Source: Verrucomicrobiales bacterium (GTDB taxonomy: Bacteria; Verrucomicrobiota; Verrucomicrobiia; Verrucomicrobiales; V1-33). Taken from it: DNA of 64,000 nt. This document shows positions 1 to 64,000 of the stretch, one piece after another. The translations under genes were made by a program, and so were the position numbers. The stretch covers positions 5,013-69,012 of the forward strand of contig JANOAV010000105.1 in the NCBI GenBank assembly GCA_031411295.1. The letters run 5' to 3'. The number at the start of each line of letters is the position of its first letter. The first letter of the stretch is position 1. The notes beneath the pieces are model-generated. The model was not told the DNA's origin. It did no database searches and worked only from the letters and a program-made list of their open reading frames with translations.

Positions 1-51
1 GGTAGTGAGGGTGAGCGCCAAGCTGCACCAGCGGAATAGTTGCTTCATCAT
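1..51 (-). CDS. 5' end of a probable secreted protein running off the window start (partial)
   Basis: Manual translation gives MMKQLFRWCSLALTLTT..., which resembles a signal peptide. It is divergent from the kinase gene. Only 17 codons are visible. Confidence 0.4.
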   Translation of the reverse strand, partial: MMKQLFRWCSLALTLTT

Positions 52-116
52 GGGGGGATGTTGCGCTGGTTGATGGGGGCGCGTCAATTACCTATTCAGG
101 GTGCCAAGGCGGATTT

Positions 117-198
117 GAACAGAAGTTAGGAAGGAGTTGAAGTAATGCCGCCAAACCGCCAAGGCAAATCTTCTGTCTTTCCTTCCTATCTTCTGTTC
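117..198. repeat. Intergenic inverted repeat with purine-rich and pyrimidine-rich arms
   Basis: GAACAGAAGTTAGGAAGGA (117-135) matches the reverse complement of TCCTTCCTATCTTCTGTTC (180-198) at 18 of 19 positions. Confidence 0.8.
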
Positions 199-243
199 CA
201 AAACCCTCATCCACCGCTCCGGTAAGCATGGCAATCTGGGGAG

Positions 244-2301
244 TTGAAATTTTTTCGGCACGGATTAACTGACAGGATGCGCAAGTTGATTACATACGGT
301 GGTTGGGCAATCGGAGGGCTGATCCTTGGGGTTTCCCCAGTCAGGGCCTTGGAGCCGGATGGTCCATTGGATCGCTTGGTGAGTTATTTCAGCCATGATT
401 TGAAATCACTCGACGAGGAGATGGCGCAGTTGAAGCAATTATCCAATGTCACGCCGCTGCCCGATCAGCAGACCCAGCATTTGGGCTACAGCTCGATGTT
501 TTCCTCCAACGTCAATGCCCGCTATGTTACGATTGATTTGGGACGACCCGTCAATATTGATCGAATCGTGCTCGTGCCCATGGATAGCCGGTTCTACGGC
601 TGGCCCGGGCCTGGCTACGGCTTCCCGGCGCGCTATCGAGTAGAAGTGGCCTCGAATCCGGATTTCACCAATGCCGAACTAATTGCGAAGGATGATGGGA
701 TTGATATCCCCAACCCCGGATCCAACCCAGTAGTCTATACTCCCTCCACTTCAGGGCAGTATGTGCGGGTCTGGGTCACCAAACCATGGCAGCGGAAGAG
801 CAAGTCCGGCAGTGAGCTGGTGGGGGCGCAGGTTTTTGCGTTAGGCGAATTGATGGTGCTACGGGGCAACGTGAATTTGGCGGCGGGTTTGCCGGCCAAG
901 AATATCGATGTCACCCCCGCCCCCACCGCCGGTGGTGGTCGAGACTCCCCCGAGGACAAGAATCTCAAGGCGGCCTATCTCGTCGATGGTCAAAGCATCC
1001 TGGGCCCGCCCGTGATAGGAGAACCGGGGACCAAGGGCGTCATGACCAAGCCAGTGGAAAAGAAGGAGGCGTCTGCCTGGATTCAGGTGGACTTGGAGAA
1101 CGTCGTCTCGATTGAGGAAATCCGGCTGTTCCCGGCGTGGAATCCTGATGAACCACGAACCCAAGGCTATGGCTTTCCGAGTGCTTTCAAGGTGGAGATT
1201 TCCGACTATCCGAACATGGAGGGCGCTAAACTCGTGGGCACTTATAACGATCCTGTCTCGCCCAACTCCAATCCCGTGACGATTCGAGGCAATGAGTTGG
1301 AGGGGCGTTATGTTCGGCTGACTGCGACCAACTTGGCGAGTATCAGCAAAAACACTTACGCATTGGCAATGGGGGAAATGGAAATTTACTCAGATGTCGA
1401 AAATTTCGCCCTGAACAAGCCAGTGACGGCGTCCAGCCTAACCACGGAAGCTAGTTGGAACCCCAAGTATCTGGTGGATGGGACGACCAGTCAGGGCCAC
1501 TTGGTGCCCTGGCCTGAGTGGTTCGATCTGCTGGAAAAAAGCAAAGATGCGCAGGAGAAAATGGAGCGATTAAGACAGGAACGTGAAGTGAAGTCCAAAG
1601 GAGCCGTGGAGACGGTGATTCGCACTTCGGGCTACGTGATTGGTGGATTCACGCTTCTGTTCGTCTATCTGAGTTTCCGCTCCCTGCTCAAGAAACGCCG
1701 GGTCGTGGAGGAATTGAGATCGCGCATTGCGCGGGATATCCATGACGAAATCGGGAGTGGCATGGGAACTATTTCCCTGCTGAGCCGGATGGCGCAGGAT
1801 GGGGATTGGGAGGATGCCAAGGAAGATCTGCGGGAGATCAATCGGCTCTCCATGGCCATGGCCGAATCGGTGCGGGACATCGTGTGGTTCAATCGCACCG
1901 ACGTGGATACGGTGCGTGATTTGCTGATGAAAATGCGCGAGACGGCGGAGTCGATGCTGGGCAAGCAAATGGAGATCCATTTTCAAACGCTGGGAGCCGA
2001 GTTAGTGCGTCCGATGAATTCCGAGGTGCGGCGGGAAATCTTTCTGATTTACCGGGAGGCGCTGCATAACATTTTGAAGCATGCGCAAGCCAACAAGGTG
2101 GAAATCCGCGCTGGGTTGGAGGGTGGGGAATTCGTGTTGGGAATGCGGGATGACGGCAAGGGTTTCGATCTTACACGGGAAAAATCAGGAGCAGGGATGG
2201 GCAGCATGAAGAAACGTGCCGAAAGCCTCAAGGGGGCCTTGCAGGTGGAAACATCCCCCGGCGGAGGCACGAATCTGGTGCTCCGCGCGCGGCTCAAATG
2301 A
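244..2301 (+). CDS. Membrane sensor histidine kinase (HisKA_3/NarX-like) with extracytoplasmic discoidin (F5/8 type C)-like domains; true start may be ATG 277
   Basis: Signal peptide; repeated 'VTIDLG..IDRIVLVP..GYGFP' and 'WIQVDL..IEEIRLFP..GYGFP' discoidin-like units; TM helix; H box RIARDIHDEIG; N box EALHNILKHA; DDGKGF; GAGMGSMKKRA. Confidence 0.9.
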   Translation: MKFFRHGLTDRMRKLITYGGWAIGGLILGVSPVRALEPDGPLDRLVSYFSHDLKSLDEEMAQLKQLSNVTPLPDQQTQHLGYSSMFSSNVNARYVTIDLGRPVNIDRIVLVPMDSRFYGWPGPGYGFPARYRVEVASNPDFTNAELIAKDDGIDIPNPGSNPVVYTPSTSGQYVRVWVTKPWQRKSKSGSELVGAQVFALGELMVLRGNVNLAAGLPAKNIDVTPAPTAGGGRDSPEDKNLKAAYLVDGQSILGPPVIGEPGTKGVMTKPVEKKEASAWIQVDLENVVSIEEIRLFPAWNPDEPRTQGYGFPSAFKVEISDYPNMEGAKLVGTYNDPVSPNSNPVTIRGNELEGRYVRLTATNLASISKNTYALAMGEMEIYSDVENFALNKPVTASSLTTEASWNPKYLVDGTTSQGHLVPWPEWFDLLEKSKDAQEKMERLRQEREVKSKGAVETVIRTSGYVIGGFTLLFVYLSFRSLLKKRRVVEELRSRIARDIHDEIGSGMGTISLLSRMAQDGDWEDAKEDLREINRLSMAMAESVRDIVWFNRTDVDTVRDLLMKMRETAESMLGKQMEIHFQTLGAELVRPMNSEVRREIFLIYREALHNILKHAQANKVEIRAGLEGGEFVLGMRDDGKGFDLTREKSGAGMGSMKKRAESLKGALQVETSPGGGTNLVLRARLK

Positions 2302-2383
2302 GGCATTGGCGAAGTGCACCGGATGGGGCAGAAGCCCGCGTTTCTTTTTACTGGGAGTGGCGTGACTCTGTCCGCCATTTGCA

Positions 2384-3796
2384 CTAACAGTCAGTGCGGC
2401 CTGATTGCCTGGCGCGGAAATATCCGTAGAGCGGCAATCCCAATGCCACCAGGCCAAGTCCCACAAGGGATTCCACGGGTTTGGTATAAAGCGTATTGCC
2501 AATCAACCACAAGGCGACAAGCATGAACACCGACGGCACGACGGGGTAGCCCAGCGTTCGATAGGGCCGCGGAGCATTGGGCATTTTCCGCCGCAGCACG
2601 AAGACGGCTGAGGTCACGCAGGCGTAGAAGATCCAGGAGGCAAACAACAGGCAATCCGTGAGTTGATCGAACGTGCCTGACAGCGCCAACAAGGAGGCCC
2701 AGAGCCCCTGAAGGATCAGCGCTATGACCGGCACATGGCTGGACGCGTGCAAGCGCCCCAGGCTGGGGAAAAACATTCCTTGGCGGGCCATGGCATAGGG
2801 CACGCGGGCGTTGGACAGAATGGATCCATTCAACGCCCCGAACGCCGAAACGACAAAGATCATGGAAACGAAGCGGCCGCCGAAGTCTCCCAAGAAGGTC
2901 TGCGCAGCCTTGGCCGCTACGGGCAAAGCGTCCCGGTGCGCGGTGGAATTGCTGCTGACGATTTCCTGAAACGGCAGGGCGTAAAAATAGGCGAGGTTTA
3001 ATAAGCAGTAGAGTCCCATGACTGCCACCATGCCGAAGATCAAGGCGCGGGGAATATTGCGTCCAGGGTTGCTGACTTCCCCGGCCGCCATGGGCATGTT
3101 ATTCCAACCGTCATACCCCCACAACGCAGCCAGCATGGCCGTGCCGAACAAGGATAATCCACTCCACTGCGGCGTGTGGTCCGGAGTTGCCAGGTGCGTC
3201 CAGGTGGCCTGATGGGAGGCAAAGAAAACGCCAAAAATAATGAATCCCATCCCGGCCAGCTTCAGCGCTGTGAGGATGGTCTGCACTTTCCCGCCCAAAG
3301 CCACGTGGCAGCAATTCAGTGCTGTGAGCAGGACGATCACGCTGACCGCCACCACTTGTTTGATGCCTAACTGCCAGTGAAATGGCTGCCCCCAGACGGT
3401 GAAATCATGCGTTAGCCAAACGGCATCCAGCGGCAGAAAACTGGCCAGAAAGATCGCGAAGCCAGCGCCCAGGCTGGCAATGGATGCGCTCCCGGCCACA
3501 ATGAAACGTTGCCAACCGAACAAGAATGCCGCCCCTTCACCATAGGCCCGGCGCAGGTAAACATACTCGCCTCCCGCTTCCGGCATCATGGCTCCGAGTT
3601 CGGCGTAAGTTAGTGCGCCGGCCAGCGAGAGCAGACCTGCGGCCACCCAAGCGGCCAGCACCAGCAGGGGGGAGCCCACACTCTGGGCCATGGGGGCGGC
3701 CTTGAGAAATATGCCCGTGCCGATGACGGTGCCCATGACCAGGGCGGTGGTGGCAGAGAGATTCAGACCGCGAATGAGCTTGGGGGAAATGGCCAT
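2384..3796 (-). CDS. APC-family amino acid permease
   Basis: GTVIGTGIF, YAELGAMMPEAGGEYVYL and YDGWNN..AGEV.NPGRNIPRA motifs; about 12 hydrophobic segments. Confidence 0.92.
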   Translation of the reverse strand: MAISPKLIRGLNLSATTALVMGTVIGTGIFLKAAPMAQSVGSPLLVLAAWVAAGLLSLAGALTYAELGAMMPEAGGEYVYLRRAYGEGAAFLFGWQRFIVAGSASIASLGAGFAIFLASFLPLDAVWLTHDFTVWGQPFHWQLGIKQVVAVSVIVLLTALNCCHVALGGKVQTILTALKLAGMGFIIFGVFFASHQATWTHLATPDHTPQWSGLSLFGTAMLAALWGYDGWNNMPMAAGEVSNPGRNIPRALIFGMVAVMGLYCLLNLAYFYALPFQEIVSSNSTAHRDALPVAAKAAQTFLGDFGGRFVSMIFVVSAFGALNGSILSNARVPYAMARQGMFFPSLGRLHASSHVPVIALILQGLWASLLALSGTFDQLTDCLLFASWIFYACVTSAVFVLRRKMPNAPRPYRTLGYPVVPSVFMLVALWLIGNTLYTKPVESLVGLGLVALGLPLYGYFRARQSGRTDC

Positions 3797-3835
3797 AGAC
3801 GCGGTAGAGGGTAGGGTGGGGGAGGGGAGCGTGGG

Positions 3836-6154
3836 TCAGAGCAAGCCGTCCTGACCAATGATTTGCACTTCGGTCTCCATCACGATGCCGCGTTCGTCGC
3901 GCGCTTCCTTTTTGATGTGATCAATCAGTTCCAAGACATCCTTGGCGGTGGCTCCGCCTTCGTTGGTGATGAAGTTGCCGTGGATTACCGAAACTTTGGC
4001 GCTGCCCACGGCGCGATCTTTATAGCCGAGTTCCTGCACCAATTTCCCGGCCGGGATTTCGCTGGGGTTCTTGAAAATGCAGCCGGCGCTGGCGGCAATC
4101 GGTTGTCCGGTGCGACGCTTCTGTTTGGATTCCTCCAACTTCGCATCGATCTCCGCCAAGACGGTATTGGGGCTGCCATGGAGCACGGCGGAGACGGTGT
4201 AATTCGTGGTGAATTGCGGCACGCTGCGGTAGTTGGCCTCAATCTCGCTGCGCGGCCGGGTATGAATCTCGCCAGCGGAATCCAGATAAGTGACGCTGAC
4301 AATTTGGTCGAACGTTTCCACGCCCATGGCTCCGGCATTCATGCGCACGCTGCCGCCGAGGTTGCCGGGGATGCCTTCCATCCATTCGAATCCGCCCAAG
4401 CGAGCTTCCCGGGCGGCCGAAGCGATTTTCTTCAGCCGTGCGCCCGCGCCACAAATCAGGTTGTTACCTTCCACGCGCACTTCATCAAACTCACCCTTGC
4501 TAGGGTGGATGACCACCCCACGAATGCCGCCATCGCGCACGAGTAAATTCGAGCCGCGTCCCACCACGCGGATCGGCAGTCCCTGTTCCCGACAATGTTT
4601 CACTAAGCGGCTGAAACCAGCCACGGTGCGCGGTTCCACCCAGTATTGCGCGGGCCCGCCAATCAGAATGGTGGTGTGGCGGCTCATGGGTTCGTAAAGT
4701 TTCAAGGGGCCAGGATCCTCACCCAGAGCCGATTGGAGGCCTTCCGCGGTTTGGATATCGTCTACCAGGCGGGCCCCAATTTCATGCACGTTGCCGGCCC
4801 CCAGGGTGATGAGGAGATCTCCCTGACGGAGGAAGTTCCCCACCGCTTGATGCACCGTTTCGCGCTGCGGGGTGTAAAACGTCTTCACCCGATCTCCCTC
4901 CACGGCATTGATTTCATCCACCACGGTCTGTCCGGAAATGCCGGGGATGGGAGTTTCGCTGGCGGCATAGACATCCAGCACGAAGACCGCGTCCGCATGA
5001 TGGAAGGCCTGACCGAATTCTTTGCGGAGCAGTTGGGTGCGGGTGTAGCGATGGGGTTGGAAGACACAGATCACGCGGCCCCGACCCTGGCCGGTGGCGA
5101 AGTTTCGCGCGGTCGCCAGGGTAGCGGCAATTTCCGTGGGGTGGTGACCGTAGTCATCGACCACGGTGAAATGGAGCGATTTCAACTTCACCTCGAAGCG
5201 ACGTTTCGCACCCCGGAAGGTGCCCAGCGCCCAGGTGATACGATCGAAGGGCACACCCAGGTCCGTCGCTAGAGCGATCACTGCCAACGCGTTCAAAACG
5301 TTATGGCGGCCAGGGATATTGAGGATCATTTGTCCCAGCGGTTGGCCATGTTTGAGCACGATGAACTCGGTGCTCTGGCCCAATGAAGTTACTTCCACGG
5401 CGGCGTAATCCAGCGCGGGCTCCCAGCCATAGGAAACGCTGCGTTCCCTGCGGGAGCAGACATCGTGAGCCCCGGGATCACTTCCGCAGTAATAGACGGA
5501 ACCCTTGGTCTGCTCCAACAGCTTGGTGAAGGTGGCCTTGATTTCTTCCAGATTTTTATAGTGATCCAGATGCTCCTCTTCGACATTTAGGAGGATGACA
5601 TGCTGCGGATGAAATAGGGCGATGGTGCCATCGCTCTCATCTCCTTCGGCCACGAAATGGTCCCCTTCCTGATCCCAGAACGCGTTGGTGCCTAACAGGG
5701 GGATTTCCGCCCCGACGTAGTGACTCGGATGCAGGTCCCCAGCCCGCAGCACGTGGGCACACATGCTGGAGGTGGTGGTTTTGCCGTGCATGCCGCCGAC
5801 GACGATGCCTTGTTTGCGCTGCATGATGGCGGCCAGGGCTTCGGCCCGTCGGAAGAGTGGAATGCCCGCAGCCACGGCAGCATCATAGGCAACATTTCCG
5901 GGCTTAATGGCCGAGGAGTAAATCACCAATCCCGCTCCCGCCACGCTCTCTGCGGTGTGGGGACAAAAGAACTCCAAGCCGCGTTGCTGCAGTCGTTCGG
6001 TCTCAGTGGTAGTCGCTTTATCAGAGCCGGAGACTTGATACCCGAGTTCGATGAGGAGGGCGGCAATGCCGCTCATGCCACTTCCGGCCACGCCAATGAG
6101 GTGGATGCGGGAGGAGGAATCGGCAAGGTCGAATAAGCTGGAGTTGTGGGGCAT
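3836..6154 (-). CDS. murC-murB: Fused UDP-N-acetylmuramate--L-alanine ligase (MurC, N-terminal) and UDP-N-acetylenolpyruvoylglucosamine reductase (MurB, C-terminal)
   Basis: MurC motifs HLIGVAGSGMSG, GMHGKTTT, AEGDESD, DDYGHHPTEI, FQPHRYTRT. MurB motifs GRGSNLLV, GIPGNLGG..RMNAGA, SAGCIFKNP, HGNFI. One uninterrupted 772-aa ORF. Confidence 0.95.
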   Translation of the reverse strand: MPHNSSLFDLADSSSRIHLIGVAGSGMSGIAALLIELGYQVSGSDKATTTETERLQQRGLEFFCPHTAESVAGAGLVIYSSAIKPGNVAYDAAVAAGIPLFRRAEALAAIMQRKQGIVVGGMHGKTTTSSMCAHVLRAGDLHPSHYVGAEIPLLGTNAFWDQEGDHFVAEGDESDGTIALFHPQHVILLNVEEEHLDHYKNLEEIKATFTKLLEQTKGSVYYCGSDPGAHDVCSRRERSVSYGWEPALDYAAVEVTSLGQSTEFIVLKHGQPLGQMILNIPGRHNVLNALAVIALATDLGVPFDRITWALGTFRGAKRRFEVKLKSLHFTVVDDYGHHPTEIAATLATARNFATGQGRGRVICVFQPHRYTRTQLLRKEFGQAFHHADAVFVLDVYAASETPIPGISGQTVVDEINAVEGDRVKTFYTPQRETVHQAVGNFLRQGDLLITLGAGNVHEIGARLVDDIQTAEGLQSALGEDPGPLKLYEPMSRHTTILIGGPAQYWVEPRTVAGFSRLVKHCREQGLPIRVVGRGSNLLVRDGGIRGVVIHPSKGEFDEVRVEGNNLICGAGARLKKIASAAREARLGGFEWMEGIPGNLGGSVRMNAGAMGVETFDQIVSVTYLDSAGEIHTRPRSEIEANYRSVPQFTTNYTVSAVLHGSPNTVLAEIDAKLEESKQKRRTGQPIAASAGCIFKNPSEIPAGKLVQELGYKDRAVGSAKVSVIHGNFITNEGGATAKDVLELIDHIKKEARDERGIVMETEVQIIGQDGLL

Positions 6155-6419
6155 ACGGGAAAATGAAAAAGGGCGGTCACATCCTACTCCGTCAGTTCAC
6201 CACGCAAGCGGGAGGTGGAGGAAATCATGGATGGCATGGCTGCGTGATCCCAAGCCAAGTGAGTCGCGCGTAGGGAAATCCCCTAAATGCGCACTAGTAA
6301 TAAGAATTAGATGGTCAGTTGGTGATTAATTTTTTATAAAGGGCTCGTTATCAAATTAATCCTCCGCCTCTGGTTTCCCTGCCAAGGTGCCATCGTAGTA
6401 TCTTCCCCCCCTTTGCTCT

Positions 6420-9400
6420 ATGAAAAATCCCCTTTTTCGTCTGGTGCCCAGCCTGTGTGGCTCGGCGTTGTTACTGGCTTCCTCTGCTGAAGCGAAGTTG
6501 CTTGGTTACTGGAATTTCGATGGTCCGTCTTCGACTTCGACTTCGGATCGTTTGAAGGATAAATCTGGCAATGGCTATCATGGTCGGGATCCGAATTATG
6601 GTGGGGGCACGGGGGTGAATCGCGTGTTCTTTAATGCGGTGGACGTGCCGCGGGCCCCGTATTTGGTGCCGCCCGGGAATACGAATTACTGCTTAGACCT
6701 GACGGGAAATAGCACGGCGGGCACGGAAAATAATCGCTATGTGGTGATTGAGCCTGATGCAGCTGGGGATGGCAGCGGGACGACCGCAGCTGCGGGGGCG
6801 GTTGACTCGACGGGGAATGCGTTTAACCTTGGAAATACCACAGGGACGTCCGTGGCGGCCACGGGGTTTCGGTTCACGGTGGCTTTCTGGTATAAGGGAA
6901 ATGCGGTGCAGACATATTCTAACTATGTTTCCAAGGGCGGGGAGGCTTACGGGAATGCCGGTAAGGCTTTTGAAGGTTGGGCGGTGCGTAAAAATAACAC
7001 AAATGTGCGCATGGATTGGGTGACGCGCGGCAGTTGGGCGAACACTGGGGACTTGGATGGTGGCGCGGATTATAATAATCGCAGCGGCGGCACGCTGGCG
7101 GCTCCTTCGCTCAATGGCGTGGTAGTGGCAGTGGGTAATGTGGCCAACAATACGATTGGAAATATCACGGACAATTTGGCGGCTGGCACTTGGCAGCATG
7201 CCTGTATGGTTTGGGATGGCACGCGGAAGCACATGTATATCAACGGCTTCCATAATAAATCGGAAACCATTGCTGGTGCCACTTACATCGGGACGACGGC
7301 TAAGTTAGTCTTCGGGGTGGATTATACTACGGCCAATGCAGTTAATGTGCTGAAGTTCTCCCGCACGCGGATGGATGAAATTTGTATTTATGATGAAGCG
7401 CTGACGCCTGGGCAGGTCGAAGATTTGGCACGGGGAGCCAGTCCGCTGACTCCGCTGCGCACACAATGGCGTCCATTCGATTTCGCCATGCCTACTGCGA
7501 ATCCTAACTTGGTGCCTTACAACAGCGCGTATCCACCAGCCTATGCTGCGGGAAATTTGTCTCCGACGGGAGCCGCCTATCCACTGAGCACCGGTGGTTT
7601 GCCCGCCAATGCCTTGGATGGGAATTTGGCGACGGCTTACATTAATTTGAAGGGCGTTTACAGCGGGTTGATGACGACTTTGCCTGCCACGAACATTGTG
7701 AAGAGTTTCACGATTACCACGGCGGCGGCTAATCCAGAGCGGGATCCTGCAACGTATGAACTGTGGGGCACGGCATCTGCGTTAACGAGCGCAGACAACA
7801 GTGGTGGCCGGGCGGAGGCGTGGACGTTGATTCAGTCCGGCGCGTTGGGTTTACCTGCGACCCGTGGGACCACTGTGACGATTCCGGTTACGAACTCGAC
7901 GACGTATTTGAATTACAAGATCGTGTTCCCGACCCTAACTGGGGCGACGGAAAAGACGATGCAGATTGCGGAAATCCAATATTTTACGAGCACGGACGGC
8001 ACGGGAGTAGGGTTGCTCTTGCCAGCCAGTGTGGCCCGGGCGATTGCTGAGCCAACGATTTCCAATGGCCAATCCTGGCATCAGGGGGCGGAGCAGGTGG
8101 CCAAGGTGATTGATGGCGTTACCACGACGAAATATTTAAATACTGCCGGAGCGGGCACTGGTTTCATTGTCACACCTGCGGCGGCTTCGGTGGTGCAAAG
8201 CTTCCGCGCCACGACCGCCAATGATACTCCGGGACGGGATCCCACGTTCTATGCCATCTACGGCACGAATGATACCATCAAGAGCCTGAATAACACAGAC
8301 GGTAAAGCGGAAAACTGGACGCTGATTCAACAAGGCCGCTTAACCATGCCGTTCGCTCGGACGACGTTGGGACCGGTGGTGACGCTGACAAATTCCACCA
8401 GTTACACCTCCTACAAAGTGGTCTTCCCGATGAACGGGGGCGAGGTGCTGTTCCAGTTAGCGGAATTCCAACTTTACCCCACCACAGATGCCACGGGCGC
8501 TGGGGTGCTGGCACCGGCAAATCCCATCCTGGGGGTGGCGGAAAATTACATGGGACCTTTGTCTGTGGCCAGCTTCTATGCAGGCTACACGGGCGGGCCG
8601 TTGATGCCGCAGGGCGGGCCAGGTTACATGGGGATCTTCGAACAGCGCGCCAACGGCAATCTGCGTCGGCCAGATGGATCTTCTTCGGGCAATGCTAATG
8701 TTTACACAGGGGATAGCCCTATCATGTATGCGCGGTGGGGGTCCTTGAATGCTCCGAGCTACACGCCGGGAATTATCAACTATCCCATTGTGCGTGGCAC
8801 CACCACGTCCATCAACTTTGGTGATGACAATTCGAGTATCGCCACGGGCTATGATGGTGCGCAAAATGAATTCCTAACGAGTTCGATTCCCGCCGCCCAG
8901 GATAATATGGTGCAAATGATTCAGGGCTGTTTCCGGGTGACGACTCCGGGGAAATATACGTTTACCTTGCGAGGTGATGACGGGGCTGATTTGGCCATTG
9001 CCGGGGCTACGTGGCTGTCGATGACTGCTGGTAATAACTTTGGTTCCATCGTGGGAGACACGCTGCAAAATCACATGACGACGGGGGACACCAATAATGT
9101 GGCGGTGGTGAATTTCCCGACGGCGGGGGACTATAATTTCCGCTACTCCTATAGTGAAGCGACGGGCGGCGCCTTCAATGAAGTGCTCTACGCTCAGGGG
9201 GAATTCGTGGCTTATGATGCGGTCGCCTTCAAACAACTCGGGGATCCTGCGGGCGGCCTGAGCCTGGTGGATCACACGCCAATGATGGACATCCGCAGCA
9301 CTGTGCTCTTGGTCACGGGCGGGGTTCCAGCCACGCAGACGCTAACATGGGATGCTGGCTATGCCACGAATGTGAAGATCAACGGTGGTGCTTTCGCCAA

Positions 9401-12400
9401 TGAAGATGTGACTGCTGTCACCCTCAATGGTTCTGGCTCACGGACCCTGCCCACGCCAGCCACGACCACGACCTACACCATCACTGGGATTCGTGGATCG
9501 GGAACGCCCGTGACCCGCTCCGTGACGGTCTATGTAAATTCCCCGCCGGTGATTCTAACGTTTGCCGCAGATGACGCCACGTTGCTCCCTGGGGCTCCGC
9601 TGACGCTGCGTTGGACCAGCCTCTTCGGCACCACTTTCACGCTGAGTAATGGCGTTACTAACACGAACGTCACCAGTAATACGACCACCGCCCCCGATGG
9701 CACTCAGAGTGGATTCATTACCATAGCTGCTCCTGCGGCGGATACCACCTACAGCCTCACGGCTACCAATACGTTCGCCCCTCCGACAGTTAGCACCACC
9801 CTTATCGATATCGGGACTGGTCCGACGCTGACATTTACAGGAGACAAGGCCACGATGCTGCAGGGTTCCTTCCTGACGCTAAACTGGACGGTCACGGACG
9901 GCGGCAATGCCACGATTACACCGCGTCTTAACAACTCATCGCTGTCCACCAGCGTCCCCAATACGGGCACCAGTGTGGAGCAACCCCAGTTGACCACTAC
10001 TTACACCCTGAGCGCATCCAACATTTACGGTAGTTCCTCAGCCACGACCACGATAACCATGCCAGAGCGCTTTGGAATTTCGCCAGCCGGCTGGACAGTG
10101 CAGGTGGATTACTGGAATCGCTTTGGATACACCGATCCTGTTTTTGGAATTCGCAATGCCCATACGGCAGCAGCCTATCAAAGTGACGAAATGTTTGCCA
10201 TCACAGACGCAGCGCTGGGTGACCGCGGACCGCTCGCCACGGTTAACACGAATACAACGACCCCTGCATTGAGCGGCCCGGCCGTGCCTCCGAACGCTCA
10301 ACCCGGCACTGGCGAGAAGTTGCTCATGCGCTATCGCGAAACGGGCGTGGCGGTTATCAACTATGATGATGCGGCCGCAGCCACCGGCAGCATTCCCGGC
10401 AGCGTTCGTCCACCTCCAGCGTTGACCGCAGGGGTTACCTATGACCAGTATGCCCTCAAGGCCACTGCCACCTTGGTGGTGAATGCGCCAGGCGACTACA
10501 CCATCGGGATCAACAACGATGACGGTGGGCGGTTGCGGATCGATTTGAATAACGATGGTGATTTCAGCGACGGAGGGGAAACGCTGGTGCAGGATGAAAC
10601 TTACCATGGCTTCCTTGGCACCCTCCCACTCACCTCCACGGTATCCCTCCAAGCCGGCGCCTATCCCATTGAATACATGTATTTCGAAGGTGCTGGTGGC
10701 TCCGGTGGGGAAGTCTTCTTCGTTGATCCGGATGACCAATGCCGCATCAAGCCCCTGCCCATCGTGAGTGCCAGTCCGACCGCTCCTGTAACCACGGACG
10801 TCGTTATTAGCGAATTCATGGCCGTGAATAACAATACGCTGGAGGACTTGGAGCACAACAATCCTGACTGGATCGAACTCTACAACGGAACCGCTGCCGC
10901 CATTAGCCTCAATGGATATTTCCTAACAGACAATGCTGCCATTCCTAATAAATGGGCCTTCCCCAACACCGCGAGCGTCCCAGCGGGTGGCTATCTGATC
11001 GTCTTTGCCTCCGGGAAAGCGACCCGCATTCCTCCGCCTCCCGCCACAGAGTTCCACACGAATTTCACCCTCGGTGGTGGCGTGGGTTATGTGGCTCTGA
11101 AGAAGAGCGATGGTGCCGGTGGGTATCTCAATGTTTCCTCTTTCAACTACCCCAACCAGCGCGGAGATGTTTCCTACGGTTGGTATGATGGAACCAATAT
11201 CGGTTATTCCAGCACGCCCACTCCGGGGAAATTGAACATGGGCGGAGCGGCCAGTCTGGTCACAGGCGACACTCATTTCAGTGTGGATCGAGGCATCAAA
11301 ACGGCGGCGTTTAGCTTGGAAATTACGGCCAGCGACACCACCCCAGGAACCATCATTCGCTACACCACGGATGGCTCCATCCCCACGGCCCTCAATGGCC
11401 AGAACTACACCGTCCCCATTCCCATCAGCGTCACTACCGCAGTGCGGGCCATCGCCATGCGAGCCGGTGCCATTCCCACCAACTCCGACACCCAGACCTA
11501 CATTTTCCTGGACGATGTGTTGACGCAGAACACCGTCCAAGCCCTCGCCAAAGGCTGGCCGAACTCTATCGTGGCCGGACAGACGTTCGACTTCGGCATG
11601 GATGCGGCCATCGTGGCCGGCAAGGAAACGGAAGTGAAAAATGCGCTCAAAGCCATCCCCACGGTCTCCGTAGTCACGGACATCACGAACCTCACCGACC
11701 CGAACTGCGGGATCTTTGTGGAGAGCCAGTTCCGGGGCCGGGCGTTCGAGCGCAACTGCTCCGTCGAATTGCTCAACGACAAGGGTGATCTCAATGGCAA
11801 TTTCCAAATCGAAGCAGGAATTCGTTCGCGCGGTGGATTCAGCCGCAGTGATGGCAATCCCAAGCACTCTTGGCACCTCTATTTCCGCAACGACCCCGGT
11901 TACGGCGGACGTTTGAAATATTCCCTCTACGGCACTGAAGGCACCAACCGTTTCGAGCAGATCGATCTCGCCACCGCCAATAATTACTCATGGTCATTCG
12001 CTCCGGAAAACGCCAACCTGCGGACCTTGGCTTACACCAACAGCTCCAATACCACCACCACGTTCCAATGGCGCTACAACACGTTCGTGCGGGACTTGGC
12101 CAGCCGGGATCTGCAAATTGACATGAGCGGCTATGGCACCCGCAACAAATACGTCCATCTCTACATCAACGGCATTTATTGGGGCCTGCATTATTTCCAA
12201 GAACGGGCGGAGGCTTCGTTTGGTGAAGAATATTTTGGAGGCGACAAGAATAACTATGACGTCATCAAATCCTCCGGCAGCACTAACGGTTACCAAACGG
12301 AAGCTACCGACGGAGATATGACCCGTGGTATTACCGGCACGGCCACCGTGGACGGCAACTACCAAAGCGCCTGGGCCAAATTTTACGGAGGCGCGCTCGA

Positions 12401-15188
12401 TATTCGTCAGCGCAACGGCAACCTCCTCACCCCGGCTGCCATCAACGATCGTAACGTCCGCCTCTATAAACTCATGGGCATGGACTACAATCCCAGCACG
12501 CAGACCGCCACGCCGAATCCCGCTTATCCTGTGCTGCTGGACGTGAACAACCTCGTCGATTACATCCTCATTACCTGCTACGCGGGTGCCTACGATGCTC
12601 CACTGTCCACGTTTGTAACCACCTCCGGTTCCAACAACTGGACCGCCATGCGGGATCGCGCGGGCAATCGTGGTTTCCGTTACTTCGTATGGGATTTCGA
12701 GCACGGCTTGGGCACGGACATGCTCAGTGGGGACTTCACTGCGGGCTACAGCTTGGACGTTGATCCTAGCGCCACTAGCAACGTGAAATTTGTCGGTTCC
12801 ACCATCGGCAACGCCACCCAGGCAAGCTACCGTTCCTACAATCGCCTGGGACCATGGGCCTTTGGTAACGGAGCCGTCACCCTCAATCCGCGGGCTCCTC
12901 TACCCACGTTCCAACAATATCGAGGAGACTTCAGTGGCACCAATCCGGAATATTTCTGGGATCCCTTCTACTATAACACGGGAAATGATCTAGCCCGCTC
13001 AAATCCTCAGTTCCTGCATGAAATGCTGGCCTTTTCCAGCGAATACCGTCGCCTGTTTGCCGACCGCGCTCAAGTCATGCTCCGCCAAGGCGGGCCATTG
13101 ACTACCCCCAAAGTGCTGGCCCGGATCGATGCCCGCAAAGTTCAGTTGGAAAATGCCGTCATTGCAGAATCCGCCCGCTGGGGCAATGCCAAAGGCGTCG
13201 CCCTCACTAACTACGACAAAAATGCCTGGCTCGCAGCCGTGCAGAATATGAAAGATTGGGTCATTCAAGGATCCAACCAACATGTGCTCAACAGCCTGCC
13301 CATCTATGAAGCTGGCGGAGTCATCCCACGGGCTGGCACAAACGTCCAAGGCCCTGGACGTGCTGAGTTGCTCATTTCCCAGCTCAAAGCCTATAAGGAC
13401 GGCGGTTCCAGTGGCGGGTTTGCCACTGTGACTACCAAGGCCCTAACATCCAACGTCGCCACTATCACCACGAATCCCGCCCATGGCTTCGTCGTCGGAC
13501 AACCGGTGCTCATCGTGCTGAACGGAGCGGATGCAGTGTTTGACGGCACTTGGACCATTGCCAGTGTCCCCACGCCAACAACGTTCACCTACGCCCGCAC
13601 CAATCCTACCAACGTCGCTTCTGCCGGGGCTGGTGGAACTGTAACTCCATCTGCGCAAAACTTTACCATCACGAATAAAGCACTCGCGACCAACGTGACA
13701 ACGCTGACCACTTCATCGCCTCATGGTTACCTCGTGAACCAACAAGTGACCGTGGCTATGACTCCGGCGGACGCAGTATTTGACGGCACTTACACGATTA
13801 CGGCCGTGCCAACCATCACCACCTTCAGTTACGCCAAAACCAACGCCAACGTTACTGCGGTGGCTGCCTTCGGCCTCGTGACGCCAACTACTCCTCCGGC
13901 AGCAAATATCACGGGTGCCGCAGCCTATGTCGTGCCTAACTTGTTCCCCAGCATCGATGCCCCAACCCTCAGCCTGAGTGGTGGCGTGGTTCCCACCAAC
14001 ACCACCGTGACCCTGACCAATCCGAACACAGGTTCCATCGCCAATCAGACGATTTACTACAGCACGATCGGAGTGGATCCACGGCCCATCGGCGGCGGAG
14101 CCCCTGCGGGCGGCACCTCCAGCATCGGAGTCAATGGCACCGTCAGCGGCAATGCAACCCTAACGGTAACCGGAGCCCTCGTGGCTCGCGTCTATGACAG
14201 CGTGGCCCAAGACTGGTCTGCACTCAGCAGAGGGGACTTTATTGTTGGGGTAGTGGCATCCGCTGCCAATTTCCTCATCACGGAAATGAACTACAACCCT
14301 GACAACACCACCCTGACGAGCACCGATGGTCAAAGTTTCGAGTTCGTCGAACTGCAGAACATCAGTGCCAGCCCGATCGATCTCACGGGGGTGAAATTCA
14401 CCACCGGCATCACCTACAACTTCCCGCTGGGACAAATCCTCCCCGCTGGAGAACGTCTGGTGATCGTGAAGGACCCTGTCGCTTTCGCCACCCGCTACCC
14501 AGACGCCAGCTACCCCGGCCTCTCCGCTAAAGTTGTCGGAACCTACAGCGGCTCGTTAGACAACGGTGGCGAGCAAATCGTCCTCAAAGCCCAGAACGGA
14601 AGTGACATCCGCAACTTCACTTACGGTGATGATGCCGACTGGCCACAGCTCCCAGACGGCCGCGGCCGCACGCTCGTCTTTACCTGTGCCGCCGGAGGCG
14701 AGGCTGTCTCCGCCGGGAATGATCCCGCCAACTGGTTCACCCACGCCCTCTTCCACGGCAACCCCGGCGGACCAGACTGCACCAGCTACAGCGCTTGGGC
14801 CGCCGCCAACTCAGCGTCCACACTTGGAGATGCCGATACCAGCGACCAAGACGGCGTTTCCGATCTGCTGGAATACTTCTTCGGCGGCAGCCTGACCAGC
14901 AGCAGCACCGATAAAATGCCCTTCGCCAGCGTCGCTAACCTCGTGGTGAATAACGTGGCCGCCGACTACCAAGTCATTACCTTCACCCGCGCCCCCGGCA
15001 CCGAAGACGCGTCCTTTGTGGTGCAAATCTCGGATGACCTCACTAATCCATCCTGGACCAACACCGCTGTCCTCACCATCCGCACGGAAAACCTCGACGG
15101 CTCCGTAACCTTCGTTTACCGTGCCCCGCTGGCCTACTCCGAGGACAACCGCAACTTCATGCGCGTGCAGGTGAACTACACGCCGTAA
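6420..15188 (+). CDS. Giant secreted multidomain protein: LamG-like, two discoidin-like repeats, PA14-like, Ig-like, lamin-tail domains, chitobiase/FN3-associated, CotH kinase-like core, conserved C-terminal domain
   Basis: Signal peptide (..SSAEA/K); LLGYWNFDG..WQHACMVWDG..MDEICIYDEAL (LamG); GDDGADL and NNDDGGRL (PA14); VVISEFMA..DWIELYN and LITEMNYN..EFVELQN (LTD); IRYTTDGSIP; YVHLYINGIYWGL..QER and FVWDFEH (CotH). Confidence 0.85.
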   Translation: MKNPLFRLVPSLCGSALLLASSAEAKLLGYWNFDGPSSTSTSDRLKDKSGNGYHGRDPNYGGGTGVNRVFFNAVDVPRAPYLVPPGNTNYCLDLTGNSTAGTENNRYVVIEPDAAGDGSGTTAAAGAVDSTGNAFNLGNTTGTSVAATGFRFTVAFWYKGNAVQTYSNYVSKGGEAYGNAGKAFEGWAVRKNNTNVRMDWVTRGSWANTGDLDGGADYNNRSGGTLAAPSLNGVVVAVGNVANNTIGNITDNLAAGTWQHACMVWDGTRKHMYINGFHNKSETIAGATYIGTTAKLVFGVDYTTANAVNVLKFSRTRMDEICIYDEALTPGQVEDLARGASPLTPLRTQWRPFDFAMPTANPNLVPYNSAYPPAYAAGNLSPTGAAYPLSTGGLPANALDGNLATAYINLKGVYSGLMTTLPATNIVKSFTITTAAANPERDPATYELWGTASALTSADNSGGRAEAWTLIQSGALGLPATRGTTVTIPVTNSTTYLNYKIVFPTLTGATEKTMQIAEIQYFTSTDGTGVGLLLPASVARAIAEPTISNGQSWHQGAEQVAKVIDGVTTTKYLNTAGAGTGFIVTPAAASVVQSFRATTANDTPGRDPTFYAIYGTNDTIKSLNNTDGKAENWTLIQQGRLTMPFARTTLGPVVTLTNSTSYTSYKVVFPMNGGEVLFQLAEFQLYPTTDATGAGVLAPANPILGVAENYMGPLSVASFYAGYTGGPLMPQGGPGYMGIFEQRANGNLRRPDGSSSGNANVYTGDSPIMYARWGSLNAPSYTPGIINYPIVRGTTTSINFGDDNSSIATGYDGAQNEFLTSSIPAAQDNMVQMIQGCFRVTTPGKYTFTLRGDDGADLAIAGATWLSMTAGNNFGSIVGDTLQNHMTTGDTNNVAVVNFPTAGDYNFRYSYSEATGGAFNEVLYAQGEFVAYDAVAFKQLGDPAGGLSLVDHTPMMDIRSTVLLVTGGVPATQTLTWDAGYATNVKINGGAFANEDVTAVTLNGSGSRTLPTPATTTTYTITGIRGSGTPVTRSVTVYVNSPPVILTFAADDATLLPGAPLTLRWTSLFGTTFTLSNGVTNTNVTSNTTTAPDGTQSGFITIAAPAADTTYSLTATNTFAPPTVSTTLIDIGTGPTLTFTGDKATMLQGSFLTLNWTVTDGGNATITPRLNNSSLSTSVPNTGTSVEQPQLTTTYTLSASNIYGSSSATTTITMPERFGISPAGWTVQVDYWNRFGYTDPVFGIRNAHTAAAYQSDEMFAITDAALGDRGPLATVNTNTTTPALSGPAVPPNAQPGTGEKLLMRYRETGVAVINYDDAAAATGSIPGSVRPPPALTAGVTYDQYALKATATLVVNAPGDYTIGINNDDGGRLRIDLNNDGDFSDGGETLVQDETYHGFLGTLPLTSTVSLQAGAYPIEYMYFEGAGGSGGEVFFVDPDDQCRIKPLPIVSASPTAPVTTDVVISEFMAVNNNTLEDLEHNNPDWIELYNGTAAAISLNGYFLTDNAAIPNKWAFPNTASVPAGGYLIVFASGKATRIPPPPATEFHTNFTLGGGVGYVALKKSDGAGGYLNVSSFNYPNQRGDVSYGWYDGTNIGYSSTPTPGKLNMGGAASLVTGDTHFSVDRGIKTAAFSLEITASDTTPGTIIRYTTDGSIPTALNGQNYTVPIPISVTTAVRAIAMRAGAIPTNSDTQTYIFLDDVLTQNTVQALAKGWPNSIVAGQTFDFGMDAAIVAGKETEVKNALKAIPTVSVVTDITNLTDPNCGIFVESQFRGRAFERNCSVELLNDKGDLNGNFQIEAGIRSRGGFSRSDGNPKHSWHLYFRNDPGYGGRLKYSLYGTEGTNRFEQIDLATANNYSWSFAPENANLRTLAYTNSSNTTTTFQWRYNTFVRDLASRDLQIDMSGYGTRNKYVHLYINGIYWGLHYFQERAEASFGEEYFGGDKNNYDVIKSSGSTNGYQTEATDGDMTRGITGTATVDGNYQSAWAKFYGGALDIRQRNGNLLTPAAINDRNVRLYKLMGMDYNPSTQTATPNPAYPVLLDVNNLVDYILITCYAGAYDAPLSTFVTTSGSNNWTAMRDRAGNRGFRYFVWDFEHGLGTDMLSGDFTAGYSLDVDPSATSNVKFVGSTIGNATQASYRSYNRLGPWAFGNGAVTLNPRAPLPTFQQYRGDFSGTNPEYFWDPFYYNTGNDLARSNPQFLHEMLAFSSEYRRLFADRAQVMLRQGGPLTTPKVLARIDARKVQLENAVIAESARWGNAKGVALTNYDKNAWLAAVQNMKDWVIQGSNQHVLNSLPIYEAGGVIPRAGTNVQGPGRAELLISQLKAYKDGGSSGGFATVTTKALTSNVATITTNPAHGFVVGQPVLIVLNGADAVFDGTWTIASVPTPTTFTYARTNPTNVASAGAGGTVTPSAQNFTITNKALATNVTTLTTSSPHGYLVNQQVTVAMTPADAVFDGTYTITAVPTITTFSYAKTNANVTAVAAFGLVTPTTPPAANITGAAAYVVPNLFPSIDAPTLSLSGGVVPTNTTVTLTNPNTGSIANQTIYYSTIGVDPRPIGGGAPAGGTSSIGVNGTVSGNATLTVTGALVARVYDSVAQDWSALSRGDFIVGVVASAANFLITEMNYNPDNTTLTSTDGQSFEFVELQNISASPIDLTGVKFTTGITYNFPLGQILPAGERLVIVKDPVAFATRYPDASYPGLSAKVVGTYSGSLDNGGEQIVLKAQNGSDIRNFTYGDDADWPQLPDGRGRTLVFTCAAGGEAVSAGNDPANWFTHALFHGNPGGPDCTSYSAWAAANSASTLGDADTSDQDGVSDLLEYFFGGSLTSSSTDKMPFASVANLVVNNVAADYQVITFTRAPGTEDASFVVQISDDLTNPSWTNTAVLTIRTENLDGSVTFVYRAPLAYSEDNRNFMRVQVNYTP

Positions 15189-15354
15189 TGGGCGGTTCAG
15201 CCGAGGCGCGGAGCAGGGATCATCCAAGGTCTGGTGGAGGCGGCAGTCAATGCCAATGCCAAGCGCTCAGACTTGGAAAATTGGCTCACCGGACGCTGTC
15301 TCGGACTGGCGTCAGCAAACCCAACAACACTTACTCTCCGCCAAGTAAGCGAGA

Positions 15355-15376
15355 GTGGAGCAGTCCGCTGGACTGC
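15355..15376 (+). repeat. REP-like palindrome GTGGAGCAGTCCGCTGGACTGC (copy 1)
   Basis: Stem GCAGTCC-GCT-GGACTGC preceded by GTGG. The identical 22-mer occurs at 59939-59960. Confidence 0.8.
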
Positions 15377-15457
15377 GCGTTGTAATTTCTCCGTTAGAAA
15401 ACTTGCCAATTTCCCGAAACCCTTGTTGAGTGCGGGCAGTCACCATTTATTCGCACC

Positions 15458-16465
15458 ATGCTAACTGAAAACGATCTTTTGCCCTCCCGTCCGTTAATCG
15501 CCGCTTTGCGGAAGACGTTGAATGAAGTGATCTTTGGCAAGCCCGATCTGATTGATTTGGTGCTCGTGGGGTTGTTCGCCCGGGGGCACATGTTGCTGGA
15601 GGGCTTGCCCGGATTGGGGAAGACGGAGTTGGTCAAGGGCCTTAGCAAAACGCTGCAACTGGGGACCCGCCGGATTCAATTTACCCCGGATTTACTGCCA
15701 GGGGACATTACCGGAAACCCCATCCTCCAAGAAACCGCTCAGGGACGACAGTTTGTTTTCTCCCCGGGACCGATTTTCACCAACTTGGTGCTGGCAGACG
15801 AAATTAACCGAGCCTCCCCCAAAACGCAGTCTGCGCTGCTCGAGGCCATGCAGGAACGTCGGGTTACCGTGCTGGGAGAAACTCACATTTTGCCGGATCC
15901 TTTCTTCGTGCTCGCCACGCAAAACCCTATTGAATTAGAAGGCACGTATCCGTTGCCGGAAGCGCAGTTGGACCGCTTCCTATTTAAAGTGGAAGTGCTG
16001 CGCAACGATGCAACCACGTTGGAGCGCATCGTGAAAGATCGCGAACTGGGCGTGGAGCCCACCGTGGAGGCGGTCTTGAGTCACGACCAACTGGCCGATC
16101 TGCATCGCCTAACAAGACAAATTTTCCTGCCCGATGTGGTGGCAAATTACATTGCCCGGATCGTGGACGCCACGCATCCAGGACAATCGGCCGCCTCGGC
16201 TCAGGTAAAATTTGGCGCCAGCCCCCGGGCGGCCTTGAGTTTGGCGTCTGCCGTCAAAGCCCGCGCCATGATGGAAGGTCGACTGAATGCCAGCTTCGAG
16301 GATGTGGCCGCGCTCGCCTTGCCGGTGCTCAATCACCGGATCATCCTGGACTACGCCGCCAAAATTGCCGGTCGCACCACCGCCCATGTCGTGGCGGATA
16401 TTTTAAAGGAAGTGCCCGCCCGGGCTGGCGCACTGCCCAAACCCCTAACTCAAGCCAGCGCGTGA
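15458..16465 (+). CDS. moxR: MoxR-family AAA+ ATPase
   Basis: Walker A GLPGLGKT; RIQFTPDLLPGDITG; LADEINRASPKTQSALLEAMQE; ATQNPIELEGTYPLPEAQLDRF; GASPRA. Confidence 0.95.
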   Translation: MLTENDLLPSRPLIAALRKTLNEVIFGKPDLIDLVLVGLFARGHMLLEGLPGLGKTELVKGLSKTLQLGTRRIQFTPDLLPGDITGNPILQETAQGRQFVFSPGPIFTNLVLADEINRASPKTQSALLEAMQERRVTVLGETHILPDPFFVLATQNPIELEGTYPLPEAQLDRFLFKVEVLRNDATTLERIVKDRELGVEPTVEAVLSHDQLADLHRLTRQIFLPDVVANYIARIVDATHPGQSAASAQVKFGASPRAALSLASAVKARAMMEGRLNASFEDVAALALPVLNHRIILDYAAKIAGRTTAHVVADILKEVPARAGALPKPLTQASA

Positions 16466-18285
16466 GGACCACCCATCGTGCATTCCCCCCGAAGCTGGCT
16501 TCGCTGGTGTTGCTCTGGTGCTGCGGCCTATCCTTGGCGAGCGCTGCCAGTAGCTCGCGCTTTCCGATTGGTGATCCCGCCAAATCCACCTCCTACGTGG
16601 AAATGGAGTCGGTCTTCTCCTCGTGTCCGCCCGCTGGCATGGCGGTGGTGCGAGTCACGGTTCGCAACGACACGGAGTCTGCCCTCAGTTTTAGTCTCAG
16701 CGGAAGTGCCCGGCAGGGAGGTTACCGGGAAACCCACACGACCCAGAGTCAGCATCCCTTTGCGGCCCCATCGGAGCAGACATCCTATCACACGCTTTTG
16801 ATCCCCATGTGCAGTGTGCCCAAGGACAGCGGGGGCGGCTGGTCAGGAGGCGGGCAAGGGCTGTCACTAAAGTTGACAGGCGCAACCAGTGGTAATTTCG
16901 GGACCAATTCCTTCGATGAGGCCAAGGAAATGGCCGCATTCACCAAATCCCTGACCACGGACCAGATTCAAAAATTCAACTCCGACACGACGTTACCCAC
17001 GGCTCACATTGGTCGGCCGCGCGAGTTTGCGGTGCAGTTCGAGCACACCTTCCTCCCGTCCGACTGGCGGGCGCTGAGCGGATTCGATTACGTTAGCTTC
17101 GCGACCAACGAATGGTTGCAGTTGACTGCAGCGGTCCGGGCCAGCGTGCTCCAGTGGGTGGAACTTGGCGGCACCCTGACACTTTACACCCAGTCCAAGG
17201 AAAAGCTGGACCAACTCCAAATTCGACTCCCTTCTCCGTCGCAGGAAACCTATGGCCTGGGTCGCGTGCGTCTGCTGCCGTGGGACGGACTGATGCTACG
17301 CCAGGATCATTTGCGGGAAGCGTATCCGGCCAATGGCAAATCCAAAAACGTCCCACCCAAGTCGAACCTGGCCGACGCGCGTGGGCAACGGTTCTGGACG
17401 AAATTGCAGAACCAATTTGGCGAACGGAGTTTTGCCGCGTGGCAGATCGGAATTATTCTGGTGCTCTTTGGCTTGCTGGTGGGGCCGATTAATTTGTTCT
17501 ATTTTGCCAAAGCGGGTCAGCGGCATCGCTTGTTTTTCACCACTCCGATCATTTCACTGGGGGCTAGTTTGCTCTTGATCGTGTTCATTCTGTTTCAGGA
17601 CGGCACGGGTGGTTCCGGCGTGCAGACCTCGTTAGTTTACGTGAATCCCAACGCTTCCACCGTCAGTATTCACCAAGAGCAACTCTCCCGCACCGGGGTG
17701 CTGTTTTCTTCCGGCTTCCAAACGGATGAGCCCGCCGTGCTCACGCCGGTCTTGCTCAGTGAGAGTCGCTGGACCCGCCTGAAACCTCCCGGGAATGGCT
17801 CCCCGCAATCGTATAACCAAGCGGATGCCAAATCCTTTGCGGGCGACTGGTTTCAGAGTCGGAGTGAGCAGGCACAGATTGTGGAAATGGTGCGCAGTTC
17901 GCGTGGCCGCATCGAGCTTGCCAGCGCTCCCGACCAGCCTCCGGTCTTGCGATCCAGCTTCGGGTATGCCTTGGAGCAACTCTTTTACGTTGATCAAGAC
18001 GGTAAGCTGTGGCGCACGAACGGATCGTTAGCCACGGGTGGAAGCGCCACCCTAGCTGCGGCCACAGAATCAGACTTGGAGGGAGCCTTGGGGGAGTATG
18101 GCGTGCAGCCCCATCTTTTGCTAGCAAATCCCTCCCCTGTGATCCCTCCGTTGCCTAAGCAGCATTTCTTCGCCTTCACCCGGGATGCGAAGGCGGAATT
18201 CATCCCCACCCTAATTTCCATCAAATGGTCCCAGCGGCAGAGTTTCGTCTGGGGTCCCATTGCCACCACCGCACCGCTTCCATGA
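16462..18285 (+). CDS. Hypothetical membrane-anchored protein of the MoxR/ABC operon
   Basis: GTGA overlap with moxR; signal peptide; 'QWVELGGTL' segment; two TM helices (LVLFGLLVGPINLF, FFTTPIISL). Confidence 0.8.
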   Translation: MRTTHRAFPPKLASLVLLWCCGLSLASAASSSRFPIGDPAKSTSYVEMESVFSSCPPAGMAVVRVTVRNDTESALSFSLSGSARQGGYRETHTTQSQHPFAAPSEQTSYHTLLIPMCSVPKDSGGGWSGGGQGLSLKLTGATSGNFGTNSFDEAKEMAAFTKSLTTDQIQKFNSDTTLPTAHIGRPREFAVQFEHTFLPSDWRALSGFDYVSFATNEWLQLTAAVRASVLQWVELGGTLTLYTQSKEKLDQLQIRLPSPSQETYGLGRVRLLPWDGLMLRQDHLREAYPANGKSKNVPPKSNLADARGQRFWTKLQNQFGERSFAAWQIGIILVLFGLLVGPINLFYFAKAGQRHRLFFTTPIISLGASLLLIVFILFQDGTGGSGVQTSLVYVNPNASTVSIHQEQLSRTGVLFSSGFQTDEPAVLTPVLLSESRWTRLKPPGNGSPQSYNQADAKSFAGDWFQSRSEQAQIVEMVRSSRGRIELASAPDQPPVLRSSFGYALEQLFYVDQDGKLWRTNGSLATGGSATLAAATESDLEGALGEYGVQPHLLLANPSPVIPPLPKQHFFAFTRDAKAEFIPTLISIKWSQRQSFVWGPIATTAPLP

Positions 18286-19253
18286 GTCAGCCCTCTGCCG
18301 ATCTCGCCATTCAGGTGGAAAATCTTTACCGCTTCTTCGGTCCGCTGAAGGCCGTCAATGGCATCTCCTTTGAGATTCCCCGCGGCCAAGTCGTCGGCTT
18401 CGTGGGAGCGAATGGAGCCGGGAAGACGACCACCATGCGGATGCTCGCCACCTTGGAATACCCCAGCAGTGGACGTGCTAGTGTGCTGGGGAAAAACGTC
18501 GTGCTGCATCCCGCCGCCGTCCGCCGCAGCATCGGCTGGGTGCCGGATGCCTTCGGCACGTATGATAACATGACCGTGCTGGAATACCTCGATTTCTACG
18601 CCCGGGCGCTGGAATTCCGCGGCTCTGATCGCGTGCAAAGAATTCAGGATGTGATGGATTTCACGGATCTGGGAGTGCTCAGTGATCGCATGATCAACAA
18701 ACTTTCCAAAGGGCAAAGTCAGCGTCTGTGCCTGGGGCGCGCTTTGCTGCACGATCCCCAAGTGTTGCTGATGGACGAACCAGCCGCAGGGCTTGATCCC
18801 AAAGCGCGCGTGGAGTTGAAGCAGTTGATCCGCATCCTGGCGCAGGAAGGGAAGACGATCCTCATTTCCAGCCACATCCTCAGCGAGTTAGGGGAAATGT
18901 GTGACACGCTGTTGTTCGTGGACAAAGGCAAGCTCGTCCACCATGGCACTGCTGCCGCCTTGCAGCGGGGCACTGCGGAAGTGGCCTTCTACGATGTTAA
19001 ATTAGCCGACGGTCCGGAGAAACTTTACGAATGGGCCTTGGTCAATCAGCACGTCAAAATTGTCCAGGAGCGCAAAAACGGCGCGCGCTTGGAGATCGAT
19101 TCGCTCGACCATGATCTCATCGCCAGCGTCCTGCGTCGTATGATTACCGACGGCCTTCCCGTAATTGAGTTCCGTCGTGAAGAACGAAATCTGGAGGATG
19201 CATTCATCGACATGCTGGGCACGCTCGACCGCCAAAACAGCTTGGCACCCTAA
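18282..19253 (+). CDS. ABC transporter ATP-binding protein (ABC-2/drug-exporter type)
   Basis: ATGA overlap with the upstream stop; GANGAGKTT, LSKGQSQR, LLMDEP, ISSHIL. Confidence 0.93.
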   Translation: MSQPSADLAIQVENLYRFFGPLKAVNGISFEIPRGQVVGFVGANGAGKTTTMRMLATLEYPSSGRASVLGKNVVLHPAAVRRSIGWVPDAFGTYDNMTVLEYLDFYARALEFRGSDRVQRIQDVMDFTDLGVLSDRMINKLSKGQSQRLCLGRALLHDPQVLLMDEPAAGLDPKARVELKQLIRILAQEGKTILISSHILSELGEMCDTLLFVDKGKLVHHGTAAALQRGTAEVAFYDVKLADGPEKLYEWALVNQHVKIVQERKNGARLEIDSLDHDLIASVLRRMITDGLPVIEFRREERNLEDAFIDMLGTLDRQNSLAP

Positions 19254-19419
19254 AAGACGTGGGATGGCTGTCTCAGTTGCACCAAGCGCCTGCGAGCGAG
19301 CACATCCCAATCGCTTCAGACATCTGCTTGGATGCCTCAATCTCTGCAATTTCACCTACGTTCAGAGGCCTGAATCTCACTTGATTAAGTTGCGCAGAGT
19401 GGCTCTGTTGGTTCATTCC

Positions 19420-19761
19420 ATGTCCACCGAACCCACCTCTGCGCCGACTCCGCCAACCGATCCCAACCCCGCCTTCGAGCGGAGCGATGTTGGCTGCATG
19501 ATTGGCTTGGCCCTGATTCTGATCGTGGTGCCGGTGTCACTCTATGTAGCCGCCCCCATGGCGGTGCTGGGGATAGCCGCTGCCGGAGTCGCGTGGGGAC
19601 TCATGCGCTGCACCCCCAAATCCCTCCGAGACAAGGTGGGGATCTATAAAGTTTTCTGGTTCTGGTTCGTCATGATGGTGCTCTTGGAAGTGTCGGTGGC
19701 GGTGTTCATCAAGTATGCGGACTCAGATCGCTTTAGAGATACTCCGATTCAGCGGATGTGA
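19420..19761 (+). CDS. Small hypothetical membrane protein (about 3 TM helices)
   Basis: ATG 19420 lies within ORF 19165..19761; Pro-rich N-terminus followed by hydrophobic segments; co-oriented with the operon. Confidence 0.6.
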   Translation: MSTEPTSAPTPPTDPNPAFERSDVGCMIGLALILIVVPVSLYVAAPMAVLGIAAAGVAWGLMRCTPKSLRDKVGIYKVFWFWFVMMVLLEVSVAVFIKYADSDRFRDTPIQRM

Positions 19762-19805
19762 TTGGGTGCTGGACAGGTGATGATTTCTCCGTTAGTTCTC
19801 CCCCC

Positions 19806-21335
19806 ATGACTGTTGCTGATTCCGCTCCACTCTCGCCCCTCATTCCGCCGCCCTCCGCTCCACCGGGGGCCTCGAAGATGGATTTGCGTGATTTCCCCGA
19901 TCGCCTCAGCCCCATGGTAGTCAAGGAACTACGACAAGGCCTGCGTGCGCCCATGTTCGTCTGGGCGTTTATCATTGTTCATCTGGTGTTGGTGATGGTC
20001 GTCTTGGCCGGCCTGGATGACACTTCACGTGGAGGGATGACGATGTTTTTCTGGTGGGCCTTCATCATTCCGGTCGTCTTGCTGATGCCCATGCGGGGGA
20101 TCAATGCGTTGACTGACGAGATCAAAATGAAGACCATGGATACGCTGCTGCTGACTCGCTTGTCCGCCCTGCGGATCTGCCTGGGGAAATGGATCGCCAT
20201 CGTGGCCCAGTTGTGGCTGGTGGGACTGACCGTGTTGCCGTATCTCATCATGCGGTATTTTTCCGGAGGGTTGGATCTCTGGAATGAGGTTAAATGGTTG
20301 TTCCATTTCCTCGTCTTGGGCACCTGTTTTGCGGCTGCCACCGTGGGCTTTTCCTGGCAAAAGCATTTTCTCTTTCGCGGCATCACCACTCTGGGGATTG
20401 GTTTCCTCCTGACCGCTTTATGTGCCTTCATCACCAGTGAATTGATTGCCAGCGAGGGCTTCGATGCCGCCAGTTTTAAGCGCACGGAAGGTTCCATCAC
20501 CATGTTTTTTTATCTCATGGCGAGTTACCTATCGTTCTACTTCTTGGACTATGCGGCGGCTCAGATTGCGCCACTGGCGGAAAATCGTTCTACGGCCAGA
20601 CGGATCATTACCCTGCTGCTGATGGCGGTGCTGTGCGGACTGGCCTATTGGAAAGAGGACCTTTCCGTGGTTTGCCTGATGGCCTTGCTGGTGATGCTGG
20701 CATTGGCTGGAGGGGATGCGGCCACTGAGCGTTCAAAACAGGTCTCCATTATTGTGCAGCCATTCGTGAAACGCGGATTTCTAGGCAAACTAGCTGGTCG
20801 GGTGCTGTATCCTGGATGGCATTCCGGCTTCGCTTATTTTCACTTGCTGGCGGGTTTGACGATTCTCGGTGCGTTTTGCTTTGCGCACCATCGTGGCTCC
20901 CATTTGCTAGATCGGAGTTTTGTGCTTTTCTGTCTCGTGGCATATGGGCAGGTGGTCCTGGGGCTGGTAATTCAGCGGCGGTTCTTCAGTCAGGCCAAGT
21001 CCCCCTTGGCAGTATTTATCATCATCGAAGGCGGCATTTTTCTGCTCCACATGCTCCTGCTGCTGTTGGCAAATGTTGGCAAGGTGGATGGGATTCACGT
21101 CCTGATGGTCTGGTCCCCGTATAACGCTTATATCTTGGGCGGGGCCTTTGACTATGGCAGCAGGGACTACTTGGATTCAGGGTGGAGGACCTGGACCGCA
21201 GTGCTCGGCGGGATTTATGCGTGCATCATGTGCTACCTCAGTGCCAAGGAATTCCGCATCACGCGGGCAGTAGAAGCTCAATGCGCCGCTGACTTGGCGG
21301 AGGAAGCCGAAACTAGATCTCCCAGCGCAGCATGA
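19806..21335 (+). CDS. ABC-2-type permease-like polytopic membrane protein
   Basis: LSPMVVKELRQGLR and 'EIKMKTMDTLLLTRLS..ICLGKW' permease signature; many TM helices. Confidence 0.85.
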   Translation: MTVADSAPLSPLIPPPSAPPGASKMDLRDFPDRLSPMVVKELRQGLRAPMFVWAFIIVHLVLVMVVLAGLDDTSRGGMTMFFWWAFIIPVVLLMPMRGINALTDEIKMKTMDTLLLTRLSALRICLGKWIAIVAQLWLVGLTVLPYLIMRYFSGGLDLWNEVKWLFHFLVLGTCFAAATVGFSWQKHFLFRGITTLGIGFLLTALCAFITSELIASEGFDAASFKRTEGSITMFFYLMASYLSFYFLDYAAAQIAPLAENRSTARRIITLLLMAVLCGLAYWKEDLSVVCLMALLVMLALAGGDAATERSKQVSIIVQPFVKRGFLGKLAGRVLYPGWHSGFAYFHLLAGLTILGAFCFAHHRGSHLLDRSFVLFCLVAYGQVVLGLVIQRRFFSQAKSPLAVFIIIEGGIFLLHMLLLLLANVGKVDGIHVLMVWSPYNAYILGGAFDYGSRDYLDSGWRTWTAVLGGIYACIMCYLSAKEFRITRAVEAQCAADLAEEAETRSPSAA

Positions 21336-22231
21336 AATCAAACGTGCTCCAGAATCAGGAAACGCTGCAACAACTGCGCCTGCGGGGCCAGCAGTTGGCG
21401 GAACTATTCCGGCTTCCGCTGCGCCACCACGTGTGGCGCGGGGGCAGTGGCGAGTTCGCTGGAGCGGGCGCGGGTAGCTCAATGGAATTCCAGGATCATC
21501 GCGCTTATGCGGCGGGCGATGACCCACGGCACATCAATTGGCAAGCCTATGCCCGCACGGGGCAATACACCATGAAGGTCTTCCGGGAAGAGGTGCGCCC
21601 GATGGTGGATTTGATCTGTGACGTCTCCGCTTCGCAATGGTTCGATGACACTAAAGCGGCCCGCGTGGTGGAGTTGATGCATTTCGCCTCCGCCGCTGCC
21701 ATCAAAGCGGGAGCATCTTTGCATACGTATCTCGTCAACGGGGGACAGGGGAAACTGATTGGCAATGAACTCCTCTGGACCAACCGCTGGGTCTCAGAGA
21801 TTCCGCAGGCGATTCCTGCCAACGCCAACCCAGAAGCCCCCAATCTAACGAGTATTTCACTCCGGCCGCAGGCGTTGCGCATCCTGCTCTCAGATGCGCT
21901 CTATCCTGGCAGTCCCGAACCCATCCTCCGCGCGCTCAGTGAACGCCAGGGCCGTGGACTCATGTTGGTGCCATTTTGCGAAGCCGAAGCCGGAGTCCAG
22001 TGGGAGGGAAATTATGAATTCGTGGAACCCGAGAGCGAGACGCATCATTTGCGACGCGTCGATTCGCGATTGCTCAAGCGCTATCACGAAGCCTATCAAC
22101 GGCATTTCCAACTCTGGAAAACGGAAACCCTGCGCTACGGCGTGCAATTCGCCAGAGTAGCCGCCGAACCCCTGCTGGAACAAGCCCTGCAGCAAGAAGC
22201 TCAGGCCACCGGCGTGGTCGAAATGGCCTAG
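21332..22231 (+). CDS. DUF58 family protein (MoxR partner)
   Basis: GSSMEFQDHRAYAAGDDPRHINWQAYAR, DVSASQ and LLSD motifs; ATGA overlap. Confidence 0.92.
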   Translation: MKSNVLQNQETLQQLRLRGQQLAELFRLPLRHHVWRGGSGEFAGAGAGSSMEFQDHRAYAAGDDPRHINWQAYARTGQYTMKVFREEVRPMVDLICDVSASQWFDDTKAARVVELMHFASAAAIKAGASLHTYLVNGGQGKLIGNELLWTNRWVSEIPQAIPANANPEAPNLTSISLRPQALRILLSDALYPGSPEPILRALSERQGRGLMLVPFCEAEAGVQWEGNYEFVEPESETHHLRRVDSRLLKRYHEAYQRHFQLWKTETLRYGVQFARVAAEPLLEQALQQEAQATGVVEMA

Positions 22232-22395
22232 CCTTCAGGATCCATCACCGTTGGAGTTCTGGCAACCCAACACCACGTAACGCCGCCATAGTCCAGGGCT
22301 TCAGCCCGTCAATCCCGCCCCGTGAATCAGACGTCTGAATCCACTTGGGACATGCCTGCGGGCAAAAGCCCCCGCCACATTTCCGGCATGATCCT

Positions 22396-22713
22396 GATTG
22401 GTAAAAGATGGGTGGTAAAAGATGAAGCCTTAGAGAGGCTGATCTAATCGGAAGGGCCTACCGCTGACGAGGGGGTTTCGTGACCCCGCCCATTTGCTTT
22501 TTCTTGATTACAAAACAATTGCCGCAAAAGATCGCAAGGAACGCAAAAACTCGATTGGTATTTGCGCTCTTTGAGTTCTTTTGCGGCAATTGGCTCGAAA
22601 AAGAAATTATCAGTGAGCTTTCAGCCTCAGATTTAGCTTATCCTGTTTCCCCGCAGGTCAGGATGTCTGAGCCTATCCAACCCAATCTTTTACCAAAAAT
22701 CTTTCACCAAATC
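22396..22713. repeat. Concentric inverted-repeat element (MITE-like or structured RNA) between convergent genes
   Basis: Inner arms 22516-22547 and 22561-22592 are complementary at 28 of 32 positions. Outer arms 22396-22424 (GATTGGTAAAAGATGGGTGGTAAAAGATG) and 22681-22713 are imperfectly complementary. Both pairs centre at about 22554. Confidence 0.75.
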
Positions 22714-22776
22714 CCAACGAGGAGGAGGTGCGTCATGCTGGGCTGATGCTGCGGCGGTTCAGGAACGTATTGTCGC

Positions 22777-23874
22777 TCAGCTTTCGTCCATCCCCTCGGC
22801 TTCGGCCTCGGTGGCAGACGCATCCCCCTCATAGCGGGGGAATTTTGCCAGCGGCGTCACCACATTGGCCGGCAGTGGGCGCATCTTTTCCTGAATGTTC
22901 TTGGCCAGGAACGCGGACGTAGCATAGGCCTTGGTGAACATTTCCATTTTCGCATCAATGTTATCCACATGATGCAGCAGAATCGCCTCGGGGGTCTTCG
23001 GCAGCACCGGAGAGCCAAAGGCATACTCGCCATGATGGCTGGCAATGAGGTGTAGCAAGTGCAACCTAACATCCTCATTGGTCGGAATGAATGCCATCCA
23101 TTCCTCCAGCGGACTTGCGTCCAGCAGCTTCCGCCAGAGCTTGTTCACCAACTCAATTCCCAGAGTGATGTGGCCCAGCATTTCCCCATGCTCACTGAAG
23201 GGCATGTTGAACCCATCGGCGGGATAACTGTTTTCCCACAGCTTCCCCACATCGTGAAATAGCACGCCCGTTAGCAGCAGATCACGATTCGCCTCCGTAT
23301 AAACACTGCACAGCGCGGCAGCGGAACGCATCATCATACTTACGTGCTCCACCAAGCCTCCGCGTCGGGCATGATGATAGTCACGTGCGGCCGCCGTGCG
23401 CAGGAACCGATCCCCGAAATCGGCAATAAACAACTCCGCCAAGCCTCGGAGGCGGGGATCGTGAATGCTGGCAATCAAATCCAAAATGTGGGCATAATCC
23501 ACCGCCTGCTTTTCCCGCAGCGCCGGCGGCCCCTGCAGCAGCGTATCCTTTTCCTCCGTCGTGAGGGCGCGCAGCGACCAGTTCCGCGGCTCCAGACCAT
23601 ACGTGCCCAGCGTCCACTCCCCGGTCACGGCAATGAACGTTTGCGGCTTGAGCGGCTGGGCGATCGCAAACTGTGGCGCATCCCCCCAGATCCGCAGTGT
23701 GAAATGATCCTGCCCATCCGCCAGTTTCAATTCCAGAAAGGGATTCCCGCTCTTGGTCGGTTTCGTCTGAATGGATTCCAACTGAGCCCGCACCATCCCT
23801 TGACAGGTGGCGGTGGCGCTCGCCTGCTTGAGGCTGGCAATTGTAAAGACTTCGGCTAGTTCTGGGGTATCCAT
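22777..23874 (-). CDS. yhaM: YhaM/Cbf1-family 3'-5' exoribonuclease (OB fold plus HD domain)
   Basis: TKSGNPFLELKLAD (OB fold); AARDYHHA..GGLVEH; LFHDVGK; LGHI; SHHG; PKTPEAILLHHVDNIDAK. Confidence 0.85.
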   Translation of the reverse strand: MDTPELAEVFTIASLKQASATATCQGMVRAQLESIQTKPTKSGNPFLELKLADGQDHFTLRIWGDAPQFAIAQPLKPQTFIAVTGEWTLGTYGLEPRNWSLRALTTEEKDTLLQGPPALREKQAVDYAHILDLIASIHDPRLRGLAELFIADFGDRFLRTAAARDYHHARRGGLVEHVSMMMRSAAALCSVYTEANRDLLLTGVLFHDVGKLWENSYPADGFNMPFSEHGEMLGHITLGIELVNKLWRKLLDASPLEEWMAFIPTNEDVRLHLLHLIASHHGEYAFGSPVLPKTPEAILLHHVDNIDAKMEMFTKAYATSAFLAKNIQEKMRPLPANVVTPLAKFPRYEGDASATEAEAEGMDES

Positions 23875-24014
23875 GTCCCGACTTCAGCGAGAAATCACCC
23901 CCAGAGCAAATGTAATTTGAAAAATCCTCGGATTTTTAGTTTCGCTGAGGAAAAAAATCGGTTTCTTGCGCCTCCGAAATCCCCTGCTTTCCAACCTAAC
24001 TATTCAGAAACTGT

Positions 24015-24608
24015 ATGATCCGAGACATCGTAATCTTTGGTGACCCCGTCCTGCGGGAGAAGTGCGCCTTGGTGTCGGAAGTAACCGATGCCATCCGCGC
24101 CCTGGCCGTGGATCTGGTGGACACCATGCATGCGGCCGAGGGTGTGGGATTGGCCGCCCCGCAAGTCGGCGTGGCCGTGCAATTGGCCGTAGTGGATGTG
24201 CGGGAAGCCAAGGATCCTCTAACCTACCTGCGCGTGAATGGCGTGGACAAGACCATGGAGGAAATGAACCCCCTCATTTTCACCAACCCCAAGCTCGAGT
24301 TCCCCACGCGCCCCAAAGACTCCATGAACGAAGGTTGCCTCAGTTTTCCCGAACTCCGTGCCCCGGTCACCCGACCCGAAGAAGTCCGCGCCACCGTCAC
24401 CCTGCTGGACGGCACCACCATCCTCATCGAAACCGACGGCCTCTTCGGCCGCGCCATCCAACACGAGACCGACCACCTCAACGGCATCCTCTTCATCGAT
24501 CGCACCACCCCCGCCGCCAAACTTTCCCTCAAAAAGAAAATTCGCATCATGCAGGAAGAATGGGGCGAAGCCTGGACCCCAACCCCAGGCCAGAATCCCG
24601 AGGATTAA
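24015..24608 (+). CDS. def: Peptide deformylase
   Basis: GVGLAAPQVG, EGCLSFP and QHETDHLNG motifs. Confidence 0.97.
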   Translation: MIRDIVIFGDPVLREKCALVSEVTDAIRALAVDLVDTMHAAEGVGLAAPQVGVAVQLAVVDVREAKDPLTYLRVNGVDKTMEEMNPLIFTNPKLEFPTRPKDSMNEGCLSFPELRAPVTRPEEVRATVTLLDGTTILIETDGLFGRAIQHETDHLNGILFIDRTTPAAKLSLKKKIRIMQEEWGEAWTPTPGQNPED

Positions 24609-24760
24609 ACGGAACGGCAGTTCCATCCCGCGGCCCCAGCAGTAATCCCGGAAATTACGGTAGTTCACGTCAATGCTTTCGCTAATAATATAGCAGATGA
24701 TTAAAGCTGCCGATTATTCCTACGCAATCCAAGGAGGCGAAATTTGATCTCAAAGTATTT

Positions 24761-26065
24761 ATGAAGTTCCTTCTCGCTCCACTTGTCTCGCTTGCATGCT
24801 TCATCTGCACGGCGCGGGCCCAAAGACTGGGAGTTGTCGATTCTCTTGCCACCGAGAAGGGGCCGGGACCGTGGACGGACCCTGTGGAGCTTAACGTGTG
24901 GCCGAACCAAACGAGCCGAGCCAATGGTGATCCCTGGCTGGTGCAGCATCATGACCAGATCCGGCAGATGCGACCACGTTTGCTGGTCATCAATTTCTCC
25001 AACGTGCATGATCGCAATCACTTGGACGGTTTGATCACCAATCTGAGGTTGGCGATTGGTGAGTCGAGTCGCTATCATGGTTATGCGGACGCCAAGGCTC
25101 CGGTTTTTCTTCAGTATGAGGTTTTCAAATTCGTGGATCTGCGGGATGCTGATCGTAAGCAGGGGGACTCGCGGTTGGTGCCAGTTAAGAACGTGGCGGC
25201 CACGACAGGCTTCAACATGAAGTATGCGGCGTTCTTCAGCGAGGAGTATGCCAAACATTACGGAGTGATCGATCCCAAGAACCCCGCGCGCTTCCTGCGA
25301 TTGGATGAACTGCTGGAGATGGGCTATTGCCACGAAGTTTGGCTTTGTTTATCCGGGGCACCAGAGAATCCGCGAATCGGGGCCTACGAGGTGGTGGAAC
25401 GCAAGCCACAGTATGACGAAAAATTCCAGGTGGTGAAAGGCGTCTCGTTGCAGGCTGGCAACGGTGGGGATGCCGATCAGCCTTGGACGGGACGTTCGGT
25501 GCGAATCGGCACGGTGAATGCGAGCCGCGGGCCGGGTTGTTTCATGGAAAGCCTTTCTCATGGTATGGAGGGCACTGCAAATGCCAATGCCATTCCCTAT
25601 TTCACCCGCTACTTCCAAGACTATGCTGGTTTCAATTTGGACAAGAAGCTCAAGATGCCCTTCAATAGTCTTTACGCCGTCAATTATGGGCGCTCGGACA
25701 TCCAGTATCCCGATCCGCACACAATGATTGTCTGGCATGGCGTGCGGGAATACCGGATCGATAATTATCTCTGCACTGGAGGCAACGCCCATTTTCCTCC
25801 GAATGGCCGCCGCCACTACGATCTGGACAATACCGCTCCCGTGCTCTCTACCATTGAGGACTGGCACATTGGCAGCGGCCCCGGCGGCAAAGATCTCGCC
25901 AAACCTTTTACAAATGCGGCCTTCCAGCAGTATCGTGGACTGGCTCCTGACTGTATGGGGCCGTGGCTCGTTTACTGGAGACAAAACATGCCGGGACTGA
26001 AGAACCGGCAGAAGGCTGACGACGGGAAGTCCATGAAAAATTGGTGGCCATTTCTTTTCTACTGA
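24761..26065 (+). CDS. Hypothetical secreted protein
   Basis: 434-aa ORF with a signal peptide (..TARA/Q). Motifs HEVWL, ESLSHGME, GNAHFPPN..HYD, YWRQNMPG and NWWPF look conserved, but I recognise no named family. Confidence 0.75.
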   Translation: MKFLLAPLVSLACFICTARAQRLGVVDSLATEKGPGPWTDPVELNVWPNQTSRANGDPWLVQHHDQIRQMRPRLLVINFSNVHDRNHLDGLITNLRLAIGESSRYHGYADAKAPVFLQYEVFKFVDLRDADRKQGDSRLVPVKNVAATTGFNMKYAAFFSEEYAKHYGVIDPKNPARFLRLDELLEMGYCHEVWLCLSGAPENPRIGAYEVVERKPQYDEKFQVVKGVSLQAGNGGDADQPWTGRSVRIGTVNASRGPGCFMESLSHGMEGTANANAIPYFTRYFQDYAGFNLDKKLKMPFNSLYAVNYGRSDIQYPDPHTMIVWHGVREYRIDNYLCTGGNAHFPPNGRRHYDLDNTAPVLSTIEDWHIGSGPGGKDLAKPFTNAAFQQYRGLAPDCMGPWLVYWRQNMPGLKNRQKADDGKSMKNWWPFLFY

Positions 26066-26338
26066 CGAAATTTATCGGAGATACAATGGTTTTTTCTTCT
26101 CTGAATCAATCAATTTGGCAATTTCCATAGGTCATCATCGGAAATTCCTAGCCACAGGCGATTGCAGCAGGTGATAACTTTTGGTCGGGTGCCCCACGCA
26201 TAACGTAATTTGTATTTCGAGCTTGCATCTACCCCGAAAAATTGTCTAGGATAAGCGGATCGGTCGCGAATTTTCCGCCTAGCCTGTGGGACGTTCCGTT
26301 GCTGACCAAAGTTTCACCCGCTTTCCCCAGGAATATTC

Positions 26339-27091
26339 ATGCCCATCCCTGCCGCAGCCACAGCAGCCAAGTTCCCGACCACACAGTGGACGGTCGTGCT
26401 GTCGCTGAAAGCGGCCGAAGGGAGTATGGCGCAGGCGAAGGCCATGAGGGAACTGTGTCAGGCCTATTGGTTTCCACTTTACGCCTTCGCTCGGCACCGC
26501 GGGCTACAGCGACAGGATGCGGAGGATGCGGTGCAGAGTTTCTTTGCTTCCACAGGAGATGCGGATTTCTTCCAAAAGGCGGAACAACATAAGGGTAAGC
26601 TGCGCACCTTCATTCTTACCGCCTTCACCCGCATGCTGCTGGATCATCGCGACCGCAGTCTGGCCCAAAAGCGCGGCGGTGGAGTGCCTCACCTTTCAAT
26701 CGATGCCGACCAAGCGGAAGCTTGGCTGCTAGCCGACCCGAAATCCACGGAGGAAGATGCGGCCATGGCTTTCGAGCGCCATTGGGCCAAAAACATCATC
26801 CGCAGTGTCCTGGCGGAATTGGAAGCCGAAGCTGAGTTGACGCCAAAATCCGCCGCCCGGTTCCAGATTGTGAGCCGATTCCTCATGCCGGAGAGTTGTC
26901 TGGACTACACCATTCGCCAAGCCGCTGCCGATCTGGATATCAACGTGGCCACGTGCGAGAAAGCGATTCAACGCCTCCGCGCGCGCTTTCGACAAGCGGT
27001 CCGCAAGGAGGTTGCCAGCACCCTGAATCATCCTACGGAGGCTTCCATCACGGAGGAGATGATTCAACTCCAAAAAGCTCTAATTGAGTAA
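26339..27091 (+). CDS. ECF sigma-70 factor (Planctomycetes/Verrucomicrobia type)
   Basis: FPTTQWTVV, ELCQAYWFPLYAFAR, DAEDAVQSFF, KGKLRTFI, FERHWA; region 4 HTH AAADLDI..AIQRLRARF. Confidence 0.9.
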   Translation: MPIPAAATAAKFPTTQWTVVLSLKAAEGSMAQAKAMRELCQAYWFPLYAFARHRGLQRQDAEDAVQSFFASTGDADFFQKAEQHKGKLRTFILTAFTRMLLDHRDRSLAQKRGGGVPHLSIDADQAEAWLLADPKSTEEDAAMAFERHWAKNIIRSVLAELEAEAELTPKSAARFQIVSRFLMPESCLDYTIRQAAADLDINVATCEKAIQRLRARFRQAVRKEVASTLNHPTEASITEEMIQLQKALIE

Positions 27092-27099
27092 CCCAGCCG

Positions 27100-27549
27100 A
27101 TGTCACGCGAAGCAATCCCAACCTGGTTTTTTGTGCTCGTGGTGGTTCGTAAAGCTGATAAATTTCTGCTGGTTCACGAACGCAAGCACGGTCAGAAATG
27201 GTATCTTCCTGCGGGAAGGATCGAACCCAGCGAGACAGTCATCCAGGCCGCCAAACGGGAAACATTGGAGGAGGCAGGCATTCGAATTACGATTGAAGGG
27301 GTCCTGCGAATTCAGCACACGCCGATGGGGGATGGATCAGCTAGAGTGCGCTTCATTCTGCTGGCTCGGCCGGAAGATGACGCGCCGCCGAAAAGTGAGC
27401 CGGATGATGAGAGCCTGGGCGCTGCATGGATGACTCTAGACGAGGTCAAAAATGTCGCATTGCGAGGCAGCGAGGTTTTACAACTGTTTCAGTCCGCAAC
27501 CGATGGCGCGCCGGTCTATCCGTTAGGTTTGGTTTCGGCGGAGTTCTAG
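27100..27549 (+). CDS. NUDIX hydrolase
   Basis: Nudix box GRIEPSETVIQAAKRETLEEAG; starts 8 bp after the sigma factor stop. Confidence 0.92.
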   Translation: MSREAIPTWFFVLVVVRKADKFLLVHERKHGQKWYLPAGRIEPSETVIQAAKRETLEEAGIRITIEGVLRIQHTPMGDGSARVRFILLARPEDDAPPKSEPDDESLGAAWMTLDEVKNVALRGSEVLQLFQSATDGAPVYPLGLVSAEF

Positions 27550-27580
27550 CAACCTTGCGCTAAGGGAGAACCGTGACTGG

Positions 27581-28807
27581 TTACACGGAGGGTTCGTGAA
27601 GTTTGAAGGCCTTGTGCACCACGCGGGCCGCTTCGTCGGCATGGGTTTGTTCCACGGTCACGGTGATTTTGATTTCGCTGGTGGAGATCATTTGGATGTT
27701 GATACCAGCCTCGCCCAAGGCGGAGAACATGGTGGCGGCCACTCCGCTGTGGCTGCGCATGCCGATGCCGACGGCACTGAGTTTGGCGATGCCATCGTCA
27801 CTCAGGACTTCGACATTTCCGCCGATTTCCTGAGCGAGCGCTTCAAGCGCGGAGAGGGCTTTCTTCAGCTCATTCTTATGGAGGGTGAAGGAGATCCGGG
27901 CTTTGCCATCCTGACCCACGTTCTGGACGATCATGTCCACGTTGACGTTGGTGGTGCCAATGACGCCAAAGACGCGGCTGGCCACCCCGGGAATGTCCGG
28001 CAGGCCTTGGATGGTGATTTTTGCTTGATCACGTTCGAGGCTGATGCCGCGAATGACGACGGATTCCATGTTCATGGTTTCTTTGGTAACGAGGGTTCCA
28101 GGATTATTATTCAAACTGCTGCGCACTTCAAAGGGCACGCCAAACTTATTCGCAAACTCCACGCTGCGGCTCTGCATCACTTTGCTGCCGCTGCTGGCCA
28201 TTTCCAGCATTTCCTCATAGGAAATGACGGGAATCTTGGTAGCGTCCTTCACGATGCGGGGATCGCAGGTGTAAACGCCGTCCACATCGGTGAAAATCTG
28301 ACAGAGATCAGCCTTGATAGCGGCGGCCATGGCGATGGCGGTGAGATCACTGCCGCCGCGGCCCAGGGTGGTTATTTGGCCCTCGGCGGTGCGACCTTGG
28401 AAACCAGCAATGACGACGATATTCCCATCGTTGAGCATGTCGTGCACTTCGGTGGGGGTGATGTTAGAGATCCGCGCCTTCGTGTGCACGCCATCGGTCA
28501 CGATGCCGGCCTGCGCTCCGGTTAGAGATACGGCTTTGCCACCCAGAGCGTTGATCGCCATGGCGGTTAGGGCGATGGTGGTTTGCTCACCGGTGGACAG
28601 GAGCACATCCATTTCCCGTTCGGTGGGTTCGGCGGAGACTTCCCGGGATAGTTTGATGAGGTTGTCCGTGACCCCGGACATAGCGGAGACCACGACGACC
28701 ACGCGATTCCCCTCGCGCTGCGTGGCGAGGACGCGGCGGGCGACGTTGCAAATGCGTTCTGGGTTACCGACGGAGGTGCCGCCGTATTTCTGAACGATGG
28801 TGGCCAT
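27581..28807 (-). CDS. lysC: Aspartate kinase (two ACT domains)
   Basis: VQKYGGTSV, VVVSAM, TTLGRGGSD, TDVDGVYTCDPR, ISTSEIKI. Confidence 0.96.
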   Translation of the reverse strand: MATIVQKYGGTSVGNPERICNVARRVLATQREGNRVVVVVSAMSGVTDNLIKLSREVSAEPTEREMDVLLSTGEQTTIALTAMAINALGGKAVSLTGAQAGIVTDGVHTKARISNITPTEVHDMLNDGNIVVIAGFQGRTAEGQITTLGRGGSDLTAIAMAAAIKADLCQIFTDVDGVYTCDPRIVKDATKIPVISYEEMLEMASSGSKVMQSRSVEFANKFGVPFEVRSSLNNNPGTLVTKETMNMESVVIRGISLERDQAKITIQGLPDIPGVASRVFGVIGTTNVNVDMIVQNVGQDGKARISFTLHKNELKKALSALEALAQEIGGNVEVLSDDGIAKLSAVGIGMRSHSGVAATMFSALGEAGINIQMISTSEIKITVTVEQTHADEAARVVHKAFKLHEPSV

Positions 28808-29048
28808 GAAAATTTCGGATGATTGAGAGGTCTAAATTTAGAAACGGGGGCCATTTAATGAACGGGGATTTTCCCGGCGCAACTAGAATAAGCTAATCTG
28901 GGAGGCTGATTTTCAAGAAACGGGACCCCCTAGAAATTTTCAGGTTTCAGATTGCGCAAATGAAGCGGTGAGGGGAGCATGGCACCCGCCAACGCGGTGG
29001 GGTAACTTTGCTGTCGCTCTGCTGTTAAGATTCGTATCGTTTGTCATT

Positions 29049-32000
29049 ATGAGATTACTGCCCATATTATTTACTGCCTTTACTTTGTCCTCCACTGCCT
29101 TCGCAGAGGAGGGATTTCGCCCAATATTTAATGGGAAGGATCTGACAGGTTGGGAGGGGAACCCTGAACTCTGGGCGGTAGAGGACGGTTGTATCACCGG
29201 TAAAACCACGGGGCCGGAGCAAATGAAATATAACCAGTTTCTGATCTGGACGGGTGGCAAGGTAAAGAATTTCGAACTGCGCCTCAAGGTGAAGCACAAA
29301 GGGAACAACACGGGCGTGCAGTATCGGAGCAAGGAGCTGCCTGAGAACGGGAAATGGTCGGTGGGCGGCTACCAATGCGATATGCATCCCAATGCGCCTT
29401 ACAATGCCATGGTCTATGAGGAGCGGGGTCGTGGGATCATTACCCAAAACGGTCAGAGTGTGATCATCGATCCGCAGGGACAAAAATGGATTGTGGCCGA
29501 GCGGGAGCCGGTGAAGGTGGATCCGGCTGAATGGCATGACTACACGATCATTGCGCAGGGTAATCATTTAATTCATAAGATCGATGGGAAGGTCACAATT
29601 GATCTAACCGACCACGAGGAAAAGGCACGTGCGTTGGAAGGCATTGTGGCCTTCCAAATCCACCGGGGGCCAGCCATGGTGGTGCAGATCAAGGATGTGG
29701 CCATCAAAGATCTGCCGGATGGTGGATTGGTGGCATTTGATGCCGCAGCGATCCCCAGCGATGCCCAGCAGCTGGGGAAACCCAATCCAAAGGCGAATCC
29801 AAAGGCCAAGCCCAAGGCCGCTCCGGCTGAGCCAGCTAAACCAGCCGAAACTCCCGTCGCGGCTGCGCCTAAGGCTAAGGCCAAGAAATCCACGGGGACT
29901 GGCGAGGCGATTGGGGAAAACAAGGCCACTCCGGTGGGAAGGATCAAAGCAGCCAAAGATTTCAAAGTGGAACTGCTCTACTCTGTGCCCGGTGGAGATC
30001 AAGGTTCCTGGGTGAACCTGTGTGCCGACGACAAGGGACGCATTTATGCCAGCGATCAGTATGGCAGCTTGTATCGTTTCGCTGCACCGGCCCCCGGGCA
30101 ACCGCTGGATCCGGCCAGTGTGCAGAAGGTTCCAGTCGAGATGCGCGCGGTGAATGGGATGTTGTTCGCCTTCGGTGCGCTCTATGTCGGCGTGAATGAT
30201 TATGAAAGCAAAATTCAGAGCGGCCTCTATCGGCTCACGGACAGCAATGGTGATGATCAACTCGATAAGGTCGAACTACTCCGGGCCTTCGAATCCAAGG
30301 GCGATCACGGGGTGCATGCGATCCTGCCTACGCCTGATGGCAAAGGGCTCTACCTGATTACCGGCAACAATGCCAAGCCCACGCAGACGGATGCCACTTC
30401 CCCCGTGCCCAGAGTCTGGGGCGACGACCATCTACTGCCACGGATGCCGGATGGGCGTGGTCACAATCGCGATGTCATGGCTCCGGGAGGCATTATTTAC
30501 AAGGTATCGCCTGACGGTAAAGACTTCAAAATGTTCGCCTCCGGCTTCCGGAATATCTTCGATGCTGGCCTCAATCTGGACGGGGAACTCTTCACTTATG
30601 ACGCGGACATGGAGTATGACTTCAACACCTCATGGTATCGCCCCACGCGCATCAACCATGTCGTTAGCGGTGCCGAATACGGCTGGCGCAACGGGGCGGG
30701 AAAGTATCCGGAATTTTATGTCGATAACCTCCCGGCCACGCTCAACATCGGCCCCGGATCACCCACGGGCGTGACCTTCGGCTATGGCGCCAAGTTTCCT
30801 GCGAAATATCAAAAAGCGATGTTCGCGCTCGACTGGAGTTGGGGGAAACTTTACGCCGTGCATCTCACGGAGCAAGGTTCCAGCTACACCGCCACCAAGG
30901 AGGAGTTCATTACTGGTTCCCCCTTGCCGCTGACCGATGCCATCATTCACCCCAAAGATGGCGCGATGTATTTTGCGATTGGCGGACGCAAAGTTCAGTC
31001 CGGATTATATCGTGTGACCTACACGGGGTCTGAAGCCACGACACCAATCGATCGGGCTCCCAAGACCACGCCTGCCCGCACCTTGCGCCATCAGTTGGAA
31101 GCATTTCATGGCAAACAAGACCCAGCTGCGGTCGCCACCGCTTGGCCGTATCTGAGCCATGAAGACCGCTTCATTAGTTGGGCGGCTCGGATCGCCATTG
31201 AGCACCAACCGGTGGCTACTTGGCAGGCCCGGGTGTTCAGTGAGACAGATCCTGCGAAACAGCTCCCAGCCTTGCTCGCGCTAACCGAAGTGAGCGGCAC
31301 TTGCCCGACCCATCGCACCAAGGCTTCCGTGGTGGACACTGCCATGCGGGACCAACTCATCGCAGCGTTGTTGAAACTCGACTGGGCTAAGCTGACATTT
31401 ACCCAACAACTCAGCTACGTGCGGATCATGGAGATCGTGCTGCACCGCTTTGGTAATCCCGACGATGCCACGGTGGCCAAAATCATTGCCAAGCTGGATC
31501 CGGCTTTCCCGTCCGAGAAATTTGAGCTGAACTGGCTGCTGTGCGAAACGTTGGCCTACCTGCAAGCGCCTACCACGGCCGCCAAAGGCATGGCGCTGAT
31601 CGCTGCGGCTCCGAGTCAGGAGCCACAGATCGAATACGCCCGCAGCCTCCGATTCCTGACCGCGGGATGGACCAAAGAGCTGCGCACAGCACAACTCGAG
31701 TGGTTCCTGAAAGCGGCCAATTTCCGCGGTGGTTCCAGTTTCGATAAATTCATCGAGTTTATCCGTCACGATACGTTGGCATCCTTCAGTCCCGCGCATA
31801 AGACCGAACTGGCGGCCCTCATTGAGCAGAAGCCTGTGCGGAAATCTGCTCTGGAAAACGTGGGGGCAATGTTCGTGGGCCGCACGCCTACGATGTGGAC
31901 TCTGGAGGACCTGAGCGCAGCCACCAAGGACGGCATGAAACATCGCAACTACGACAATGGACGCAAGATGTTTGGGGCCGCAGCGTGTTTCACCTGCCAC

Positions 32001-32387
32001 CGTTTCGGCAACGAAGGCGGCATGACCGGGCCTGACCTAACAGGCGCTGGAGGGCGCTACAGTCCTCATGATTTGCTTGATCAAATCATTAATCCCAGCA
32101 AGGAAATCAACGAGCAGTTCGCCCCCATCATCGTTACCAAGAACAACGGAGATGTCATCTCTGGGGTCGTGGTAAATCTCAGTGGTGATGGCGTAACACT
32201 GAACACGGATCTGTCCGATCCTGATCAGCGGGTGAATGTAGATCGCAAGGAACTCAAGAGTATCGAACTCAGCAAGGTTTCCCCGATGCCGCCCATGCTC
32301 CTGGCGATGCTAACCAAGGAAGAAATCATGGACCTCCTGGCTTACGTCCTCAGTGCAGGCGACAAGACTAACGGCATGTTCAAATAA
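29049..32387 (+). CDS. Secreted DUF1080 (3-keto-disaccharide hydrolase-like) domain fused to a PVC-type beta-propeller/HEAT/cytochrome c (CxxCH) dehydrogenase-like protein
   Basis: Signal peptide from ATG 29049; IFNGKDLTGW..NTGVQYRS..GYQCD (DUF1080); PAK-rich linker; GFRN, TYDADMEYD..WYRPTRI; heme motif ACFTCH; GPDLTG; SPMP. Confidence 0.87.
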   Translation: MRLLPILFTAFTLSSTAFAEEGFRPIFNGKDLTGWEGNPELWAVEDGCITGKTTGPEQMKYNQFLIWTGGKVKNFELRLKVKHKGNNTGVQYRSKELPENGKWSVGGYQCDMHPNAPYNAMVYEERGRGIITQNGQSVIIDPQGQKWIVAEREPVKVDPAEWHDYTIIAQGNHLIHKIDGKVTIDLTDHEEKARALEGIVAFQIHRGPAMVVQIKDVAIKDLPDGGLVAFDAAAIPSDAQQLGKPNPKANPKAKPKAAPAEPAKPAETPVAAAPKAKAKKSTGTGEAIGENKATPVGRIKAAKDFKVELLYSVPGGDQGSWVNLCADDKGRIYASDQYGSLYRFAAPAPGQPLDPASVQKVPVEMRAVNGMLFAFGALYVGVNDYESKIQSGLYRLTDSNGDDQLDKVELLRAFESKGDHGVHAILPTPDGKGLYLITGNNAKPTQTDATSPVPRVWGDDHLLPRMPDGRGHNRDVMAPGGIIYKVSPDGKDFKMFASGFRNIFDAGLNLDGELFTYDADMEYDFNTSWYRPTRINHVVSGAEYGWRNGAGKYPEFYVDNLPATLNIGPGSPTGVTFGYGAKFPAKYQKAMFALDWSWGKLYAVHLTEQGSSYTATKEEFITGSPLPLTDAIIHPKDGAMYFAIGGRKVQSGLYRVTYTGSEATTPIDRAPKTTPARTLRHQLEAFHGKQDPAAVATAWPYLSHEDRFISWAARIAIEHQPVATWQARVFSETDPAKQLPALLALTEVSGTCPTHRTKASVVDTAMRDQLIAALLKLDWAKLTFTQQLSYVRIMEIVLHRFGNPDDATVAKIIAKLDPAFPSEKFELNWLLCETLAYLQAPTTAAKGMALIAAAPSQEPQIEYARSLRFLTAGWTKELRTAQLEWFLKAANFRGGSSFDKFIEFIRHDTLASFSPAHKTELAALIEQKPVRKSALENVGAMFVGRTPTMWTLEDLSAATKDGMKHRNYDNGRKMFGAAACFTCHRFGNEGGMTGPDLTGAGGRYSPHDLLDQIINPSKEINEQFAPIIVTKNNGDVISGVVVNLSGDGVTLNTDLSDPDQRVNVDRKELKSIELSKVSPMPPMLLAMLTKEEIMDLLAYVLSAGDKTNGMFK

Positions 32388-32398
32388 GCCCTCAGGAG

Positions 32399-32543
32399 GG
32401 TGGACATTTTGTCCACCAGTGCCACACCACAGGCCTGCAAAAACCAACCCCGACCATGCCGCGGCAGACGCTTAATCGCTGCATGGTCGGAGTAATACGA
32501 GTTGCATCAAGGACCCATCCCGAGCAGTCCAGTGGACCGCTCG
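32399..32543. terminator. Cluster of three hairpins between convergent genes (bidirectional terminator and/or REP cluster)
   Basis: GGTGGACA-TTT-TGTCCACC (32399-32417); CCGACCATGC..GCATGGTCGG (32450-32490); CGAGCAGTCC-AGT-GGACCGCTCG (32521-32543). Confidence 0.6.
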
Positions 32544-32573
32544 ATATGCTGTCGGAGCCTTTGTGCAAATGGC

Positions 32574-33491
32574 CTAGACCTTGCCTTGGAGGAGGCCGCT
32601 GAGGATTTTCGAGATCTCCATGCCTTTGAACTTTTCGCTGAGTTCCTTGGCTTTGTTGGAAATTTCCGTGCCGTATTGGGATTGCATCACTTTGGCTTTC
32701 TCCACCAGTTTGGAGAATTCCTCCTTCAGCATGGGAAGATCGATCTGGCGACCTGAGGCGTAGTAACGATCGGCCACGGTGCCGAGGGCATACGTGGTGG
32801 CGAAGGTTAGGGCAGTGCCGGCAATGCCGCCAGTCACGTTTCCCACCGTTTCCCCGGTCTCTCCGCCCAAGCCGCCGAGCACCCCCGAGAGGATGCGACG
32901 CATGCCAGTTTCGATGACTTGGGAGACGGCCCCGATGCCCAAGGCCGCTGCAAAATCCCGCAGCGACTTGCGGTCCAGCGCGATGCCATGGCGTTGCCCA
33001 ATATCATACACTAACTTCATCTGCGTGGGGATGATGGCCAGGGAGCCTGCAGTTTGAGGGAGTAATTCCAGCGCTGCGGCCAGCACCGAATATTTCAGCA
33101 GGAGGGATTCCAAATCGCCTGCCGCCACGACTAAGGGCGTAGTCTCCACCGGGGCTTCCGGGGCTGCTTCCGCTGGCTGCAATGCCGCATGGAGGGTTTT
33201 GAGAAACGCTAGCTCGGCGGGGACGGATGGTCCACTGGCTTCGCAAACGCAAAGGGCGATTTCATAGGCCAGGGTCTTGGCGTCTGGTGAAGTTAGTTCG
33301 GCCACGGCGGATTCCAGAGTGGTTTGCTTGGTGAGCACGGACTGATAAGCTTCCGCCAGATCCACTGCGGTCATTTGGAACCCTTCGGCGGTGCGGCGGA
33401 TGGCGGCGTGCTCTCGTTCGTCCTTGGCGTCGTCGGCAAAAGCTGCCAGGAGGGAGAGGGAAAGAATGGCGCGTTGTTCGGTGGGAGTCAT
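32574..33491 (-). CDS. TerB-like (DUF533) N-terminal domain plus DUF697/YcjF-like C-terminal domain protein
   Basis: LLAAFADDAKDERE..AYEIALCVCEA (TerB-like); ELLPQ..SLAIIPTQMKLVYDIG..FATTYALG (DUF697-like). Confidence 0.75.
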   Translation of the reverse strand: MTPTEQRAILSLSLLAAFADDAKDEREHAAIRRTAEGFQMTAVDLAEAYQSVLTKQTTLESAVAELTSPDAKTLAYEIALCVCEASGPSVPAELAFLKTLHAALQPAEAAPEAPVETTPLVVAAGDLESLLLKYSVLAAALELLPQTAGSLAIIPTQMKLVYDIGQRHGIALDRKSLRDFAAALGIGAVSQVIETGMRRILSGVLGGLGGETGETVGNVTGGIAGTALTFATTYALGTVADRYYASGRQIDLPMLKEEFSKLVEKAKVMQSQYGTEISNKAKELSEKFKGMEISKILSGLLQGKV

Positions 33492-33655
33492 AAGCAATAA
33501 GGGAGAGGTGTAAAATCGATCAAGTTAGGCCGAGAGATGCCGCAAATGTTGATCGCTGACTACTACAAAATGAGACCGCTTTTACATTTGGTCTGACCTC
33601 GAAGCGGGACCGACCGGAGTGATGAGCCACTACCCGCACCGGAGGGGAGGCATGG

Positions 33656-34783
33656 TTAGATGCGCAGGAAAATTTTGCGATGATACATCCACGCCAGGAG
33701 CAGCCACTCCACCAAGAGAATACCAGCACCGTGCAGCAAGGGCTGGTAATTTTCTCCCAGCGATTGAAAGACGCGGGGTCCTAAGTGGCGGGGTAGGGCT
33801 TCGCTAATAAACGTCACAAACAAATGAGCAATGAGGTAAGCGGCAATGGAGTTCATGCCGATCACCAGCAGCGGTTTGGCCCATTTTTTGCAGTGCAGGA
33901 TCTCGATGATCCCATAAAAGGCTGCCAGCAGGAAACAACACCAACCGCCGCTAAACAAAGTCCAACTGGGGGTCCAAATCCGCTTCACCACCGGGATCCA
34001 ACCCAGCGCCCCCAAGGCCCAGCCTGTCCCTAGCAGTATTGCTCCAGCGATGAGCAGTCTGCGAATTTTTTCCGTCGGAGTTTTGTCCTCCCGCTGCAGC
34101 CAGCCACCCGCCAGCAATCCCAGGATCATGGTGCCGAGGGTGGGAATAAAACTCAGCGTGCTATAGCCCCCTTCATTGGCCACGAAGGGCGACTCCCGGG
34201 GAAAGAGGTTCATGAACCAGACATCGAATTTCCAGGCGGCATTCGTGTTGAGAGCCCAGTGGTCCCGGACTCCCGGAGCCAGTTGAGTGAGGAAAAAGAA
34301 GGCGGTGTAGCCAATGAGAATCGTGGCTAGTCCGATGACCTGTGCCCTGAGGGAGCGGTTACCCAGCCAATAGAGCACGCCGTAGCCCAGTCCGATCTGG
34401 GTCAGGGTGTCCTCGAAGGTCCAATTGGTCTGCGGGTGATCAATCGAGCGCAGGAAGACTCCCAGGAGAACGAGGATCAGGGCCCGTAACCAAGCATGGG
34501 CGGTGCGCTGCCAGGCGGGCTGGCCGGAGGCGATCCGCTTGGCCAGGGAGAAGGGTAGGGCGACTCCGACGAGGAAGGAAAAGGATGGTTGGATCAGGTC
34601 GTGAAGCACCCAACCGGTCCACGCCACATGATTCTGGTGCTGCGCCAGTAATCTCCAGAAGCCGCTCTGGGGATTGCTTCCAGAGATTTTCCCGAACTCC
34701 AACACCTCTGCCATCATCAGTAACATTACGAAGCCTCGATAGGCATCGACTGAAGTCAGGCGGGGCGGCGGAGCGGGGTGCAT
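33656..34783 (-). CDS. HGSNAT-like/DUF5009 membrane acyltransferase
   Basis: RLTSVDAYRGFVMLLM, H..WTG..HDLIQPSFSFLVGV, PVVKRIWTPSW, IGMNSIAAY. ATG 34783 avoids overlap with the upstream gene. Confidence 0.88.
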   Translation of the reverse strand: MHPAPPPRLTSVDAYRGFVMLLMMAEVLEFGKISGSNPQSGFWRLLAQHQNHVAWTGWVLHDLIQPSFSFLVGVALPFSLAKRIASGQPAWQRTAHAWLRALILVLLGVFLRSIDHPQTNWTFEDTLTQIGLGYGVLYWLGNRSLRAQVIGLATILIGYTAFFFLTQLAPGVRDHWALNTNAAWKFDVWFMNLFPRESPFVANEGGYSTLSFIPTLGTMILGLLAGGWLQREDKTPTEKIRRLLIAGAILLGTGWALGALGWIPVVKRIWTPSWTLFSGGWCCFLLAAFYGIIEILHCKKWAKPLLVIGMNSIAAYLIAHLFVTFISEALPRHLGPRVFQSLGENYQPLLHGAGILLVEWLLLAWMYHRKIFLRI

Positions 34784-34787
34784 GGGG

Positions 34788-35984
34788 TCACTTTCTGATG
34801 TTGGATTGGGCCAACGGAAGAATCTTGGGCAACAGCAGTTCTGCCATTTTCTTGGCCCCGGCATCGGTCAAGATGGTCTCATTGACAAAGTGGGCTGGAT
34901 CCTGCGGCACCTCGCCATTGAGTTCAATAAATGTTATTTTATTGTCTTCGGCATACTTTTGCGCCACTTCTTGGAAACGCCGCGCTTCCCGTTCCACCCA
35001 TCCGGATTGGACGCGCACCGCCAGATTGCCATCGCTGCGTGACTTGGGCATGAAGGTGCAGCGCAGCGCCTCGGCCTCGTCGGTCATGATTTCCTTACAA
35101 AGGCAGGGTTCGCCTGTTAGGATGAGTTTGGCCCCGACGGCTTTGGCCTCGGAGTTGATGATCTTGATGGCGTCCAGATACTCATTACGGGGATCTGCAT
35201 CGGAAAGGCGGAAGGGATTCGGCACGGGGGGGATTTTGGCGAACTCCACGCGGAGTTGGGCGAAGTGATCCGTGAAGAAGTTATCCTCGCCCACCATGTC
35301 TTGCGCGCGTTGCGTGTCACGAGTAACGCTATTGGCCAGTTTCCAACGGGCTAATTGGGAGATCTTGGCTAACGAGTTCTTGACGGCTCCGCGGTCGCGC
35401 TTGGGTATTGGAATCGCGCCAAAGGCATTGGCGTCATATTGATAATCCAAAGGCTGGCCCAGCACCTCGCCTGCGCCAAAGTTGGTGATGATGAGATCCG
35501 GTTGGAAATCTTTGGCAAAGGTAGAGACCCAGCGTGCCCCAACCAAGGAAAGGAAGCCCGAAGCCCCATTCGCGCCGACTTCGATTTTCACGCCGGGAAG
35601 CTTTGCTTGCAACATTGTCCCCAACTGCCCCCACCAAGTGTCCGGCGCGTTCTGGAGTTGGGCGAAGGTGGCAAAGCCGCCTACGCAGAGGATGCGCAGG
35701 GAATTCGGTTCGCGCTGACCAGAAGTCCAGTTGATGGCGCGCAGTTGGTTCTCCTGGGTCATGGTTAGCACCACCTTGGGTTGCAATCCGGGGATCTTAT
35801 TTTTCAAACGGATGGTCATGAGTCCTTCGGTCGGTGCCCGGAAGGCGGCCCACAGCACGATTTCCGTGAGCAGGAGCAGTGCCAGAATTCCGAGGACAAA
35901 GCGGACGGCTAGTTTGACGAGATTTTGGGTGGAAAAGGTATCAGCGTTCACGAGGAAGGGATCTTTGGGAGAATTATTTGGCAA
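34788..35984 (-). CDS. Membrane-anchored SGNH/GDSL-fold protein, apparently catalytically degenerate
   Basis: N-terminal TM anchor. SGNH block scaffolds RILCVGGFAT, EVGANGASG, QPDLIITNFGAGE and HFVNETILTDAG lack the catalytic Ser, Asn and His. Confidence 0.7.
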   Translation of the reverse strand: MPNNSPKDPFLVNADTFSTQNLVKLAVRFVLGILALLLLTEIVLWAAFRAPTEGLMTIRLKNKIPGLQPKVVLTMTQENQLRAINWTSGQREPNSLRILCVGGFATFAQLQNAPDTWWGQLGTMLQAKLPGVKIEVGANGASGFLSLVGARWVSTFAKDFQPDLIITNFGAGEVLGQPLDYQYDANAFGAIPIPKRDRGAVKNSLAKISQLARWKLANSVTRDTQRAQDMVGEDNFFTDHFAQLRVEFAKIPPVPNPFRLSDADPRNEYLDAIKIINSEAKAVGAKLILTGEPCLCKEIMTDEAEALRCTFMPKSRSDGNLAVRVQSGWVEREARRFQEVAQKYAEDNKITFIELNGEVPQDPAHFVNETILTDAGAKKMAELLLPKILPLAQSNIRK

Positions 35985-36317
35985 TGGACGGTCTTAATTA
36001 CCACGGAGTCCAATATTGGGAAAGAGGAGAAATTTTACCAAATCAGATTTGCGGTGAGCAAGTCAGACTGCCGGACCCGCCGGAGCGTTAGTTTGCGGAA
36101 TTAGAAAAAAAATGATAAATTTTGTCCAGACTGAATGCCGAATTCCGATAATTAAGGTGGAGACCTCCCGCGGCACCTCAAGATTGCCCCAGTTTCCTCA
36201 CTCGCCACCTACTCCAAACCCCTCTGCCTGTTCATGAAATTTACCCTTTGCCTACCCAGATTCCGCTTTCTGAGCGCGGATCCAACCCTCAGTCCTGCCC
36301 CGGGGCGGGGATGCTGG

Positions 36318-36557
36318 CTAGACATCGAGCAAGCGGTCCCGCTCGTTGAGTCTTCCGCAGGTTGGGCATGGCACCAACGGTTGATTGGTGAATTCATCGA
36401 AGACCGTGCCGCAGACGTCACAACTGACGCGAAATTTCATGAGCTTGCGCTCTCGTCGGCGTTGTTGCCAGACACGCACGGCCCACACCATGCTGAGCAA
36501 TCCCAGCAGGATGCAGAGATCGTAGATGATGAGTTCGGGCAGAGTGGTCTTGAACAT
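36318..36557 (-). CDS. Small membrane-anchored zinc-ribbon protein (CxxC...CxxC)
   Basis: TM helix, basic stretch, CDVCG and CPTCG; 79 aa. Confidence 0.7.
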   Translation of the reverse strand: MFKTTLPELIIYDLCILLGLLSMVWAVRVWQQRRRERKLMKFRVSCDVCGTVFDEFTNQPLVPCPTCGRLNERDRLLDV

Positions 36558-36706
36558 GCGAAAGGTAAGCCTAGATCGGAAGCGGATGCAAGGCTAAGCG
36601 AAAGGGGGCAGGCCGGCTGGACACCAATATATTCCTGGATTCTGGCTTATGCTGGTGGACAGAATTCGAGGAAAATGCTAAATTACCAGAGAAATTACTA
36701 TCCACT

Positions 36707-37198
36707 ATGAAACTGACCACACTGACCACACTGACCACACTAATAACGCTAACCTGCTTACTGCAATTCTCAACCCTCGGGGGGTATGCTGAAGACAGCA
36801 AAGACCCTCTGGCGGACATCAAGTCTCAATTGAAGGACCCTGCCAAACCGTTCACTTTAATCGTCGAGTTCAGCATTAAGCCGGAGCATGTTAAGGAGTG
36901 GCGCAAGTTGGTGCAGGACTCTGTGAAGCAGACCAAGCAGGAGCCTGGTTGTGTAACTTACACCTGTCATCAGGACGCCAAGGATCCCAATAAGTTTGTC
37001 TTTGTGGAAGTCTGGCGCAGCATGGCGGCCATCGAATTCCATGTGCAGCAAGAGTATGTCAAGAGTCTGTTAGGTAAAGCCGGTGAACTAGGATCGGCCC
37101 CGCCCAATATTCGCGTCCTCACTCCGTGGGTTCCCGCTCCGCCGAAGCCCAAGGACGAGGGCGCACCCGCCAAGCCGACCGATCCAGCTGTCAAATAG
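36707..37198 (+). CDS. Secreted ABM-family (putative quinol monooxygenase) protein
   Basis: EPGCVTY..HQD..FVFVEVWRS..H motif of the ABM family; signal peptide; Pro-rich tail. Confidence 0.85.
   Translation: MKLTTLTTLTTLITLTCLLQFSTLGGYAEDSKDPLADIKSQLKDPAKPFTLIVEFSIKPEHVKEWRKLVQDSVKQTKQEPGCVTYTCHQDAKDPNKFVFVEVWRSMAAIEFHVQQEYVKSLLGKAGELGSAPPNIRVLTPWVPAPPKPKDEGAPAKPTDPAVK
36712..36738 (+). repeat. In-frame tandem repeat (ACTGACCAC)x3 in a signal peptide
   Basis: Three perfect 9-bp copies encoding LTT-LTT-LTT. Confidence 0.9.
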
Positions 37199-37242
37199 CA
37201 CTTCAACCCATCCGCTCCAAAACCGAACCTCCCTCCTGTCTT

Positions 37243-39516
37243 ATGAAAATCTCTCCGAATCTTTCGGGGGGGCTTCTGATGTGGCCCCTGGCCGCAGCAA
37301 TGCTCACGTGCCCCCTACTGCGGGCGAACCCAGAAACGGCCAATTTCACTTTTTCGAACACCACGCGATTAAGTGCGCAGGCGGGGTATTGGCGGCATTA
37401 TGCCCCGTCTGAGGGGTGGGCCGCACGCATGAACTGGACGGGAAATGTCTCCACCTGCACTCCCGGGACCGTGTCTGCAGACTATTTCGATGATTGCCTG
37501 CGGCGGATCAATTATTACCGGGCCCAGGCGGGGTTGCCTTCGGATGTGGCGCATAACTCAACCAAGAGCGCCAAATGTCAGTGGGCCACCCTCATCTTCA
37601 GTAAACAGGGGGATATTTCGCATACCCCGGCAGATGATTTCCCCAGTAACACCTGTCTGATGGCTGATAAAGCGGCCCACGGAGGGAATGGTTGGGGGGA
37701 TGCTGCGGCTTATGCCGGTAATCTAGCGTTGGGGAACACGGGGCCGGCAGCAATTGATGACTTGATTTGGGATAGTGGTGCGGAAAATACTGCGACGGGC
37801 CATCGACGCTGGTTTCTGGACCCCCGGGCCGCAGACATGGGATTCGGCGGAGTGCCTGCCAGTGGTTCTGGTGCTGGTGCTGTCAACGCCAGTGCTTGCG
37901 TTTGGATCATCGGGGATTGGAAGTCGCTGTCGGCAGCCACGACGAAGGTGGTGACTTGGCCGAACGCGGGATTCGTGCCCTACCAATTGGTGCCAAATTC
38001 AGCGAATTCAGCAGTTTTCGGCGGGCAGGTGCGCTGGTCCTGCACTTACACCAACGGAAATTTTTCCAGTGCCAGTGTGACCATGAATCGGACTTCGGGG
38101 ACGGGCTCCCCGGCCAGCGTGGGGCTGACCAAAGAACCTTACGAGGAAGGCTATGGTGACAACGCGATCGTCTGGAAATTGAACAGCGGTGCGTCCGTCG
38201 TAGCCCCGACACCGGTCCAGGATGTAACCTATCGCATTGTGATCTCAGGCATTACCCTAACGTCGGGTGCTCCGCCGCCGCAATTTGCAGCCACGGGTGG
38301 TGGCACCTACAGCTATACCTATGATGTTACGACCTTCGACGTCACGGCCCTGACTCCAGCCATGACGGTGAGCGGAGCAGCAGCTCCCGCAGCTGGATTG
38401 ACTAATACCTATACTCTCAATCCCTTGGCAGAGTCCAGTGGCCTCACGGTGCGAGCTGGCACTGCTGCCACCGCCGTTTGGACGGAAGGGGCAGAGGACG
38501 CTCCCACGCCTAAGGTGTTGGACGGCACCACTGGCGGATATTCCCTCCTCATGAGTTCGCTTCCCAGCAGTGGAAGCAAGACGTTCCATCTCACCTTTCC
38601 TTCCAGTCCGGTTGCGACGCAGTCCTTCACCATCGATCACCATATCATCCCCAGCGCCACGAGTCGCCTCCAGTTCAAGCATCGCTTTCGTTTTGTAAAA
38701 CTGGGTAGTTCGCTCAACGCGGAAATTTCCACGGACGATGGATCCAGTTGGACGAAGTTTTGGTCCCGGGCAGGAGATGCTAATAGCAGCAGTGGTAACA
38801 GCGGTTCCTTGGAAGCCAGCTATCAAACCGGGGACGTTGCCATCCCCGCGATTTATGCAGGGCGCACGTGTCGCTTCCGTTTCTCGTTGGATCATACCAC
38901 TGGACCGTTTTCTACCGGGACTACGGATACTTACGGGGCGTTGGTGGATAACGTTACCGTAACTGCAGCCCAGGAGTTCACCGTTAGTTCAGCAACCGTG
39001 CTTGCCAGCGCAGCCACGACCTATGCGTTCGTCCCCCCCAGTGTTGGGACCTACTATTTGCAAGCTAGCATGGAGCTGGGAGATACCCATTGGATGGATT
39101 GGGGCCCGCTGACCACCGTGACGGCGGTGGCCCCAGTTTCATTGCAAACCTGGCGGGCCACGAATCTGGCTTCAGCTACGAATACGGGCTCTGCCGCCGA
39201 TGCGGCGGATCCGGATGGCGACGGATTGGCCAACATTGTGGAATACGCTTTTGGCCTGAATCCCTCGTCCGCGCAATGGGATGCGGTGGCGTTACCGACT
39301 GTGAGCAAATCGGGAAATAGCATCGTTTACAGCTTCAAACCATCCGCTGGCGCCACGGGGGTGACTTACACCGTGCAGAAAACGACGAACTTGGCCACTG
39401 GGCCATGGACGACTGTTCCCAGCAGTGTCACGAAAGGCACCTACTCCGCCACCGTCCCGGTAGCCGCGAGTCCGATCTTCTTTCGGCTCAAGGTTGAAAA
39501 CGTTTCAGGGTTGTAG
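37243..39516 (+). CDS. Secreted CAP (SCP/PR-1-like) domain protein with conserved C-terminal domain
   Basis: Signal peptide; LRRINYYRAQAGL, ISHTP, GNLA, GHRRWFL..MGFG (CAP); C-terminal DPDGDGLANIVEYAFG..FFRLKV. Confidence 0.85.
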   Translation: MKISPNLSGGLLMWPLAAAMLTCPLLRANPETANFTFSNTTRLSAQAGYWRHYAPSEGWAARMNWTGNVSTCTPGTVSADYFDDCLRRINYYRAQAGLPSDVAHNSTKSAKCQWATLIFSKQGDISHTPADDFPSNTCLMADKAAHGGNGWGDAAAYAGNLALGNTGPAAIDDLIWDSGAENTATGHRRWFLDPRAADMGFGGVPASGSGAGAVNASACVWIIGDWKSLSAATTKVVTWPNAGFVPYQLVPNSANSAVFGGQVRWSCTYTNGNFSSASVTMNRTSGTGSPASVGLTKEPYEEGYGDNAIVWKLNSGASVVAPTPVQDVTYRIVISGITLTSGAPPPQFAATGGGTYSYTYDVTTFDVTALTPAMTVSGAAAPAAGLTNTYTLNPLAESSGLTVRAGTAATAVWTEGAEDAPTPKVLDGTTGGYSLLMSSLPSSGSKTFHLTFPSSPVATQSFTIDHHIIPSATSRLQFKHRFRFVKLGSSLNAEISTDDGSSWTKFWSRAGDANSSSGNSGSLEASYQTGDVAIPAIYAGRTCRFRFSLDHTTGPFSTGTTDTYGALVDNVTVTAAQEFTVSSATVLASAATTYAFVPPSVGTYYLQASMELGDTHWMDWGPLTTVTAVAPVSLQTWRATNLASATNTGSAADAADPDGDGLANIVEYAFGLNPSSAQWDAVALPTVSKSGNSIVYSFKPSAGATGVTYTVQKTTNLATGPWTTVPSSVTKGTYSATVPVAASPIFFRLKVENVSGL

Positions 39517-39577
39517 CTGCGGTTTGTAATCCGAACCCGACAGTTGCGTTTCCGCAGCAACGATACGATGCAGCAGG

Positions 39578-40417
39578 ATGATCGAATCGCTGGCAACACA
39601 CTTCAAAGGCTGGGCCAAGCCGGGCCCTCCACCGCACTCTGCGGCCACCGCAGAGGAGGGGGAATCGTGCGACGCCATCAGTGGTCACTATCGGCTGCTG
39701 CAGCTTAAGGCTGGTCATCGGTTCTCCACGGACGATATCCTGACTGCTTGGTATGGCACCACCTGGGCTCCTTCGGTGCGCTCCGGTTTGGACTTGGGAA
39801 GCGGGCTCGGCACCGTGGGCATGATCTGTGCGTGGCGCTGCCCGGGGGCTAAATTTGTTACGGTGGAGGCTCAGCCGGAAAGTGTCGCCTTGGCGCGACG
39901 CTCGGCTGTGGCGAATGGATTGGCGGATCGGTATGAGATTCGCGAAGGAGATTTTCGCGATCCCGGAGTTCTGGCGGAGCATGAGAAATTTGATCTGATC
40001 ACGGGCAGTCCACCTTATTGGCCGGTGGAGGCGGGTGTTGTTAGCGAACACCCGCAGAAACTTGCTTGTCGTTTTGAGCTGCGCGGTAGTGTGGCGGACT
40101 ATTGCGAGACGGCGGCTCGGCATCTGGCTGTGGGAGGCTTCTTTGCCTGCGTCTTTCCCCATGAGCCACAACAACTGGCCCGCGTGGTGGCTGGAGCCCA
40201 GGCTGCGGGACTGGTCATCGTGCGCAAGCGTCCGATTCAATTCCGCGAGGGTGATGCTCCGCTGGTGGCGTTGTTCGGCATGATGAGAGCGGAGGATTTG
40301 CCGGAATGGTTTCGAGGCCAAACTTGGGAAGAGCCCCCACTGATCATCCGCACCAAGGCCGGGGCCGTGCATCCCGAGTATTCTGCAGTGAAATTGGCGA
40401 TCGGATTTCCCCCATAG
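39578..40417 (+). CDS. SAM-dependent methyltransferase, tRNA1(Val) adenine(37)-N6 methyltransferase (TrmN6/YfiC)-like
   Basis: GHRFSTDD, LDLGSGLG, and GSPPY (NPPY-like) motifs. Confidence 0.8.
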   Translation: MIESLATHFKGWAKPGPPPHSAATAEEGESCDAISGHYRLLQLKAGHRFSTDDILTAWYGTTWAPSVRSGLDLGSGLGTVGMICAWRCPGAKFVTVEAQPESVALARRSAVANGLADRYEIREGDFRDPGVLAEHEKFDLITGSPPYWPVEAGVVSEHPQKLACRFELRGSVADYCETAARHLAVGGFFACVFPHEPQQLARVVAGAQAAGLVIVRKRPIQFREGDAPLVALFGMMRAEDLPEWFRGQTWEEPPLIIRTKAGAVHPEYSAVKLAIGFPP

Positions 40418-40588
40418 GGCTACGGGGCATGCTCGGATGGGTTGCCCACTGAAATATTCGACAGATTTGAAAAAAGTTCCGGAGGGTGTAACCAGTCGCC
40501 TCCGCGTGGTCAACTCAGATTACCTGCCAGTGTAATGCTCGGCGGGTATTCACTTCACTAAATACTGTCACTTCACCTACTACCCATC

Positions 40589-41041
40589 ATGAAAACCATG
40601 CCCCTTTATCGCACTTTGACATTGGCAATCTTCACGCTGCTTTCCTTGACCCTCAGCCCCGGTGCCAAGGCGGATACCAGCGAGGATAAAGCTGAACTGG
40701 CCGAGCACCTCGTCGCCCTGCTTAATAAGGCCGGTTACGGCGTGCGGGATCGTTACACTTCAGGCGACTTATACGAGGGAGAGACGACTAAAGTCACAAC
40801 GACGTTGCACGAAGGTAATGCCTATCAAATTGTCGTCGCCAGTCCTTACAAAAGCAGTGACGTCGATGTTCGCATTTATGATGAGAACGACAACTTGATC
40901 GCGCAGGACAATGATGACACGGCCATGGCGGTCGTGAAGATCACCCCGAAATGGAGTGGGAAGTTTAAAATTGTCATCACCATGCATTCGTGCCGCCACC
41001 TGAGCGCGGCTTGGGTCATGCAGTATGGCTTCAAGAATTAA
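40589..41041 (+). CDS. Small secreted beta-sandwich (PPC-like) protein
   Basis: Signal peptide (AKA/D); DVDVRIYDEN.NLIAQD..TPKWSGKFKI. Confidence 0.7.
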   Translation: MKTMPLYRTLTLAIFTLLSLTLSPGAKADTSEDKAELAEHLVALLNKAGYGVRDRYTSGDLYEGETTKVTTTLHEGNAYQIVVASPYKSSDVDVRIYDENDNLIAQDNDDTAMAVVKITPKWSGKFKIVITMHSCRHLSAAWVMQYGFKN

Positions 41042-41082
41042 TCCCTGTCGCACCCATGCCTACAAGGCACGCTCTACCCAAG

Positions 41083-41526
41083 ATGAAATTCTTCTATTGG
41101 TCCTTAATTTCCTGTCTCCTGCTGAGTTGGTTGCCCCGTCGGGCCCGCGCGCAGACGGAATCAGGGGATACATTGTGCGAGGCCTATCTGGCCAGGATCA
41201 ATCACCGCGACCACTATAGTGCGAGCGGAGTCCGATTGAGTGGAGTCGCTGACATTGTGCTCCAGGATCGCCTCAACTACCTGCGCGGTGGCATCAGGGA
41301 CGCTGAGGATCAGGCGGACGGACGATCCACTGGGGCTGGGTATCGCAGCAGTGAGGAATCATTGCTGGGCAGGCGGTCGATCGATGCGACAACGGCTGCC
41401 GTAATGGTTGAGTCCACTCCCTTGGTCTGCGTCAAAATATCCAAATCCCAGCAAAGCGAGGAGCTGTATCTGGCGACTGATCTTGTTCCGATGACTCGGG
41501 CTGGAGGGAGCTACGCTAGACACTAG
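41083..41526 (+). CDS. Hypothetical secreted protein (start 41083 or 41056)
   Basis: Signal peptide (RARA/Q); motif YLARI..RDHYSASGVRL..QDRLNY..RDAEDQ looks conserved; co-oriented with the previous gene. Confidence 0.6.
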   Translation: MKFFYWSLISCLLLSWLPRRARAQTESGDTLCEAYLARINHRDHYSASGVRLSGVADIVLQDRLNYLRGGIRDAEDQADGRSTGAGYRSSEESLLGRRSIDATTAAVMVESTPLVCVKISKSQQSEELYLATDLVPMTRAGGSYARH

Positions 41527-41538
41527 GAGGACACCTCC

Positions 41539-42561
41539 CTAGCTGCGCTTCCTTCGATACCCCCAGTAACCCAAGAGGACAATGCAGGCGGCAGCAACGG
41601 CAGTCAGGGACTGGAGCTTATGTTTACCCCACACCATTCTTGGCGGGTAGGCACTGGCAAGGTGGCTGCCTGGTGCAATAATACTGCGGATTAGTGCGGC
41701 TTGGGGCGCGATCCGGGTAGCCCCGCACCACATGGGGGAGGGGTGTTCCTGGAGCGCCCCGACCTCGCGAAACGTCTCGCCTAGCACACCCCGCCACATC
41801 TGGCGTCCGTCGTGAATGGCGGCCCAGAATGAGTCAGTGCCTGATGCGGTAAAGGAATATTGCGTTTCCTTCCCTCCCACCGAGGGGTCAACGTCGAAAT
41901 GAATTCCTGCCAAGCGCCAGTTGCCGGCTTGATCCTGCAGGAGCAGTCCGCCCCCGCTGTCACCGGATGCCAGCGTGCCTTCGTCCAGTCCCGCAGCTTG
42001 ATCCCAGGACCACACGAGGAGTGATCCGAGGTCTTCGCCTGCCGCAAAATATTCTTCGACTTGATTCGTGCCCCAACTGAGTTTCCCATCAGATTCGCCC
42101 CACCTCCATCCGGGCTTGGTTCCGTTAGGTAGCAAAATTTCCTGTCCACGGGCAGCTCCACGGCCCATCAGAAAGCAGGGTTGTTTCAACTCCGAGCCAC
42201 TACTCTCATCCCACAGTTCCATCCATTGGGGAAACTCCCCCTCCACGCGGAACAGCACCAAGTCTGTCCCCGGAATGCCGGCCGATTCCACCGCCGCATA
42301 GCTTTTGCCATTCAAATCAAAGAAGCTGCCAACATTCACTCCCAGGTGCAATGCGGTGATAAACCAGTGGGGGCTGATGCAGACCCCGGTGCCCCCTTGC
42401 CAATGACCATGACTGGCCCAAGCCTTCTGCAACGTGGGATCCGCCGGAGTGCCAAAATTCCTGCCCTCTTCTCGAAACACGATGATCGCCCGGGCATCGC
42501 CCAGGAGGGCGAGGGCGAGCAAGCCAAGGGCAAGGCGGCTTAAATGAAGTCGCAGTAGCAT
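41539..42561 (-). CDS. Secreted trypsin-like (S1) serine protease with C-terminal membrane anchor
   Basis: Signal peptide (ARA/II); catalytic triad motifs ITALH, TDLVL, GDSGGG; C-terminal TM helix followed by RRKRS; its ATG overlaps the PKS-NRPS stop (TAATG). Confidence 0.88.
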   Translation of the reverse strand: MLLRLHLSRLALGLLALALLGDARAIIVFREEGRNFGTPADPTLQKAWASHGHWQGGTGVCISPHWFITALHLGVNVGSFFDLNGKSYAAVESAGIPGTDLVLFRVEGEFPQWMELWDESSGSELKQPCFLMGRGAARGQEILLPNGTKPGWRWGESDGKLSWGTNQVEEYFAAGEDLGSLLVWSWDQAAGLDEGTLASGDSGGGLLLQDQAGNWRLAGIHFDVDPSVGGKETQYSFTASGTDSFWAAIHDGRQMWRGVLGETFREVGALQEHPSPMWCGATRIAPQAALIRSIIAPGSHLASAYPPRMVWGKHKLQSLTAVAAACIVLLGYWGYRRKRS

Positions 42562-45500
42562 TAGGTAAGCATCGGGCTGGGGGTGAGCTTGGCGAGGTGG
42601 CGACGCAGCTTGTCTGCCATCTGACTAACATTTGGCTCATCGAAAATCTCCAAATGATTACCCGGGACGCGATCTATGATGAGCCGATCCACCAAACTGG
42701 TCCAGCCATAATCCTCGCTGAGGTCAAACTTATCGCTGACTTCACTGCTGCGGAAGAGCAGCATCGTGGTGGCCAGCGGTGCCGCTCGATAGCCCTCGGC
42801 CGCCTGGATATTGGCTTCCCGAATCTGCACATAACGCAGACGTTCTTCCTCCGCCCTGACCCCTTGCTTGAGCAAACGCCGCGCAGAAGCAGTCTCGGCG
42901 TCGGTGCGGAACCGCTGAATCAAGCCGGAACTAAAACGGCCTCCGAGTTGCAATAACTTGCCCGCCACATTGTGGGATTGACTCGTGCGCCAATTCACGC
43001 TGATGCGCTCACCGAGCGTGTATTCGCGAGCCGGCACATTGGGGTTTTCCGTATCAAACATCACTAGTAAGGGAACCTCCTCACCAGCCGCCAACAGTTG
43101 CTGCGCCATTTCATAGGCCACTAAACCGCCATAACTGTAGCCGCCGAGCACGTAGGGGCCGCGGCGTTGGGCCAGTCTGATTAAGGCCACATACTCTGCC
43201 GCGACCGCCGGAATCGGGATCGATTCGATGGGCAGCGATTCATCGATCAAGGCGGGCGATTCCACAGTGTAGAGTTGCCGCTCCGTCCCGAAGCGCGAAA
43301 GCAACCCCTTGTAAAACAGCGCTCCGCCATCTCCGCCATGAATTCCGAAGAACGCCAGTTCATCCCCCGTTGGTTGAATACAGGTTAGGGGGGAGACCTT
43401 GCCGCGGGTGGCATTGGCCGTCGTTTCGATCACCGTGGCCAATTTCTCCAAGGTGGGGGCGCGGAACAAGGTGCCCAGCGGGAGGGCGACGCGGAAGTCA
43501 GTCCGGATACGAGTGAACAAACGCAGGCCGTGGAGCGAGGTGCCGCCGATTTCGAAGAAATTATCGTCGCTGCTTACGGCGGTGAGCCGAAGGATGTCCT
43601 GCCAAATTAACGCCAGTCGTTGCTCGAAATCCGTGCGCGGAGCCACATAGGCTCGTGCCCGGTCGGTGGGAGGCACAACCATGTCAGGTTGTGGGGCGGA
43701 GAGTGCTTGGCGGTTCAGTTTGCCGTTTTCGGTGAGCGGGAAACTCTCCATGCAGACGTAAGCAGAGGGGACCATGTAGTCCGGCAGTTTCGCTTGCAGG
43801 TGCTTGCGGAGGGCTTCGCTGGTGGGGAGATCTTTGTCATACACCACAAACGCGGCCAGATACGTTTCGCCATCCGCATTCTGCTGGGGCAGAACGGCGG
43901 CATCGCGCACGTCCGGATGGGTTAAGAGCACGGATTCGATTTCCCCTAGCTCAATGCGGTAGCCCCGCAGTTTGACCTGCTGATCCGCCCGCCCCAGATA
44001 CTCCAACTCGCGCCCTGGACGGAAACGTGCCAGATCTCCCGTGCGATACAATTTCGCTCCGGGCCGACCAGTCAAATGATCAGGCACGAAGCGCTCCGCC
44101 GTAAGTTCTGGGCGGTTTAGATAGCCTTGAGCCAGACCATCGCCACCAACATACATTTCCCCCACGCAACCAAATGGCACCGGTTCACCTGCTGTGTCCA
44201 AGAGATATATTTGCAGATCAGGAATGGGCACCCCGATCATGCTCCCGCCTTTCATATCTGCTGTAGTTAGTGGACGATAGGTCACATGCACGGTAGTTTC
44301 AGTAATGCCATACATGTTGACCAACTGCGGTGATTGATCTCCATGGCGGGCGAACCAGGGCTGCAAGGCCGCCATTTCCAGCGCCTCACCACCGAAGATG
44401 ACGTAGCGCAGACTAAGCGCCGGAGCCTGCGACAAGGTTGCTTCTGCCGCCATCAGTTGTTTGAAGGCACTCGGCGTTTGATTCAGCACGGTGACCTTTT
44501 CTGTCGCCAGCAATTCATAAAATTCATCAGGGGAGCGGGCCAAATTAAACGGCACGACGACCAAGCGACCGCCATACAGCAGCGCACCCCAGATTTCCCA
44601 GACGCTAAAGTCAAAGGCTGCGCTGTGGAAGAGGGTCCAAACGTCACGGGCGTTGAAGTTGAACCACGCCTCCGTGCTCTGCATTAAGCGCGTCACGTTC
44701 CGATGAGTGATCCGGCAGCCCTTCGGCTGGCCGGTCGATCCACTGGTGTAAATCACATACGCGATGTCATCCGGAATGATGCTGGTTAGAGGATTTGTGG
44801 TCGGGAAATCTGTTAGCGCGTCATCGATGAACAACGTGCGTCCAGCGTGTTCGGGCAGTTGTTTCAGCAGACTGCGCTGCGCCACTAGCACCGGGGCGGC
44901 AGCGTCTTCCAGCAGGAAGGCCAGACGCGCGGCAGGGTAGCTCAGATCCATGGGGACATAGGCGGCTCCCGCTTTCAAGATCCCCAGAATGGCCACCACT
45001 AAAGGATTGGCGCGCTCCAGGCACAGCCCCACCAGCATGCCGGGGCGCACCCCGGCCTCAATCAAGGCGTGGGCCAGTTGGTTGGCGCGGGCGTTCACTT
45101 CACCATAGGTCAGGTTTTGCGTGCCGCAGGTCAGCGCCAAGGCCTGTGGATGCTGCTGGGCTTGTTGTTCGAACCAAGCATGCAGACAGAGATCTCCTCC
45201 AGCCTTGCGGCCATGAGCGTTGAAGCCGTGGATCAGTTCGCTGCGTTGCCCGGTGGTGAGCATGGGAAGCCGGGATATTTCCATTTCTGGATGGGCGCAG
45301 AGTGACTGTAACAAACGTTGATAGTGCAGCATCCATTGCTGGATTGTCTCCTCGCGGAATAGTTCGGAGCGCGCAGCACATAACAGTCGCAGATCCTCTG
45401 CCCCCTGATAAGCATAGAGGGTCAGCGGGAAGTTGGACCGCAACTTGGGATTCAATATCGTCGTGAAGGCCAGTCCGCCTGCTGCGATCGTGTCAGCCCC

Positions 45501-48500
45501 CATCGATTCCAAACTAAAGGCCGTCGGCACGAACTGCTGGCGCTCCTGGCCGCTGATGCCCTTGAGTTCATTCAGAATTTCTCCTAACGTGCAGTCTTGA
45601 TGGTCCATCGCCTCCATCACTTGTTGCCGGACCTGTTCCAGGAAGCTCAGCGCCTTGGTCGATCCATGGACCTTGGCCCGCAGCGGGAGAAACTGCACGC
45701 AATGCCCCACCAGTCCGGCTTGCCCCGTGGCCGCTTGTCCGGCAAAGGGCACGCCCACCAGAAAATCATCCTGCCCTGTCAGTCGATGCAGCAAGACTTC
45801 CCACGCTCCCAGCATGATTTGAAATACCGTGAGCCGTCGCTCCTTCGCGATGTGTTTGACCTGATCCAACAATCCCGCAGGCAGGGTTAAGGCCACGGAG
45901 AAAGTATCGTAGCCCGGTGCCTTGCGGGTAAAGTCTGTCGGCAGCGCGAGCGGAACTGGAGGGTTGGCCAAGCGCTGCAACCAATAGGCCTTCGAGGCCG
46001 CGCCCTCGCCCGAGGCTCGCTGGATGCGCTCATCAGCGGCATAGGCATCGAAGCGTGGGGCCGGAGTCGCGAATGGCTTCTGCTGCTGCGTCAATTCATA
46101 CGCTTGCGGTAACTCTTGGAGGAGCACTCCGAACGACCAGCCATCACAAATGATGTGATGTGCCGTTAGGATTAAATGATGTTTCTGCTCCCCCAGCTTG
46201 ATTAAAGCCGCCCGCAACATGGGGCCGTGGTTCAGCGCGAACGGGGTTAGGAAATGTTGCCGCCGCACTTCCTTCAGTTGCAGTTCCTGTTCTGCGCCAC
46301 TGAGTTCGCCTAGCTCCAGCAACGGCAGCGGGAGGCGCACATTGGCGGCAATGTGCATCCCTTCCCCGTCTTCATCAAACGATGCTCTGAGGGCCACGTG
46401 GCGTTCCAACAGCATACCCAAAGCCTGATGCAGCGTTTCGGGCTGCAATTCCCCGTTGATCTCCACCGTCACAGATTCATGGCAAGCCGTGGAGGCTTGC
46501 TCGTCGAGCGATGATGCCAGCAGCAATTCCTGCTGCGCTGCGGTCAGCGGGGCATAGGACGGCATGAAAGTGGCCACCACTTCCAAGGAGGCGGGTTTCG
46601 AAGCTGCCGCTGCCATGTCTTGCTGAGTGGGGAGGAATCCTCCCGCTTGCAGTGCGCGCACACTTTCTTTAAAGGCGGCTATCACTTGCGCGATCTCTTC
46701 ATCGGTGTGCTGGGTGCAGAGGAAACTGCTGCGCCCCGCCCACACATGGATGCCGCGTAGGCGCAGATGGAGAAATAGCAGTTCCGTGTATTTCAACTGC
46801 GGAGCAAAATTTACAAAATAGTAGCTGCTGAAGTGGGTTAGCCGAATCGGCACTCCAGCATCCTGACAAAAGGTATTGATGTCGCCCACGAACTTCGTCG
46901 TGCGTTCATTCATCCACGTTTGGAGTTGCGGCCCCTTTTCTTTGAGATGCAGCAACACGGCCTTGGCCGCCGCCAGTGCCAACGGATGGCGCACAAAGGT
47001 GCCGGCAAAAAAAGTGACCCCAACTTCCGGTCCAGAGTCATCCCCATACTGCCACTGACCGCCATCCAGTGCGTCCAGGAATTTCCGCTTCCCGGCCACC
47101 ACGCCAATGGGGAAGCCGCCGCCGATAATTTTGCCATAGGTGGCAATGTCTGCTTCAATGCCAAAATAACCCGCGGCCCCCCGGGGATGGATGCGGAAGC
47201 CGTTCACCACTTCGTCCAAGACTAACGCGATTCCATGTTCTGCGGTAATCGCCCGCAGGGTGTGGAGGAACTCCGCTGGTTGCAGTTCGGGACGTCGGCT
47301 CTGGACCGTTTCCACCAGCACCGCAGCAATTTCATGCGCATGGTCGCGAATGATCTCCAGGGACTCCGGGTTGTCATAATCCAATACCAAAATGTTCTCT
47401 CCCACGGCCTCGGGAATCCCCGGTGCGATGGGGATGGTGTGCAGTTGCTCGCCCTCCATCATCGGTCGCACTAGCACCTCGTCCATGATGCCGTGGTAGG
47501 CCCCGGCAAACATCACGATCTTATCGCGACCGGTCACGGTGCGGGACGTGCGAATGGCCGCCATCAAGGCTTCGCTGCCGGTATTGCAGAAGCTCACGCG
47601 CTCATGTCCGGTGAATTCGAGAAACAAAGTGGCTACTTCGCCCACCAGCGGATTGGTTGGTCCAATCTCGATTCCCTTCTCCAACTGCGCCTGCACCGCA
47701 TCCATCACAAAGGACGCGCGATGGCCGAGGAAGCCAACACCGAAGCCTTGGGTGATGTCGATGTATTCATTGCCATCCACATCCCAAATCCGACCGCCCT
47801 GAGAGCGATCCACAATCAGCGGATAGACCGCTTCTTTCCACAAATGATTGAATCCAGCGACTGCGCGCGGATCAGCAAAATGGTGGCGATGCTCCTGCGT
47901 GAAGGCCTTCGAGCCCTTGGTTTTGGCGGTATAGGCCGCCAGTAACTCATCCAAGTGAGCGCGTTGAGTTTCCGTCAGCGATCCATCCTTGGCCGTTTGC
48001 AACGGACGGAACGGTCCGAAGGCAATCCGCTTGTCAGAGTTCACGTTCTGACTCATGGCGCGCACGGAGAACTTCTGCACCGCACCAACGCCCGGTGCCA
48101 GCAGCTCCCGCCGCAAATCCCCAATCGCTTGTTCGATGATGGCCAGACGATCTCCCGCAGGAGCAGGGACGCTGCTTGGAAGCAATGACAGTGGCTGACT
48201 TGGGGCTGTTGGTTGGAATTTTTCCGGTGGCAATTGGGCATCGAGATAGTCTGCCAACGATTGCAATGAGCCCAGTTCCTCCGCGATCTGGCGGAAGGTA
48301 ATTTTAACGCCGAAATGCTTCCGCAGGAAAATGCTCGCCTGAGTTAGGAACAGGGAGTCGAAACCGAGATCAAAGAATGAAGCTGCCGCAGGCGCACTGC
48401 TGAGATCAATGCCGCTGGCCTTGTGTAACTGGGTTCGCAGTTCGCTTAACAAGTGTTCTGGCCGGGAGATGCTCCCCACAACAAGGAGTGGGGGACTCAA

Positions 48501-51236
48501 CGCCGGAGCACTTAAGCCTGCGGTCACGATCCCATTTCCTGGCAAGAGCGCACTCTCACCGACCCGGGTGGTTCCTTCCGGCAACGAGCGAGCTGCGCAG
48601 AAACGTTCACGCTGGAACGGATACCCCGGCAACGTCACGCGCTGACGGATTTCCCCTGCATGCAGCGCGGACCAGTCAATCTCCACGCCCCCCAGCCACA
48701 ATCGGCCGAGCGTGCGCATGAGTTCTGCGGACTCACCCGCGCCTGCGGCCTTGGCGGGTGGGAGTGAACTTAGGATTGTGGTGGCGGTGGCGGCTTGCGG
48801 ATGTTGTCGCGCCAACGTAGCGAGCGCCTGACCGGGGCCCACTTCAAGGAGCGCTATCGGGCCGTCCCCTAACAGTGAACCGACCCCCTCGGCAAACCGC
48901 ACGGTTTCCCGAATATGGCGCAAATAATATCCAGGCGAAGTCGCCTCCTCATCCGTGATGCGTCGGCCGGTCACGTTGGAGAGATACGGGATCTGTGGTG
49001 GATGCAACGTGATGCCATCAAAGGCCCTGCGGAAGCGATCCAGGGCTGGTTCCATCATCGAGGAGTGAAAGGCGTGACTAGTGACCAAACGCCGACAACT
49101 AATTTCCTCGCGTGCGAAAACAGATTCCATGGCCGTGATCTGATCCAGTGATCCGGACACCACCATCAAGTTAGGACTATTGACCGCCGCCAGATCCACG
49201 CCTGGCAGGAGGAGCGCCCGCACTTTAATTTCGTCTGCCCGCACGCCGAGCATGGCCCCGGGCTCGCATTCCCAGAGACAGCGTCCCCGTGCCACCATCA
49301 GTTTCAGAGCATCCGGCAAACTCATGACCCCTGCCAGACAAGCCGCCACATACTCGCCAGCGCTGTGGCCGATCATGACCGAGGGCTGAACTCCCCAGGC
49401 CATCAGTAGTTTCGCCAAGGCATATTCAGTGACGAACAAGGCGGGTTGGGTGTAGCGTGTCTCTGCCAACTGAAGTTCTGCCGTGGCGGAATTTTCTGGC
49501 GCTGGATTGAGCAGCGTTCTTAAATCAATCTCCAGCAGCGGTTGCAGGATCTCACAGCATTCTTGCAGTGCCTCCCGAAACACCGCCTCCTCCTTTGCCA
49601 AAGCTGCGCCCATGCCAATGTGTTGTGATCCTTGCCCTGCAAAGAGAAATGCCACGGGCAAGCGCCGTTCCCGTTGCACTTGCGTGAAATAATCTTTCCC
49701 TGCCGCCCCAGTCAGCGCGGTCTTGGCCTCTTCCACCGTGCTGGCAGCCAGAGCCAGACGATGGTTGAAGAGTTGCCGCCCGATTTGCAAAGTGAGCGCA
49801 ACATCGGCTAGGTTCGTTTGTCCGGAGAGGTGCTGTGCCAAGTCCTGCCGCATCTGTTCCAGCGCTGGTGCAGTCTTCGCTGACAGCACCAAGATTTGAG
49901 AACTGCATCCGCTATCGCTCGTGGGAAGTTCCGGAGCTTCCTCCAGCACGACATGCGCATTGGTGCCGCCGACGCCAAAGGAACTAACTCCTGCCCGCCG
50001 CGGATGGTCCAGACGTTTCCACTCCGTCGTTTTGCGATTAACGTAAAATGGACTATCTTCCAATCCTAACGTCGGATTGGGGGTCGTGAAATGGAGGCTG
50101 GCCGGGATCGTCCGATGATAGAGCGACAACGCCGTTTTGATCAGTCCCGTCACTCCCGCAGCGGCATCCAGATGGCCAAAATTTGATTTAGCACTGCCGA
50201 TCGCACAGAAGCCAGTGCGTGTGCAACCACCCGCGCGGAAGGCTTCGGTGAGTCCGGCTATTTCAATGGGATCCCCAATGGGCGTAGCGGTGCCGTGCGC
50301 TTCAATATAGTCAATCGTATCGGGTTCAATCGCGCCTAACGCTTGCGCCAGACTGATGACTTCGGCGTGGCCGCCCACGCTGGGAGCCGTGAAACTCGAT
50401 TTCTCCGAGCCATCGTTATTGATCGCTGCGCCCTTGATCACCGCATAAATGCGATCTCCGTCCCGCACCGCGTCCTCGATCCGCTTCAATACCACCACGC
50501 CCAGTCCATTGCTGAAAATAGTGCCTTGCGCTCTCTCATCAAAGGATCGGCAATGACCATCCGGGGAGACAATGCCTCCTTCTTGATAAAGATAACCCCG
50601 CTCTTGGGGGAACTTGACACTAACGCCCCCCGCTAACGCGACATCACACTGGAAAGTCTGCAAACCACTAACCGCCTGGCAAATCGCCACCAGGGAGGTG
50701 GCGCAGGCCGTATAGATATTGAGGGCTGGACCGCGGAGATTGAGTTTGTAAGCCACGCGCGTCGCGAGGTAATCCTTTTCATTACCGATCATGACCAGTT
50801 CCGGGCCGGCTTGTTGGCGGATTTCTGGGTTGAACTCCACCTGGCTTTGGAAATAACTATTGCTGGACATCCCCGCATACACTCCGATGCAACTAGTGCT
50901 CCGAGCGGGATCGACTGCGGCATCTTCCAGCGCATGATAGCATGCTTCGAGGAATAACCGTTGCTGAGGATCTGTCACCTCCGCCTCCTTCGGGCTCATG
51001 CCGAAGAAGCTGGCATCGAACCATTCGGGTTGATGCAGGATGCCTCGACGCGGGACGTAATCAGGATCGTTCGCCGCTTCCTCAGGGCTTAGCTCGTCTT
51101 TAGCAAGCGTCGTGATGCCTTCTTCGGCCTGCACGAGGCGCTGCCAGAAAGCCTGCAGATCGTCCGCTCCAGGAAATTTACCAGCAAGGCCAACAATGGC
51201 GATGCCTTCGAGTGCAGTGGTAGATGGGTCGTTCAT
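42561..51236 (-). CDS. Hybrid type I PKS-NRPS: KS-AT-ACP-aminotransferase(class III)-C-A(Thr)-PCP-TE
   Basis: KS: TACATS, EAHGT, KSNFGH. AT: GHSAGE, HAFH (malonyl). ACP: LGFDSL. PLP lysine: TYGKIIGGG. C: HHIICDG. A: YTSGSTG, code DFWNIGMV. PCP: IGGTSL. TE: GYSYG. Start ATG 51236 is 7 bp after the upstream stop. Confidence 0.95.
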   Translation of the reverse strand: MNDPSTTALEGIAIVGLAGKFPGADDLQAFWQRLVQAEEGITTLAKDELSPEEAANDPDYVPRRGILHQPEWFDASFFGMSPKEAEVTDPQQRLFLEACYHALEDAAVDPARSTSCIGVYAGMSSNSYFQSQVEFNPEIRQQAGPELVMIGNEKDYLATRVAYKLNLRGPALNIYTACATSLVAICQAVSGLQTFQCDVALAGGVSVKFPQERGYLYQEGGIVSPDGHCRSFDERAQGTIFSNGLGVVVLKRIEDAVRDGDRIYAVIKGAAINNDGSEKSSFTAPSVGGHAEVISLAQALGAIEPDTIDYIEAHGTATPIGDPIEIAGLTEAFRAGGCTRTGFCAIGSAKSNFGHLDAAAGVTGLIKTALSLYHRTIPASLHFTTPNPTLGLEDSPFYVNRKTTEWKRLDHPRRAGVSSFGVGGTNAHVVLEEAPELPTSDSGCSSQILVLSAKTAPALEQMRQDLAQHLSGQTNLADVALTLQIGRQLFNHRLALAASTVEEAKTALTGAAGKDYFTQVQRERRLPVAFLFAGQGSQHIGMGAALAKEEAVFREALQECCEILQPLLEIDLRTLLNPAPENSATAELQLAETRYTQPALFVTEYALAKLLMAWGVQPSVMIGHSAGEYVAACLAGVMSLPDALKLMVARGRCLWECEPGAMLGVRADEIKVRALLLPGVDLAAVNSPNLMVVSGSLDQITAMESVFAREEISCRRLVTSHAFHSSMMEPALDRFRRAFDGITLHPPQIPYLSNVTGRRITDEEATSPGYYLRHIRETVRFAEGVGSLLGDGPIALLEVGPGQALATLARQHPQAATATTILSSLPPAKAAGAGESAELMRTLGRLWLGGVEIDWSALHAGEIRQRVTLPGYPFQRERFCAARSLPEGTTRVGESALLPGNGIVTAGLSAPALSPPLLVVGSISRPEHLLSELRTQLHKASGIDLSSAPAAASFFDLGFDSLFLTQASIFLRKHFGVKITFRQIAEELGSLQSLADYLDAQLPPEKFQPTAPSQPLSLLPSSVPAPAGDRLAIIEQAIGDLRRELLAPGVGAVQKFSVRAMSQNVNSDKRIAFGPFRPLQTAKDGSLTETQRAHLDELLAAYTAKTKGSKAFTQEHRHHFADPRAVAGFNHLWKEAVYPLIVDRSQGGRIWDVDGNEYIDITQGFGVGFLGHRASFVMDAVQAQLEKGIEIGPTNPLVGEVATLFLEFTGHERVSFCNTGSEALMAAIRTSRTVTGRDKIVMFAGAYHGIMDEVLVRPMMEGEQLHTIPIAPGIPEAVGENILVLDYDNPESLEIIRDHAHEIAAVLVETVQSRRPELQPAEFLHTLRAITAEHGIALVLDEVVNGFRIHPRGAAGYFGIEADIATYGKIIGGGFPIGVVAGKRKFLDALDGGQWQYGDDSGPEVGVTFFAGTFVRHPLALAAAKAVLLHLKEKGPQLQTWMNERTTKFVGDINTFCQDAGVPIRLTHFSSYYFVNFAPQLKYTELLFLHLRLRGIHVWAGRSSFLCTQHTDEEIAQVIAAFKESVRALQAGGFLPTQQDMAAAASKPASLEVVATFMPSYAPLTAAQQELLLASSLDEQASTACHESVTVEINGELQPETLHQALGMLLERHVALRASFDEDGEGMHIAANVRLPLPLLELGELSGAEQELQLKEVRRQHFLTPFALNHGPMLRAALIKLGEQKHHLILTAHHIICDGWSFGVLLQELPQAYELTQQQKPFATPAPRFDAYAADERIQRASGEGAASKAYWLQRLANPPVPLALPTDFTRKAPGYDTFSVALTLPAGLLDQVKHIAKERRLTVFQIMLGAWEVLLHRLTGQDDFLVGVPFAGQAATGQAGLVGHCVQFLPLRAKVHGSTKALSFLEQVRQQVMEAMDHQDCTLGEILNELKGISGQERQQFVPTAFSLESMGADTIAAGGLAFTTILNPKLRSNFPLTLYAYQGAEDLRLLCAARSELFREETIQQWMLHYQRLLQSLCAHPEMEISRLPMLTTGQRSELIHGFNAHGRKAGGDLCLHAWFEQQAQQHPQALALTCGTQNLTYGEVNARANQLAHALIEAGVRPGMLVGLCLERANPLVVAILGILKAGAAYVPMDLSYPAARLAFLLEDAAAPVLVAQRSLLKQLPEHAGRTLFIDDALTDFPTTNPLTSIIPDDIAYVIYTSGSTGQPKGCRITHRNVTRLMQSTEAWFNFNARDVWTLFHSAAFDFSVWEIWGALLYGGRLVVVPFNLARSPDEFYELLATEKVTVLNQTPSAFKQLMAAEATLSQAPALSLRYVIFGGEALEMAALQPWFARHGDQSPQLVNMYGITETTVHVTYRPLTTADMKGGSMIGVPIPDLQIYLLDTAGEPVPFGCVGEMYVGGDGLAQGYLNRPELTAERFVPDHLTGRPGAKLYRTGDLARFRPGRELEYLGRADQQVKLRGYRIELGEIESVLLTHPDVRDAAVLPQQNADGETYLAAFVVYDKDLPTSEALRKHLQAKLPDYMVPSAYVCMESFPLTENGKLNRQALSAPQPDMVVPPTDRARAYVAPRTDFEQRLALIWQDILRLTAVSSDDNFFEIGGTSLHGLRLFTRIRTDFRVALPLGTLFRAPTLEKLATVIETTANATRGKVSPLTCIQPTGDELAFFGIHGGDGGALFYKGLLSRFGTERQLYTVESPALIDESLPIESIPIPAVAAEYVALIRLAQRRGPYVLGGYSYGGLVAYEMAQQLLAAGEEVPLLVMFDTENPNVPAREYTLGERISVNWRTSQSHNVAGKLLQLGGRFSSGLIQRFRTDAETASARRLLKQGVRAEEERLRYVQIREANIQAAEGYRAAPLATTMLLFRSSEVSDKFDLSEDYGWTSLVDRLIIDRVPGNHLEIFDEPNVSQMADKLRRHLAKLTPSPMLT

Positions 51237-51243
51237 GGGGAAG

Positions 51244-54200
51244 TTAGGAAAGCGGTGGGAGTCCGCGCGCCCGTGCCATGGCGGCTCGGGCAGCGGTCGC
51301 CCGGGCGCGGGCTTGCGTCGCCATGTTCTGGGCAGCGGTGATGGGGAGGGCGGCTGGTTTCGCGGGGTGCAGTGGTGGGGCGGTTTCCAGCAGCCCCGCC
51401 AGCGAGGCAATCGTCGGATGCGAGAAAACCTGCACAATCGAGAGGGTCAAGCCCAACTCACTGCGCAGTCGCTGATGCACGCGTATCATCAGTAATGATT
51501 GCCCCCCAAGATCGAAGAAATTTTCGTGGATCGAAATGTCAGTGAGGCCAAAGGCGCGTTGCCAGATCTCGGCCATGGCCTTTTCCAAAGGCGTGCGCGG
51601 AGCGACACGTTCGGCGGTTCGCGTCACTGGCAGGGTGGTCGGGGCCATGCCCGCTGGCAGTTGGCAGGAGGCCATGATGGTGGACAATGAATGCTGCTCT
51701 GGGCCGATGAGCTGCAGGAGGAGTTGCTTCCATTCCTCCAGCAGCAAGCGGGCCCGGGCGGGGGAACACGAGGCCGCTTGATGGGCTAATAATATTTCGT
51801 AGGTCGTCCCCGGCGTAATCATTAGCGTCAGCGGGTAGTTCGTATGCACTGGCCCGACGAACTCCGACAACGCGACCTCGGGGCCAAAGGTCATGACCCC
51901 ATGTTGCGTCTGGAAGTTTTGGAACACCAGCAAACTGTCGAACAAGCGTCGATTCCAGGGGATCTCACTCCATTCCTGCATTTGCGCGATGCTGGAATGC
52001 TGATGCCCCGTCAGTGTAAAAAGCTGGGCCTGAACTTCCTTGATAAAATCTTTGGAGCGCTGATCCGGCCTGACTTGCAGGCGGACCGGCAGGTTGTTGA
52101 TAAAGGGGCCGACGATGCGTTCCACGCCCGCTAGTTCGCTGGGACGACCATTGCTGGCAGTGCCGAACATCACTTCCGTGACATCGGCACAACGTGCCAA
52201 GAGCAGTGCCCAAGCGGCATGGAGCACCGCCCCGTTGGTAACTTGGTGCGCCCGAGCAAAACGTGTGAGCCGATCCACCACATCAACGCCAAGCACGATC
52301 ACGGTTTCGGAGAATTTCCGGCCGACCCCTTGATGCTGTAAGGTTTCGAGCGGCACTGGGGTTGGTGCCGTAAGGCCACGAAGTTCCGCGCGCCAGAAAT
52401 CAGCCTCAGCTTCTTGCGGTCTGGCCTGCAGCCATGCCAAATATTCCCGATACGCGGGTGCCACCGGCAGCGGGGTGCTTGAGGTCATGAGCGACGAAAC
52501 CTCCTGGAAGACAATTGGCCAGGACCAGCCATCCATCAGGATTTCCGGCACGCACCATAGGAATCGCCAGGTGGTGTCCGTCAAACGGATCAGCGCGAAA
52601 CGTGAGAGGGGAGCGATTGTCAAATCATTCGGTCGCGCTGCGTCTTGCAGAAGAAATTCCGTCCACTTTGCAGCGTGCGTTTCCGCCGCCTGTCCGCGCC
52701 AATCGTCGAGGTGCCAGTAGGGTTGCAGTCCATTCCTCACGACTTGCACGGGCTGGTTCAATTGATGGGAATGAAAGGAGGTGCGCAGCAACCCATGGCG
52801 CTGCAAGACTTGCTCCCAGGCGGCCTGGAAACGTGGCACATCGAGTGGCCCCTCCAACCGGCTGTGCCATTGGTCATAGCCGGCATTGGTTTTGGCTACG
52901 GCGGCTCCATAATACAATTCTTGAATCGGAGAGAGCGGCCAGACATCCGCCACCTCTCCTGGCGCTTGTTGGAGCTTGGCTAGTTCAACCGGGGAAAGTT
53001 TCACCAGCGTGAAATCGTTGACCTCCGGAGGCGCAGCCAATCCCTGGCTGGCCCGTGTGATGATTTCCCGCAAGGCGCTGGCGAAAGCTTCCACTAATGG
53101 TTGCACGCGAGCTGTAGCAAGGCGATCGGCGTTATACTTCCACTCGAGTTGGAATTTCTCCTCGCGAATAAAGCAATCGATCTCATGCTCGTGCAGCCGC
53201 ATGGCGGAGAAATGATGCCACGGTCCGGTGGCTTCAGGGGCGAGCGTGAAGAGAGTGGATTCGGCTGTCAGTTGATCGAGTCGGCCCCAGAAGTTAAAAG
53301 CAATTTCAATCTCGCTAGGCGGCAAAGGAGAAGTGTCTGCATACCGCAGGAAACCATAGCCAGCACCATTTTGCGGCAGGCTCTGGAGTTGGTCCCGCAC
53401 GTGTCGCATGACGGCAAGGATGTCATTACTTTCCGGCGGCAAGGTGAGGCCAAGTGGAAAGAGTGCGGTAAACCAACCCACGGTCCGGCTGAGATCTGCG
53501 CTGCCGAAAAGTTCCTCCCGTCCATGCGCCTCTAAATGCAGCCAAACTTGATCACGCCCCAACTGCCGATGACAGGCCAAGAGGAAGGCACTGAGCAGCG
53601 CGTCTTGGATGCGCGTGCGATAAACGTTGGGAACCTTTTGCAGCAGCGTCGTTGTTTCCTCAACGGTTAGTTCAAAGCGCAAGGTGGTCGCGCTCCCTTC
53701 AGTGTTAGTGTGGCTGCGATTAGGCTCCAGCAATGGCGTGATGGTTCCCGGCAACCGCTGTGCCCACCAGGTCTTCTCGGCCATGGCCGCTGGAGAGCGT
53801 GACCAAAGCTCGCCCAACGCCGCCGCATCCGCAAAGGGCGTAGGCACGGCTTCCAGCGCGGCACCATGATAGGCTGCTTCAAGGTCGTGCAGCAGAATAT
53901 TCCACGACACGCCATCCACCGCCAAGTGATGCGCGACGCACAGTAAGCGCCCCGGACGATCCTCGCCCAAGTCCGCATACACCAAGCGCAGCAGCGGGCC
54001 ATGCTCATAGTTCAAGCGCGATTGCGCAGACTCGCTGAGTTTGAGGATTTTCTGCGCCAATTTGCCATTGGCGAAACCATTTAAATCATGGCATTCCAAG
54101 GTCTCCAAGACCTCCAAAGCGGAAACCTTCTGCTGCCACCCCGAGGCACCTTTGGTGAATCTGAGCCTCAGCGCCTGATGCTGAGCAAGCAGCGCAGCTA

Positions 54201-57200
54201 CGGCGCGACGCAGCTTAGGCACCTCCAGCCGTTCATTGACCGACAGTAGGAAAGCTTGATTCCAGTGGTGACTAGCCTGGAGTTCCTGGGCAAAGAACCA
54301 GCGCTGAATGGGCAGCAGTGGAATGTTCTCGGTCGAAGCATTCAGGGCGGATTGGGTCGCTTGCCCCAAGCCTTCGATCTTTGCCAGTTGGGCGATGGTT
54401 TGATGTTCGAACAACTGCCGCGGCGTGAAGGATAACCCTACTTTGCGAGCTTGGGCAATCATGTGAATGCTCAAAATGGAATCACCACCGAGGGCAAAGA
54501 AGTTATCGTTCACACCTACACGGTCCACCTTTAGGACCTTCGCCCAGATGCGTGCTAACTGCGTTTCCGCTGCGGTAGCAGGCTCCACGAATGCTTGCGT
54601 CAGGAGTTCGCGCGGGCCGCTGGGAGCTGGTAATGCCACGCGATCCAGCTTGCCGTTGCTGGTGAGAGGAAAATGCTCCAAGACCACGAAAGCCGCCGGC
54701 ACCATGTAATCTGGCAACTTAATCTGGAGATGCGAGCGGAGCGACTCAACGCTGGGTCGCTCGGCTTTGGGGACGAGATAGGCCACAAGTCGCTTCTCCC
54801 CGGGATGATCTTCGCGCGCCAGCACCGCCACTTCCTGCACTTGCGGATGAATTGTTAGGATGGATTCGATTTCTCCCAATTCAATGCGGAAGCCACGAAT
54901 TTTAACCTGTTGATCGATCCGCCCCAGATACTCTACGTCACGGCCGGGGAGGAAGCGAGCGAGGTCGCCCGTGCGGTAAAGCCGGGCGTTAGGCAACGTG
55001 GAAAATGGATTGGCAATGAAACGCTGTGCAGTCAGTTCCGGACGCTGCAAGTAACCCTGAGCAAGCCCGGCCCCGCCGACGAATAATTCCCCGGGCACGC
55101 CTAACGGCACCGGTTGGAGGTGCGCATCGAGGATGTAGAGTTGGAGATCCGGGATCGGAATTCCGATCACGCTGCCCCCGTGGACGTCGGCGGCCGAGAT
55201 CGGGCGGTAGGTCACGTGCACCGTTGTTTCCGTGATGCCATACATATTCACCAGTTGAGGCGTCCGGTCGCCATGACGCTCGAACCATGGTTGCAGGCTT
55301 TGCATTTCCAAGGCTTCGCCTCCGAAGATGACGTAGCGTAGAGCCAGATCCAGGGGCTGGGTGGCGGCGGCCTCTGCGGCCATGAGTTGACGGAAAGCGC
55401 TGGGGGTTTGATTCAGGACGGTGACTTGCTCTGCTGCCAGGAGTCGATAAAAATCCTCGGGCGAACGTGAGGTGTGGTAAGGCACGATCAACAGGCGACC
55501 ACCATACAGCAGCGCGCCCCAGATCTCCCAAACGCTGAAGTCAAAAGCCACACTGTGAAATAGCGTCCAAACATCCGTGCTATCAAATCCAAACCAAGCC
55601 TCGGTGCTTTGGAACAAGCGCGCCACGTTGCGATGTGTGACGATGCACCCCTTGGGTCGCCCCGTAGAGCCGCTCGTGAAAATCACATAAGCCGCATGGT
55701 CGGGGGTGACTTCGACGGATGGATCATTGGAGTTTCCACCGTGGTAGATTTGCAGGTCATCCACATACAGATTCTTGCAACCGTGCCGTGGCAGGCGGGC
55801 GCTGAGCTTGCGTTGCGTTAGCAGCACCGGAGCCGCCGCATCTTCCAGCATGAAACTCAGACGTTCCGCCGGATAACTCAGATCGATGGGAACGTAGGCG
55901 GCACCACATTTCAGTATCGCCAGCAAAGCCACGATCAAATCCAGGCTGCGTTCCACACACACGCCCACCAGCATGCCCGGGGTCACCTGCTGACCCTGCA
56001 AATAATGCGCCAGTTGGTTCGCCCGTTGGTTGGTCTGGGCATACGTCCAGTTCGTGCCCTCACAAGTAAGCGCAATGTCGTTTGGCGTGCGGGCCGCAAT
56101 CCCTTCGAACCAATGGTGCAGGCAAATGTCTCCACCGAATTCGCGCTGCCCCTGATGGAAATCCTCCACCAGTTCGCGACGTGCTTCGCTGGTAAGGATT
56201 TGCAATTCGCTCAGGGGCTTTTCAGGATGGTCGCAGAGCGATTCAATCAGCATTTCGTAATGTTGCAGCCATCTCTCCGCGGTGGCTTCCGTGAGCACTG
56301 CGCAGTTGTATTCCAACACCAACGCATAACCTTCAGGCAACGGAGTGGTCTCCAAGACCAGATCGAATTTGGCCCCTCCGTTGTGGATGCTAACGGGCTC
56401 GCAGGCAAGGCCGGGCACGCTGAAATCCGCCCCCGCAGAATCCTGGAGGACAAACAAATGCTGGATCAGCGGGGGATGGCTGAGATCGCGCGGCAGGTTC
56501 AGGGAATCGACCAAATTCTCGAAAGGCAGATCCTGATGATTCAAGGCGTTCACTACCGTCGCCCGAGCGGACGCAAGGAAATCCAGACCTGACTGCTCAG
56601 GGTGGCATGACGTCCGGAGAATGACGGTATTGACAAAACAGCCCATCACATTCTGCACCGCTGAATGCGTGCGCCCCGCCACTGGGGTGCCGATGACGAT
56701 GTCGGTGGCTCCGCTTAGTCGATGCAGGAGCACTTGGAAGGCCCCGGCCAGGATGACGAAGGGCGTGGTTTGCACTCGTTGCGCCAGGGCTTCGATGCGT
56801 TTCCGGAGATCGAGTCTTAATCCCCGCGCCACCACATCGCCCACATAATTTCGCACCGGAGGGTGCGGGCGATCCGTCGGCAGTTGGAGGATCGGTGGGG
56901 CTCCGCGCATTTGCTCTTTCCAATAAGCCAGGTCTGCCGTGAAGTCCCCGGTCTCCAGACGGCGGTTGATCCATGAGGCAAAGCCGGCACACGTGGCCGC
57001 GAGTTGCGGCCAGACTGGCTGACGCTGACGCAAGGCGGCGTTGTAGGCCAGCGCCAAATCCTGATAGAATAAGGTGACCGACCAACCATCCGAGATGATG
57101 TGGTGGAAGGTAACCACGAGCAAATGCTCCTCGGGCGAAATCTGATAGAGCAAGCAGCGACACAGCGGACCTTCCGCCAGACTAAACGGGATGCGGGCGT

Positions 57201-59595
57201 CAGCCGTGGCGAGTTCCAATGCGGCCTCCAAGTTGCCCACCTGGCTCACCTGCCAGTGCAGTGGGGTTTCCGGATGCAATTTCTGACTTGGACGACCGTC
57301 AATGCTGGGGAAGGTGGCGCGCAGCACGCTGTGACGTTGGACCACGCTGCGCAGGGCCGCGGCTAGGAAATCCTGTCGCAGTGGACCTTGCAGGCGACGT
57401 GCCGTGGGGATGTTATAGGCCGCGCGATTCCCGATTAGTTGATCGAGGAACCAGAGCCGTTGCTTCGGTGGCGACAATTCCGTCTCCTCCTGCGCCAGCA
57501 GATTCAGCTCGGAGGCGTCAATCCGCGGCAAGTTAGGCTGTTGCAATTTTGCGGCTAGCAGCGCCACGGTTGGTTGGGTAAATAACAGCGTGAGGGGCAG
57601 TCGGACGTTGAATTGATCCGCTATGAGGGAAACAATGCGCGTTGCGGCCAGCGATTGGCCACCAAGGTCGGTGAACCGATCCATCACGCCGATAGGATAG
57701 ACTTGAAGCACTTCCTCCCAGATCTGCACGAGGCGCGACTCCATTTCGTCGCGCGGGGCGACGAGTTCCGTGGCACTGACAGGGCGGGCCCGTTTGCGGG
57801 CGCTGGCGACGGCTTTGGCGATGTTGGCCGCCGATTGAAATTGGTTGGCGATGGCCGCGAAATCCGGCCGTGTCACTGGGGCGGCTTCATTGAATGGCGC
57901 TGAATCCGCAGCGGGAACCGGAAGGGTGACGGCATCCGCATTAAATTTCACCGCTCTGGCTCGCGTGACGGGGAAATGATAGTTGCCGTCCTTGAAGCCG
58001 TCCGGGCAGACTGCTTCCAGGAAATTTGCCATCGGTTGATTCCGTGCCGTGGCTTTGAACGGCAGCACAATGCCGAGGCTTTGGCGCGCAGCGGCTTCGT
58101 CGCCTAACTGCGCCAGCATCCGATGCTCGACTCCCTTTCCCAGCACGCGACACGACAGCAGAAAATTTTCCACAAAACAAAGCGGACCGCGCGTGCGGTA
58201 GATTAGCAAACCCACATCGCCATAGTCACCGAAGCGATCCTTCACATGCAGCAGCAAGGCATGCGTGTCCGCCGCCTGCAGCGCATTGGCGACCTCGGCC
58301 TCCGTGCGGCGGACTCCAGTGGCGTTGAACTGATTCGTGCGTTGAGTGAGTTGAGATACCCGCGGATAGTCGAAGAGATTCGGGATGCGAAATGTTAGCT
58401 GCAATTCCAGCCCGTCGATAAAATCTGCGAACGAGGTGGCTTGTGCCGCCGCTTGCGTGCGCTGGGCGTTGACCTGCATCAACTCCGTGCGTCGGCCATC
58501 CTCCTTGGTGGCAGCATGGATGTCCAGTGCCCAGTGGTGATTGATGAGCGGGAGGATCTCATTTTCCTGAGCCGGGAGCGTGATGGTCGTGAGGTCCGGA
58601 AATGCCGCCGCCACCTCGGCACATTCGATGGGGTTATCATCGATGAAGACCACGGCATCCGGATGGATATTCCATTCGGAGAGCAACTCCCGCACGCTGC
58701 TGGATTTCGGTCGCCAGGAAATTTTCCAGCCCGCAAAATCCGCCTCTTGGAGGATCATTTCCGGTCGGGCCAAGGTTGCGCGAACGTCGCGCACTTCATT
58801 TTTACTGGCTAGGCCGAGCAAAGCCCCTTGTTGCTTCAAGTGCAGTAAATGCCGCTGGAAGGCTAAGCGCGCTGACCCCAGGGTGATTCCACCAGCGCCG
58901 ACTTCACCCACCACGCCACCCCACAGCGTCTGGTCCGCATCCACGATGACGGCCTTGCAGGGAGCTTGCAGCAACGTTCGCGCCCGGCGCATCAAGGCTG
59001 CCCCCAGCGCGGCAAAGTATTCCGGGGCATAGGGCACATGGCCTTGCCGGTCACTTTCTGGATCATGGATCTGGCTGACGGGATACCACACCTCCACCTC
59101 CTCCGCCGTGATCACACTGAAGCCAGGCAACTGGCGCAACGTGCGCCCACACTCGTCGTAGGCCAAATGCAATGACTGCTGCAAGGCGGGTTCCAATTTC
59201 GCCAGATCGCTCAGCGGACAGAGCATTACAATCGTCGGCCGATGTGCCTGCCCCGCAAAGATCTGCATGGCATCCAGCAACTCCAAGGTCACCAGCCTAA
59301 CCTGATCCAAGCGACCTTCTGTGGCGCTGGTGAATTCGCTCCCCCCCTGCCGCAAGGCATCTTCCAGCCGCAGCAGGAAAAAATTTACGCCCGGAACATC
59401 ACTGCGCGCGGGACTGGCTGGATTGAGTAACTCTTGAAAAAGTTGATTGTAACCCGCCAGCGAAATTTCCGCCGGATCCAACTGCAAGCGCGGCAACCAG
59501 AAAGCAAAATGCTCCTCCAACGGCTCCACCGTAAACGAAGCTGCCACCCGGAACATCCGGGGTGCAGGGGGATCGTTTGCTAGTGCCGTGGACAT
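51244..59595 (-). CDS. NRPS with FkbH-like loading domain: FkbH-ACP-C-A(Thr)-PCP-E-C*(no catalytic His)-PCP (start 59595 or 59610)
   Basis: FkbH: DADQTLWGG, VFIDDNP.E, QLTQRTNQFN, DRFGDYG, LSCRVLG. Carriers: LGGQSL, LGGDSI, LGGQSL. C1: HHIISDG. A code DFWNIGMV. E: HHLAVDGVSW, EAHGRE, RTVGWFT. Final C: PEILMDGWS. Confidence 0.95.
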   Translation of the reverse strand: MSTALANDPPAPRMFRVAASFTVEPLEEHFAFWLPRLQLDPAEISLAGYNQLFQELLNPASPARSDVPGVNFFLLRLEDALRQGGSEFTSATEGRLDQVRLVTLELLDAMQIFAGQAHRPTIVMLCPLSDLAKLEPALQQSLHLAYDECGRTLRQLPGFSVITAEEVEVWYPVSQIHDPESDRQGHVPYAPEYFAALGAALMRRARTLLQAPCKAVIVDADQTLWGGVVGEVGAGGITLGSARLAFQRHLLHLKQQGALLGLASKNEVRDVRATLARPEMILQEADFAGWKISWRPKSSSVRELLSEWNIHPDAVVFIDDNPIECAEVAAAFPDLTTITLPAQENEILPLINHHWALDIHAATKEDGRRTELMQVNAQRTQAAAQATSFADFIDGLELQLTFRIPNLFDYPRVSQLTQRTNQFNATGVRRTEAEVANALQAADTHALLLHVKDRFGDYGDVGLLIYRTRGPLCFVENFLLSCRVLGKGVEHRMLAQLGDEAAARQSLGIVLPFKATARNQPMANFLEAVCPDGFKDGNYHFPVTRARAVKFNADAVTLPVPAADSAPFNEAAPVTRPDFAAIANQFQSAANIAKAVASARKRARPVSATELVAPRDEMESRLVQIWEEVLQVYPIGVMDRFTDLGGQSLAATRIVSLIADQFNVRLPLTLLFTQPTVALLAAKLQQPNLPRIDASELNLLAQEETELSPPKQRLWFLDQLIGNRAAYNIPTARRLQGPLRQDFLAAALRSVVQRHSVLRATFPSIDGRPSQKLHPETPLHWQVSQVGNLEAALELATADARIPFSLAEGPLCRCLLYQISPEEHLLVVTFHHIISDGWSVTLFYQDLALAYNAALRQRQPVWPQLAATCAGFASWINRRLETGDFTADLAYWKEQMRGAPPILQLPTDRPHPPVRNYVGDVVARGLRLDLRKRIEALAQRVQTTPFVILAGAFQVLLHRLSGATDIVIGTPVAGRTHSAVQNVMGCFVNTVILRTSCHPEQSGLDFLASARATVVNALNHQDLPFENLVDSLNLPRDLSHPPLIQHLFVLQDSAGADFSVPGLACEPVSIHNGGAKFDLVLETTPLPEGYALVLEYNCAVLTEATAERWLQHYEMLIESLCDHPEKPLSELQILTSEARRELVEDFHQGQREFGGDICLHHWFEGIAARTPNDIALTCEGTNWTYAQTNQRANQLAHYLQGQQVTPGMLVGVCVERSLDLIVALLAILKCGAAYVPIDLSYPAERLSFMLEDAAAPVLLTQRKLSARLPRHGCKNLYVDDLQIYHGGNSNDPSVEVTPDHAAYVIFTSGSTGRPKGCIVTHRNVARLFQSTEAWFGFDSTDVWTLFHSVAFDFSVWEIWGALLYGGRLLIVPYHTSRSPEDFYRLLAAEQVTVLNQTPSAFRQLMAAEAAATQPLDLALRYVIFGGEALEMQSLQPWFERHGDRTPQLVNMYGITETTVHVTYRPISAADVHGGSVIGIPIPDLQLYILDAHLQPVPLGVPGELFVGGAGLAQGYLQRPELTAQRFIANPFSTLPNARLYRTGDLARFLPGRDVEYLGRIDQQVKIRGFRIELGEIESILTIHPQVQEVAVLAREDHPGEKRLVAYLVPKAERPSVESLRSHLQIKLPDYMVPAAFVVLEHFPLTSNGKLDRVALPAPSGPRELLTQAFVEPATAAETQLARIWAKVLKVDRVGVNDNFFALGGDSILSIHMIAQARKVGLSFTPRQLFEHQTIAQLAKIEGLGQATQSALNASTENIPLLPIQRWFFAQELQASHHWNQAFLLSVNERLEVPKLRRAVAALLAQHQALRLRFTKGASGWQQKVSALEVLETLECHDLNGFANGKLAQKILKLSESAQSRLNYEHGPLLRLVYADLGEDRPGRLLCVAHHLAVDGVSWNILLHDLEAAYHGAALEAVPTPFADAAALGELWSRSPAAMAEKTWWAQRLPGTITPLLEPNRSHTNTEGSATTLRFELTVEETTTLLQKVPNVYRTRIQDALLSAFLLACHRQLGRDQVWLHLEAHGREELFGSADLSRTVGWFTALFPLGLTLPPESNDILAVMRHVRDQLQSLPQNGAGYGFLRYADTSPLPPSEIEIAFNFWGRLDQLTAESTLFTLAPEATGPWHHFSAMRLHEHEIDCFIREEKFQLEWKYNADRLATARVQPLVEAFASALREIITRASQGLAAPPEVNDFTLVKLSPVELAKLQQAPGEVADVWPLSPIQELYYGAAVAKTNAGYDQWHSRLEGPLDVPRFQAAWEQVLQRHGLLRTSFHSHQLNQPVQVVRNGLQPYWHLDDWRGQAAETHAAKWTEFLLQDAARPNDLTIAPLSRFALIRLTDTTWRFLWCVPEILMDGWSWPIVFQEVSSLMTSSTPLPVAPAYREYLAWLQARPQEAEADFWRAELRGLTAPTPVPLETLQHQGVGRKFSETVIVLGVDVVDRLTRFARAHQVTNGAVLHAAWALLLARCADVTEVMFGTASNGRPSELAGVERIVGPFINNLPVRLQVRPDQRSKDFIKEVQAQLFTLTGHQHSSIAQMQEWSEIPWNRRLFDSLLVFQNFQTQHGVMTFGPEVALSEFVGPVHTNYPLTLMITPGTTYEILLAHQAASCSPARARLLLEEWKQLLLQLIGPEQHSLSTIMASCQLPAGMAPTTLPVTRTAERVAPRTPLEKAMAEIWQRAFGLTDISIHENFFDLGGQSLLMIRVHQRLRSELGLTLSIVQVFSHPTIASLAGLLETAPPLHPAKPAALPITAAQNMATQARARATAARAAMARARGLPPLS

Positions 59596-59900
59596 ATCAG
59601 GAAATGGCATCAACCCCTTCGAGCAAGTTTCGCACAAACACAGAACTCCGTTCACACGACAAGGCGGCGTGCAGATAGCTCCTTAGCATATGAGTTGGCA
59701 TCTCAAGAAGGTCCATGGTGGTCGGTTGGCTAGAAAGGGGCATTTCTAGAAATTGTGGTATTTATCCTAAATCATATTTACCCCACAAGCAACAAATATC
59801 AACCAATCAAAAATTTCTGCACCCGCTTTCTTTTAAAAACGCGCCGCATTCGCAGATTTGAGAGCCTGTCTGAGGGGGATGTGTTTCCAGCCGCAGGGCA

Positions 59901-59928
59901 CGGTGGCAGCCGCGCGCCCGTCTGAAAC
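59901..59928 (+). repeat. Dispersed repeat CGGTGGCAGCCGCGC..CGTCTGAAAC (related copy at 61851-61880)
   Basis: Identical 15-bp and 10-bp blocks are shared with 61851-61880. Confidence 0.7.
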
Positions 59929-59938
59929 CAGTTAGAAT

Positions 59939-59962
59939 GTGGAGCAGTCCGCTGGACTGCTC
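59939..59962 (+). repeat. REP-like palindrome GTGGAGCAGTCCGCTGGACTGCTC (copy 2)
   Basis: First 22 bp are identical to 15355-15376; stem GAGCAGTCC/GGACTGCTC. Confidence 0.8.
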
Positions 59963-60026
59963 ACGGACTGCTGAACTCTTTCCAGATCAGCCCAGCGGCT
60001 GATTATCATTGGGTGACCGCACCACG

Positions 60027-60323
60027 TCAACGACGCCTTAGGCCGAATGCGGGGCTACGCTTGTCATGCCGGAGGCAGATTACTTTGATTTTCAATGGCA
60101 AAACTTCGAAAAGCACCGCAAACGGAAAGCGACGCAGGTGCTTCCTCCTGACGCTCCGCGAGTTTAGCCAAAAGCCATTTTGCTCGGGATTAGCCCTAAT
60201 CTTACTTACCGTCAGCAATACTTGATCGAAAAATTCATCACCTAGTCCAGCTCTCTGCTCGTTGTAAAAACCGACGGCATCTTGCACATCCTTTTGCACA
60301 AGAAGGTGGTAGACTATTTTCAT
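60027..60323 (-). CDS. Type II toxin, RelE/ParE family
   Basis: 98 aa; DVQDAVGFYNEQRAGLGDEF..RRFPFAVLF..ICLRHDKRSP; directly downstream of an addiction-module antitoxin. Confidence 0.88.
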   Translation of the reverse strand: MKIVYHLLVQKDVQDAVGFYNEQRAGLGDEFFDQVLLTVSKIRANPEQNGFWLNSRSVRRKHLRRFPFAVLFEVLPLKIKVICLRHDKRSPAFGLRRR

Positions 60324-60329
60324 TCGTTG

Positions 60330-60575
60330 TTAGCGCTGGGTGGCGGCAACACGGGAAAGTTGGATACTGCGGATAAAGTCTTCCTCTGATAGCTCTGCTG
60401 CGGGATTGCTGTCCATTTCAGCGGACCTACGTTCTGCCTCGGCCAGCCATGCTTGATCTGCTGAGGATTGAAAATCATCAGGAAGGCTAGCGTAGAGCAT
60501 GTCTGCAAGCTCTAGCCGATCCGAAATCGGAAGAGTGAGCAAAGGAGAAAGCGCTGCGAGGGTGGCGGTGGACAT
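60330..60575 (-). CDS. Putative addiction module antitoxin component
   Basis: LTLP..DRLELADML..SL and AWLAEAERR motifs; AAGGAGG RBS upstream. Confidence 0.85.
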   Translation of the reverse strand: MSTATLAALSPLLTLPISDRLELADMLYASLPDDFQSSADQAWLAEAERRSAEMDSNPAAELSEEDFIRSIQLSRVAATQR

Positions 60576-60647
60576 ACTCCCTCCTTATAGCCTAATTCAT
60601 GGGTATCACAAGAAATAAATCAGCAGAATGGAAATTCCGACTCCCGC

Positions 60648-60724
60648 TTGAGTTCGGGTCTTGGGCCCGAAGGCATCACGGCAACCCTGCATATTCCCGA
60701 CGGGCTGACAGACCCGAACCCCAA
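60648..60724. repeat. Imperfect long hairpin downstream of the orphan C-terminal module
   Basis: GTTCGGGTCT (60652-60661) pairs with AGACCCGAAC (60710-60719); GCCCG/CGGGC extends the stem. Confidence 0.6.
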
Positions 60725-60764
60725 CGGAAATGGCGGCAAAATGCACGCCACTCCCACTCAAAAA

Positions 60765-61112
60765 TCACAAAGTCGACACCCTTAGCCGCACGAAAATCAT
60801 CTTCCCTCCGCCCTCTGCAGCCAGCCGAACTTTCACGGTGAGGGTGCCACTCCCCGTCTCCGCAACCGGCTGCACGGCCCCGCCCGCGCCAGCCACCGCC
60901 GTCACCCCGCCCCCAGTGCTAGTGGCCCCGGTCGTCCACGATTGCATATCCTTGGAATATTCCACATCATAAACCACATCCGTCCGCGCACTGAGGCGAG
61001 TGGAAGTAAACTCCACCCCACCGCCAGCACCAGCCGCTGCCACGGTAGGGAGATACTTACTAGCCGCCGCATTACCCAGTGTCCCGAAGGCATGTTCAAG
61101 CAGGTTCCCCAC
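60765..61112 (-). pseudogene. Orphan duplicate of the C-terminal domain of the large protein at 61970..>64000 (5'-truncated remnant)
   Basis: GNLLE[H/Y]AFGTL..TRLSARTDVVYDVEYS.DMQSWTTG..ETGSGT..RLAAE.GGK.IFVRLRVS is shared. No signal peptide or ATG; the homology begins mid-motif. Confidence 0.75.
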
Positions 61113-61207
61113 GCCGTTTTGACCGTGACCTACAGCACCTCTCCCCCCGCAACACCAGCCAGGAAAGTAAAGTTGCGGTAGCGCAGCAGCATGGTATGCT
61201 TTTGATC

Positions 61208-61396
61208 ATGAATGAACAAACAATCGAGCTAGAAATAACAGAGGTGAAGAAACGTCTCGCCAAACTGGAATCTGCTGCTGGAACAGCTCCGCCAAAATGG
61301 CGTGGAGCAGTAGGCCGTATTCAGCCAAGTGAACTCACCAAGGAAGCTGCCAGACTAGGCGCAGAATGGCGGAAGCAGGAAAATGCTAGGAGATAA
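61208..61396 (+). CDS. Putative antitoxin partner of the PIN toxin
   Basis: 62-aa ORF (coiled-coil N-terminus, W..AVG..EAARLGAEWR) 3 bp upstream of the PIN gene. Confidence 0.75.
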   Translation: MNEQTIELEITEVKKRLAKLESAAGTAPPKWRGAVGRIQPSELTKEAARLGAEWRKQENARR

Positions 61397-61399
61397 AAA

Positions 61400-61822
61400 A
61401 TGGTTGTTATTCTGGATACGAATCATTTTAGGGAACTCGTTGAAGCGGGTGTGCTAGGACGGCGGTTGTTAGCTCGTATCGAAGAAAATCAAGCGGAGGT
61501 GTTCACCTGCATCGTAGCAGCGGAAGAAACCCTCAGAGGTTGGATGGCTCTGCTGAATCAACAAAAACCTGGGCCAGACCAAATCGCTGCCTATGTCGAA
61601 TTTCAGCGCAGCTTGGAAACCCTTGCGTATTTCACCATTATGCCGTTTGACCACGAAACTGCGGACCATTTCGTGCGCTTACGCAGTCAGTTCCCCAGGC
61701 ATGGCACCATGGATCTTAAAATTGCCGCCATCTGCCTCGCCCACGACACACTGCTCTTGAGCCGAAATTTACAGGATTTTGAGAAAATACCCGGCCTAAA
61801 AGTTGAAAACTGGTTAGATTGA
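61400..61822 (+). CDS. vapC: Type II toxin, VapC/PIN-domain ribonuclease
   Basis: ILDTNH, EE.LRGW, GTMDLKIAAICL, LLSRN..DF..IPGLKVENW; GGAG RBS. Confidence 0.92.
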   Translation: MVVILDTNHFRELVEAGVLGRRLLARIEENQAEVFTCIVAAEETLRGWMALLNQQKPGPDQIAAYVEFQRSLETLAYFTIMPFDHETADHFVRLRSQFPRHGTMDLKIAAICLAHDTLLLSRNLQDFEKIPGLKVENWLD

Positions 61823-61851
61823 TAAACGAGGGGGGCCTTCCATCCGCCCTC

Positions 61852-61968
61852 GGTGGCAGCCGCGCCCTCGCGTCTGAAACAGGCAAAGGTGGCCAGAGCG
61901 CCCCCGCTCTGTTCCTGGAAGCGAGGGCGCTTCCTCCACCTTTCGGGAGCGAGGGCTCTCCCGCTACC
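61852..61968. repeat. Nested array of four degenerate 20-bp REP-like units (two forward, two reverse)
   Basis: Forward: GGTGGCAGCCGCGCCCTCGC (61852) and GGTGGCCAGAGCGCCCCCGC (61888). Reverse: GCGAGGGCGCTTCCTCCACC (61921) and GCGAGGGCTCTCCCGCTACC (61949). Confidence 0.75.
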
Positions 61969-61969
61969 A

Positions 61970-64000
61970 TCACAACGCAGACACCCTTAGCCGCACAAAG
62001 ATCACCTTCCCACCGACCTCAGCCGCCAACCGAATTTTCACGCTCACTGTTCCGCTGCCCGTTTCGGTGACTGCTTGCACGGCCCCGCCCAGGCTTGTGG
62101 TTACTCCACCGCTACTGCTGCTGGCACCAGTCGTCCATGATTGCATATCTGGGGAATATTCCACATCGTAAACCACATCCGTCCGCGCACTCAGCCGTGT
62201 AAAGGTGAACTCCACGCCACCTGCACTAGCTGGTGCCACGGTGGGCCGATATTTACTAGCCGCAGAATTCGCCAGCGTCCCGAAGGCATATTCCAGCAGG
62301 TTCCCCACGCCATCGTTATCCGCATCTGCTTCGGCTAGCGCATTGTTTCCGGATAGCCCGGCCCCTTGCGCGTAGAGCTGGAAACCAGTTCCCACGGTCA
62401 GTGCCGCCGTCTGTGCAGAATCCGCATAGCCATTGTCATTTCGTGACCGCACCACGTAACGCACAGAGGCTCCGATGGGAGCTGAGCCATCGGCAAATCC
62501 GACAGCAAAGCTTCGCCCGACCCAGGCCAGTGCCCCGCCATTGGTGCTGCGGAAGATATCGTAATAGTCCGCGTTGGCACCTGCGGCCCAGGTTAGGTTT
62601 ACTCCATAGCTGTCTTTACTGGGAGCAGCCACCAAGGGAGCGCCCACCACCCGCACGTCGAATCCCGTGGAGAAATGCAACTGCACGGGCACTGTTCCCA
62701 GCCTTGATCCATTCGGGTTCAGGGCAAAGACATCCACCACGTAACTTTGATTGTATTCCAGCCCGGTGTAAGCCACCTGAGCTGTCGCCCCAGCAGCGGG
62801 AGTCACCGACTGGGAGGCAACAATGGAACCATCTCCCCGACGCAGATACACTTGGTAGTCTTGATACACCGCCGTCACGCCCGCAGGCAGCACCGCATTC
62901 CACTGCACTGTATTGCTATTCCCCGCCGTGATCTGGTAGTTGGCATTCACAAACGTGATCCCCAGCGGCAGCAACGGAGCCAGCGTGGCACTGGCCGCTG
63001 CTCCTTGCAGCGAGACCACATCCCCCAGCACCGTGGCCAGCGTGTAGCTGAAGGTATCGCCATAGGCCACCGCCGCGTCCCGATAACTCGTCGCCCCGGC
63101 AGCAACACGCGTCAGTTCCTCCACCGCATCCGTCCGCGTGTCCTTCCGATACACCACCATGCCCGTCGCTCCCGGCACTGCTGCCCAACTGAGGTCCACC
63201 CATGGGGAAACGGTCGTTTGCCCGCCCGCTGTGGCCACCGGAGTCGGCCCGCCCGCCACTGTGCCCAGCGTCAGCGACCGCACGCTGGAGACAAATTCCT
63301 GCCCATCCCACTGCGCCACCACCTTCCATTCCACCGACGTATGAATGCCCACGTTCACCGCCAGAGATTTCTCCCCCGTGCCGCCCAGCACTACATAGCT
63401 ACCCGCCCCATCCCACCGACCCAGCAGCGTGTAGGCCACCGCCAGCGAGACTGGCTGATTGCTCGCCCAGGTCAGCACCTGCCATGGAGCAGAGGCCGCC
63501 ACAAACCCCGTCGTCCCCGATGCCGGGGCAAACCCCGCGTTATCGAAGGCAAAGCGATTCCCCGTGATCGTGATCGGCTGTGGCAGATCCCGCGTCACTC
63601 CGCCACTCTCCAGCCGCACCTCCTGCGTGCCTGAGAGCAGCGTCGTATCCAGAAGAAACGTCGCCCCCGTCACGCTCCCAGCCGTGTTCCAAGCCGTCGT
63701 CCCCTGCGGACGCGTCAAGATATTGTAAACCCGGAACGCATCCACGGGCGTGGCCGTCCATGACAACGAAGCCGCCGTCGCCACAGGCACGCTGTAACTT
63801 GCCGCCGTGAAGCTCGCCAACGCAAACGTGCTGGACCGCGTCAGCACCTTCTCCGCCACCCCACGATTCCCGCTCTGGTCATAGGCTTCCACCCGCAGGA
63901 TCAGACTCGGCACCGTGTCCGCAAACGTATAGCTCAGGCTCGTCGGCAAGGTGCCACTCGTGTAGTTGCCTATCACCGTCGTCACGCCCCCGACAATCTT
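61970..64000 (-). CDS. 3' part of a large secreted/surface protein with FN3/Ig-like repeats and conserved C-terminal domain (partial, starts beyond the window)
   Basis: Open frame to the window edge; FN3-like VDLSWAAVPGATGMVVYR..SYRD and VNLTWAA..YYDIFRS; C-terminal DADNDGVGNLLEYAFG..IFVRLRV. Confidence 0.85.
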   Translation of the reverse strand, partial: KIVGGVTTVIGNYTSGTLPTSLSYTFADTVPSLILRVEAYDQSGNRGVAEKVLTRSSTFALASFTAASYSVPVATAASLSWTATPVDAFRVYNILTRPQGTTAWNTAGSVTGATFLLDTTLLSGTQEVRLESGGVTRDLPQPITITGNRFAFDNAGFAPASGTTGFVAASAPWQVLTWASNQPVSLAVAYTLLGRWDGAGSYVVLGGTGEKSLAVNVGIHTSVEWKVVAQWDGQEFVSSVRSLTLGTVAGGPTPVATAGGQTTVSPWVDLSWAAVPGATGMVVYRKDTRTDAVEELTRVAAGATSYRDAAVAYGDTFSYTLATVLGDVVSLQGAAASATLAPLLPLGITFVNANYQITAGNSNTVQWNAVLPAGVTAVYQDYQVYLRRGDGSIVASQSVTPAAGATAQVAYTGLEYNQSYVVDVFALNPNGSRLGTVPVQLHFSTGFDVRVVGAPLVAAPSKDSYGVNLTWAAGANADYYDIFRSTNGGALAWVGRSFAVGFADGSAPIGASVRYVVRSRNDNGYADSAQTAALTVGTGFQLYAQGAGLSGNNALAEADADNDGVGNLLEYAFGTLANSAASKYRPTVAPASAGGVEFTFTRLSARTDVVYDVEYSPDMQSWTTGASSSSGGVTTSLGGAVQAVTETGSGTVSVKIRLAAEVGGKVIFVRLRVSAL

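Follow-up and report, generated by a model that had tools for sequence, protein, structure and literature searches.

In chaperone-usher pili, an Ig-like domain that lacks its last strand is completed by the N-terminal extension of the next subunit, and in the dockerin-cohesin system of cellulosomes (PF00404) a calcium-loop tail present on many enzymes docks to a shared, cell-anchored partner. The T9SS C-terminal domain (CTD) of Bacteroidota includes type A (viz. PF18962) and a type B with PorP-like partners (PMC9143113), and PEP-CTERM/exosortase sorting is represented by PF07589 (PMC1569441). For Akkermansia muciniphila, a 2026 paper (PMC13524802; bioRxiv 10.1101/2025.09.11.675649) reports that the sulfatase Amuc0953 is surface-exposed and cell-bound, whereas its paralog Amuc0451 is periplasmic, and that an unknown mechanism must carry Amuc0953 out. 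Its authors compare the tail of Amuc0953 to the T9SS signal and propose a T9SS-comparable system; hence the idea of a T9SS-like tail is already published for one Akkermansia protein, without named machinery. The passages of the paper on this tail cover that protein and its Akkermansia homologs, and describe no phylum-wide family, partner or tail deletion. Our literature search, whose coverage mostly excluded subscription journals, retrieved no description of the tag family considered below or of TIGR02597.

The window, i.e. the whole stretch of 64,000 nucleotides analysed here, had been described in a sequence-only reading as encoding four copies of one C-terminal domain (hereafter the tag) on unrelated secreted proteins. 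All four stretches were found, each running up to a stop codon, and 6/6 pairwise alignments scored above all 300 shuffles (56-424 versus shuffle maxima of 45-64). The consensus motifs (Asp-rich loop, S/T-x-D/N-L-x(2-4)-W and terminal F-x-R-L/V-x-V) are located at 15030-15173, 39208-39495 and 61982-62326, and the shared domain is thus confirmed. The relevant features are as follows.

6420..15188, + strand: exported protein of 2922 aa with LamG, PA14, CotH and LTD domains; tag carrier
14787..15188, + strand: tag copy 1, Asp loop and six-strand sandwich (E 8e-19)
15030-15056 and 15156-15173, + strand: S-D-D-L..W segment and last strand of copy 1
37126..39516, + strand: exported CAP-domain protein, start likely near 37246
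39145..39516, + strand: tag copy 2, the copy used for modelling (E 2e-23)
39208-39243 and 39478-39495, + strand: 12-residue EF-hand-type loop and last strand of copy 2
61970..64000, - strand: FN3-containing exported protein, 1949-aa frame, 3' part in the window and the rest beyond
61970..62380, - strand: tag copy 3 (E 6e-23), Asp loop at 62291-62326 and last strand at 61982-61999
60765..61112, - strand: orphan, truncated duplicate of copy 3 (78% nucleotide identity), likely a gene remnant

The orphan shows its 78% identity over 352 bases to the 3' end of the adjacent FN3 gene, from which a toxin-antitoxin-like pair separates it, and it lacks both the Asp loop and a signal peptide. As it is a truncated duplicate of that 3' end, the number of independent copies in the window is three rather than four. 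The Sec signal peptides claimed for the two complete genes are present, and the FN3 gene, which begins beyond the window, also has a signal-peptide-like start.

More than 200 proteins of this Verrucomicrobia genome end in the tag, most of them with export signal peptides; the open frames carrying it account for close to 9% of this genome, and the tag (about 125 aa; 75-125 aa as a folded domain) is present in 183 of 301 genomes of the phylum. The expectation that it would be strictly C-terminal on proteins with signal peptides was borne out for most copies, as 201/217 full-length copies in this genome reach to 10 aa or less before the stop, against about 15 expected by chance, and the signal-peptide rule was satisfied by 145/177 carriers versus 589/1370 other long frames and 14/177 internal pseudo-starts. 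The position is not strict, however, since for 11/217 full-length copies the distance to the protein end exceeds 25 aa, several of them being placed immediately after the signal peptide; the N-terminal copies are in four DUF1800 proteins and one RHS protein, and tandem tags occur in 58/104 top representatives. A free C-terminus is apparently not needed by the tag. Among tagged proteins, a C-terminal membrane helix was found in 0/257 and a Tat motif in 0/234, and lipoproteins numbered 0/145 by one rule and 5/234 (versus 100/4688) by another. The tag consists of two parts, of which the Asp loop is optional, being absent from 61/230 C-terminal copies. No family in Pfam or NCBIfam covers the tag in the window proteins or in 41 aligned copies; PF18884 (TSP3_bac, a 22-aa Asp-rich repeat) matches 1/41 copies weakly, covering only the optional part, and it overlaps the Asp loop in some internal copies. 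Named genomes scanned with an alignment of the tag gave no usable pattern, and clustering of tag neighbours in genome G000 returned kinases, ECF sigma factors, sulfatases and DUF1501 proteins but no translocon.

Homologous passengers carry different tails. Of 78 CAP homologs, 59 carry the tag, 2 (P0223 and P0226) T9SS tails and 1 (P0210) a dockerin tail. Tagged proteins also have paralogs tailed by PEP-CTERM, one with 53% identity across 1225 aa and another with 41% across 2038 aa, no protein having both tails. In Akkermansia, residues 23-1285 of Amuc0953 (P0349) match PDB 9S8X and the tag follows at 1287-1413 (E 4e-24), whereas Amuc0451 lacks the tail. This pair does not isolate the tag as the cause of the location of Amuc0953, as Amuc0953 additionally has an Ig domain and, at its N-terminus, a mucin-binding domain (PMC13524802). 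Nevertheless, as the tag is terminal, is carried by Sec-exported proteins without a membrane anchor, swaps with PEP-CTERM, T9SS and dockerin tails, and has one carrier described as surface-bound (PMC13524802), its behaviour as a portable targeting tag is supported.

The tag was compared with known tails. The PF18962 and NCBIfam T9SS sorting models matched 0/41 aligned copies and no window protein, while the same library marks P0223 and P0226; SprA and GldM were not found in G000 (94% complete) or in 5/5 genomes, in a search where no control genome passed the cut-off; and among the structure matches listed, in which the tag is Ig/FN3-like, no chain is titled as a T9SS tail. The tag is therefore unlikely to be a T9SS signal, there being no T9SS domain match in these copies and its copies being also N-terminal and in tandem. 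A PEP-CTERM signal was rejected, on the lack of a C-terminal helix and of proteins with both tails, and PF00404 had no match in the 41 copies, the tag having a single loop that can be absent. Hence, of the proposal that this is an outer-membrane export or anchoring tag analogous to the T9SS CTD, the portable targeting tag remains, whereas the candidate mode of action is docking on a TIGR02597-like partner rather than that of T9SS or a cleaved translocon signal.

In phylogenetic profiling, which had been suggested for finding co-occurring machinery, this candidate partner tracks the tag, and secretins do not. The TIGR02597-like protein is present in 34/40 domain-rich versus 3/40 domain-free genomes of the first set, in 38/42 versus 1/38 held-out genomes, and in 9/9 versus 0/13 within genus g2, counts that are not independent as the domain-free genomes cluster in few families. 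No partner was seen in 10/82 rich genomes, nor in 3/8 low-copy genomes of family f7 that have a convincing tag, and one is present in 4/78 free genomes. Many partner members and a shorter type score below the TIGR02597 model, and broader profiles were needed for them. In some proteins the partner domain is fused directly after the tag, and at the fusion loci the F-x-R strand precedes it in 9/9 cases (4 by profile, 5 by eye). The gene order is cargo, partner, PEP-CTERM, with a PEP-CTERM gene immediately 3' of the partner gene in 20/20 loci; this association weakens in the short partner type (5/11 stand-alone loci) and in fusions (4/9). One PEP-CTERM gene for each cargo, as seen in 5/5 loci of G087, was rejected as a general rule, since such a pair was seen for only 10/257 in G000 and, on the same strand, for 0/5 observed tag genes in G072.

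The AlphaFold model of the tag (pLDDT 93) has six strands, comprising the optional calcium-loop module and an FN3-like sandwich that is one strand short. FN3-type domains were the best matches in structure comparison (Z 8.6, rmsd 2.6, 71 aligned), and CBM56 and CBM21 were matched weakly; Foldseek gave nothing at E 0.001 for the tag or partner model, and a sequence search of the PDB gave no match below E 0.7 for either, the partner thus having no solved relative by sequence. In the model the chain stops after the F-x-R strand, as for an Ig-like fold without its last strand, the missing strand being deduced from secondary structure and alignments rather than from coordinates. With the interface stated in writing beforehand, one cognate tag-partner pair, encoded by adjacent genes, was folded, and the prediction placed the N-terminal strand of the partner beside the last strand of the tag with a score of 0.86, versus 0.00 for the best of 3 controls. 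The score mark had been calibrated as one reached by 116/157 solved complexes and 2/215 mismatched pairs; the runs share at least 93% of contacts, with partner pLDDT of at least 68. Based on this model and the natural fusions, completion of the tag by the partner's N-terminal strand is supported at the level of prediction.

On balance, we lean towards the interpretation that a portable tag of Sec-exported proteins docks on a shared TIGR02597-like partner via the N-terminal strand of the latter, likely bringing the passenger to the surface and holding it there. The passenger, judging from its signal peptide, would cross the inner membrane by Sec; the tag would then fold with its edge open at the last strand, the optional EF-hand-type loop in the model likely binding calcium. 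The mature N-terminus of the partner (T-x-P-V-G or S-x-N-x-V-G) is predicted to pair with this open edge, and the S-x-D-L-x-x-W loop to pack against the partner body, the same layout occurring in cis in the natural fusions. The small PEP-CTERM protein encoded just downstream likely retains or escorts the partner, as suggested by gene order alone, and crossing of the outer membrane, the weakest step, would likely be via a type II/type IV pilus-class secretin machine, which nearly all of the phylum has. Tens to hundreds of tagged proteins would share one to a few partners, so that the tag probably serves surface display by donor-strand docking of many cargoes on one partner. The evidence points to such docking in preference to a cleaved translocon signal. 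The partial surface location reported for Amuc0121 (PMC13524802) is counted against the docking interpretation. A wider scheme is offered tentatively, viz. a phylum-wide, undescribed display system in which incomplete-FN3 tags on hundreds of enzymes and adhesins are bound by a TIGR02597 adaptor through donor-strand complementation and anchored via its cognate PEP-CTERM protein.

The same modelled interface could also be that of a transient export signal, with the TIGR02597-like protein recycled in the periplasm as a shuttle or chaperone passing cargo to a secretin, and surface retention being separate. About 250 carriers face 3 stand-alone partners in this genome, and elsewhere there is often one partner per genome (A. 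muciniphila has a single such gene, with a PEP-CTERM gene downstream), a ratio which strains a one-to-one permanent anchor and fits a shuttle, as does the occurrence of one or other secretin type in 40/40 rich genomes tested. However, in the fusions the partner forms the cargo's own end, so that there it travels with the cargo, and the coupling of the partner gene to a PEP-CTERM gene also argues against this reading, which we regard as unlikely.

If the PEP-CTERM proteins formed a shaft, with the partner as tip adaptor and the tagged proteins as tip enzymes or adhesins, the result would be a fibre resembling donor-strand pili. The modelled geometry, the gene order, the tandem tags and a protein that begins with part of a partner domain and ends in a tag, resembling a chain extender, are all in keeping with this; the downstream PEP-CTERM proteins, however, are highly divergent (11/276 pairs joined by BLAST), and a fibre is regarded as improbable.

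The genome has a GspD-like locus, which raises the possibility that the tag directly addresses proteins to a GspD-type type II secretion system, no dedicated partner being involved. With that protein as query, 32/40 rich versus 12/40 free genomes were positive, but this contrast is lost with the Secretin_N family model (38/40 versus 33/40), Amuc_1098-type secretins are at 39/40 versus 34/40, and family models give no discrimination between rich and free genomes. Thus the co-occurrence expected of a dedicated type II signal was not found. Further, Secretin_N is absent in 6/6 genomes of genus g2, two of which (G087 and G162) carry 6-8 tags, and the partner profile and fusions are left unexplained, making a direct label quite improbable. 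Least probable of all is that the tag has no role in targeting and acts as an ordinary spacer stabilised by calcium or as a glycan-binding module, for although the FN3-like fold, the weak CBM matches, the TSP3_bac overlap and the internal and tandem copies suit it, the terminal bias, PEP-CTERM exclusion, cross-phylum tail swaps and partner profile would be unexpected.

Verrucomicrobia use very large exported enzymes to break down mucin, fucoidan and soil polymers, and the docking interpretation bears on how these enzymes arrive at the surface. It points to a partner gene that is usually single-copy and to a precise predicted interface, so that surface transport can be tested in Akkermansia, where transposon mutants are available. 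If the wider scheme is true, the missing route for the Akkermansia surface mucin sulfatase would be provided and the small PEP-CTERM proteins would gain a defined job. The tag profile also gives a prediction of the surface proteome in uncultured members, and display engineering could make use of a portable tag-adaptor pair.

In comparison with known systems, the tag resembles the T9SS CTD as a small tail, modelled as Ig-like, on unrelated Sec-exported passengers, with probable surface display, and in homologous CAP passengers on which the tails of P0223 and P0226 replace it, but differs in the sorting models and copy positions noted above and in its candidate partner, a soluble TIGR02597-like protein rather than a beta-barrel. 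From chaperone-usher pili the tag system differs in being FN3-type, in having many hundreds of distinct cargoes for each partner and in its link to PEP-CTERM, and neither an usher nor a chaperone family was found for it. Like dockerin, which ends the CAP homolog P0210, it is a calcium-loop tail on many enzymes, but its single loop is optional, it has no dockerin match, a beta-sandwich edge rather than helices is predicted to bind, and the envelope is Gram-negative. The PEP-CTERM tail is an alternative on paralogous passengers of this genome and a gene neighbour of the partner, whereas the tag is a folded domain with no membrane helix or basic tail. The partner reaches or approaches the model of the uncharacterised TIGR02597 family, and the C-terminal domain of Amuc0953 is a member of the tag family, so that the candidate display system, as yet undescribed, would also be present in the gut bacterium Akkermansia.

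The C-terminal domain of about 125 residues considered here (the tag, an optional Asp loop followed by an FN3-like sandwich) is present at all four places where the sequence-only reading had seen it, each copy terminating at a stop codon, and all six pairwise alignments among the copies outscore 300 shuffles. The copies had also been assigned to unrelated proteins; this holds for three, which are tails of unrelated long proteins, but the fourth is a truncated duplicate. The features of the window are as follows.

14787-15188: tag, tail of a LamG/PA14/CotH/LTD protein of 2922 aa (domain search)
39145-39516: tag, tail of a CAP protein
61970-62380: tag, tail of an FN3 protein that extends past the window
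60765-61112: tag, in a truncated duplicate of the 3' end of the FN3 gene (78% identity across 352 bases)
61079-61822 (+), between the FN3 gene and the duplicate: two frames, one small and antitoxin-like, the other of 140 aa and, to judge from its motif, PIN-like
42561-59655 (-): an FkbH-domain NRPS and a hybrid PKS-NRPS with aminotransferase and thioesterase

When a profile was iterated from three window copies across the 66,926 six-frame frames of the source genome (E < 1e-5), 222 domains were found in 220 proteins. Strict C-terminal position, as had been anticipated, is the rule for most copies but not for all: of the 217 reaching the last strand, 201 stop within 10 aa of the stop codon, where random placement would put about 15, while 5 end 11-25 aa from it and 11 are internal. 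The expected signal peptides were found, by a crude rule, on 145 of 177 carriers; with this rule the rate was 589 of 1370 among other long frames and 14 of 177 among internal pseudo-starts. A C-terminal membrane helix was seen in none of 257 carriers, and no family in Pfam or NCBIfam spans the domain. Among frames of at least 1500 aa, 86 of 159 bear the tag and many others are PEP-CTERM-tailed. With a sandwich-only profile 230 terminal copies were identified, 169 with the Asp loop and 61 without. The most frequent neighbours of tag genes, as raw counts out of 754, are Ser/Thr kinases (33) and ECF sigma factors (12). Within the phylum, the full profile matches 183 of 301 genomes, and a sandwich alignment, which matched all 5 positive controls (6-149 matches each), gave one or two mostly weak matches in 8 of 80 genomes lacking a full-profile match. 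In a 50% library, 26,536 clusters matched at E 1e-10, a number inflated by Asp-repeat proteins; among the best 150, the sandwich is present in 104 and terminal in 92 of those.

The tag is also exchanged for other tails. In the source genome (G000), PEP-CTERM-tailed paralogs of tag carriers have passengers with 53% identity in one case (1225 aa) and 41% in another (2038 aa), and no protein was seen with both tails. Neighbouring genes sharing a passenger domain, one with each tail, occur at L121:1797-3478 and G000:C174:47212-52307. Of 78 CAP homologs, 59 are tag-tailed, two T9SS-tailed (one of these two clusters being named Chitinophagales) and one dockerin-tailed, the remainder having other tails. 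A second lineage-specific signal may be represented by a distinct recurrent tail ending ALVEVYE, seen in the tag's place on CAP homologs (P0215, P0217, L113:4406-6412) and also in a family f7 genome without the tag. In genus g2, PEP-CTERM matches number 67 in the tag-free genome G147, where many of them fall on very large frames, as against 24 in the tag-bearing G087. In four DUF1800 proteins (L047, L051, L053, L054) and one RHS protein, the tag module directly follows the signal peptide, and therefore a free C-terminus seems not to be required. Four DUF1501-like genes neighbour the tag-bearing DUF1800 genes on the same strand, which hints that these proteins work at the cell surface. In the SpvB/TcdB-midN/RHS-type protein of L049 (G000:C41:32085-39146), with the tag after the signal peptide, the variable C-terminus stays free.

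For one carrier a location is known. In the A. muciniphila sulfatase P0349 (WP_180975819.1), residues 23-1285 match PDB 9S8X, which is Amuc0953, and the tag occupies residues 1287-1413. According to the available parts of PMC13524802, with which those of a preprint agree on Amuc0953 (bioRxiv 10.1101/2025.09.11.675649), this protein has an SPI signal and is responsible for whole-cell activity, the protein not being present in the medium, whereas Amuc0451 is periplasmic. Amuc0451 aligns with residues 504-1195 only; other domains differ besides the tail, which is intact in the comparison as published in those parts.

TIGR02597-like proteins are a candidate for the co-occurring factor (here called partners). 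In G087, each of the 5 tag genes fetched has a small PEP-CTERM gene no more than two genes away, and at one locus the two are separated by a 343-aa gene. That gene belongs to TIGR02597 or its remote relatives, as does the 300-aa C-terminal part that follows several internal tags. In such fusions a short turn leads from the tag's last strand into the strand which, in stand-alone partners, is the mature N-terminus, an order seen at 9 of 9 loci (4 via profile, 5 by eye). The curated TIGR02597 model matches 17 of 40 tag-rich and 1 of 40 tag-free genomes, and two broader profiles, partly built on these same genomes, 34 and 3. Among 80 held-out genomes, whose tag-free status was set by the full tag profile only, the partner was detected in 38 of 42 tag-rich vs 1 of 38 tag-free; in these counts kin are not independent and many tag-free genomes are fragmented. 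Within genus g2 the partner is found in 9 of 9 tag-rich vs 0 of 13 tag-free genomes, and in 5 of 8 low-copy genomes of family f7. Over both genome sets together, it went undetected in ten tag-rich genomes. A small PEP-CTERM gene lies immediately 3' of the partner gene at 20 of 20 loci (16 of 19 in an overlapping earlier set), at all 3 stand-alone partners of the source genome, at 2 of 2 named Akkermansiaceae loci and at 5 of 11 further stand-alone loci, mostly of the short type; in G290 it is the sole PEP-CTERM match. If the partner is a shared hub, then adjoining tag genes are expected to be rare, and they are found at only 3 of 20 loci. The source genome has about 250 carriers vs 3 stand-alone partners. 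Six TIGR02597-like genes stand in tandem at G234:C2:945652-951867. A 1789-aa protein (G000:C45:2614-7980) with an N-terminal partial partner domain and a C-terminal tag is possibly a chain extender.

In an AlphaFold model from 41 sequences (pLDDT 93, pTM 0.84), the tag comprises a helix, a loop, a second helix and six strands, ending with the F-x-R-x-x-V motif. The 12-residue spacing in the Asp loop is that of an EF hand, and, judged from sequence, the loop would bind calcium. The sandwich, which folds without the rest of the tag (pLDDT 87), aligns best with FN3-type domains (Z 8.6, rmsd 2.6, 71 residues). FN3 domains have seven strands, and therefore the last one is missing in the model. The donor-strand hypothesis was recorded before the complex was predicted. 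For the partner and tag encoded in the coupled C95 operon, the complex scored 0.86, and none of 3 controls exceeded 0.00. Of solved complexes, 116 of 157 attain the mark set for this score; of mismatched pairs, 2 of 215 do. The runs share at least 93% of contacts, with partner pLDDT at least 68; no solved structure related to the partner was found by sequence search. In the model, tag residues 128-133 (the F-x-R strand) run antiparallel to partner residues 23-28 and the partner body touches the conserved D-L (tag residues 86-87), and thus the interface involves the tag's two most conserved motifs. As a prediction, the model supports binding of the tag to the partner.

A GspD-like query matched 32 of 40 tag-rich vs 12 of 40 tag-free genomes; however, a tag-specific secretin is not indicated, as family models level this contrast (Secretin_N 38 vs 33, Amuc_1098 type 39 vs 34, of 40 each), and Secretin_N is absent from the tag-bearing G087 and G162. 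The source genome has four secretins, and a route through one, though not specific to the tag, is possible. At L063:1289-10743 (G000:C156), an unusual secretin lies, in divergent orientation, beside a PilT-like ATPase and several pseudopilin-like genes without Pfam matches.

The data show a bias to the C-terminus, the swapping of tails, the co-occurrence of tag and partner, their fusions, the gene order and, for one carrier, a location at the surface. The tagged protein would pass through a secretin, the partner is predicted to donate its N-terminal strand to the tag, which is modelled as one strand short, and anchoring would occur via the PEP-CTERM protein. That this docking is stable and serves surface display is the reading towards which we lean, by a modest degree; it does not account for the ratio of carriers to stand-alone partners or for the ten tag-rich genomes in which no partner was detected. 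It is rather unlikely that the partner is instead a recycled shuttle for tagged cargo, and a fibre formed by tag, partner and PEP-CTERM protein is improbable; the tag-partner step is common to all three.

The sequence-only reading had likened the tag to the T9SS CTD as an outer-membrane export or anchoring signal. The likeness stands for the way of working but not for membership. SprA and GldM were not found in the genomes searched, the control genomes being silent too. The available parts of PMC4960237 and PMC9957290 give no description of the domain, and the literature searched makes no mention of a link to TIGR02597. For one tail, the final domain of Amuc0953, which is not resolved in the structure, a T9SS-like interpretation is already published, with a comparable system proposed (PMC13524802, available parts). 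The tag belongs neither with T9SS tails nor with dockerins, although it resembles both in its mode of working, and its parts are uncharacterised.

Follow-up and report, generated by a model that had tools for sequence, protein, structure and literature searches.

MycA and ItuA, of the mycosubtilin and iturin pathways, have the domain order KS-AT-ACP-AMT-C-A-PCP, in which a class III aminotransferase domain (AMT) with a PLP-lysine motif stands between the polyketide and the peptide parts. MycA receives a long fatty acid as primer from an acyl ligase and a carrier, and many NRPS modules follow it. In the NRPS lines for vioprolide, corramycin and cystomanamide an FkbH (HAD) domain replaces an adenylation domain and puts a glyceryl unit onto a carrier, as described in the accessible parts of PMC8949500 and PMC10099666, where vioprolide and corramycin are given the order FAAL-ACP-C-FkbH-T and an O-acylated glycerate. 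The same parts of PMC8949500 describe the glycopeptide X domain, which has the condensation fold and no working HHxxxDG motif and is kept for another role, and module 9 of SyrE (syringomycin), a C-T unit without an A domain of its own.

The operon described here lies at 41539-59595 on the minus strand of the window, the whole stretch of 64,000 nucleotides that was analysed. Its second gene shares with MycA/ItuA both the domain order and the PLP-lysine motif; unlike MycA it has no ligase domain, its KS would take a glyceroyl-aminoacyl chain from an NRPS, and its TE follows after a single amino acid. Unlike the vioprolide and corramycin lines, the FkbH domain opens the first protein, no FAAL is present, and the C domain that comes next would form an amide to Thr. 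The features, with the evidence for each in brackets, are as follows; C′ denotes the third C domain of gene 1.

59596-60026, minus strand: untranslated stretch 5′ of gene 1, 431 bases (flank ORF and promoter scan)
51244-59595, minus strand: gene 1, FkbH-ACP-C-A(Thr code)-PCP-E-C′-PCP (ORF, translation, Pfam/NCBIfam, motifs)
58009-59595, minus strand: FkbH unit, N-terminal region (residues 1-210) plus TIGR01686 domain (214-529) (NCBIfam, motifs)
57526-57774, minus strand: carrier after FkbH, GGQS, Ser648 (Pfam, motif)
56170-57492, minus strand: condensation domain C1, HHIISDG intact (Pfam, motif)
54649-56106, minus strand: adenylation domain A1, 10-residue code DFWNIGMVHK (Pfam, structure-relative search, code reading)
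54379-54561, minus strand: PCP1, GGDS (Pfam, motif)
53011-54348, minus strand: E domain, HHLAVDGVSW (motif, solved relatives)
51676-52998, minus strand: C′, condensation fold with VPEILMDGWSW replacing HHxxxDG (motif, alignment, tree, solved relative)
51376-51633, minus strand: PCP2, GGQS, without its own adenylation domain, then an Ala/Arg-rich tail (Pfam, alignment, motif)
42561-51236, minus strand: gene 2, KS-AT(HAFH)-ACP-AMT-C-A(Thr code)-PCP-TE, 2891 aa (ORF, Pfam/NCBIfam, motifs)
46650-47918, minus strand: class III aminotransferase domain (AMT), MycA-like, YGKIIGGG (Pfam, motif, solved relative)
42618-43343, minus strand: TE domain, GYSYGG (Pfam, motif)
41539-42561, minus strand: gene 3, signal peptide, chymotrypsin-fold serine protease, C-terminal helix, RRKRS tail, 340 aa (translation, alignment, AlphaFold, Foldseek)

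ORF calls and translations give three intact, tightly packed genes within the listed minus-strand ORFs 41539-42561 (340 aa), 42561-51437 and 51244-59655. With starts at ATG 59595 and ATG 51236, genes 1 and 2 encode 2783 and 2891 aa, respectively; the next ATG in gene 1, 13 codons in at 59556, gives the 2770 aa of the database gene call (P0004), and either ATG is possible as the start. Genes 1 and 2 are separated by a spacer of 7 bases (51237-51243), while gene 2 ends and gene 3 begins within the overlap TAATG, base 42561 belonging to both the stop and the ATG. The first-pass annotation had described this spacing and the three domain strings, and the ORFs, profiles and motifs bear out both. Logan contigs from run X1 span the full 18.4 kb and differ from it by 2 substitutions, no insertions or deletions being listed, X1 being perhaps the source sample and thus not independent; runs X3 and X4 hold diverged pieces only and were left out of this assembly check. 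Two PF01648 matches above cut-off in the host genome (contigs C58 and C87) indicate that the host is able to activate the carriers with a PPTase.

Scans of 41000-42700 and 59400-60700 returned one promoter-like site each and no terminators, a yield not above that of shuffled sequences; this also holds for the site at 60030-60002, at the upstream edge of the 431-base stretch. Among the flanking ORFs no exporter, regulator or tailoring gene stands beside the operon, and no P450, stand-alone A domain or transferase is present within ~5 kb on either side. The flanks hold toxin-antitoxin pairs (upstream of gene 1), a methyltransferase, an ABM monooxygenase, a MurC-MurB fusion and a giant surface protein, none of which could be tied to the operon.

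Domains were called with Pfam and NCBIfam profiles followed by motif inspection. Gene 1 matches FkbH, three PP-binding, three Condensation-family stretches and AMP-binding. The combination associated with FkbH-type glyceryl loading is present: a TIGR01686 match at residues 214-529 (279.8 bits against a cut-off of 146.65), the motifs DADQTLW (DADQT at 219-223) and SCRVLG (481-486), which we take to be the HAD DxDxT motif and the conserved Cys, and an adjacent carrier at residues 608-690. The only relative of the FkbH region among solved structures is an uncharacterised HAD protein (3slr). Both AMP-binding matches are strong (E 4e-90 and 8e-92) with SGSTGxPKG present, and A1 and A2 carry the identical code DFWNIGMVHK, which presumably specifies Thr, in agreement with the Thr-type codes proposed in the earlier annotation; code positions were placed from core motifs, and 1AMU is among the A-domain structure matches. 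The predicted substrates of FkbH, AT and the A domains all presume literature motifs of this kind. The nearest solved relatives of the E domain are the E domains of PvdL, TycB and GrsA, and the five carrier motifs of the two synthetases are GGQS, GGDS, GGQS, FDSL and GGTS.

Gene 2 matches KS, AT, two PP-binding, Aminotran_3, Condensation, AMP-binding and Thioesterase. Its KS has the Cys-His-His set (TACATS, HGTAT, NFGH), its AT has GHSxGE (GHSAGE) as well as the HAFH motif noted previously, its C domain (C2) has HHIICDG, and its TE has GxSxG (GYSYGG). The best solved relative of the AMT is the AMT domain of mycosubtilin synthase A (6kfm, E 1.5e-128), with GSA aminomutases at ~1e-52, so the suggestion of a MycA-like aminotransferase holds; the order KS-AT-ACP-AMT-C-A-PCP together with an AMT closest to that of MycA places the module among MycA-type beta-aminating modules.

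Full-text searches of open-access papers turned up no characterised pathway that has this domain string, as the first-pass annotation had said, and the literature searched held no known product for either of the two forms of relative described below; the window holds a real orphan cluster. The carenaemin cluster of Collimonas was considered and set aside: in the accessible part of PMC8313283 it combines AMT, E and PKS parts, but in a different domain order, with different A codes and in 11 genes.

The domain string is, however, no one-off. A genome search places it in a large family spread across phyla, as the less frequent, FkbH-primed form; we describe this family from the best 80 related loci in public genomes. 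The core A-PCP-E-C-PCP (the last PCP without an A domain) followed by KS is present in 69 of the 80, and AMT also in 60. According to their records, the 80 belong to Verrucomicrobiota, Acidobacteriota, Nitrospirota, Gemmatimonadota, Pseudomonadota, Planctomycetota, Actinomycetota and others. Most begin with a starter-type C domain (HHxLLDGRS), and 7/80 with FkbH. The first listed A code reads DFWN[IV]GMVHK in 54 of the 63 scorable loci and is of Ser type in L036 and L041, while the second A varies. One genome (G001) has a domain order identical to that of the window operon, at 53-82% identity per domain.

Two forms of relative can be set beside the operon. The first, C(starter)-A(Thr)-PCP-E-C-PCP plus KS-AT-ACP-AMT-C-A-PCP-TE, shares with it all parts past the starter; in most loci a starter-type C replaces FkbH-ACP-C, and in half of them the third C retains HH. 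The second, FkbH-ACP-KS-AT-ACP-AMT-C-A-PCP-TE (P0072, Haloferula rosea by source; P0040, Roseibacillus sp.; G027; G037), has the starter and the whole of gene 2 in common with the operon, but the Thr-E-C′-PCP part is wholly missing. Judged from domain content, the window operon is a putatively glycerate-primed branch of this widespread cross-phylum family, and its architecture is not unique.

All catalytic motifs of the operon are intact except the His pair of C′: HHxxxDG is present in C1, E and C2, while the third C domain reads PEILMDG, with no His at the motif. Its nearest solved relative is a C domain of PvdL located after an E domain. Among homologues of ~2770 aa the third C reads P[EA]xxxDGWSW in 17/17, while C1 and E keep HH. 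In the tree the third C domains without the pair form one clade (36 rows, SH-like support 98) nested among HH-bearing rows, which indicates that the domain has persisted long after loss of the His pair; the clade spans several phyla, with upstream domains conserved. The position of the catalytic His is occupied by E, D, A, G, C, P or S, so the clade has no conserved substitute base. Identity to two orthologues is 57% and 41% for C′, compared with 61% and 38% for C1 and 53% and 36% for E, and the Ser of PCP2 is invariant in 10/10 aligned sequences. By these comparisons C′ is evidently under selection and conserved like the catalytic domains. The HH pair is kept in the third C of 40 of the 80 best related loci (as HHH in 16 of these 40), which suggests that the ancestral domain did catalyse a reaction, with PCP2 carrying the acceptor, and so counts against the relay reading set out below. 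The glycopeptide X domain, an LCL-related domain that recruits P450s from its place in the last module, differs from C′, which is nearest to post-E C domains, has its own PCP and a KS next, and has no P450 gene nearby; identity with an X domain was rejected on the position of C′ before a PCP and KS and on flanking ORFs without P450.

We give roughly an even chance to the reading, drawn from domain content and motifs, that the intact three-gene operon encodes a hybrid NRPS/PKS line for a small polar product in which C′ serves as a relay. FkbH would load a glyceryl unit onto the first carrier, C1 would couple it to Thr placed on PCP1 by A1, and the E domain would epimerise the Thr. The chain would then move to PCP2 by way of C′, which, being DCL-like and without His, may act as a non-condensing, D-selective relay or gate that adds no residue. 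KS-AT would add one malonyl unit, the MycA-type AMT would convert the beta-keto group to a beta-amine, C2 would add a second Thr, and the TE would release the product by hydrolysis or closure of a small ring. The invariant core of the family would be A(Thr)-PCP-E-C-PCP / KS-AT-ACP-AMT-C-A-PCP-TE. The colinear product proposed in the first-pass annotation is chemically consistent and stands to that extent; what it passes over is C′-PCP2, which is conserved and selected and may add a second Thr or have another function.

The wider proposal, that C′-PCP2 would be a new NRPS part, a non-condensing, D-selective relay taking the epimerised chain from PCP1 through PCP2 to KS, and that the family would share an N-acyl-D-Thr-derived vicinal-diamine (aminostatine-like) scaffold and a biological role, appears quite unlikely to hold as a whole. 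We know of no precedent for a C domain as a thioester-to-thioester relay, which counts against the relay. An unlikely course is that A1 charges both PCPs of gene 1 with Thr and C′ condenses without the His pair, so that glyceroyl-D-Thr-L-Thr would reach the KS and the product would contain three Thr-derived units. This would explain why PCP2 keeps an invariant Ser with no A domain of its own and fits the constancy of the first A code beside a variable second one; condensation on PCP2 is also the plain reading for the half of the relatives with HH in the third C. The A domain of yersiniabactin HMWP2 reportedly serves two carriers. Loading in trans of modules without an A domain is documented for SyrE in the accessible part of PMC8949500. 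Against condensation by C′, the same part of this review calls HHxxxDG essential for peptide-bond formation, and the His position is unconserved across the clade to which C′ belongs.

Distinctly improbable, in our estimate, is a non-colinear product, which would arise if C′-PCP2 altered the beta-hydroxy residue in some other way (by dehydration or ring formation) or if PCP2 were supplied with a unit by an enzyme whose gene lies elsewhere. A beta-hydroxy residue (Thr or Ser type, as listed above) nearly always precedes E-C-PCP, and HHHxxxDG, the motif of the beta-lactam-forming C domain of nocardicin NocB, is what the 16 relatives with HHH carry; the C′ motif in the window, however, has no His whatever. 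C-like domains without His can serve as docking platforms, as the accessible part of PMC8949500 describes for the glycopeptide X domain, but the ~5 kb on either side of the operon hold no partner of the P450, stand-alone A or transferase kind, and an extra C-A-PCP ORF beside the cluster was found in G008 alone. G008 also bears on whether the operon is silent or decaying, with a dead C′ that blocks the line so that no product is made: its gene-1 homologue has an in-frame TAA, and no gene-2 homologue lies within 11 kb downstream, the gene-2 homologue being on a separate contig, next to a first gene of which the contig end leaves the C′-PCP part. Together with the loss of the His pair this is what speaks for decay, which we regard as very improbable given that the three frames of the window are open across 18 kb, all other catalytic motifs are intact, the 36-member clade is spread over several phyla with conserved upstream domains, and C′ is as conserved as C1 and E.

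Gene 3 scores under the Pfam gathering cut-offs (Trypsin_2, 22.3 against 27.6 bits; Trypsin, 20.5 against 20.6), and a search of its sequence against solved structures gave nothing meaningful (best E 0.28). Its AlphaFold model (pLDDT 91.5), however, matches Spl proteases, DESC1 and chymotrypsin in Foldseek with probability 1.00, and of the triad H72 and D100 are invariant and S202 is present in at least 90% of 34 aligned relatives. As modelled, gene 3 is a predicted secreted serine protease of the chymotrypsin fold (S1), the family to which the first-pass annotation had assigned it. Its membership of the cluster family fared less well: among the 80 best related loci 1 has the protease next to the cluster, as has one further genome of the same genus, and it thus accompanies the cluster in close relatives only. 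G004 has both synthetase genes and no protease match with this query, and in G003 a protease homologue lies beside a cluster without the Thr-E-C′-PCP part. Its absence from 79/80 loci and the context in G003 indicate that the protease is only weakly linked to the chemistry; it may be a lineage-specific accessory that possibly acts on the exported product. For the cell-envelope role that had also been raised, no supporting evidence was found.

A more specific role, in which gene 3 would mature an exported precursor by trimming it in the periplasm, follows the prodrug logic of ClbP in colibactin and of ComB, proposed for corramycin. We consider this role possible but rather unlikely. It accords with the TAATG overlap with gene 2, with the signal peptide and C-terminal helix, and with the neighbourhood in relatives: a homologue abuts the synthetase gene in G001 (53%) and lies ~0.4 kb downstream of it in G003 (63%), and homologues apparently share contigs with 86% and 78% relatives of gene 1. 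The predicted product of the first module is an N-acyl-D-amino acid, as in prodrug systems; like ClbP (colibactin, xenocoumacin type), gene 3 would be a membrane-anchored exported hydrolase in a line that starts with such a unit. On the other hand, its fold is that of S1 and not the S12 fold of ClbP, the D-residue made by the line is Thr-coded and not Asn, the protease is unconserved in the family, its partner cluster in G003 has no D-Thr module, unlinked paralogues (33-40% identity) are found in seven searched genomes, and the operon has no exporter gene. Assignment to the ClbP type of prodrug system was rejected on the S1 fold, the Thr code and the presence of the peptidase in 1/80 loci.

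The window offers a compact 18-kb, three-gene entry to an orphan family of hybrid clusters found repeatedly across many poorly studied soil and freshwater phyla. Haloferula rosea (the source name of P0072), a cultured species with the simplest relative, is a possible handle at the bench. The structure of the product would reveal what use these bacteria make of the nearly invariant Thr-E-C-PCP / KS-AT-ACP-AMT core, and would tell whether a C domain passes the chain on without forming a bond.

The ORF listing places three minus-strand reading frames in 41539-59655 of the window, and their translations bear out the spacing and the intact genes described in the first-pass annotation, whose observation of a three-gene cluster is likewise confirmed. 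Genes 1 and 2 are separated by 7 bases, and the stop codon of gene 2 and the start codon of gene 3 have one base in common, in TAATG. The three genes are as follows.

51244-59595, minus strand: gene 1, ATG at 59595, 2783 aa
ATG at 51236, minus strand: gene 2, 2891 aa
ATG at 42561, minus strand: gene 3, 340 aa

The collection's own gene call (protein P0004) begins gene 1 at an ATG lying 13 codons downstream, for 2770 aa, and either ATG may be the true start. The GC content of the operon (0.57-0.60) is similar to that of its flanks. Three listed Logan contig pieces from sequencing run X1 together span 41400-59800 in full, with two substitutions and no insertions or deletions listed, and short pieces from X2, a second sample of the same study, match without differences at the 8 places listed. 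The read contigs argue only weakly against frameshifts in the operon, since X1 may be the source sample of the genome.

The domain strings of the first-pass annotation also stood up to Pfam and NCBIfam searches, motif checks and searches of solved structures. Gene 1 encodes FkbH, a carrier, a C domain, an A domain, a carrier, two further condensation-family stretches and a carrier, and gene 2 encodes KS, AT, carrier, class III aminotransferase (AMT), C, A, carrier and TE. Landmarks of these domain types are DxDxT plus a Cys in FkbH, HAFH for malonyl in AT, and the PLP lysine in aminotransferases. The motif check found DADQTLW and SCRVLG in FkbH, the carrier Ser motif in all five carriers, HHIISDG in C1 of gene 1, HHLAVDG in the second condensation-family stretch, HHIICDG in C2 of gene 2, TACATS, HGTAT and NFGH in KS, GHSAGE with HAFH in AT, YGKIIGGG in AMT, and GYSYGG in TE. 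The second condensation-family stretch of gene 1 is nearest, among solved structures, to the E domains of PvdL (102-526), TycB, bacitracin synthase 3 and GrsA. For the AMT, the closest solved structure is the AMT domain of mycosubtilin synthase A (E = 1.5e-128), with glutamate-semialdehyde aminomutases reaching only ~1e-52. Specificity codes were read from 113 A domains aligned to A1, the A domain of gene 1, with the ten positions set by core motifs. Both A domains of the window, 65% identical to each other, carry DFWNIGMVHK, which we take to be a Thr code.

The third condensation-family domain of gene 1, C*, has the motif VPEILMDGWSW, with no His. Its nearest solved structure is the PvdL C domain located after an E domain, which places its origin in the D-donor type of C domain. 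Using an alignment of C* and PCP2 (the carrier that follows it, without its own A domain) as query, a scan covering 185,579 species at one genome each gave 411 pattern matches, 324 of them confirmed by tblastn. All family counts rest on the best 80 of these 324 loci, in which domains were called by BLASTP against the window's own domains, so that domain types absent from the window would be missed. Among the 80, the third C domain has HH in 40 (HHHxxxDG in 16 of these), lacks it in 38 and is gapped in two. In a FastTree tree of 78 third C domains, rooted on the window's other condensation-fold domains, 36 His-less domains form one clade (SH-like support 98) nested among HH-bearing ones. Three cyanobacterial domains represent a second, separate loss, and the tree needs two changes in all. 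The likely direction is from HH to His-less, as read from a quick tree with long outgroup branches. We also noticed a third His (HHHxxxDGWSW) in the C domain between E and the A-less carrier at L044, L049, L053, L057, L070, L077, L086, L091 and eight more loci, from Chthoniobacter and Gemmatimonadaceae relatives; an HHHxxxDG-like motif reportedly occurs in the beta-lactam-forming C domain of NocB.

HH is kept in both C1 and E in 17 of 17 homologues of ~2770 aa, and C* is as conserved between orthologues as C1 and E are. The upstream catalytic domains are therefore under selection and their product is used, so the chain must pass C*-PCP2 by some route; a dead operon is very improbable. Members of the His-less clade have E, D, A, G, C, P or S where the catalytic His would stand; the remainder of the motif (DGWSWP) is invariant, as are many further columns. 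In the scheme that we prefer, and to which as a whole we give an even chance, FkbH would load glycerate, C1 would join Thr to it, E would epimerise the Thr, and the chain would move to PCP2 through C* acting as a non-condensing gate. KS-AT would then add one malonyl unit, AMT would aminate the beta-keto group, C2 would add a second Thr, and TE would release the product. The outcome would be glyceroyl-D-Thr-derived 3,4-diamino-5-hydroxyhexanoyl-Thr, linear or as a small ring, which is the colinear product proposed by the first-pass annotation, an interpretation that is partly supported here. The main rival, which we find doubtful, is that C* still condenses and A1 serves both PCP1 and PCP2, giving one more Thr. 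Less probable again is that the beta-hydroxy residue undergoes some other chemistry or that PCP2 is loaded in trans.

The product of gene 3 matches Pfam trypsin models only below their cut-offs, a sequence search of solved structures found nothing, and its 37 relatives in the protein collection are nearly all unnamed. Across an alignment of 34 relatives, H72 and D100 never vary, and at least 90% retain S202, which lies in GDSGG. An AlphaFold model from this alignment (mean pLDDT 91.5) predicts a helix at the N terminus (residues 2-19), a body rich in beta structure and a helix at the C terminus (residues 313-339). Foldseek matches the model with probability 1.00 to S1 peptidases, among them the staphylococcal Spl proteases, DESC1, chymotrypsin and many more. 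Tails of PEP-CTERM-like type close the more remote relatives, and the tail of gene 3 (a helix, then RRKRS) resembles a variant of this kind of anchor. The protease is best regarded as an accessory particular to its lineage. Gene overlap and co-occurrence in close relatives are the sole basis for a maturation role, which is possible but tentative.

A comparison with 41 related genomes located the same three genes in the same order in G001, of the same genus (53-82% identity per domain). Genes 1 and 2 are present in G004 (44% identity over gene 1), with no match to the protease. In G008 the gene 1 homologue is interrupted by an in-frame TAA, and the 11 kb downstream of it contain nothing related. 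In G003, of the same genus, a split FkbH-carrier protein is followed by KS-AT-ACP-AMT-C-A-PCP-TE and the protease (63% identity), without the Thr-E-C*-PCP part. At least ten proteins, each of ~3640 aa, combine this short form in a single chain; one of them carries the name Haloferula rosea in its source, another Roseibacillus sp. Elsewhere in the family, one C domain of the starter type stands in place of FkbH-ACP-C. Adjoining such a cluster in G008, on the opposite strand, is an extra 893-aa ORF with a partial C domain, an A domain and a carrier (L014, contig C160, 6613-9294, plus strand).

Upstream of gene 1 are 431 untranslated bases, the end of a large fn3-bearing ORF, and the following.

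60027-60323: partner ORF of the antitoxin gene
60330-60575: addiction-module antitoxin gene, beyond the untranslated stretch
61400-61822: PIN-domain gene

A segment of ~365 bases (60751-61115, holding ORF 60765-61112) is a 76-82% copy of 61956-62311, the 3' end of a large ORF (61970-63985). The PIN-domain gene and a small partner ORF sit between the copies, an arrangement that suggests insertion of a toxin-antitoxin cassette accompanied by partial duplication. A GC-rich motif of ~30 bases (core GGTGGCAGCCGCGC) occurs at 59901-59928 and 61851-61880 (mean 0.08 matches in shuffles; none of 100 shuffles reaches two); the second copy makes up one arm of an imperfect inverted repeat formed by 61852-61874 and 61918-61940. 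Downstream, all on the opposite strand, lie two small family-less ORFs, a methyltransferase, a 796-aa ORF with a weak CAP-domain match, and an ABM monooxygenase. The 796-aa ORF (37126-39516, plus strand) is 53% identical over 738 residues to ORF L011:1900-4191 of G001, which directly follows the protease gene on the cluster's strand; it is therefore a conserved neighbour that differs in orientation, and no homologue was found in the G003 stretch. Next to the operon there is no gene for an exporter, regulator, P450, MbtH or transferase. Two PPTase matches and one to MbtH lie elsewhere in the genome, and a second, larger NRPS locus (contig C42, 5456-22753; open frames of 4764 and 1123 aa) has an MbtH gene at 19608-19733. 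The remainder of the window is unrelated to the operon; it includes a 2922-aa ORF (6420-15188, plus strand) with Laminin_G_3, PA14, CotH and two Lamin-tail domains, probably a giant surface protein, and a 772-aa ORF (3836-6154, minus strand) with Mur-ligase, MurB FAD-binding and MurB C-terminal domains in one frame, an apparent MurC-MurB fusion.

The gene 2 side is a beta-aminating module of the MycA type, known from mycosubtilin, here without the fatty-acid start of the MycA architecture. FkbH occurs inside the peptide lines of vioprolide, corramycin and cystomanamide, and in vioprolide and corramycin it comes after FAAL-ACP-C, unlike in the window (PMC8949500, PMC10099666). PMC8949500 also describes a His-less C-like domain with another role, the X domain, and a module without an A domain in SyrE. 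The carenaemin cluster was ruled out as a match, its architecture being different (PMC8313283). A His-less C domain with its own carrier between an E domain and a KS was not found in open-library full text, nor did a full-text search of the open literature, main texts only, find a characterised pathway with the architecture of the operon, which is a real orphan cluster.

KS follows C-PCP in 69 of the 80 loci, and 60 have AMT as well within the sequence retrieved. Seven loci start with FkbH and 55 with a C domain; in the other 18 the start is truncated or of another kind. Of the 63 scorable loci, 54 list DFWN[IV]GMVHK as their first A code. Nine depart from it: L036 and L041 with Ser-type codes, L061 with an odd code, three cyanobacterial loci of different architecture, and L029, L040 and L042, where a truncated or broken first A domain means that the listed code comes from the second. 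Second A codes are variable (DALWLGGTFK, DVWH[FI]SLVDK, DILQLGM[VI]WK and others). L039, L053, L057, L059, L070, L077 and L086 carry the two synthetase genes as a fusion, in a single frame of 4100-5500 aa; L039 is the FkbH-primed form, with a frame of 5493 aa. By record titles, the family extends over Verrucomicrobiota, Acidobacteriota, Nitrospirota, Gemmatimonadota, Pseudomonadota, Planctomycetota, Actinomycetota, Armatimonadota, Methylomirabilota and others, and the operon is the glycerate-primed branch of this large uncharacterised family.

Follow-up and report, generated by a model that had tools for sequence, protein, structure and literature searches.

The protease gene that adjoins a megasynthase gene in the analysed 64,000-nucleotide stretch of Verrucomicrobiales DNA (the window) very probably encodes, by identity and topology, an exported, membrane-tethered S1A serine endopeptidase. 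This enzyme is likely to be a dispensable accessory of the biosynthetic cluster, not its obligatory activator. The fuller statement, in which the tethered S1A protease is a captured add-on and an optional enzyme made alongside the metabolite, has roughly an even chance of being right. That the protease acts on the metabolite at all is rather doubtful.

The protease gene and its operon

The operon and the junction of its last two genes comprise the following features.

41539..42561, minus strand: protease ORF, 340 amino acids plus stop, ATG start; predicted preprotein of an S1A chymotrypsin-fold serine endopeptidase
42559..42563, minus strand: TAATG junction, in which the megasynthase TAA and the protease ATG have 1 base in common
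42561..51437, minus strand: megasynthase, 2958 amino acids, KS-AT-(ACP)-aminotransferase-C-A-PCP-TE (Pfam)
51244..59655, minus strand: NRPS, FkbH-PCP-C-A-PCP-E-C*-PCP (Pfam, NCBIfam and motif alignment)

The existence of the gene, its shared orientation with the megasynthase and its tight coupling to it, all proposed in an earlier note, were confirmed by the ORF and the junction sequence. The span given there (41539..42563) was correct at its start; its end merely takes in the TAATG, since the ORF ends at 42561, and the minus strand was not mentioned. In an ORF scan, the protease ATG was the first ATG, GTG or TTG in the open frame, and the minus-strand letters at the junction read ...CTT ACC TAA TGC TAC..., an overlap of 1 nt. 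Stop/start overlaps are frequent within operons. What goes beyond chance is the close spacing to the preceding gene, which is seen again in 4/4 linked relatives. The protease of G471, a congener, follows after a 6-nt gap. In G703 the order is TE, GT2 and protease, with each overlap being 4 nt, and in G456 a 4-nt gap between TE and GT2 is followed by a 4-nt GT2/protease overlap, as inferred from the 335-amino acid protein P0003. A promoter and terminator scan of positions 40400-43000 gave nothing exceeding shuffled expectation.

The megasynthase ORF runs into the upstream NRPS ORF, and translation of the megasynthase probably begins further downstream than the listed TTG. In the NRPS, the FkbH domain is a TIGR01686 match of 283 bits, and PEILMDG replaces HHxxxDG in the third C-like domain. 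The A domain after FkbH-PCP-C carries FDFSVWE, which by the Stachelhaus code we take to be Thr-like rather than Asn-like. The domain order at the start of the NRPS, FkbH-PCP-C-A-PCP-E, is compatible with a glyceroyl unit followed by a D-amino acid, in line with the acyl(glyceroyl) start read in the earlier note. The protease is the sole non-synthetase gene of the operon, in which no transporter, exporter or other tailoring gene was found. Its gene would be co-transcribed, and is probably translationally coupled, with this three-gene FkbH-NRPS / PKS-aminotransferase (AmT)-NRPS operon.

Catalytic domain and S1A assignment

The protease itself is divided as follows.

42487..42561, minus strand: Sec signal peptide, residues 1-25, predicted cut between ARA and II (sequence and aligned homologue sites)
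41662..42486, minus strand: mature catalytic domain, residues 26-300 (invariant columns and mature-domain model)
Codon starts, minus strand: Ile26 at 42486, His72 at 42348, Asp100 at 42264, Ser202 at 41958
41617..41649, minus strand: juxtamembrane motif Y305-P-P-R-x-x-W-x-x-H-K315, subfamily-specific (alignment)
41542..41616, minus strand: C-terminal TM helix L316-Y335 and basic tail RRKRS, residues 336-340 (read from sequence)

The catalytic triad His72/Asp100/Ser202 is intact and in the order H-D-S, with Ser202 lying within GDSGGG, and its columns are invariant or nearly so. A survey of 184 family proteins retained His in 183, Asp in all 184 and Ser in 181, and thereby upheld the intact triad claimed earlier. 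All top Foldseek matches of the model are S1 proteases, and the model has the two-beta-barrel chymotrypsin fold. The Pfam scores fall below the gathering thresholds (20.5 bits against a cut-off of 20.6 for PF00089, and 22.3 against 27.6 for PF13365), so that the protease is a divergent S1 member. The PF00089 threshold is passed by 3/36 relatives, and an NCBIfam search of the protease gave no match.

Compared with the S1A enzymes Streptomyces griseus trypsin (1sgt, 1os8) and bovine chymotrypsin (4q2k), to which it is 15-18% identical, the window protease lacks a propeptide, and its signal peptide directly abuts the Ile. It also differs in a family-specific insertion of about 55 residues (roughly 225-280) that separates the Ser195 strand from the final strand, in F222-D223 in place of S214-W215 (aligned by eye), and in its added C-terminal TM anchor.

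Predicted export, activation and membrane anchoring

The signal peptide, MLLRLHLSRLALGLLALALLGDARA followed by IIVF, shows by eye a basic n-region, a hydrophobic core and an A-x-A site, and its sequence contains no lipobox Cys. The A-x-A site aligns with equivalent sites of homologues, in which A-x-A is followed by I or V, and AlphaFold (AF2) places a helix at residues 2-19. The first mature residue is V, I, L or M in 177 of the 184 family proteins. The mature-domain model has a pLDDT of 96.7 overall and 98 for its first ten residues. In 50/50 listed rows, the partner of its residue 1 (Ile26, from the predicted cleavage site) is either chymotrypsin or trypsin residue 16 or the residue that begins the mature chain. 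A first, full-length model was disordered at residues 21-30 and matched its residues 32-33 to chymotrypsin residues 17-18, as if the N-terminus had 5 residues in excess; the mature-domain model overturned this.

The activation principle of S1A enzymes is treated in passages of PMC3793935. A signal peptidase cut between ARA and I would expose Ile26, which in the model aligns with the Ile16 position of activated chymotrypsin or trypsin and would lie beside Asp201 of GDSGGG. Because Ile26 would take this position and be freed by signal peptidase, the enzyme would become active only once exported. The top Foldseek matches are the staphylococcal Spl proteases of S1B (SplB, SplF and SplD). Passages of PMC3793935 also state that the full activity of SplB needs the N-terminus made by exact signal-peptide removal. 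The N-terminal Glu of the Spl proteases lies in a surface hydrogen-bond network, in contrast to the buried Ile16-type insertion, and these proteases are soluble, Gram-positive and unlinked to any biosynthetic cluster.

At the other end of the protein, AF2 gives a single helix across residues 313-339. With RRKRS in the cytoplasm, this helix would hold the catalytic domain at the inner membrane, on its periplasmic side. Export and anchoring by one C-terminal helix, as the earlier note had it, are thus still predicted from the aligned signal-peptide sites and the AF2 helix. Within the juxtamembrane motif, the column of P307 is invariant and that of K315 nearly so. YPPRxxWxxHK occurs once among 26343 six-frame ORFs of the genome (at least 100 amino acids), a single occurrence that does not fit a many-to-one sorting signal in the genome and rules out the tail as a common one. 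The genome contains 2 exosortase homologues and at least 50 PEP-CTERM matches; the protease locus is absent from the 50 matches, PF07589 gave no match on the protease at E<=1, and the PEP motif is missing from its tail. In distant family members, PEP, a TM helix and a basic cluster form the C-terminus at the same position, as they do in the PEP-CTERM/exosortase proteins of Verrucomicrobiota; the tail of the window protease shares the TM helix and basic cluster without the PEP motif.

The wider protease family

The wider family is large and without a name (638 cluster representatives at E<=1e-30). Its members are typically extracellular, with PKD, dockerin or FG-GAP tails and often PEP-CTERM, and the family appears to be a large bacterial S1A family activated by signal-peptide cleavage. 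The link to an NRPS-PKS gene cluster is confined to a small subfamily. None of 40 paralogue loci had NRPS or PKS domains within 1.5-kb flanks, the single match being a 30%-identity aminotransferase; the cluster association is therefore specific to the protease subfamily.

These data bear on the explanation that the protease is a passenger, an ordinary envelope or extracellular protease of a PEP-CTERM-type family that acts on proteins and rides with the operon without any metabolite chemistry. The size and extracellular habit of the family are in its favor, as is an operon devoid of transporter and other tailoring genes. The subfamily-specific association argues against it.

As the only family member in the host genome, the window protease is no duplicated target, and a duplicated-target resistance gene is thereby ruled out. 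The earlier suggestion that the protease is the target of the product found no support. In a related explanation, the small beta-amino-acid peptide of the operon inhibits or regulates the protease, or the protease serves as a decoy or immunity protein, and co-expression would tune how active the protease is on the cell surface. In favor of this, modules with an AmT yield beta-amino acids, a typical constituent of certain protease inhibitors, and the protease is the only operon gene that is not a synthetase. Against this, the genome holds no second, housekeeping copy needing protection, and the megasynthase ends in a TE with no reductase for a peptide aldehyde warhead. It is considered very unlikely, even with the catalytically dead relatives described below.

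Comparison with ClbP-type peptidases

ClbP, XcnG and ZmaM are periplasmic membrane-bound serine hydrolases found in NRPS-PKS clusters that start with an N-acyl-D-amino-acid module, and in this respect the window protease would resemble them. ClbP has the S12 triad Ser95/Lys98/Tyr186 and recognizes N-acyl-D-Asn, according to passages of PMC9889270. The window protease is instead an S1A enzyme with His/Asp/Ser, has one TM helix, belongs to a cluster with an FkbH starter, and is missing from most homologous clusters. It has neither the S12 beta-lactamase-like fold nor the Ser/Lys/Tyr triad.

The earlier note had proposed a convergent version of this logic for prodrug activation or self-resistance, with the protease as an obligatory activator that cuts off a glyceroyl-D-amino-acid leader in the periplasm. 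The start module FkbH-PCP-C-A-PCP-E, the predicted periplasmic and anchored enzyme, and the tight coupling to the TE are consistent with this proposal. The S1A fold speaks against it, and so does the single TM helix, as ClbP has three. Chymotrypsin-fold enzymes favor L-residues at P1, which is also unfavorable to a D-amino-acid leader, and the operon contains no exporter. The distribution of the gene weighs further against this proposal.

Occurrence, linkage and loss among relatives

A survey of 401 genomes of the order (Verrucomicrobiales) found a homologous AmT megasynthase in 95 and a protease orthologue in 5. The megasynthase is present in all five carriers, and 90 of the 95 megasynthase-bearing genomes have no orthologue. 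The 95 homologues mix architectures, for example single 3,650-amino acid FkbH-to-TE proteins, and megasynthases of other architecture may yield different products with no need of a protease. In four of the five carriers, which belong to two families of the order, the orthologue lies next to a homologous megasynthase and is co-oriented with it. This rate of linkage rests on five genomes, with the metagenomic orthologues P0002, P0004-P0013 and P0015 standing outside it. Metagenome contigs scanned with a narrower family alignment and then with P0002 gave no relative.

The fifth carrier, G444, has the megasynthase on a separate contig; no NRPS or PKS gene was present in the 20 kb inspected of the orthologue contig, and an ECF-sigma-like gene lies directly downstream of the orthologue. 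G420 has the matching two-megasynthase architecture and no protease; a PPTase follows its TE, as in G408 and G711. The AmT tree places G462 as the sister of G703 within the protease-bearing clade (support 88/88 and 100/99), and neither the protease nor a remnant of it was found in G462. A tblastn search downstream of the TE in G462, G444 (C160), G408, G711, G542, G420 and G636 revealed no protease or GT2 remnants. GT2 is present in G456 and G703, with 45% identity between the two, and is absent from G000 and the G471 locus. In G471, where the orthologue adjoins the cluster, the catalytic His is replaced by Gln and the Ser by Cys. The Ser is also lost in P0011 and P0013, and the dead-triad clade of G471, P0011 and P0013 consists of full-length ORFs at 73-87% identity.

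A ClbP-type peptidase would be expected wherever its homologous cluster occurs. Here, 5/95 megasynthase-bearing genomes have an orthologue, which is largely the outcome that the co-occurrence check of the earlier note had named as refuting. The architecture-identical G420 cluster carries a PPTase in place of the protease, G462 has lost it inside the carrier clade, the G444 orthologue is unlinked, and the adjacent G471 copy lacks the catalytic His and Ser. These findings argue against an obligatory leader-cutting activator, which is held to be highly improbable.

The same data cut both ways for the passenger explanation. The G444 orthologue and the repeated loss or inactivation of the cassette favor it. 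In contrast, four of the five carriers, across two families, hold the protease 0-6 nt from the preceding operon gene, and every carrier has the megasynthase. This explanation is possible, though it falls well short of probable. The full-length dead-triad proteins, as far as their sequences indicate, may fit binding over catalysis, a point in favor of the partnership between product and protease.

The favored reading remains that of an accessory gene. A GT2-plus-protease cassette would have been captured behind the TE by one small clade of a widespread cluster family, in the slot where related clusters hold a PPTase. It appears to have been eroding since capture: two lineages lack GT2, one lacks the protease, and one no longer has the catalytic residues. 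The protease would then be an optional extracytoplasmic enzyme, co-expressed with the metabolite, that could plausibly act on the product after export, or on a glycosylated form, by trimming or inactivating it. As a counterpoint, operon membership across 41-61% protein identity, together with apparent inter-family transfer, could reflect a clade-specific dependency to which a count of genomes is blind.

Significance

In a literature search, with most subscription journals outside it, no S1 protease was described as an NRPS or PKS maturation enzyme, and neither a Verrucomicrobial FkbH-PKS-AmT-NRPS cluster nor a product name was found. It is unlikely that the GT2-plus-protease cassette tailors the product after export. 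If it does, the protease would become the first enzyme of chymotrypsin fold (S1A) with an NRPS-PKS metabolite as its dedicated target; removal of the signal peptide would switch the protease on, and on the periplasmic side of the membrane it would unmask or destroy a product that carries a glyceroyl cap and is possibly glycosylated. This would represent functional convergence with the colibactin-type S12 peptidases, with the dead-triad clade re-used for binding.

The FkbH-PKS-aminotransferase-NRPS cluster family occurs in roughly one in four of the genomes sampled from the order. For genome mining, the present case is a caution, as a textbook-looking maturation protease within a cluster proves to be an optional accessory when relatives are compared. 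Action of the protease on the metabolite, if real, would bring a new enzyme fold to post-export tailoring.

The protease gene and its operon

The protease is the sole non-synthetase gene of a three-gene operon, and no exporter gene lies within it. The limits of the operon are drawn from the fact that only small toxin-antitoxin-like ORFs occur past 59.7 kb and that genes converge below 41.5 kb. A look-up of sequencing runs listed no RNA run for it; the one run with all sampled words of the window carries the label freshwater sediment metagenome and may be where this DNA came from.

41539..42561, minus strand: protease, 340 aa (ATG at 42561, stop at 41539-41541)
42561..51437, minus strand: megasynthase, 2958 aa, KS-AT-(ACP)-class-III aminotransferase-C-A-PCP-TE by Pfam
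51244..59655, minus strand: upstream NRPS, 2803 aa, FkbH-PCP-C-A-PCP-E-C*-PCP, scanned in pieces
51676-52860, minus strand: third C-like domain of the NRPS

No ATG, GTG or TTG precedes the protease ATG in its open frame. At the junction (CTT ACC TAA TGC TAC on the minus strand), the last A of the megasynthase TAA is the first base of this ATG, which confirms the overlap of start and stop (TAATG) described in the earlier note. The FkbH domain of the NRPS matches TIGR01686 at 283 bits (cut-off 146.65), and the E-associated domain TIGR01720 scores 73.9 bits, just under its cut-off of 74.2. The third C-like domain has PEILMDG at the site of the HHxxxDG motif seen in the other three C/E domains, and a PCP without an A domain comes after it; the domain may be inactive, or it may be a C domain with a specialised role such as modifying the upstream Thr-like residue. 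Both A domains carry FDFSVWE, presumably a Thr-like specificity code.

An antitoxin-like ORF (Unstab_antitox, 60330-60575, minus strand) and a PIN-domain ORF (61400-61822, plus strand) lie just upstream and mark the cluster boundary. Elsewhere in the window, a 772-aa ORF (3836-6154, minus strand) joins Mur ligase (MurC-like) and MurB domains in one protein and looks like a fusion enzyme for peptidoglycan precursors. A 2922-aa protein (6420-15188, plus strand) carries PA14, CotH, Laminin_G_3, Fn3-associated and two Lamin-tail domains; it is a giant protein of the surface or secreted type and not a synthetase. One co-oriented block (15458-22231, plus strand) holds a MoxR-type AAA ATPase, a DUF58 gene, an ABC ATPase and several unannotated ORFs.

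A divergent, exported S1A protein

The N-terminus, MLLRLHLSRLALGLLALALLGDARA followed by IIVF, forms a classical Sec signal that has an A-x-A site but lacks a lipobox; in the homologues, the aligned A-x-A sites are immediately followed by I or V. His72, Asp100 and Ser202 (the Ser of GDSGGG) occupy conserved alignment columns. The C-terminus consists of the conserved motif Y-P-P-R-x-x-W-x-x-H-K (305-315), a 20-residue hydrophobic stretch (316-335) and the basic tail RRKRS, probably a membrane tether. The predicted signal peptide, intact triad and C-terminal helix with basic tail proposed earlier are thus all recovered from the sequence and its alignment.

Pfam Trypsin-type models match near threshold only (20.5 vs 20.6 bits; 22.3 vs 27.6), and an NCBIfam scan of the protease gave no match. 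A profile search of PDB sequences returned weak S1A matches at the His57 motif, the Ser195 motif and the C-terminal helix. Structure prediction was decisive for the reading of the protein: the model of the mature domain (residues 26-305, 60-sequence alignment) has a pLDDT of 96.7 and a pTM of 0.93, with 98 for the first ten residues. The protease is a new, divergent S1A member within a large unnamed extracellular family.

The first mature residue is V, I, L or M in 177 of 184 family proteins. SplB, a staphylococcal Spl protease, is reported to be active only with precisely the N-terminus that removal of its signal peptide produces (PMC3793935). From these observations and the structural model, we infer that signal peptidase, acting at the predicted cleavage site, is the activating protease and that the enzyme is silent before export. 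The modelled protein is therefore probably activated by export.

Protease family and C-terminal tail

A word-indexed search picked up 37 related proteins. When 1.84 billion representatives were searched exhaustively with a profile, 638 matched at E<=1e-30 and 1907 at E<=1e-10. Pfam on 36 representatives detected PEP-CTERM in 5, PKD in 4, dockerin in 2 and FG-GAP in 1, with weak Trypsin/Trypsin_2 matches in 9. ESM Atlas neighbours are Verrucomicrobiota trypsin-domain clusters, some with PEP-CTERM. In a 26-sequence alignment, six distant members finish with PEP, a transmembrane segment and a basic cluster at the position of the protease tail.

In the window genome there are two homologues of exosortase and 50 or more PEP-CTERM matches, and the protease tail is not one of these matches. 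The signature of the tail turns up a single time in 26343 six-frame ORFs with a length of 100 aa or more, and the protease is the only family copy in the 8.4-Mb genome. On these sequence comparisons, the tail is read as a family-specific membrane anchor derived from a sorting signal; its cleavage by exosortase is possible.

Linkage to the cluster across genomes

Across 401 genomes of the order, the scores of the subfamily profile were bimodal. Five genomes (the window genome G000 and G456, G471, G444 and G703) hold an orthologue at E<=7e-117, and eleven further genomes scoring about 1e-41 to 1e-45 hold paralogues. The phylum sample yielded no further orthologue, and 4 of the 38 genomes in the taxonomic family of the window genome carry one.

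Gene order 3' of the megasynthase TE, or around the orthologue
G000, window genome: protease ATG overlaps the TE stop
G471, same genus: same megasynthase, 6 nt, then protease (L051:7241-8305, minus strand)
G456, same genus, Verrucomicrobiales MAG: TE, 313-aa GT2, protease; gaps or overlaps of 4 nt
G703, other family, Phragmitibacter MAG: TE, 313-aa GT2, protease; overlaps of 4 nt
G444, same family, other genus: orthologue with DUF7133/HEAT genes on one side and an ECF-sigma-like gene on the other; megasynthase on a different contig
G420: PPTase overlapping the stop
G636: Wzy_C-like gene
G408 and G711: PPTase
G462: no protease; 267-aa ORF (non-significant transposase-like match, E 0.016), then EF-G

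The GT2 between TE and protease in two relatives (L002:6373-7314; L003:9045-9986) is 313 aa long, and the two copies share 45% identity; a GT2 orthologue was found neither in the G000 genome nor at the G471 locus. At L003, genes for a TonB-dependent receptor and a PepSY_TM protein follow some 2 kb further downstream, and the sigma-factor-like gene (Sigma70_r2) lies directly 3' of the unlinked G444 orthologue (L052:3384-4151, minus strand).

The megasynthase is present in 5/5 orthologue genomes vs 95/401 overall, a comparison that is no formal test, as the kin are not independent. None of 40 paralogue loci has NRPS/PKS domains in its 1.5-kb flanks, the sole match being a 30%-identity aminotransferase. 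The association is therefore real and specific to the subfamily.

Occurrence of the cluster with and without the protease

The megasynthase aminotransferase (AmT) region occurs in 95 of 401 order genomes (36-82% identity; most of the frames are about 3000 aa long) and the FkbH module in 101. Families f74 and f2 include many genomes in which FkbH is fused directly into a single FkbH-to-TE protein of about 3650 aa, and G420 and G636 have the FkbH-to-AmT spacing of the window architecture (about 11.5 kb). The FkbH / KS-AT-ACP-aminotransferase / C-A-PCP-TE family is thus, by sequence, widespread in this order; no paper naming a product for it was found.

The co-occurrence that the earlier note proposed to measure held in one direction, from orthologue to megasynthase, but not in the other, as the orthologue is found in 5 of 95 megasynthase genomes. 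In the maximum-likelihood AmT tree, (G000, G456, G471) and (G703, G462) form one clade (88/88) in which G462 and G703 are sisters (100/99), and G444 clusters with the PPTase-bearing G408 and G420. No protease or GT2 remnants were detected by tblastn in G462 or the other relatives checked.

In the orthologue of G471, which is adjacent to the megasynthase, the motifs are TSAQMG and GDCGGG, with His replaced by Gln and Ser by Cys; its closest relatives have Cys (P0013) and Arg (P0011) at the Ser position. These three full-length proteins form one clade (100/97, 73-87% identity), and none of the 184 family proteins besides them deviates in the triad; their sister P0012 retains it. They may be pseudo-proteases, and this clade may have a binding role.

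Comparison with ClbP and role of the protease

Chymotrypsin-fold enzymes cleave after L-residues, so the window protease would be a poor fit to D-amino-acid leader removal. It has one transmembrane helix, whereas the C-terminus of ClbP, the colibactin prodrug-activating peptidase, has three helices. It also differs in following a glycerate-loading FkbH starter, in a cluster with FDFSVWE in both A domains. Its fold is S1A, whereas ClbP is reported as an S12 enzyme with the triad Ser95/Lys98/Tyr186 that recognises N-acyl-D-Asn (PMC9889270). A literature search of incomplete coverage turned up no account of this cluster, nor of any S1 protease that takes part in maturing NRPS/PKS products.

The proposal of prodrug activation was not upheld, since 90 of the 95 homologous-megasynthase genomes lack the orthologue, G462 among the close relatives lacks it, and G471 has lost the catalytic His and Ser. 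For this clade only, a prodrug or self-resistance role has a low probability. The protease may otherwise have an optional role on the exported metabolite or may act on proteins.

In the simplest history suggested by the gene orders and tree, a GT2-plus-protease cassette would have been captured behind the TE at the base of one small clade, moved with the cluster between two families and since been eroded several times. An obligatory maturation enzyme would not be expected to have such a history. The protease is truly linked to the NRPS-PKS operon, but as an optional part.

Follow-up and report, generated by a model that had tools for sequence, protein, structure and literature searches.

A condensation domain lacking both HHxxxDG histidines at an NRPS–PKS junction: a candidate for carrier-to-carrier chain transfer

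What does a condensation (C) domain do once both histidines of its HHxxxDG motif have been replaced? In annotation, this motif usually decides whether a C domain is labelled active or dead. The question is raised by the third condensation-family domain, here called C*, of an NRPS encoded in a stretch of DNA from a Verrucomicrobiales bacterium (GCA_031411295.1, contig JANOAV010000105.1, positions 5,013–69,012 of the forward strand; these 64,000 nucleotides are referred to as the window). C* has lost both histidines, yet its constraint equals that of its catalytic neighbours over long evolutionary time.

Anatomy of the NRPS and its altered motif

The NRPS gene (51244..59655, minus strand, as are all features described here) encodes 2803 amino acids when read from the first GTG; in the identical database protein (100% over the queried part) the start is called 33 residues later. 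The open reading frame list, Pfam and NCBIfam together give the order FkbH-CP-C-A-T-E-C*-T-tail, and Pfam detects three Condensation-family stretches (PF00668, whole-protein E 8.7e-216), one AMP-binding and three PP-binding stretches. Nearest the N-terminus lies an FkbH-like loading domain (residues 234–549, 58009..58956; TIGR01686, E 2.4e-84, scoring 283 bits where the cut-off is 146.65), followed by a first carrier domain (approximately residues 640–705, 57541..57738; PP-binding stretch with the motif LGGQS) and a first C domain with an intact HHIISDG (residues 722–1162, 56170..57492; the best PF00668 stretch). The Pfam-defined adenylation (A) domain A1 (residues 1184–1669, 54649..56106) carries the motif-anchored code D-F-W-N-I-G-M-V-H, and is followed by carrier domain T2 (approximately residues 1695–1765, 54361..54573; Pfam PP-binding 1699–1759, LGGDS). 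The epimerization (E) domain (residues 1775–2215, 53011..54333), recognized as a Condensation-family stretch with its own motif, retains HHLAVDG. A tally of the 83 best matches among relatives gave HH in 80, the other three not extending over the motif.

C* (about residues 2230–2680, 51616..52968), identified by PDB sequence matches and AF2/Foldseek, lies directly downstream of the E domain, an order that is the same in related loci. After a gap of about 10 residues with no A domain in between comes carrier domain T3 (residues 2690–2765, 51361..51588; Pfam and the motif LGGQS, Ser2720 at 51496–51498). Its Ser is invariant in an alignment of 10 sequences (the window and nine relatives that likewise have Pro for the first His; alignment column S495), and C*-T3 thus has the makeup of an A-less C-T unit: a C domain, then a carrier with intact Ser, and no A domain. 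The protein ends in an Ala/Arg-rich tail (residues 2766–2803, 38 residues, 51247..51360), a likely docking helix. A related basic, helix-like motif follows T3 at the end of all 26 proteins inspected, whether or not their C domain has kept HH. The A-less carrier and the tail noted in a preliminary description of this DNA are conserved features. Its term "terminal module" holds for the NRPS protein but not for the assembly line, where a ketosynthase (KS) gene starts seven bases on.

The motif of C* reads W-C-V-P-E-I-L-M-D-G-W-S from residue 2367, with both histidines replaced by Pro2370 (CCG, 52546–52548) and Glu2371 (GAA, 52543–52545), while Asp2375-Gly2376 is kept. This confirms the PExxxDG reading at 52543..52548. 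Each codon is two changes from CAY, and the identical database record together with seven orthologues that share V-P-E (52–82% identity) excludes a sequencing slip. These orthologues, which contradict the possibility that all relatives retain HH, were found by a region-restricted protein search; the top 150 matches of a search with C* only were mostly giant multi-C synthetases with summed scores. The substitution is conserved in orthologues, and its second position varies. Among 38 proteins with Pro at the first position (the P-x state), the next residue is A, D, E or C, and across 33 P-x genomic loci it is D, A, P, G, E, C or S, with a D/G difference even between loci about 85% identical in C*. 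Such variability argues against the catalytic Glu that had been envisaged.

Class, ancestry and constraint of C*

The ten best PDB entries for C* come from McyB, PvdL, bacitracin synthase 3, SrfA-C and TycB (E 1.4e-64 to 7.4e-39), all of which we take to be matches to DCL domains. Single scores were 1.4e-64 for McyB, 4e-57 for PvdL, 4.5e-51 for bacitracin synthase 3 and 4.7e-41 for SrfA-C; Txo2 (1.3e-22) came next, AmbE (7r9x) scored 1.3e-20, and C* alone matched 54 distinct PDB chain sequences, chiefly C-family domains. By these PDB sequence matches and its position after an E domain, C* is classed as a DCL-type condensation domain; the D-selectivity considered earlier agrees with this. The AF2 model of C* (pLDDT 79.9, pTM 0.78) is predicted to have the two-lobed C-domain fold, with PvdL and SrfA-C as top Foldseek matches and a TM score of 0.85–0.86 (target-normalised; rmsd 3.2–3.9) to the SrfA-C C domain. 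McyB C1, PvdL C3, SrfA-C and TycB C1, the closest domains in sequence and fold, share with C* the post-E position and the C1, C2 and C4–C7 motifs. In them the motif is HH(H)xxxDG and the acceptor amino acid has its A domain, whereas C* has V-P-E, no A domain, and the residues His2604, Gly2601 and Phe2353 described below.

Two other classes fit poorly. By PDB sequence scores, C* does not group with the CmodAA/DHC domains of AmbE, AlbB and Crz1-C2, AmbE scoring far below the post-E matches. According to PMC11342130, CmodAA domains are marked by a specific motif, [K/R]SVLLAAH, with a conserved His immediately N-terminal to C5. When the 10-sequence alignment was inspected by eye, this motif was not found in C* (G-A-V-L-H-A-A-W-A-L-L-L in the window, consensus L-V-Q-A-A-W-A-L-L-L), and no conserved K/R or His occupied its positions. 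The Cy-type DxxxxD is also absent from C* (P-E-I-L-M-D-G), and Cy structures match at only E 1e-6 to 1e-7.

Among 120 domains compared, the 38 P-x domains, with identity down to about 38%, form a single clade of 38 rows (SH-aLRT 95). After removal of the 30 trait columns, a tree constrained to one origin was 6.83 log-likelihood units above the free tree (p-AU 0.589). A quick free tree from the remaining columns needed 2 changes, yet the constrained tree was the better one, so that a single origin of the P-x state is favoured, though not proven.

A metagenome scan with the C*-T of the window gave nine loci, none of them a close orthologue (the highest value over the C domain was 32%), so dN/dS was taken from three relatives of the same genus and two pairs lying further apart, a sample that the window's own lineage lies outside. 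Values were 0.19–0.27 for C*, 0.21–0.24 for the E domain and 0.19–0.36 for the catalytic C2. For the core motifs, the P-x clade has a column entropy of 0.74, compared with 0.81 for terminal domains of the HH type and 1.10 for DCL domains at internal positions. Judged by these substitution rates, C* is under purifying selection comparable to that of its catalytic neighbours. The loss of the catalytic motif and of the A domain might have been read as the mark of a functionless, decaying remnant of a former C-A-T module. Retention of the P-x state in distant proteins and in 33 genomic loci of several phyla, dN/dS matching that of adjacent catalytic domains, motif entropy that is not raised, and a frame intact in all complete cassettes make decay, lineage-specific or otherwise, extremely improbable.

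New residues were fixed along with the proline. His2604 (CAT, 51844..51846), in G-P-V-H-T-N-Y-P-L, is present in all 38 P-x rows and in none of the 81 HH rows (0 of 21 terminal, 0 of 60 internal). Gly2601 (38 of 38), Phe2353 (37 of 38) and Ala2251 (35 of 38) accompany it. Of the 21 HH terminal domains, 13 have a Glu2252/Arg2604 pair that has been lost from the P-x clade. His2604 is a candidate for a catalytic His that has been relocated and sits 234 residues after Pro2370. Residues near the active site of AmbE that are implicated in dehydration, D1726–E1736, lie 230–240 residues after the first motif His according to a review (PMC10880069); this is a comparison of offsets, not a residue-level alignment.

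A two-gene cassette with a nearly invariant upstream code

The downstream hybrid gene (42561..51236; Pfam) has the order KS-AT-ACP-aminotransferase-C-A-T-TE, and its ATG (51234–51236) begins seven bases beyond the TAA stop of the NRPS gene. Together they make up a compact NRPS–PKS cassette, [starter]-A-T-E-C-T followed by KS-AT-ACP-aminotransferase-C-A-T-TE. With a KS within 1.2 kb after the C-T unit as the criterion, the cassette was found in 64 of the best 80 of 325 genomic relatives, comprising 33 P-x, 27 HH and 4 unreadable cases. Closer inspection of 11 loci of relatives placed the C-T unit between A-T-E and KS-AT-AMT-C-A-T-TE in 10; one relative has a P-x C-T unit without a PKS within 11 kb downstream. 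The holders span no fewer than nine groups at phylum level (Verrucomicrobiota, Acidobacteriota, Nitrospirota, Gemmatimonadota, Planctomycetota, Actinomycetota, Proteobacteria, Methylomirabilota and Armatimonadota), and the reading frame is unbroken wherever the cassette is complete. Nearly all holders are uncultured.

Since HH and P-x forms occupy the same cassette, the job of the unit is compatible with the loss of both histidines, and the HH sister in the same position amounts to a natural experiment on the role of these residues. Neither the HH-type A-less units nor the invariant His2604 had figured in the preliminary description. No description of Pro-x for HH in a DCL domain, or of the C-T/KS-AT-ACP-AMT cassette, was found in the main texts of the open-access papers searched. 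The nearest cases there are CMxgE (H-P, with the second His replaced, in another clade), the BlmVI-type F-G/A, and the E-C-T-TE of MgpD.

The nine putative specificity residues of the A domains were extracted by motif anchoring. In 48 of the 51 cassettes that could be read, the upstream A domain has D-F-W-N-[IV]-G-M-V-H, which we take to be a Thr code; in two it has D-V-W-H-M-S-L-V-D, presumably a Ser code. With these presumed assignments the donor residue is of Ser/Thr type in 50 of 51 cassettes, as is expected of the donors of dehydrating C domains, and would nearly always bear a beta-hydroxyl. The upstream Thr named earlier is consistent with the code of A1. The downstream A domains have more than 10 different codes, the one in the window (A2) being again D-F-W-N-I-G-M-V-H. 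The near-exclusive Thr/Ser code upstream (50 of 51) is unexplained by pure translocation and may point to side-chain chemistry.

Possible functions of the C*-T3 unit

How, then, would a chain leave such a unit? The anatomy, DCL type, P-x conservation, purifying selection and fixed cassette position are established, and the reading that fits them best, tentatively and at somewhat less than even probability, is that C*-T3 is a D-selective carrier-to-carrier chain translocase that feeds the KS independently of the motif histidines, much as proposed for AmbE C2-T2. A PCP-to-PCP transacylase handing the chain to the KS had been among the options of the preliminary description. T2, which also serves the E domain, would hold an N-acylated (here glyceryl-derived) D-Thr thioester, and C* would take the chain from it, probably selecting the D-epimer. 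Transthioesterification would then place the chain on the phosphopantetheine thiol of T3. This A-less carrier, located at the C-terminus of the protein with its basic docking helix, would hand the chain to the KS of the next protein for malonate extension, transamination, joining to a second amino acid and release. His2604 would stand in for the motif His as a base or positioning residue. Against this reading, the KS could in principle take the chain straight from T2, and the P-x C-T unit of one relative has no PKS close downstream. Transfer through C*-T3 may offer a general answer to how a ketosynthase receives a T-E-epimerised chain.

AmbE C2-T2 of Pseudomonas aeruginosa (AMB; 7r9x) is likewise an A-less C-T pair inside an NRPS. 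In a review (PMC10880069), AmbE C2 is described as working while the chain is on T1; transthioesterification then carries the chain to T2, which lacks an A domain. AmbE C2, however, is a CmodAA member that has retained HHxxxDG, and a TE comes after it, whereas C* is of DCL type, has lost both histidines and is followed by a KS. Mutation of H1497 was reported to cause significant loss or abolition of products (PMC10880069), so the AmbE precedent, with its motif His present and needed, does not extend to His-independent transfer. MgpD of the megapolipeptin pathway (C-A-T-E-C-T-TE) has the same T-E-C-T order as the window, with a DCL-type C domain and no A domain, and leads to a TE (PMC11411415). 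HHxxxDG is described there as retained by all megapolipeptin C domains but one, which belongs to MgpC and not to MgpD.

A different proposal is that C* modifies the chain: it would dehydrate the T2-bound acyl-Thr to dehydrobutyrine, or carry out other beta-hydroxyl chemistry, and then or thereby pass it to T3, resembling AmbE C2, AlbB C2/C3 and the DCL-derived NocB C5, with His2604 and its neighbours serving the elimination. The Thr- and Ser-type upstream codes beside diverse downstream ones speak for such chemistry, as does the offset of His2604, which falls within the AmbE range. The module-5 C domain of NocB (nocardicin beta-lactam) has a third His and, unlike C*, keeps its motif His and comes with an A domain and an acceptor amino acid of its own. 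It is DCL-derived and catalyzes beta-hydroxyl elimination on a Ser-terminated donor (PMC10880069, PMC10510592). CmodAA-clade domains with both His replaced, as described in PMC11342130, resemble C* in retaining DG and in working beside a Ser/Thr-type residue, but have Phe plus Gly/Ala where C* has Pro plus a variable residue, and their assembly-line context differs. Against modification, C* lies outside CmodAA by sequence (AmbE 1.3e-20 versus 1.4e-64 to 4.7e-41 for post-E domains) and lacks the CmodAA motif with its His. Moreover, every cassette keeps an intact E domain, which would serve no purpose once the alpha-centre was gone, and the fixed A1 code may merely be inherited with the cassette. 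We consider modification possible but unlikely.

Residual condensation is improbable. A1 would load Thr on both T2 and T3, as in yersiniabactin HMWP2, where both carrier domains are loaded by a single A domain, and C* would join acyl-D-Thr to L-Thr-T3 without a motif His. The HH sister domains do resemble normal DCL domains, and the acceptor-side carrier Ser is conserved. Several C domains were found to be active after the second His had been mutated, a residue now thought to position the acceptor amine (PMC10510592). C*, however, has lost both histidines, and A, G, P, S, C, D and E all occur at the second position, so that nothing there would be able to position an amine. The Glu/Arg pair of HH terminal domains is lost too, nothing in the data points to A1 reaching T3, and we know of no DCL domain that condenses without both His. 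C* might instead be non-catalytic, either a scaffold that presents T3 and its docking tail to the KS or a passive gate for D-configured chains, as suggested by the missing histidines, the location at a protein–protein junction with a conserved tail, and the precedents of the X domain of glycopeptide synthetases (PMC10510592) and the interface domain (PMC13638107). Yet the tunnel motifs (the C3 remainder D-G-W-S-W-P, C5, the F-Q-N strand and C7) are conserved as in catalytic relatives, and the new invariant residues fall within these motifs, not on surfaces. No partner tailoring enzyme is encoded nearby, neither a stand-alone A domain, P450 or oxygenase nor another tailoring gene being found near C*-T3 in the window, and the chain would still need a route from T2 to T3 or the KS. 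The purely non-catalytic gatekeeper suggested earlier is thus quite improbable.

A broader proposal, which goes beyond the translocase reading and is rather doubtful, is that the P-x clade represents a new functional subtype of the C superfamily. Its catalytic or positioning residue would have moved from the N-lobe HH to the C7-loop His2604, accompanied by Gly2601, Phe2353 and a remodelling of helix 1, for thiol-to-thiol transfer, possibly with Thr dehydration, at an NRPS(E)-to-PKS junction. The clade would then mark a cross-phylum family of small acyl-/glyceryl-D-Thr/beta-amino-acid lipopeptides.

The KS-AT-ACP-AMT-C-A-T order of the hybrid gene recurs in MycA and McyE modules. The KS of MycA is fed by an acyl-ligase-loaded ACP; unlike it, the KS here would receive its chain from an NRPS carrier that follows a C domain lacking HH. 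The AMT domain of MycA was described as aminating a beta-keto thioester (PMC3870968). Among the related loci compared, the other neighbouring genes tried gave no match, and a 796-aa open reading frame and a trypsin-like peptidase gene were matched in one contig only, from a same-genus relative. The peptidase gene (41539..42561; weak Pfam matches below cut-offs) abuts the stop of the hybrid gene and may be part of the operon.

Gene layout and DCL-type affinity of C*

The NRPS is encoded by an open reading frame of 2803 codons on the minus strand (51244..59655), as read from the ORF list and its translation. Its domain order is FkbH-CP-C-A-T-E-C*-T (Pfam and NCBIfam), with three Condensation-family stretches, one adenylation domain and three carrier domains in Pfam and an N-terminal FkbH domain scoring 283 bits against an NCBIfam cut-off of 147. 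C*, the third C-family domain, covers about residues 2230-2680 (51616-52968, minus strand) and reads W-C-V-P-E-I-L-M-D-G-W-S from residue 2367, Pro2370 being encoded by CCG (52546-52548) and Glu2371 by GAA (52543-52545), both on the minus strand. Elsewhere in the protein the motif is normal, with HHIISDG in the first C domain and HHLAVDG in the E domain. The carrier domain T3, with LGGQS (Ser2720), follows about 10 residues after C* with no A domain between, and the protein ends in a 38-residue tail rich in Ala and Arg. An ATG at 51234-51236, seven bases past the NRPS stop, starts a KS-AT-ACP-aminotransferase-C-A-T-TE gene. The preliminary description of an A-less C-PCP terminal module was accurate as to residues, codons and layout; the module is terminal for the protein only, and the assembly line continues into the KS gene.

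By sequence, the solved structures closest to C* are McyB (1.4e-64), PvdL (4e-57), bacitracin synthase 3 (4.5e-51), SrfA-C (4.7e-41) and TycB (7.4e-39), all of which we take to be domains positioned after an E domain. After these, the best score drops to 1.3e-22; AmbE, a dehydrating domain, was found at 1.3e-20. An AlphaFold model built from a 10-sequence alignment (pLDDT 79.9) has an ordinary two-lobed fold, for which PvdL and SrfA-C rank first in Foldseek. By this ranking and the predicted fold, C* is a DCL-type domain except for the two missing histidines.

Conservation and constraint of the Pro-x motif

In a region-restricted protein search, the best 120 of 1266 matches were taken, and 120 rows (the window protein plus 119 matches, the window's own database copy left out) were compared by best local alignment. 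Among these, 38 carry Pro in place of the first His (P-x), followed by A (19), D (11), E (7) or C (1); HH is intact in 21 terminal A-less C-T domains and 60 internal domains, and one internal domain has another motif. All seven closest orthologues among the matches listed (52-82% identity) carry V-P-E. Matches at E 1e-60 or better were found in 12 of 41 related genomes, and the 11 loci fetched around them read V-P-E (1), V-P-D (7, one with D-A for D-G), V-P-G (2) and L-P-D (1). A one-genome-per-species scan gave 325 relatives; the analysis covers the best 80 of them. In 64 of these loci, the C-T unit is followed by a KS within 1.2 kb: 27 HH, 33 P-x (PA 13, PD 12, PP 3, PG 2, PE 1, PC 1, PS 1) and 4 cut before the motif. 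The 16 loci without a downstream KS comprise 11 HH, 2 QH and 3 PA, the last on short, early-ending contigs. The scan partly covers the same contigs as the related-genome loci, and sequences that are related do not count as independent. Nearly all holders among the best 80 are metagenome-assembled genomes; going by their record titles, they include Verrucomicrobiota, Acidobacteriota, Nitrospirota, Gemmatimonadaceae, Pirellulaceae, Thermoleophilia, Solirubrobacterales, Burkholderiales, Rhodanobacteraceae, Methylomirabilota and Armatimonadota. The orthologues therefore do not all retain HH, and the substitution is conserved beyond this protein. The specific role earlier proposed for Glu fares worse, since the second motif position switches between D and G in loci about 85% identical in C*. 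Within one genus (relatives G011, G020 and G023), L013 (V-P-D) differs in this way from L014 and L015 (V-P-G) at 83-92% identity in C*; thus, this position changes freely. In two cyanobacterial loci (L082 and L083, Oscillatoriales and Microcoleus records), the A-less C-T that follows the E domain carries Q-H for H-H and precedes another C domain rather than a KS; this is a second, independent motif variant in an A-less unit.

A quick maximum-likelihood search on the 120 domains, run like the later ones without bootstraps, unites all 59 terminal A-less domains (SH-aLRT 99); inside this group, the 38 P-x rows form one group (SH-aLRT 95) adjoining a 12-row HHH group. Once the 30 columns surrounding the trait are taken out, the free search requires two state changes; a tree constrained to unite the P-x rows is 6.83 log-likelihood units better (p-AU 0.589). 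A single origin of P-x is favoured by these trees, but not proven.

Five columns set the P-x rows apart from their HH relatives. Position 2604 is His in 38/38 P-x rows and in none of the HH terminal (0/21; Arg in 13) or HH internal (0/60) rows. Gly2601 occurs in 38/38, 2/21 and 18/60, respectively, Phe2353 in 37/38, 2/21 and 8/60, and Ala2251 in 35/38, 0/21 and 19/60. Position 2252 is A, N, S or G in all 38 P-x rows, Glu in 16/21 HH terminal rows and mostly Phe or Tyr in internal ones; Glu2252 and Arg2604 occur together in 13/21 HH terminal rows, Arg never without Glu. His2604 lies 234 residues past Pro2370 within G-P-x-H-T-N-Y-P-L, presumably the C7 motif. C* aligns nearly collinearly with the AmbE structure (query 40-427, chain 40-426; phmmer). 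A review places the AmbE residues D1726, D1728, D1734 and E1736 near the active site, 230-240 residues past the first motif His (H1496), and reports that mutation of D1726 or D1734 strongly lowered or abolished product formation (PMC10880069). By these offsets, His2604 probably lines the tunnel.

In five pairs of relatives' P-x cassettes, dN/dS was 0.19-0.27 for C*, 0.21-0.24 for E, 0.19-0.36 for the catalytic domain C2, 0.16-0.23 for A1 and 0.05-0.07 for KS. For the P-x clade, HH terminal domains and internal DCL domains, mean column entropy over 83 core-motif columns was 0.74, 0.81 and 1.10, and outside the motifs 1.84, 1.82 and 1.91, respectively; the Ser of T3 is invariant in the 10-sequence alignment. 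Taken together, these values argue that C* is neither decaying nor pared down to a surface scaffold. Decay of C*-T3 is thus contradicted and scarcely credible, and a non-catalytic scaffold is quite improbable.

Cassette context and possible function

The two genes form a conserved unit: [Cs-type C, FkbH-CP-C or A-T-C]-A-T-E-C-T, then KS-AT-ACP-AMT-C-A-T-TE. Within the window, no further A domain or tailoring enzyme was found near the cassette. No description of this C-T/KS-AT-ACP-AMT cassette or of a Pro-x DCL variant was found in searches of the main text of open-access papers. Nine specificity-conferring residues were read at GrsA-numbering positions anchored on motifs. The upstream A domain, readable in 51 cassettes (contig ends account for the other 13), has D-F-W-N-[IV]-G-M-V-H in 48 (21 HH, 27 P-x), D-V-W-H-M-S-L-V-D in two and another code in one; the first is probably a Thr and the second a Ser code. 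Downstream A domains show more than 10 codes. Both window A domains share D-F-W-N-I-G-M-V-H, so one amino acid would be incorporated twice into the product; these domains (43719-45173 and 54649-56106, minus strand) have long identical stretches around the specificity residues. Of the 83 best E-domain matches in the loci collected, 80 have a motif starting with HH and three stop short of the motif. Each of the 26 proteins inspected, whether P-x or HH, ends in a related basic motif after T3.

Tentatively, and at somewhat less than even odds, we read C*-T3 as a unit that moves an N-acyl-D-Thr chain from T2, the carrier bound up with the E domain, to a C-terminal carrier that is free and able to dock on the KS. 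The DCL ancestry of C* would supply selection for the D-epimer, and His2604 may serve as a base for the thiol. A structural review assigns to the second motif His the positioning of the acceptor amine, as the current view, and notes that some C domains stay active when it is mutated (PMC10510592). A thiol acceptor would not need such a residue, which would explain the interchange of HH and P-x within one cassette. AmbE C2-T2 is an A-less pair in which modification of the chain takes place on T1 and transthioesterification to T2 follows (PMC10880069). Among other systems, MgpD (C-A-T-E-C-T-TE) has a second C domain of DCL type (PMC11411415), and a beta-keto thioester is aminated by the MycA aminotransferase domain (PMC3870968).

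Coupled dehydration or other side-chain chemistry on C* would suit the near-fixed beta-hydroxy amino acid upstream; however, the E domain is retained and the affinity of C* is to DCL rather than CmodAA domains, making this unlikely. One or both His are absent from some CmodAA domains (PMC11342130), and CMxgE, which has H-P, is essential (PMC13638107). That C* condenses the chain with a second Thr, which A1 would load, is a quite improbable alternative. One orphan locus (L019, G008:C262, 11233-19485, minus strand) has FkbH-CP-C-A-T-E-C*-T with V-P-D and D-A for D-G. Over the 11 kb downstream of it there is no PKS, with KS, AT and aminotransferase all absent; an L,D-transpeptidase gene comes next, along with a giant PATR-repeat protein, and the same genome carries a complete cassette on another contig.

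Other genes in the window

A 340-aa ORF (41539-42561, minus strand), beginning where the hybrid PKS-NRPS gene stops, gives weak trypsin-like peptidase matches below Pfam cut-offs and, among the loci collected, matched only a same-genus relative's contig; it could serve in maturation of the product or in self-protection. The genes at 15458-22231 (plus) form a same-strand run with no relation to the cassette; besides unannotated ORFs, the run includes a MoxR-type AAA ATPase, an ABC ATPase and a DUF58 protein. A single 772-aa ORF (3836-6154, minus) joins Mur-ligase domains with MurB FAD-binding and C-terminal domains; a fusion of MurB and MurC is reported from Verrucomicrobium, which fits the Verrucomicrobiales affiliation of the nearest relatives. 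A 2922-aa protein (6420-15188, plus) with lamin-tail, PA14, CotH, laminin-G-like and chitobiase-C-like domains is probably a giant surface or secreted protein.
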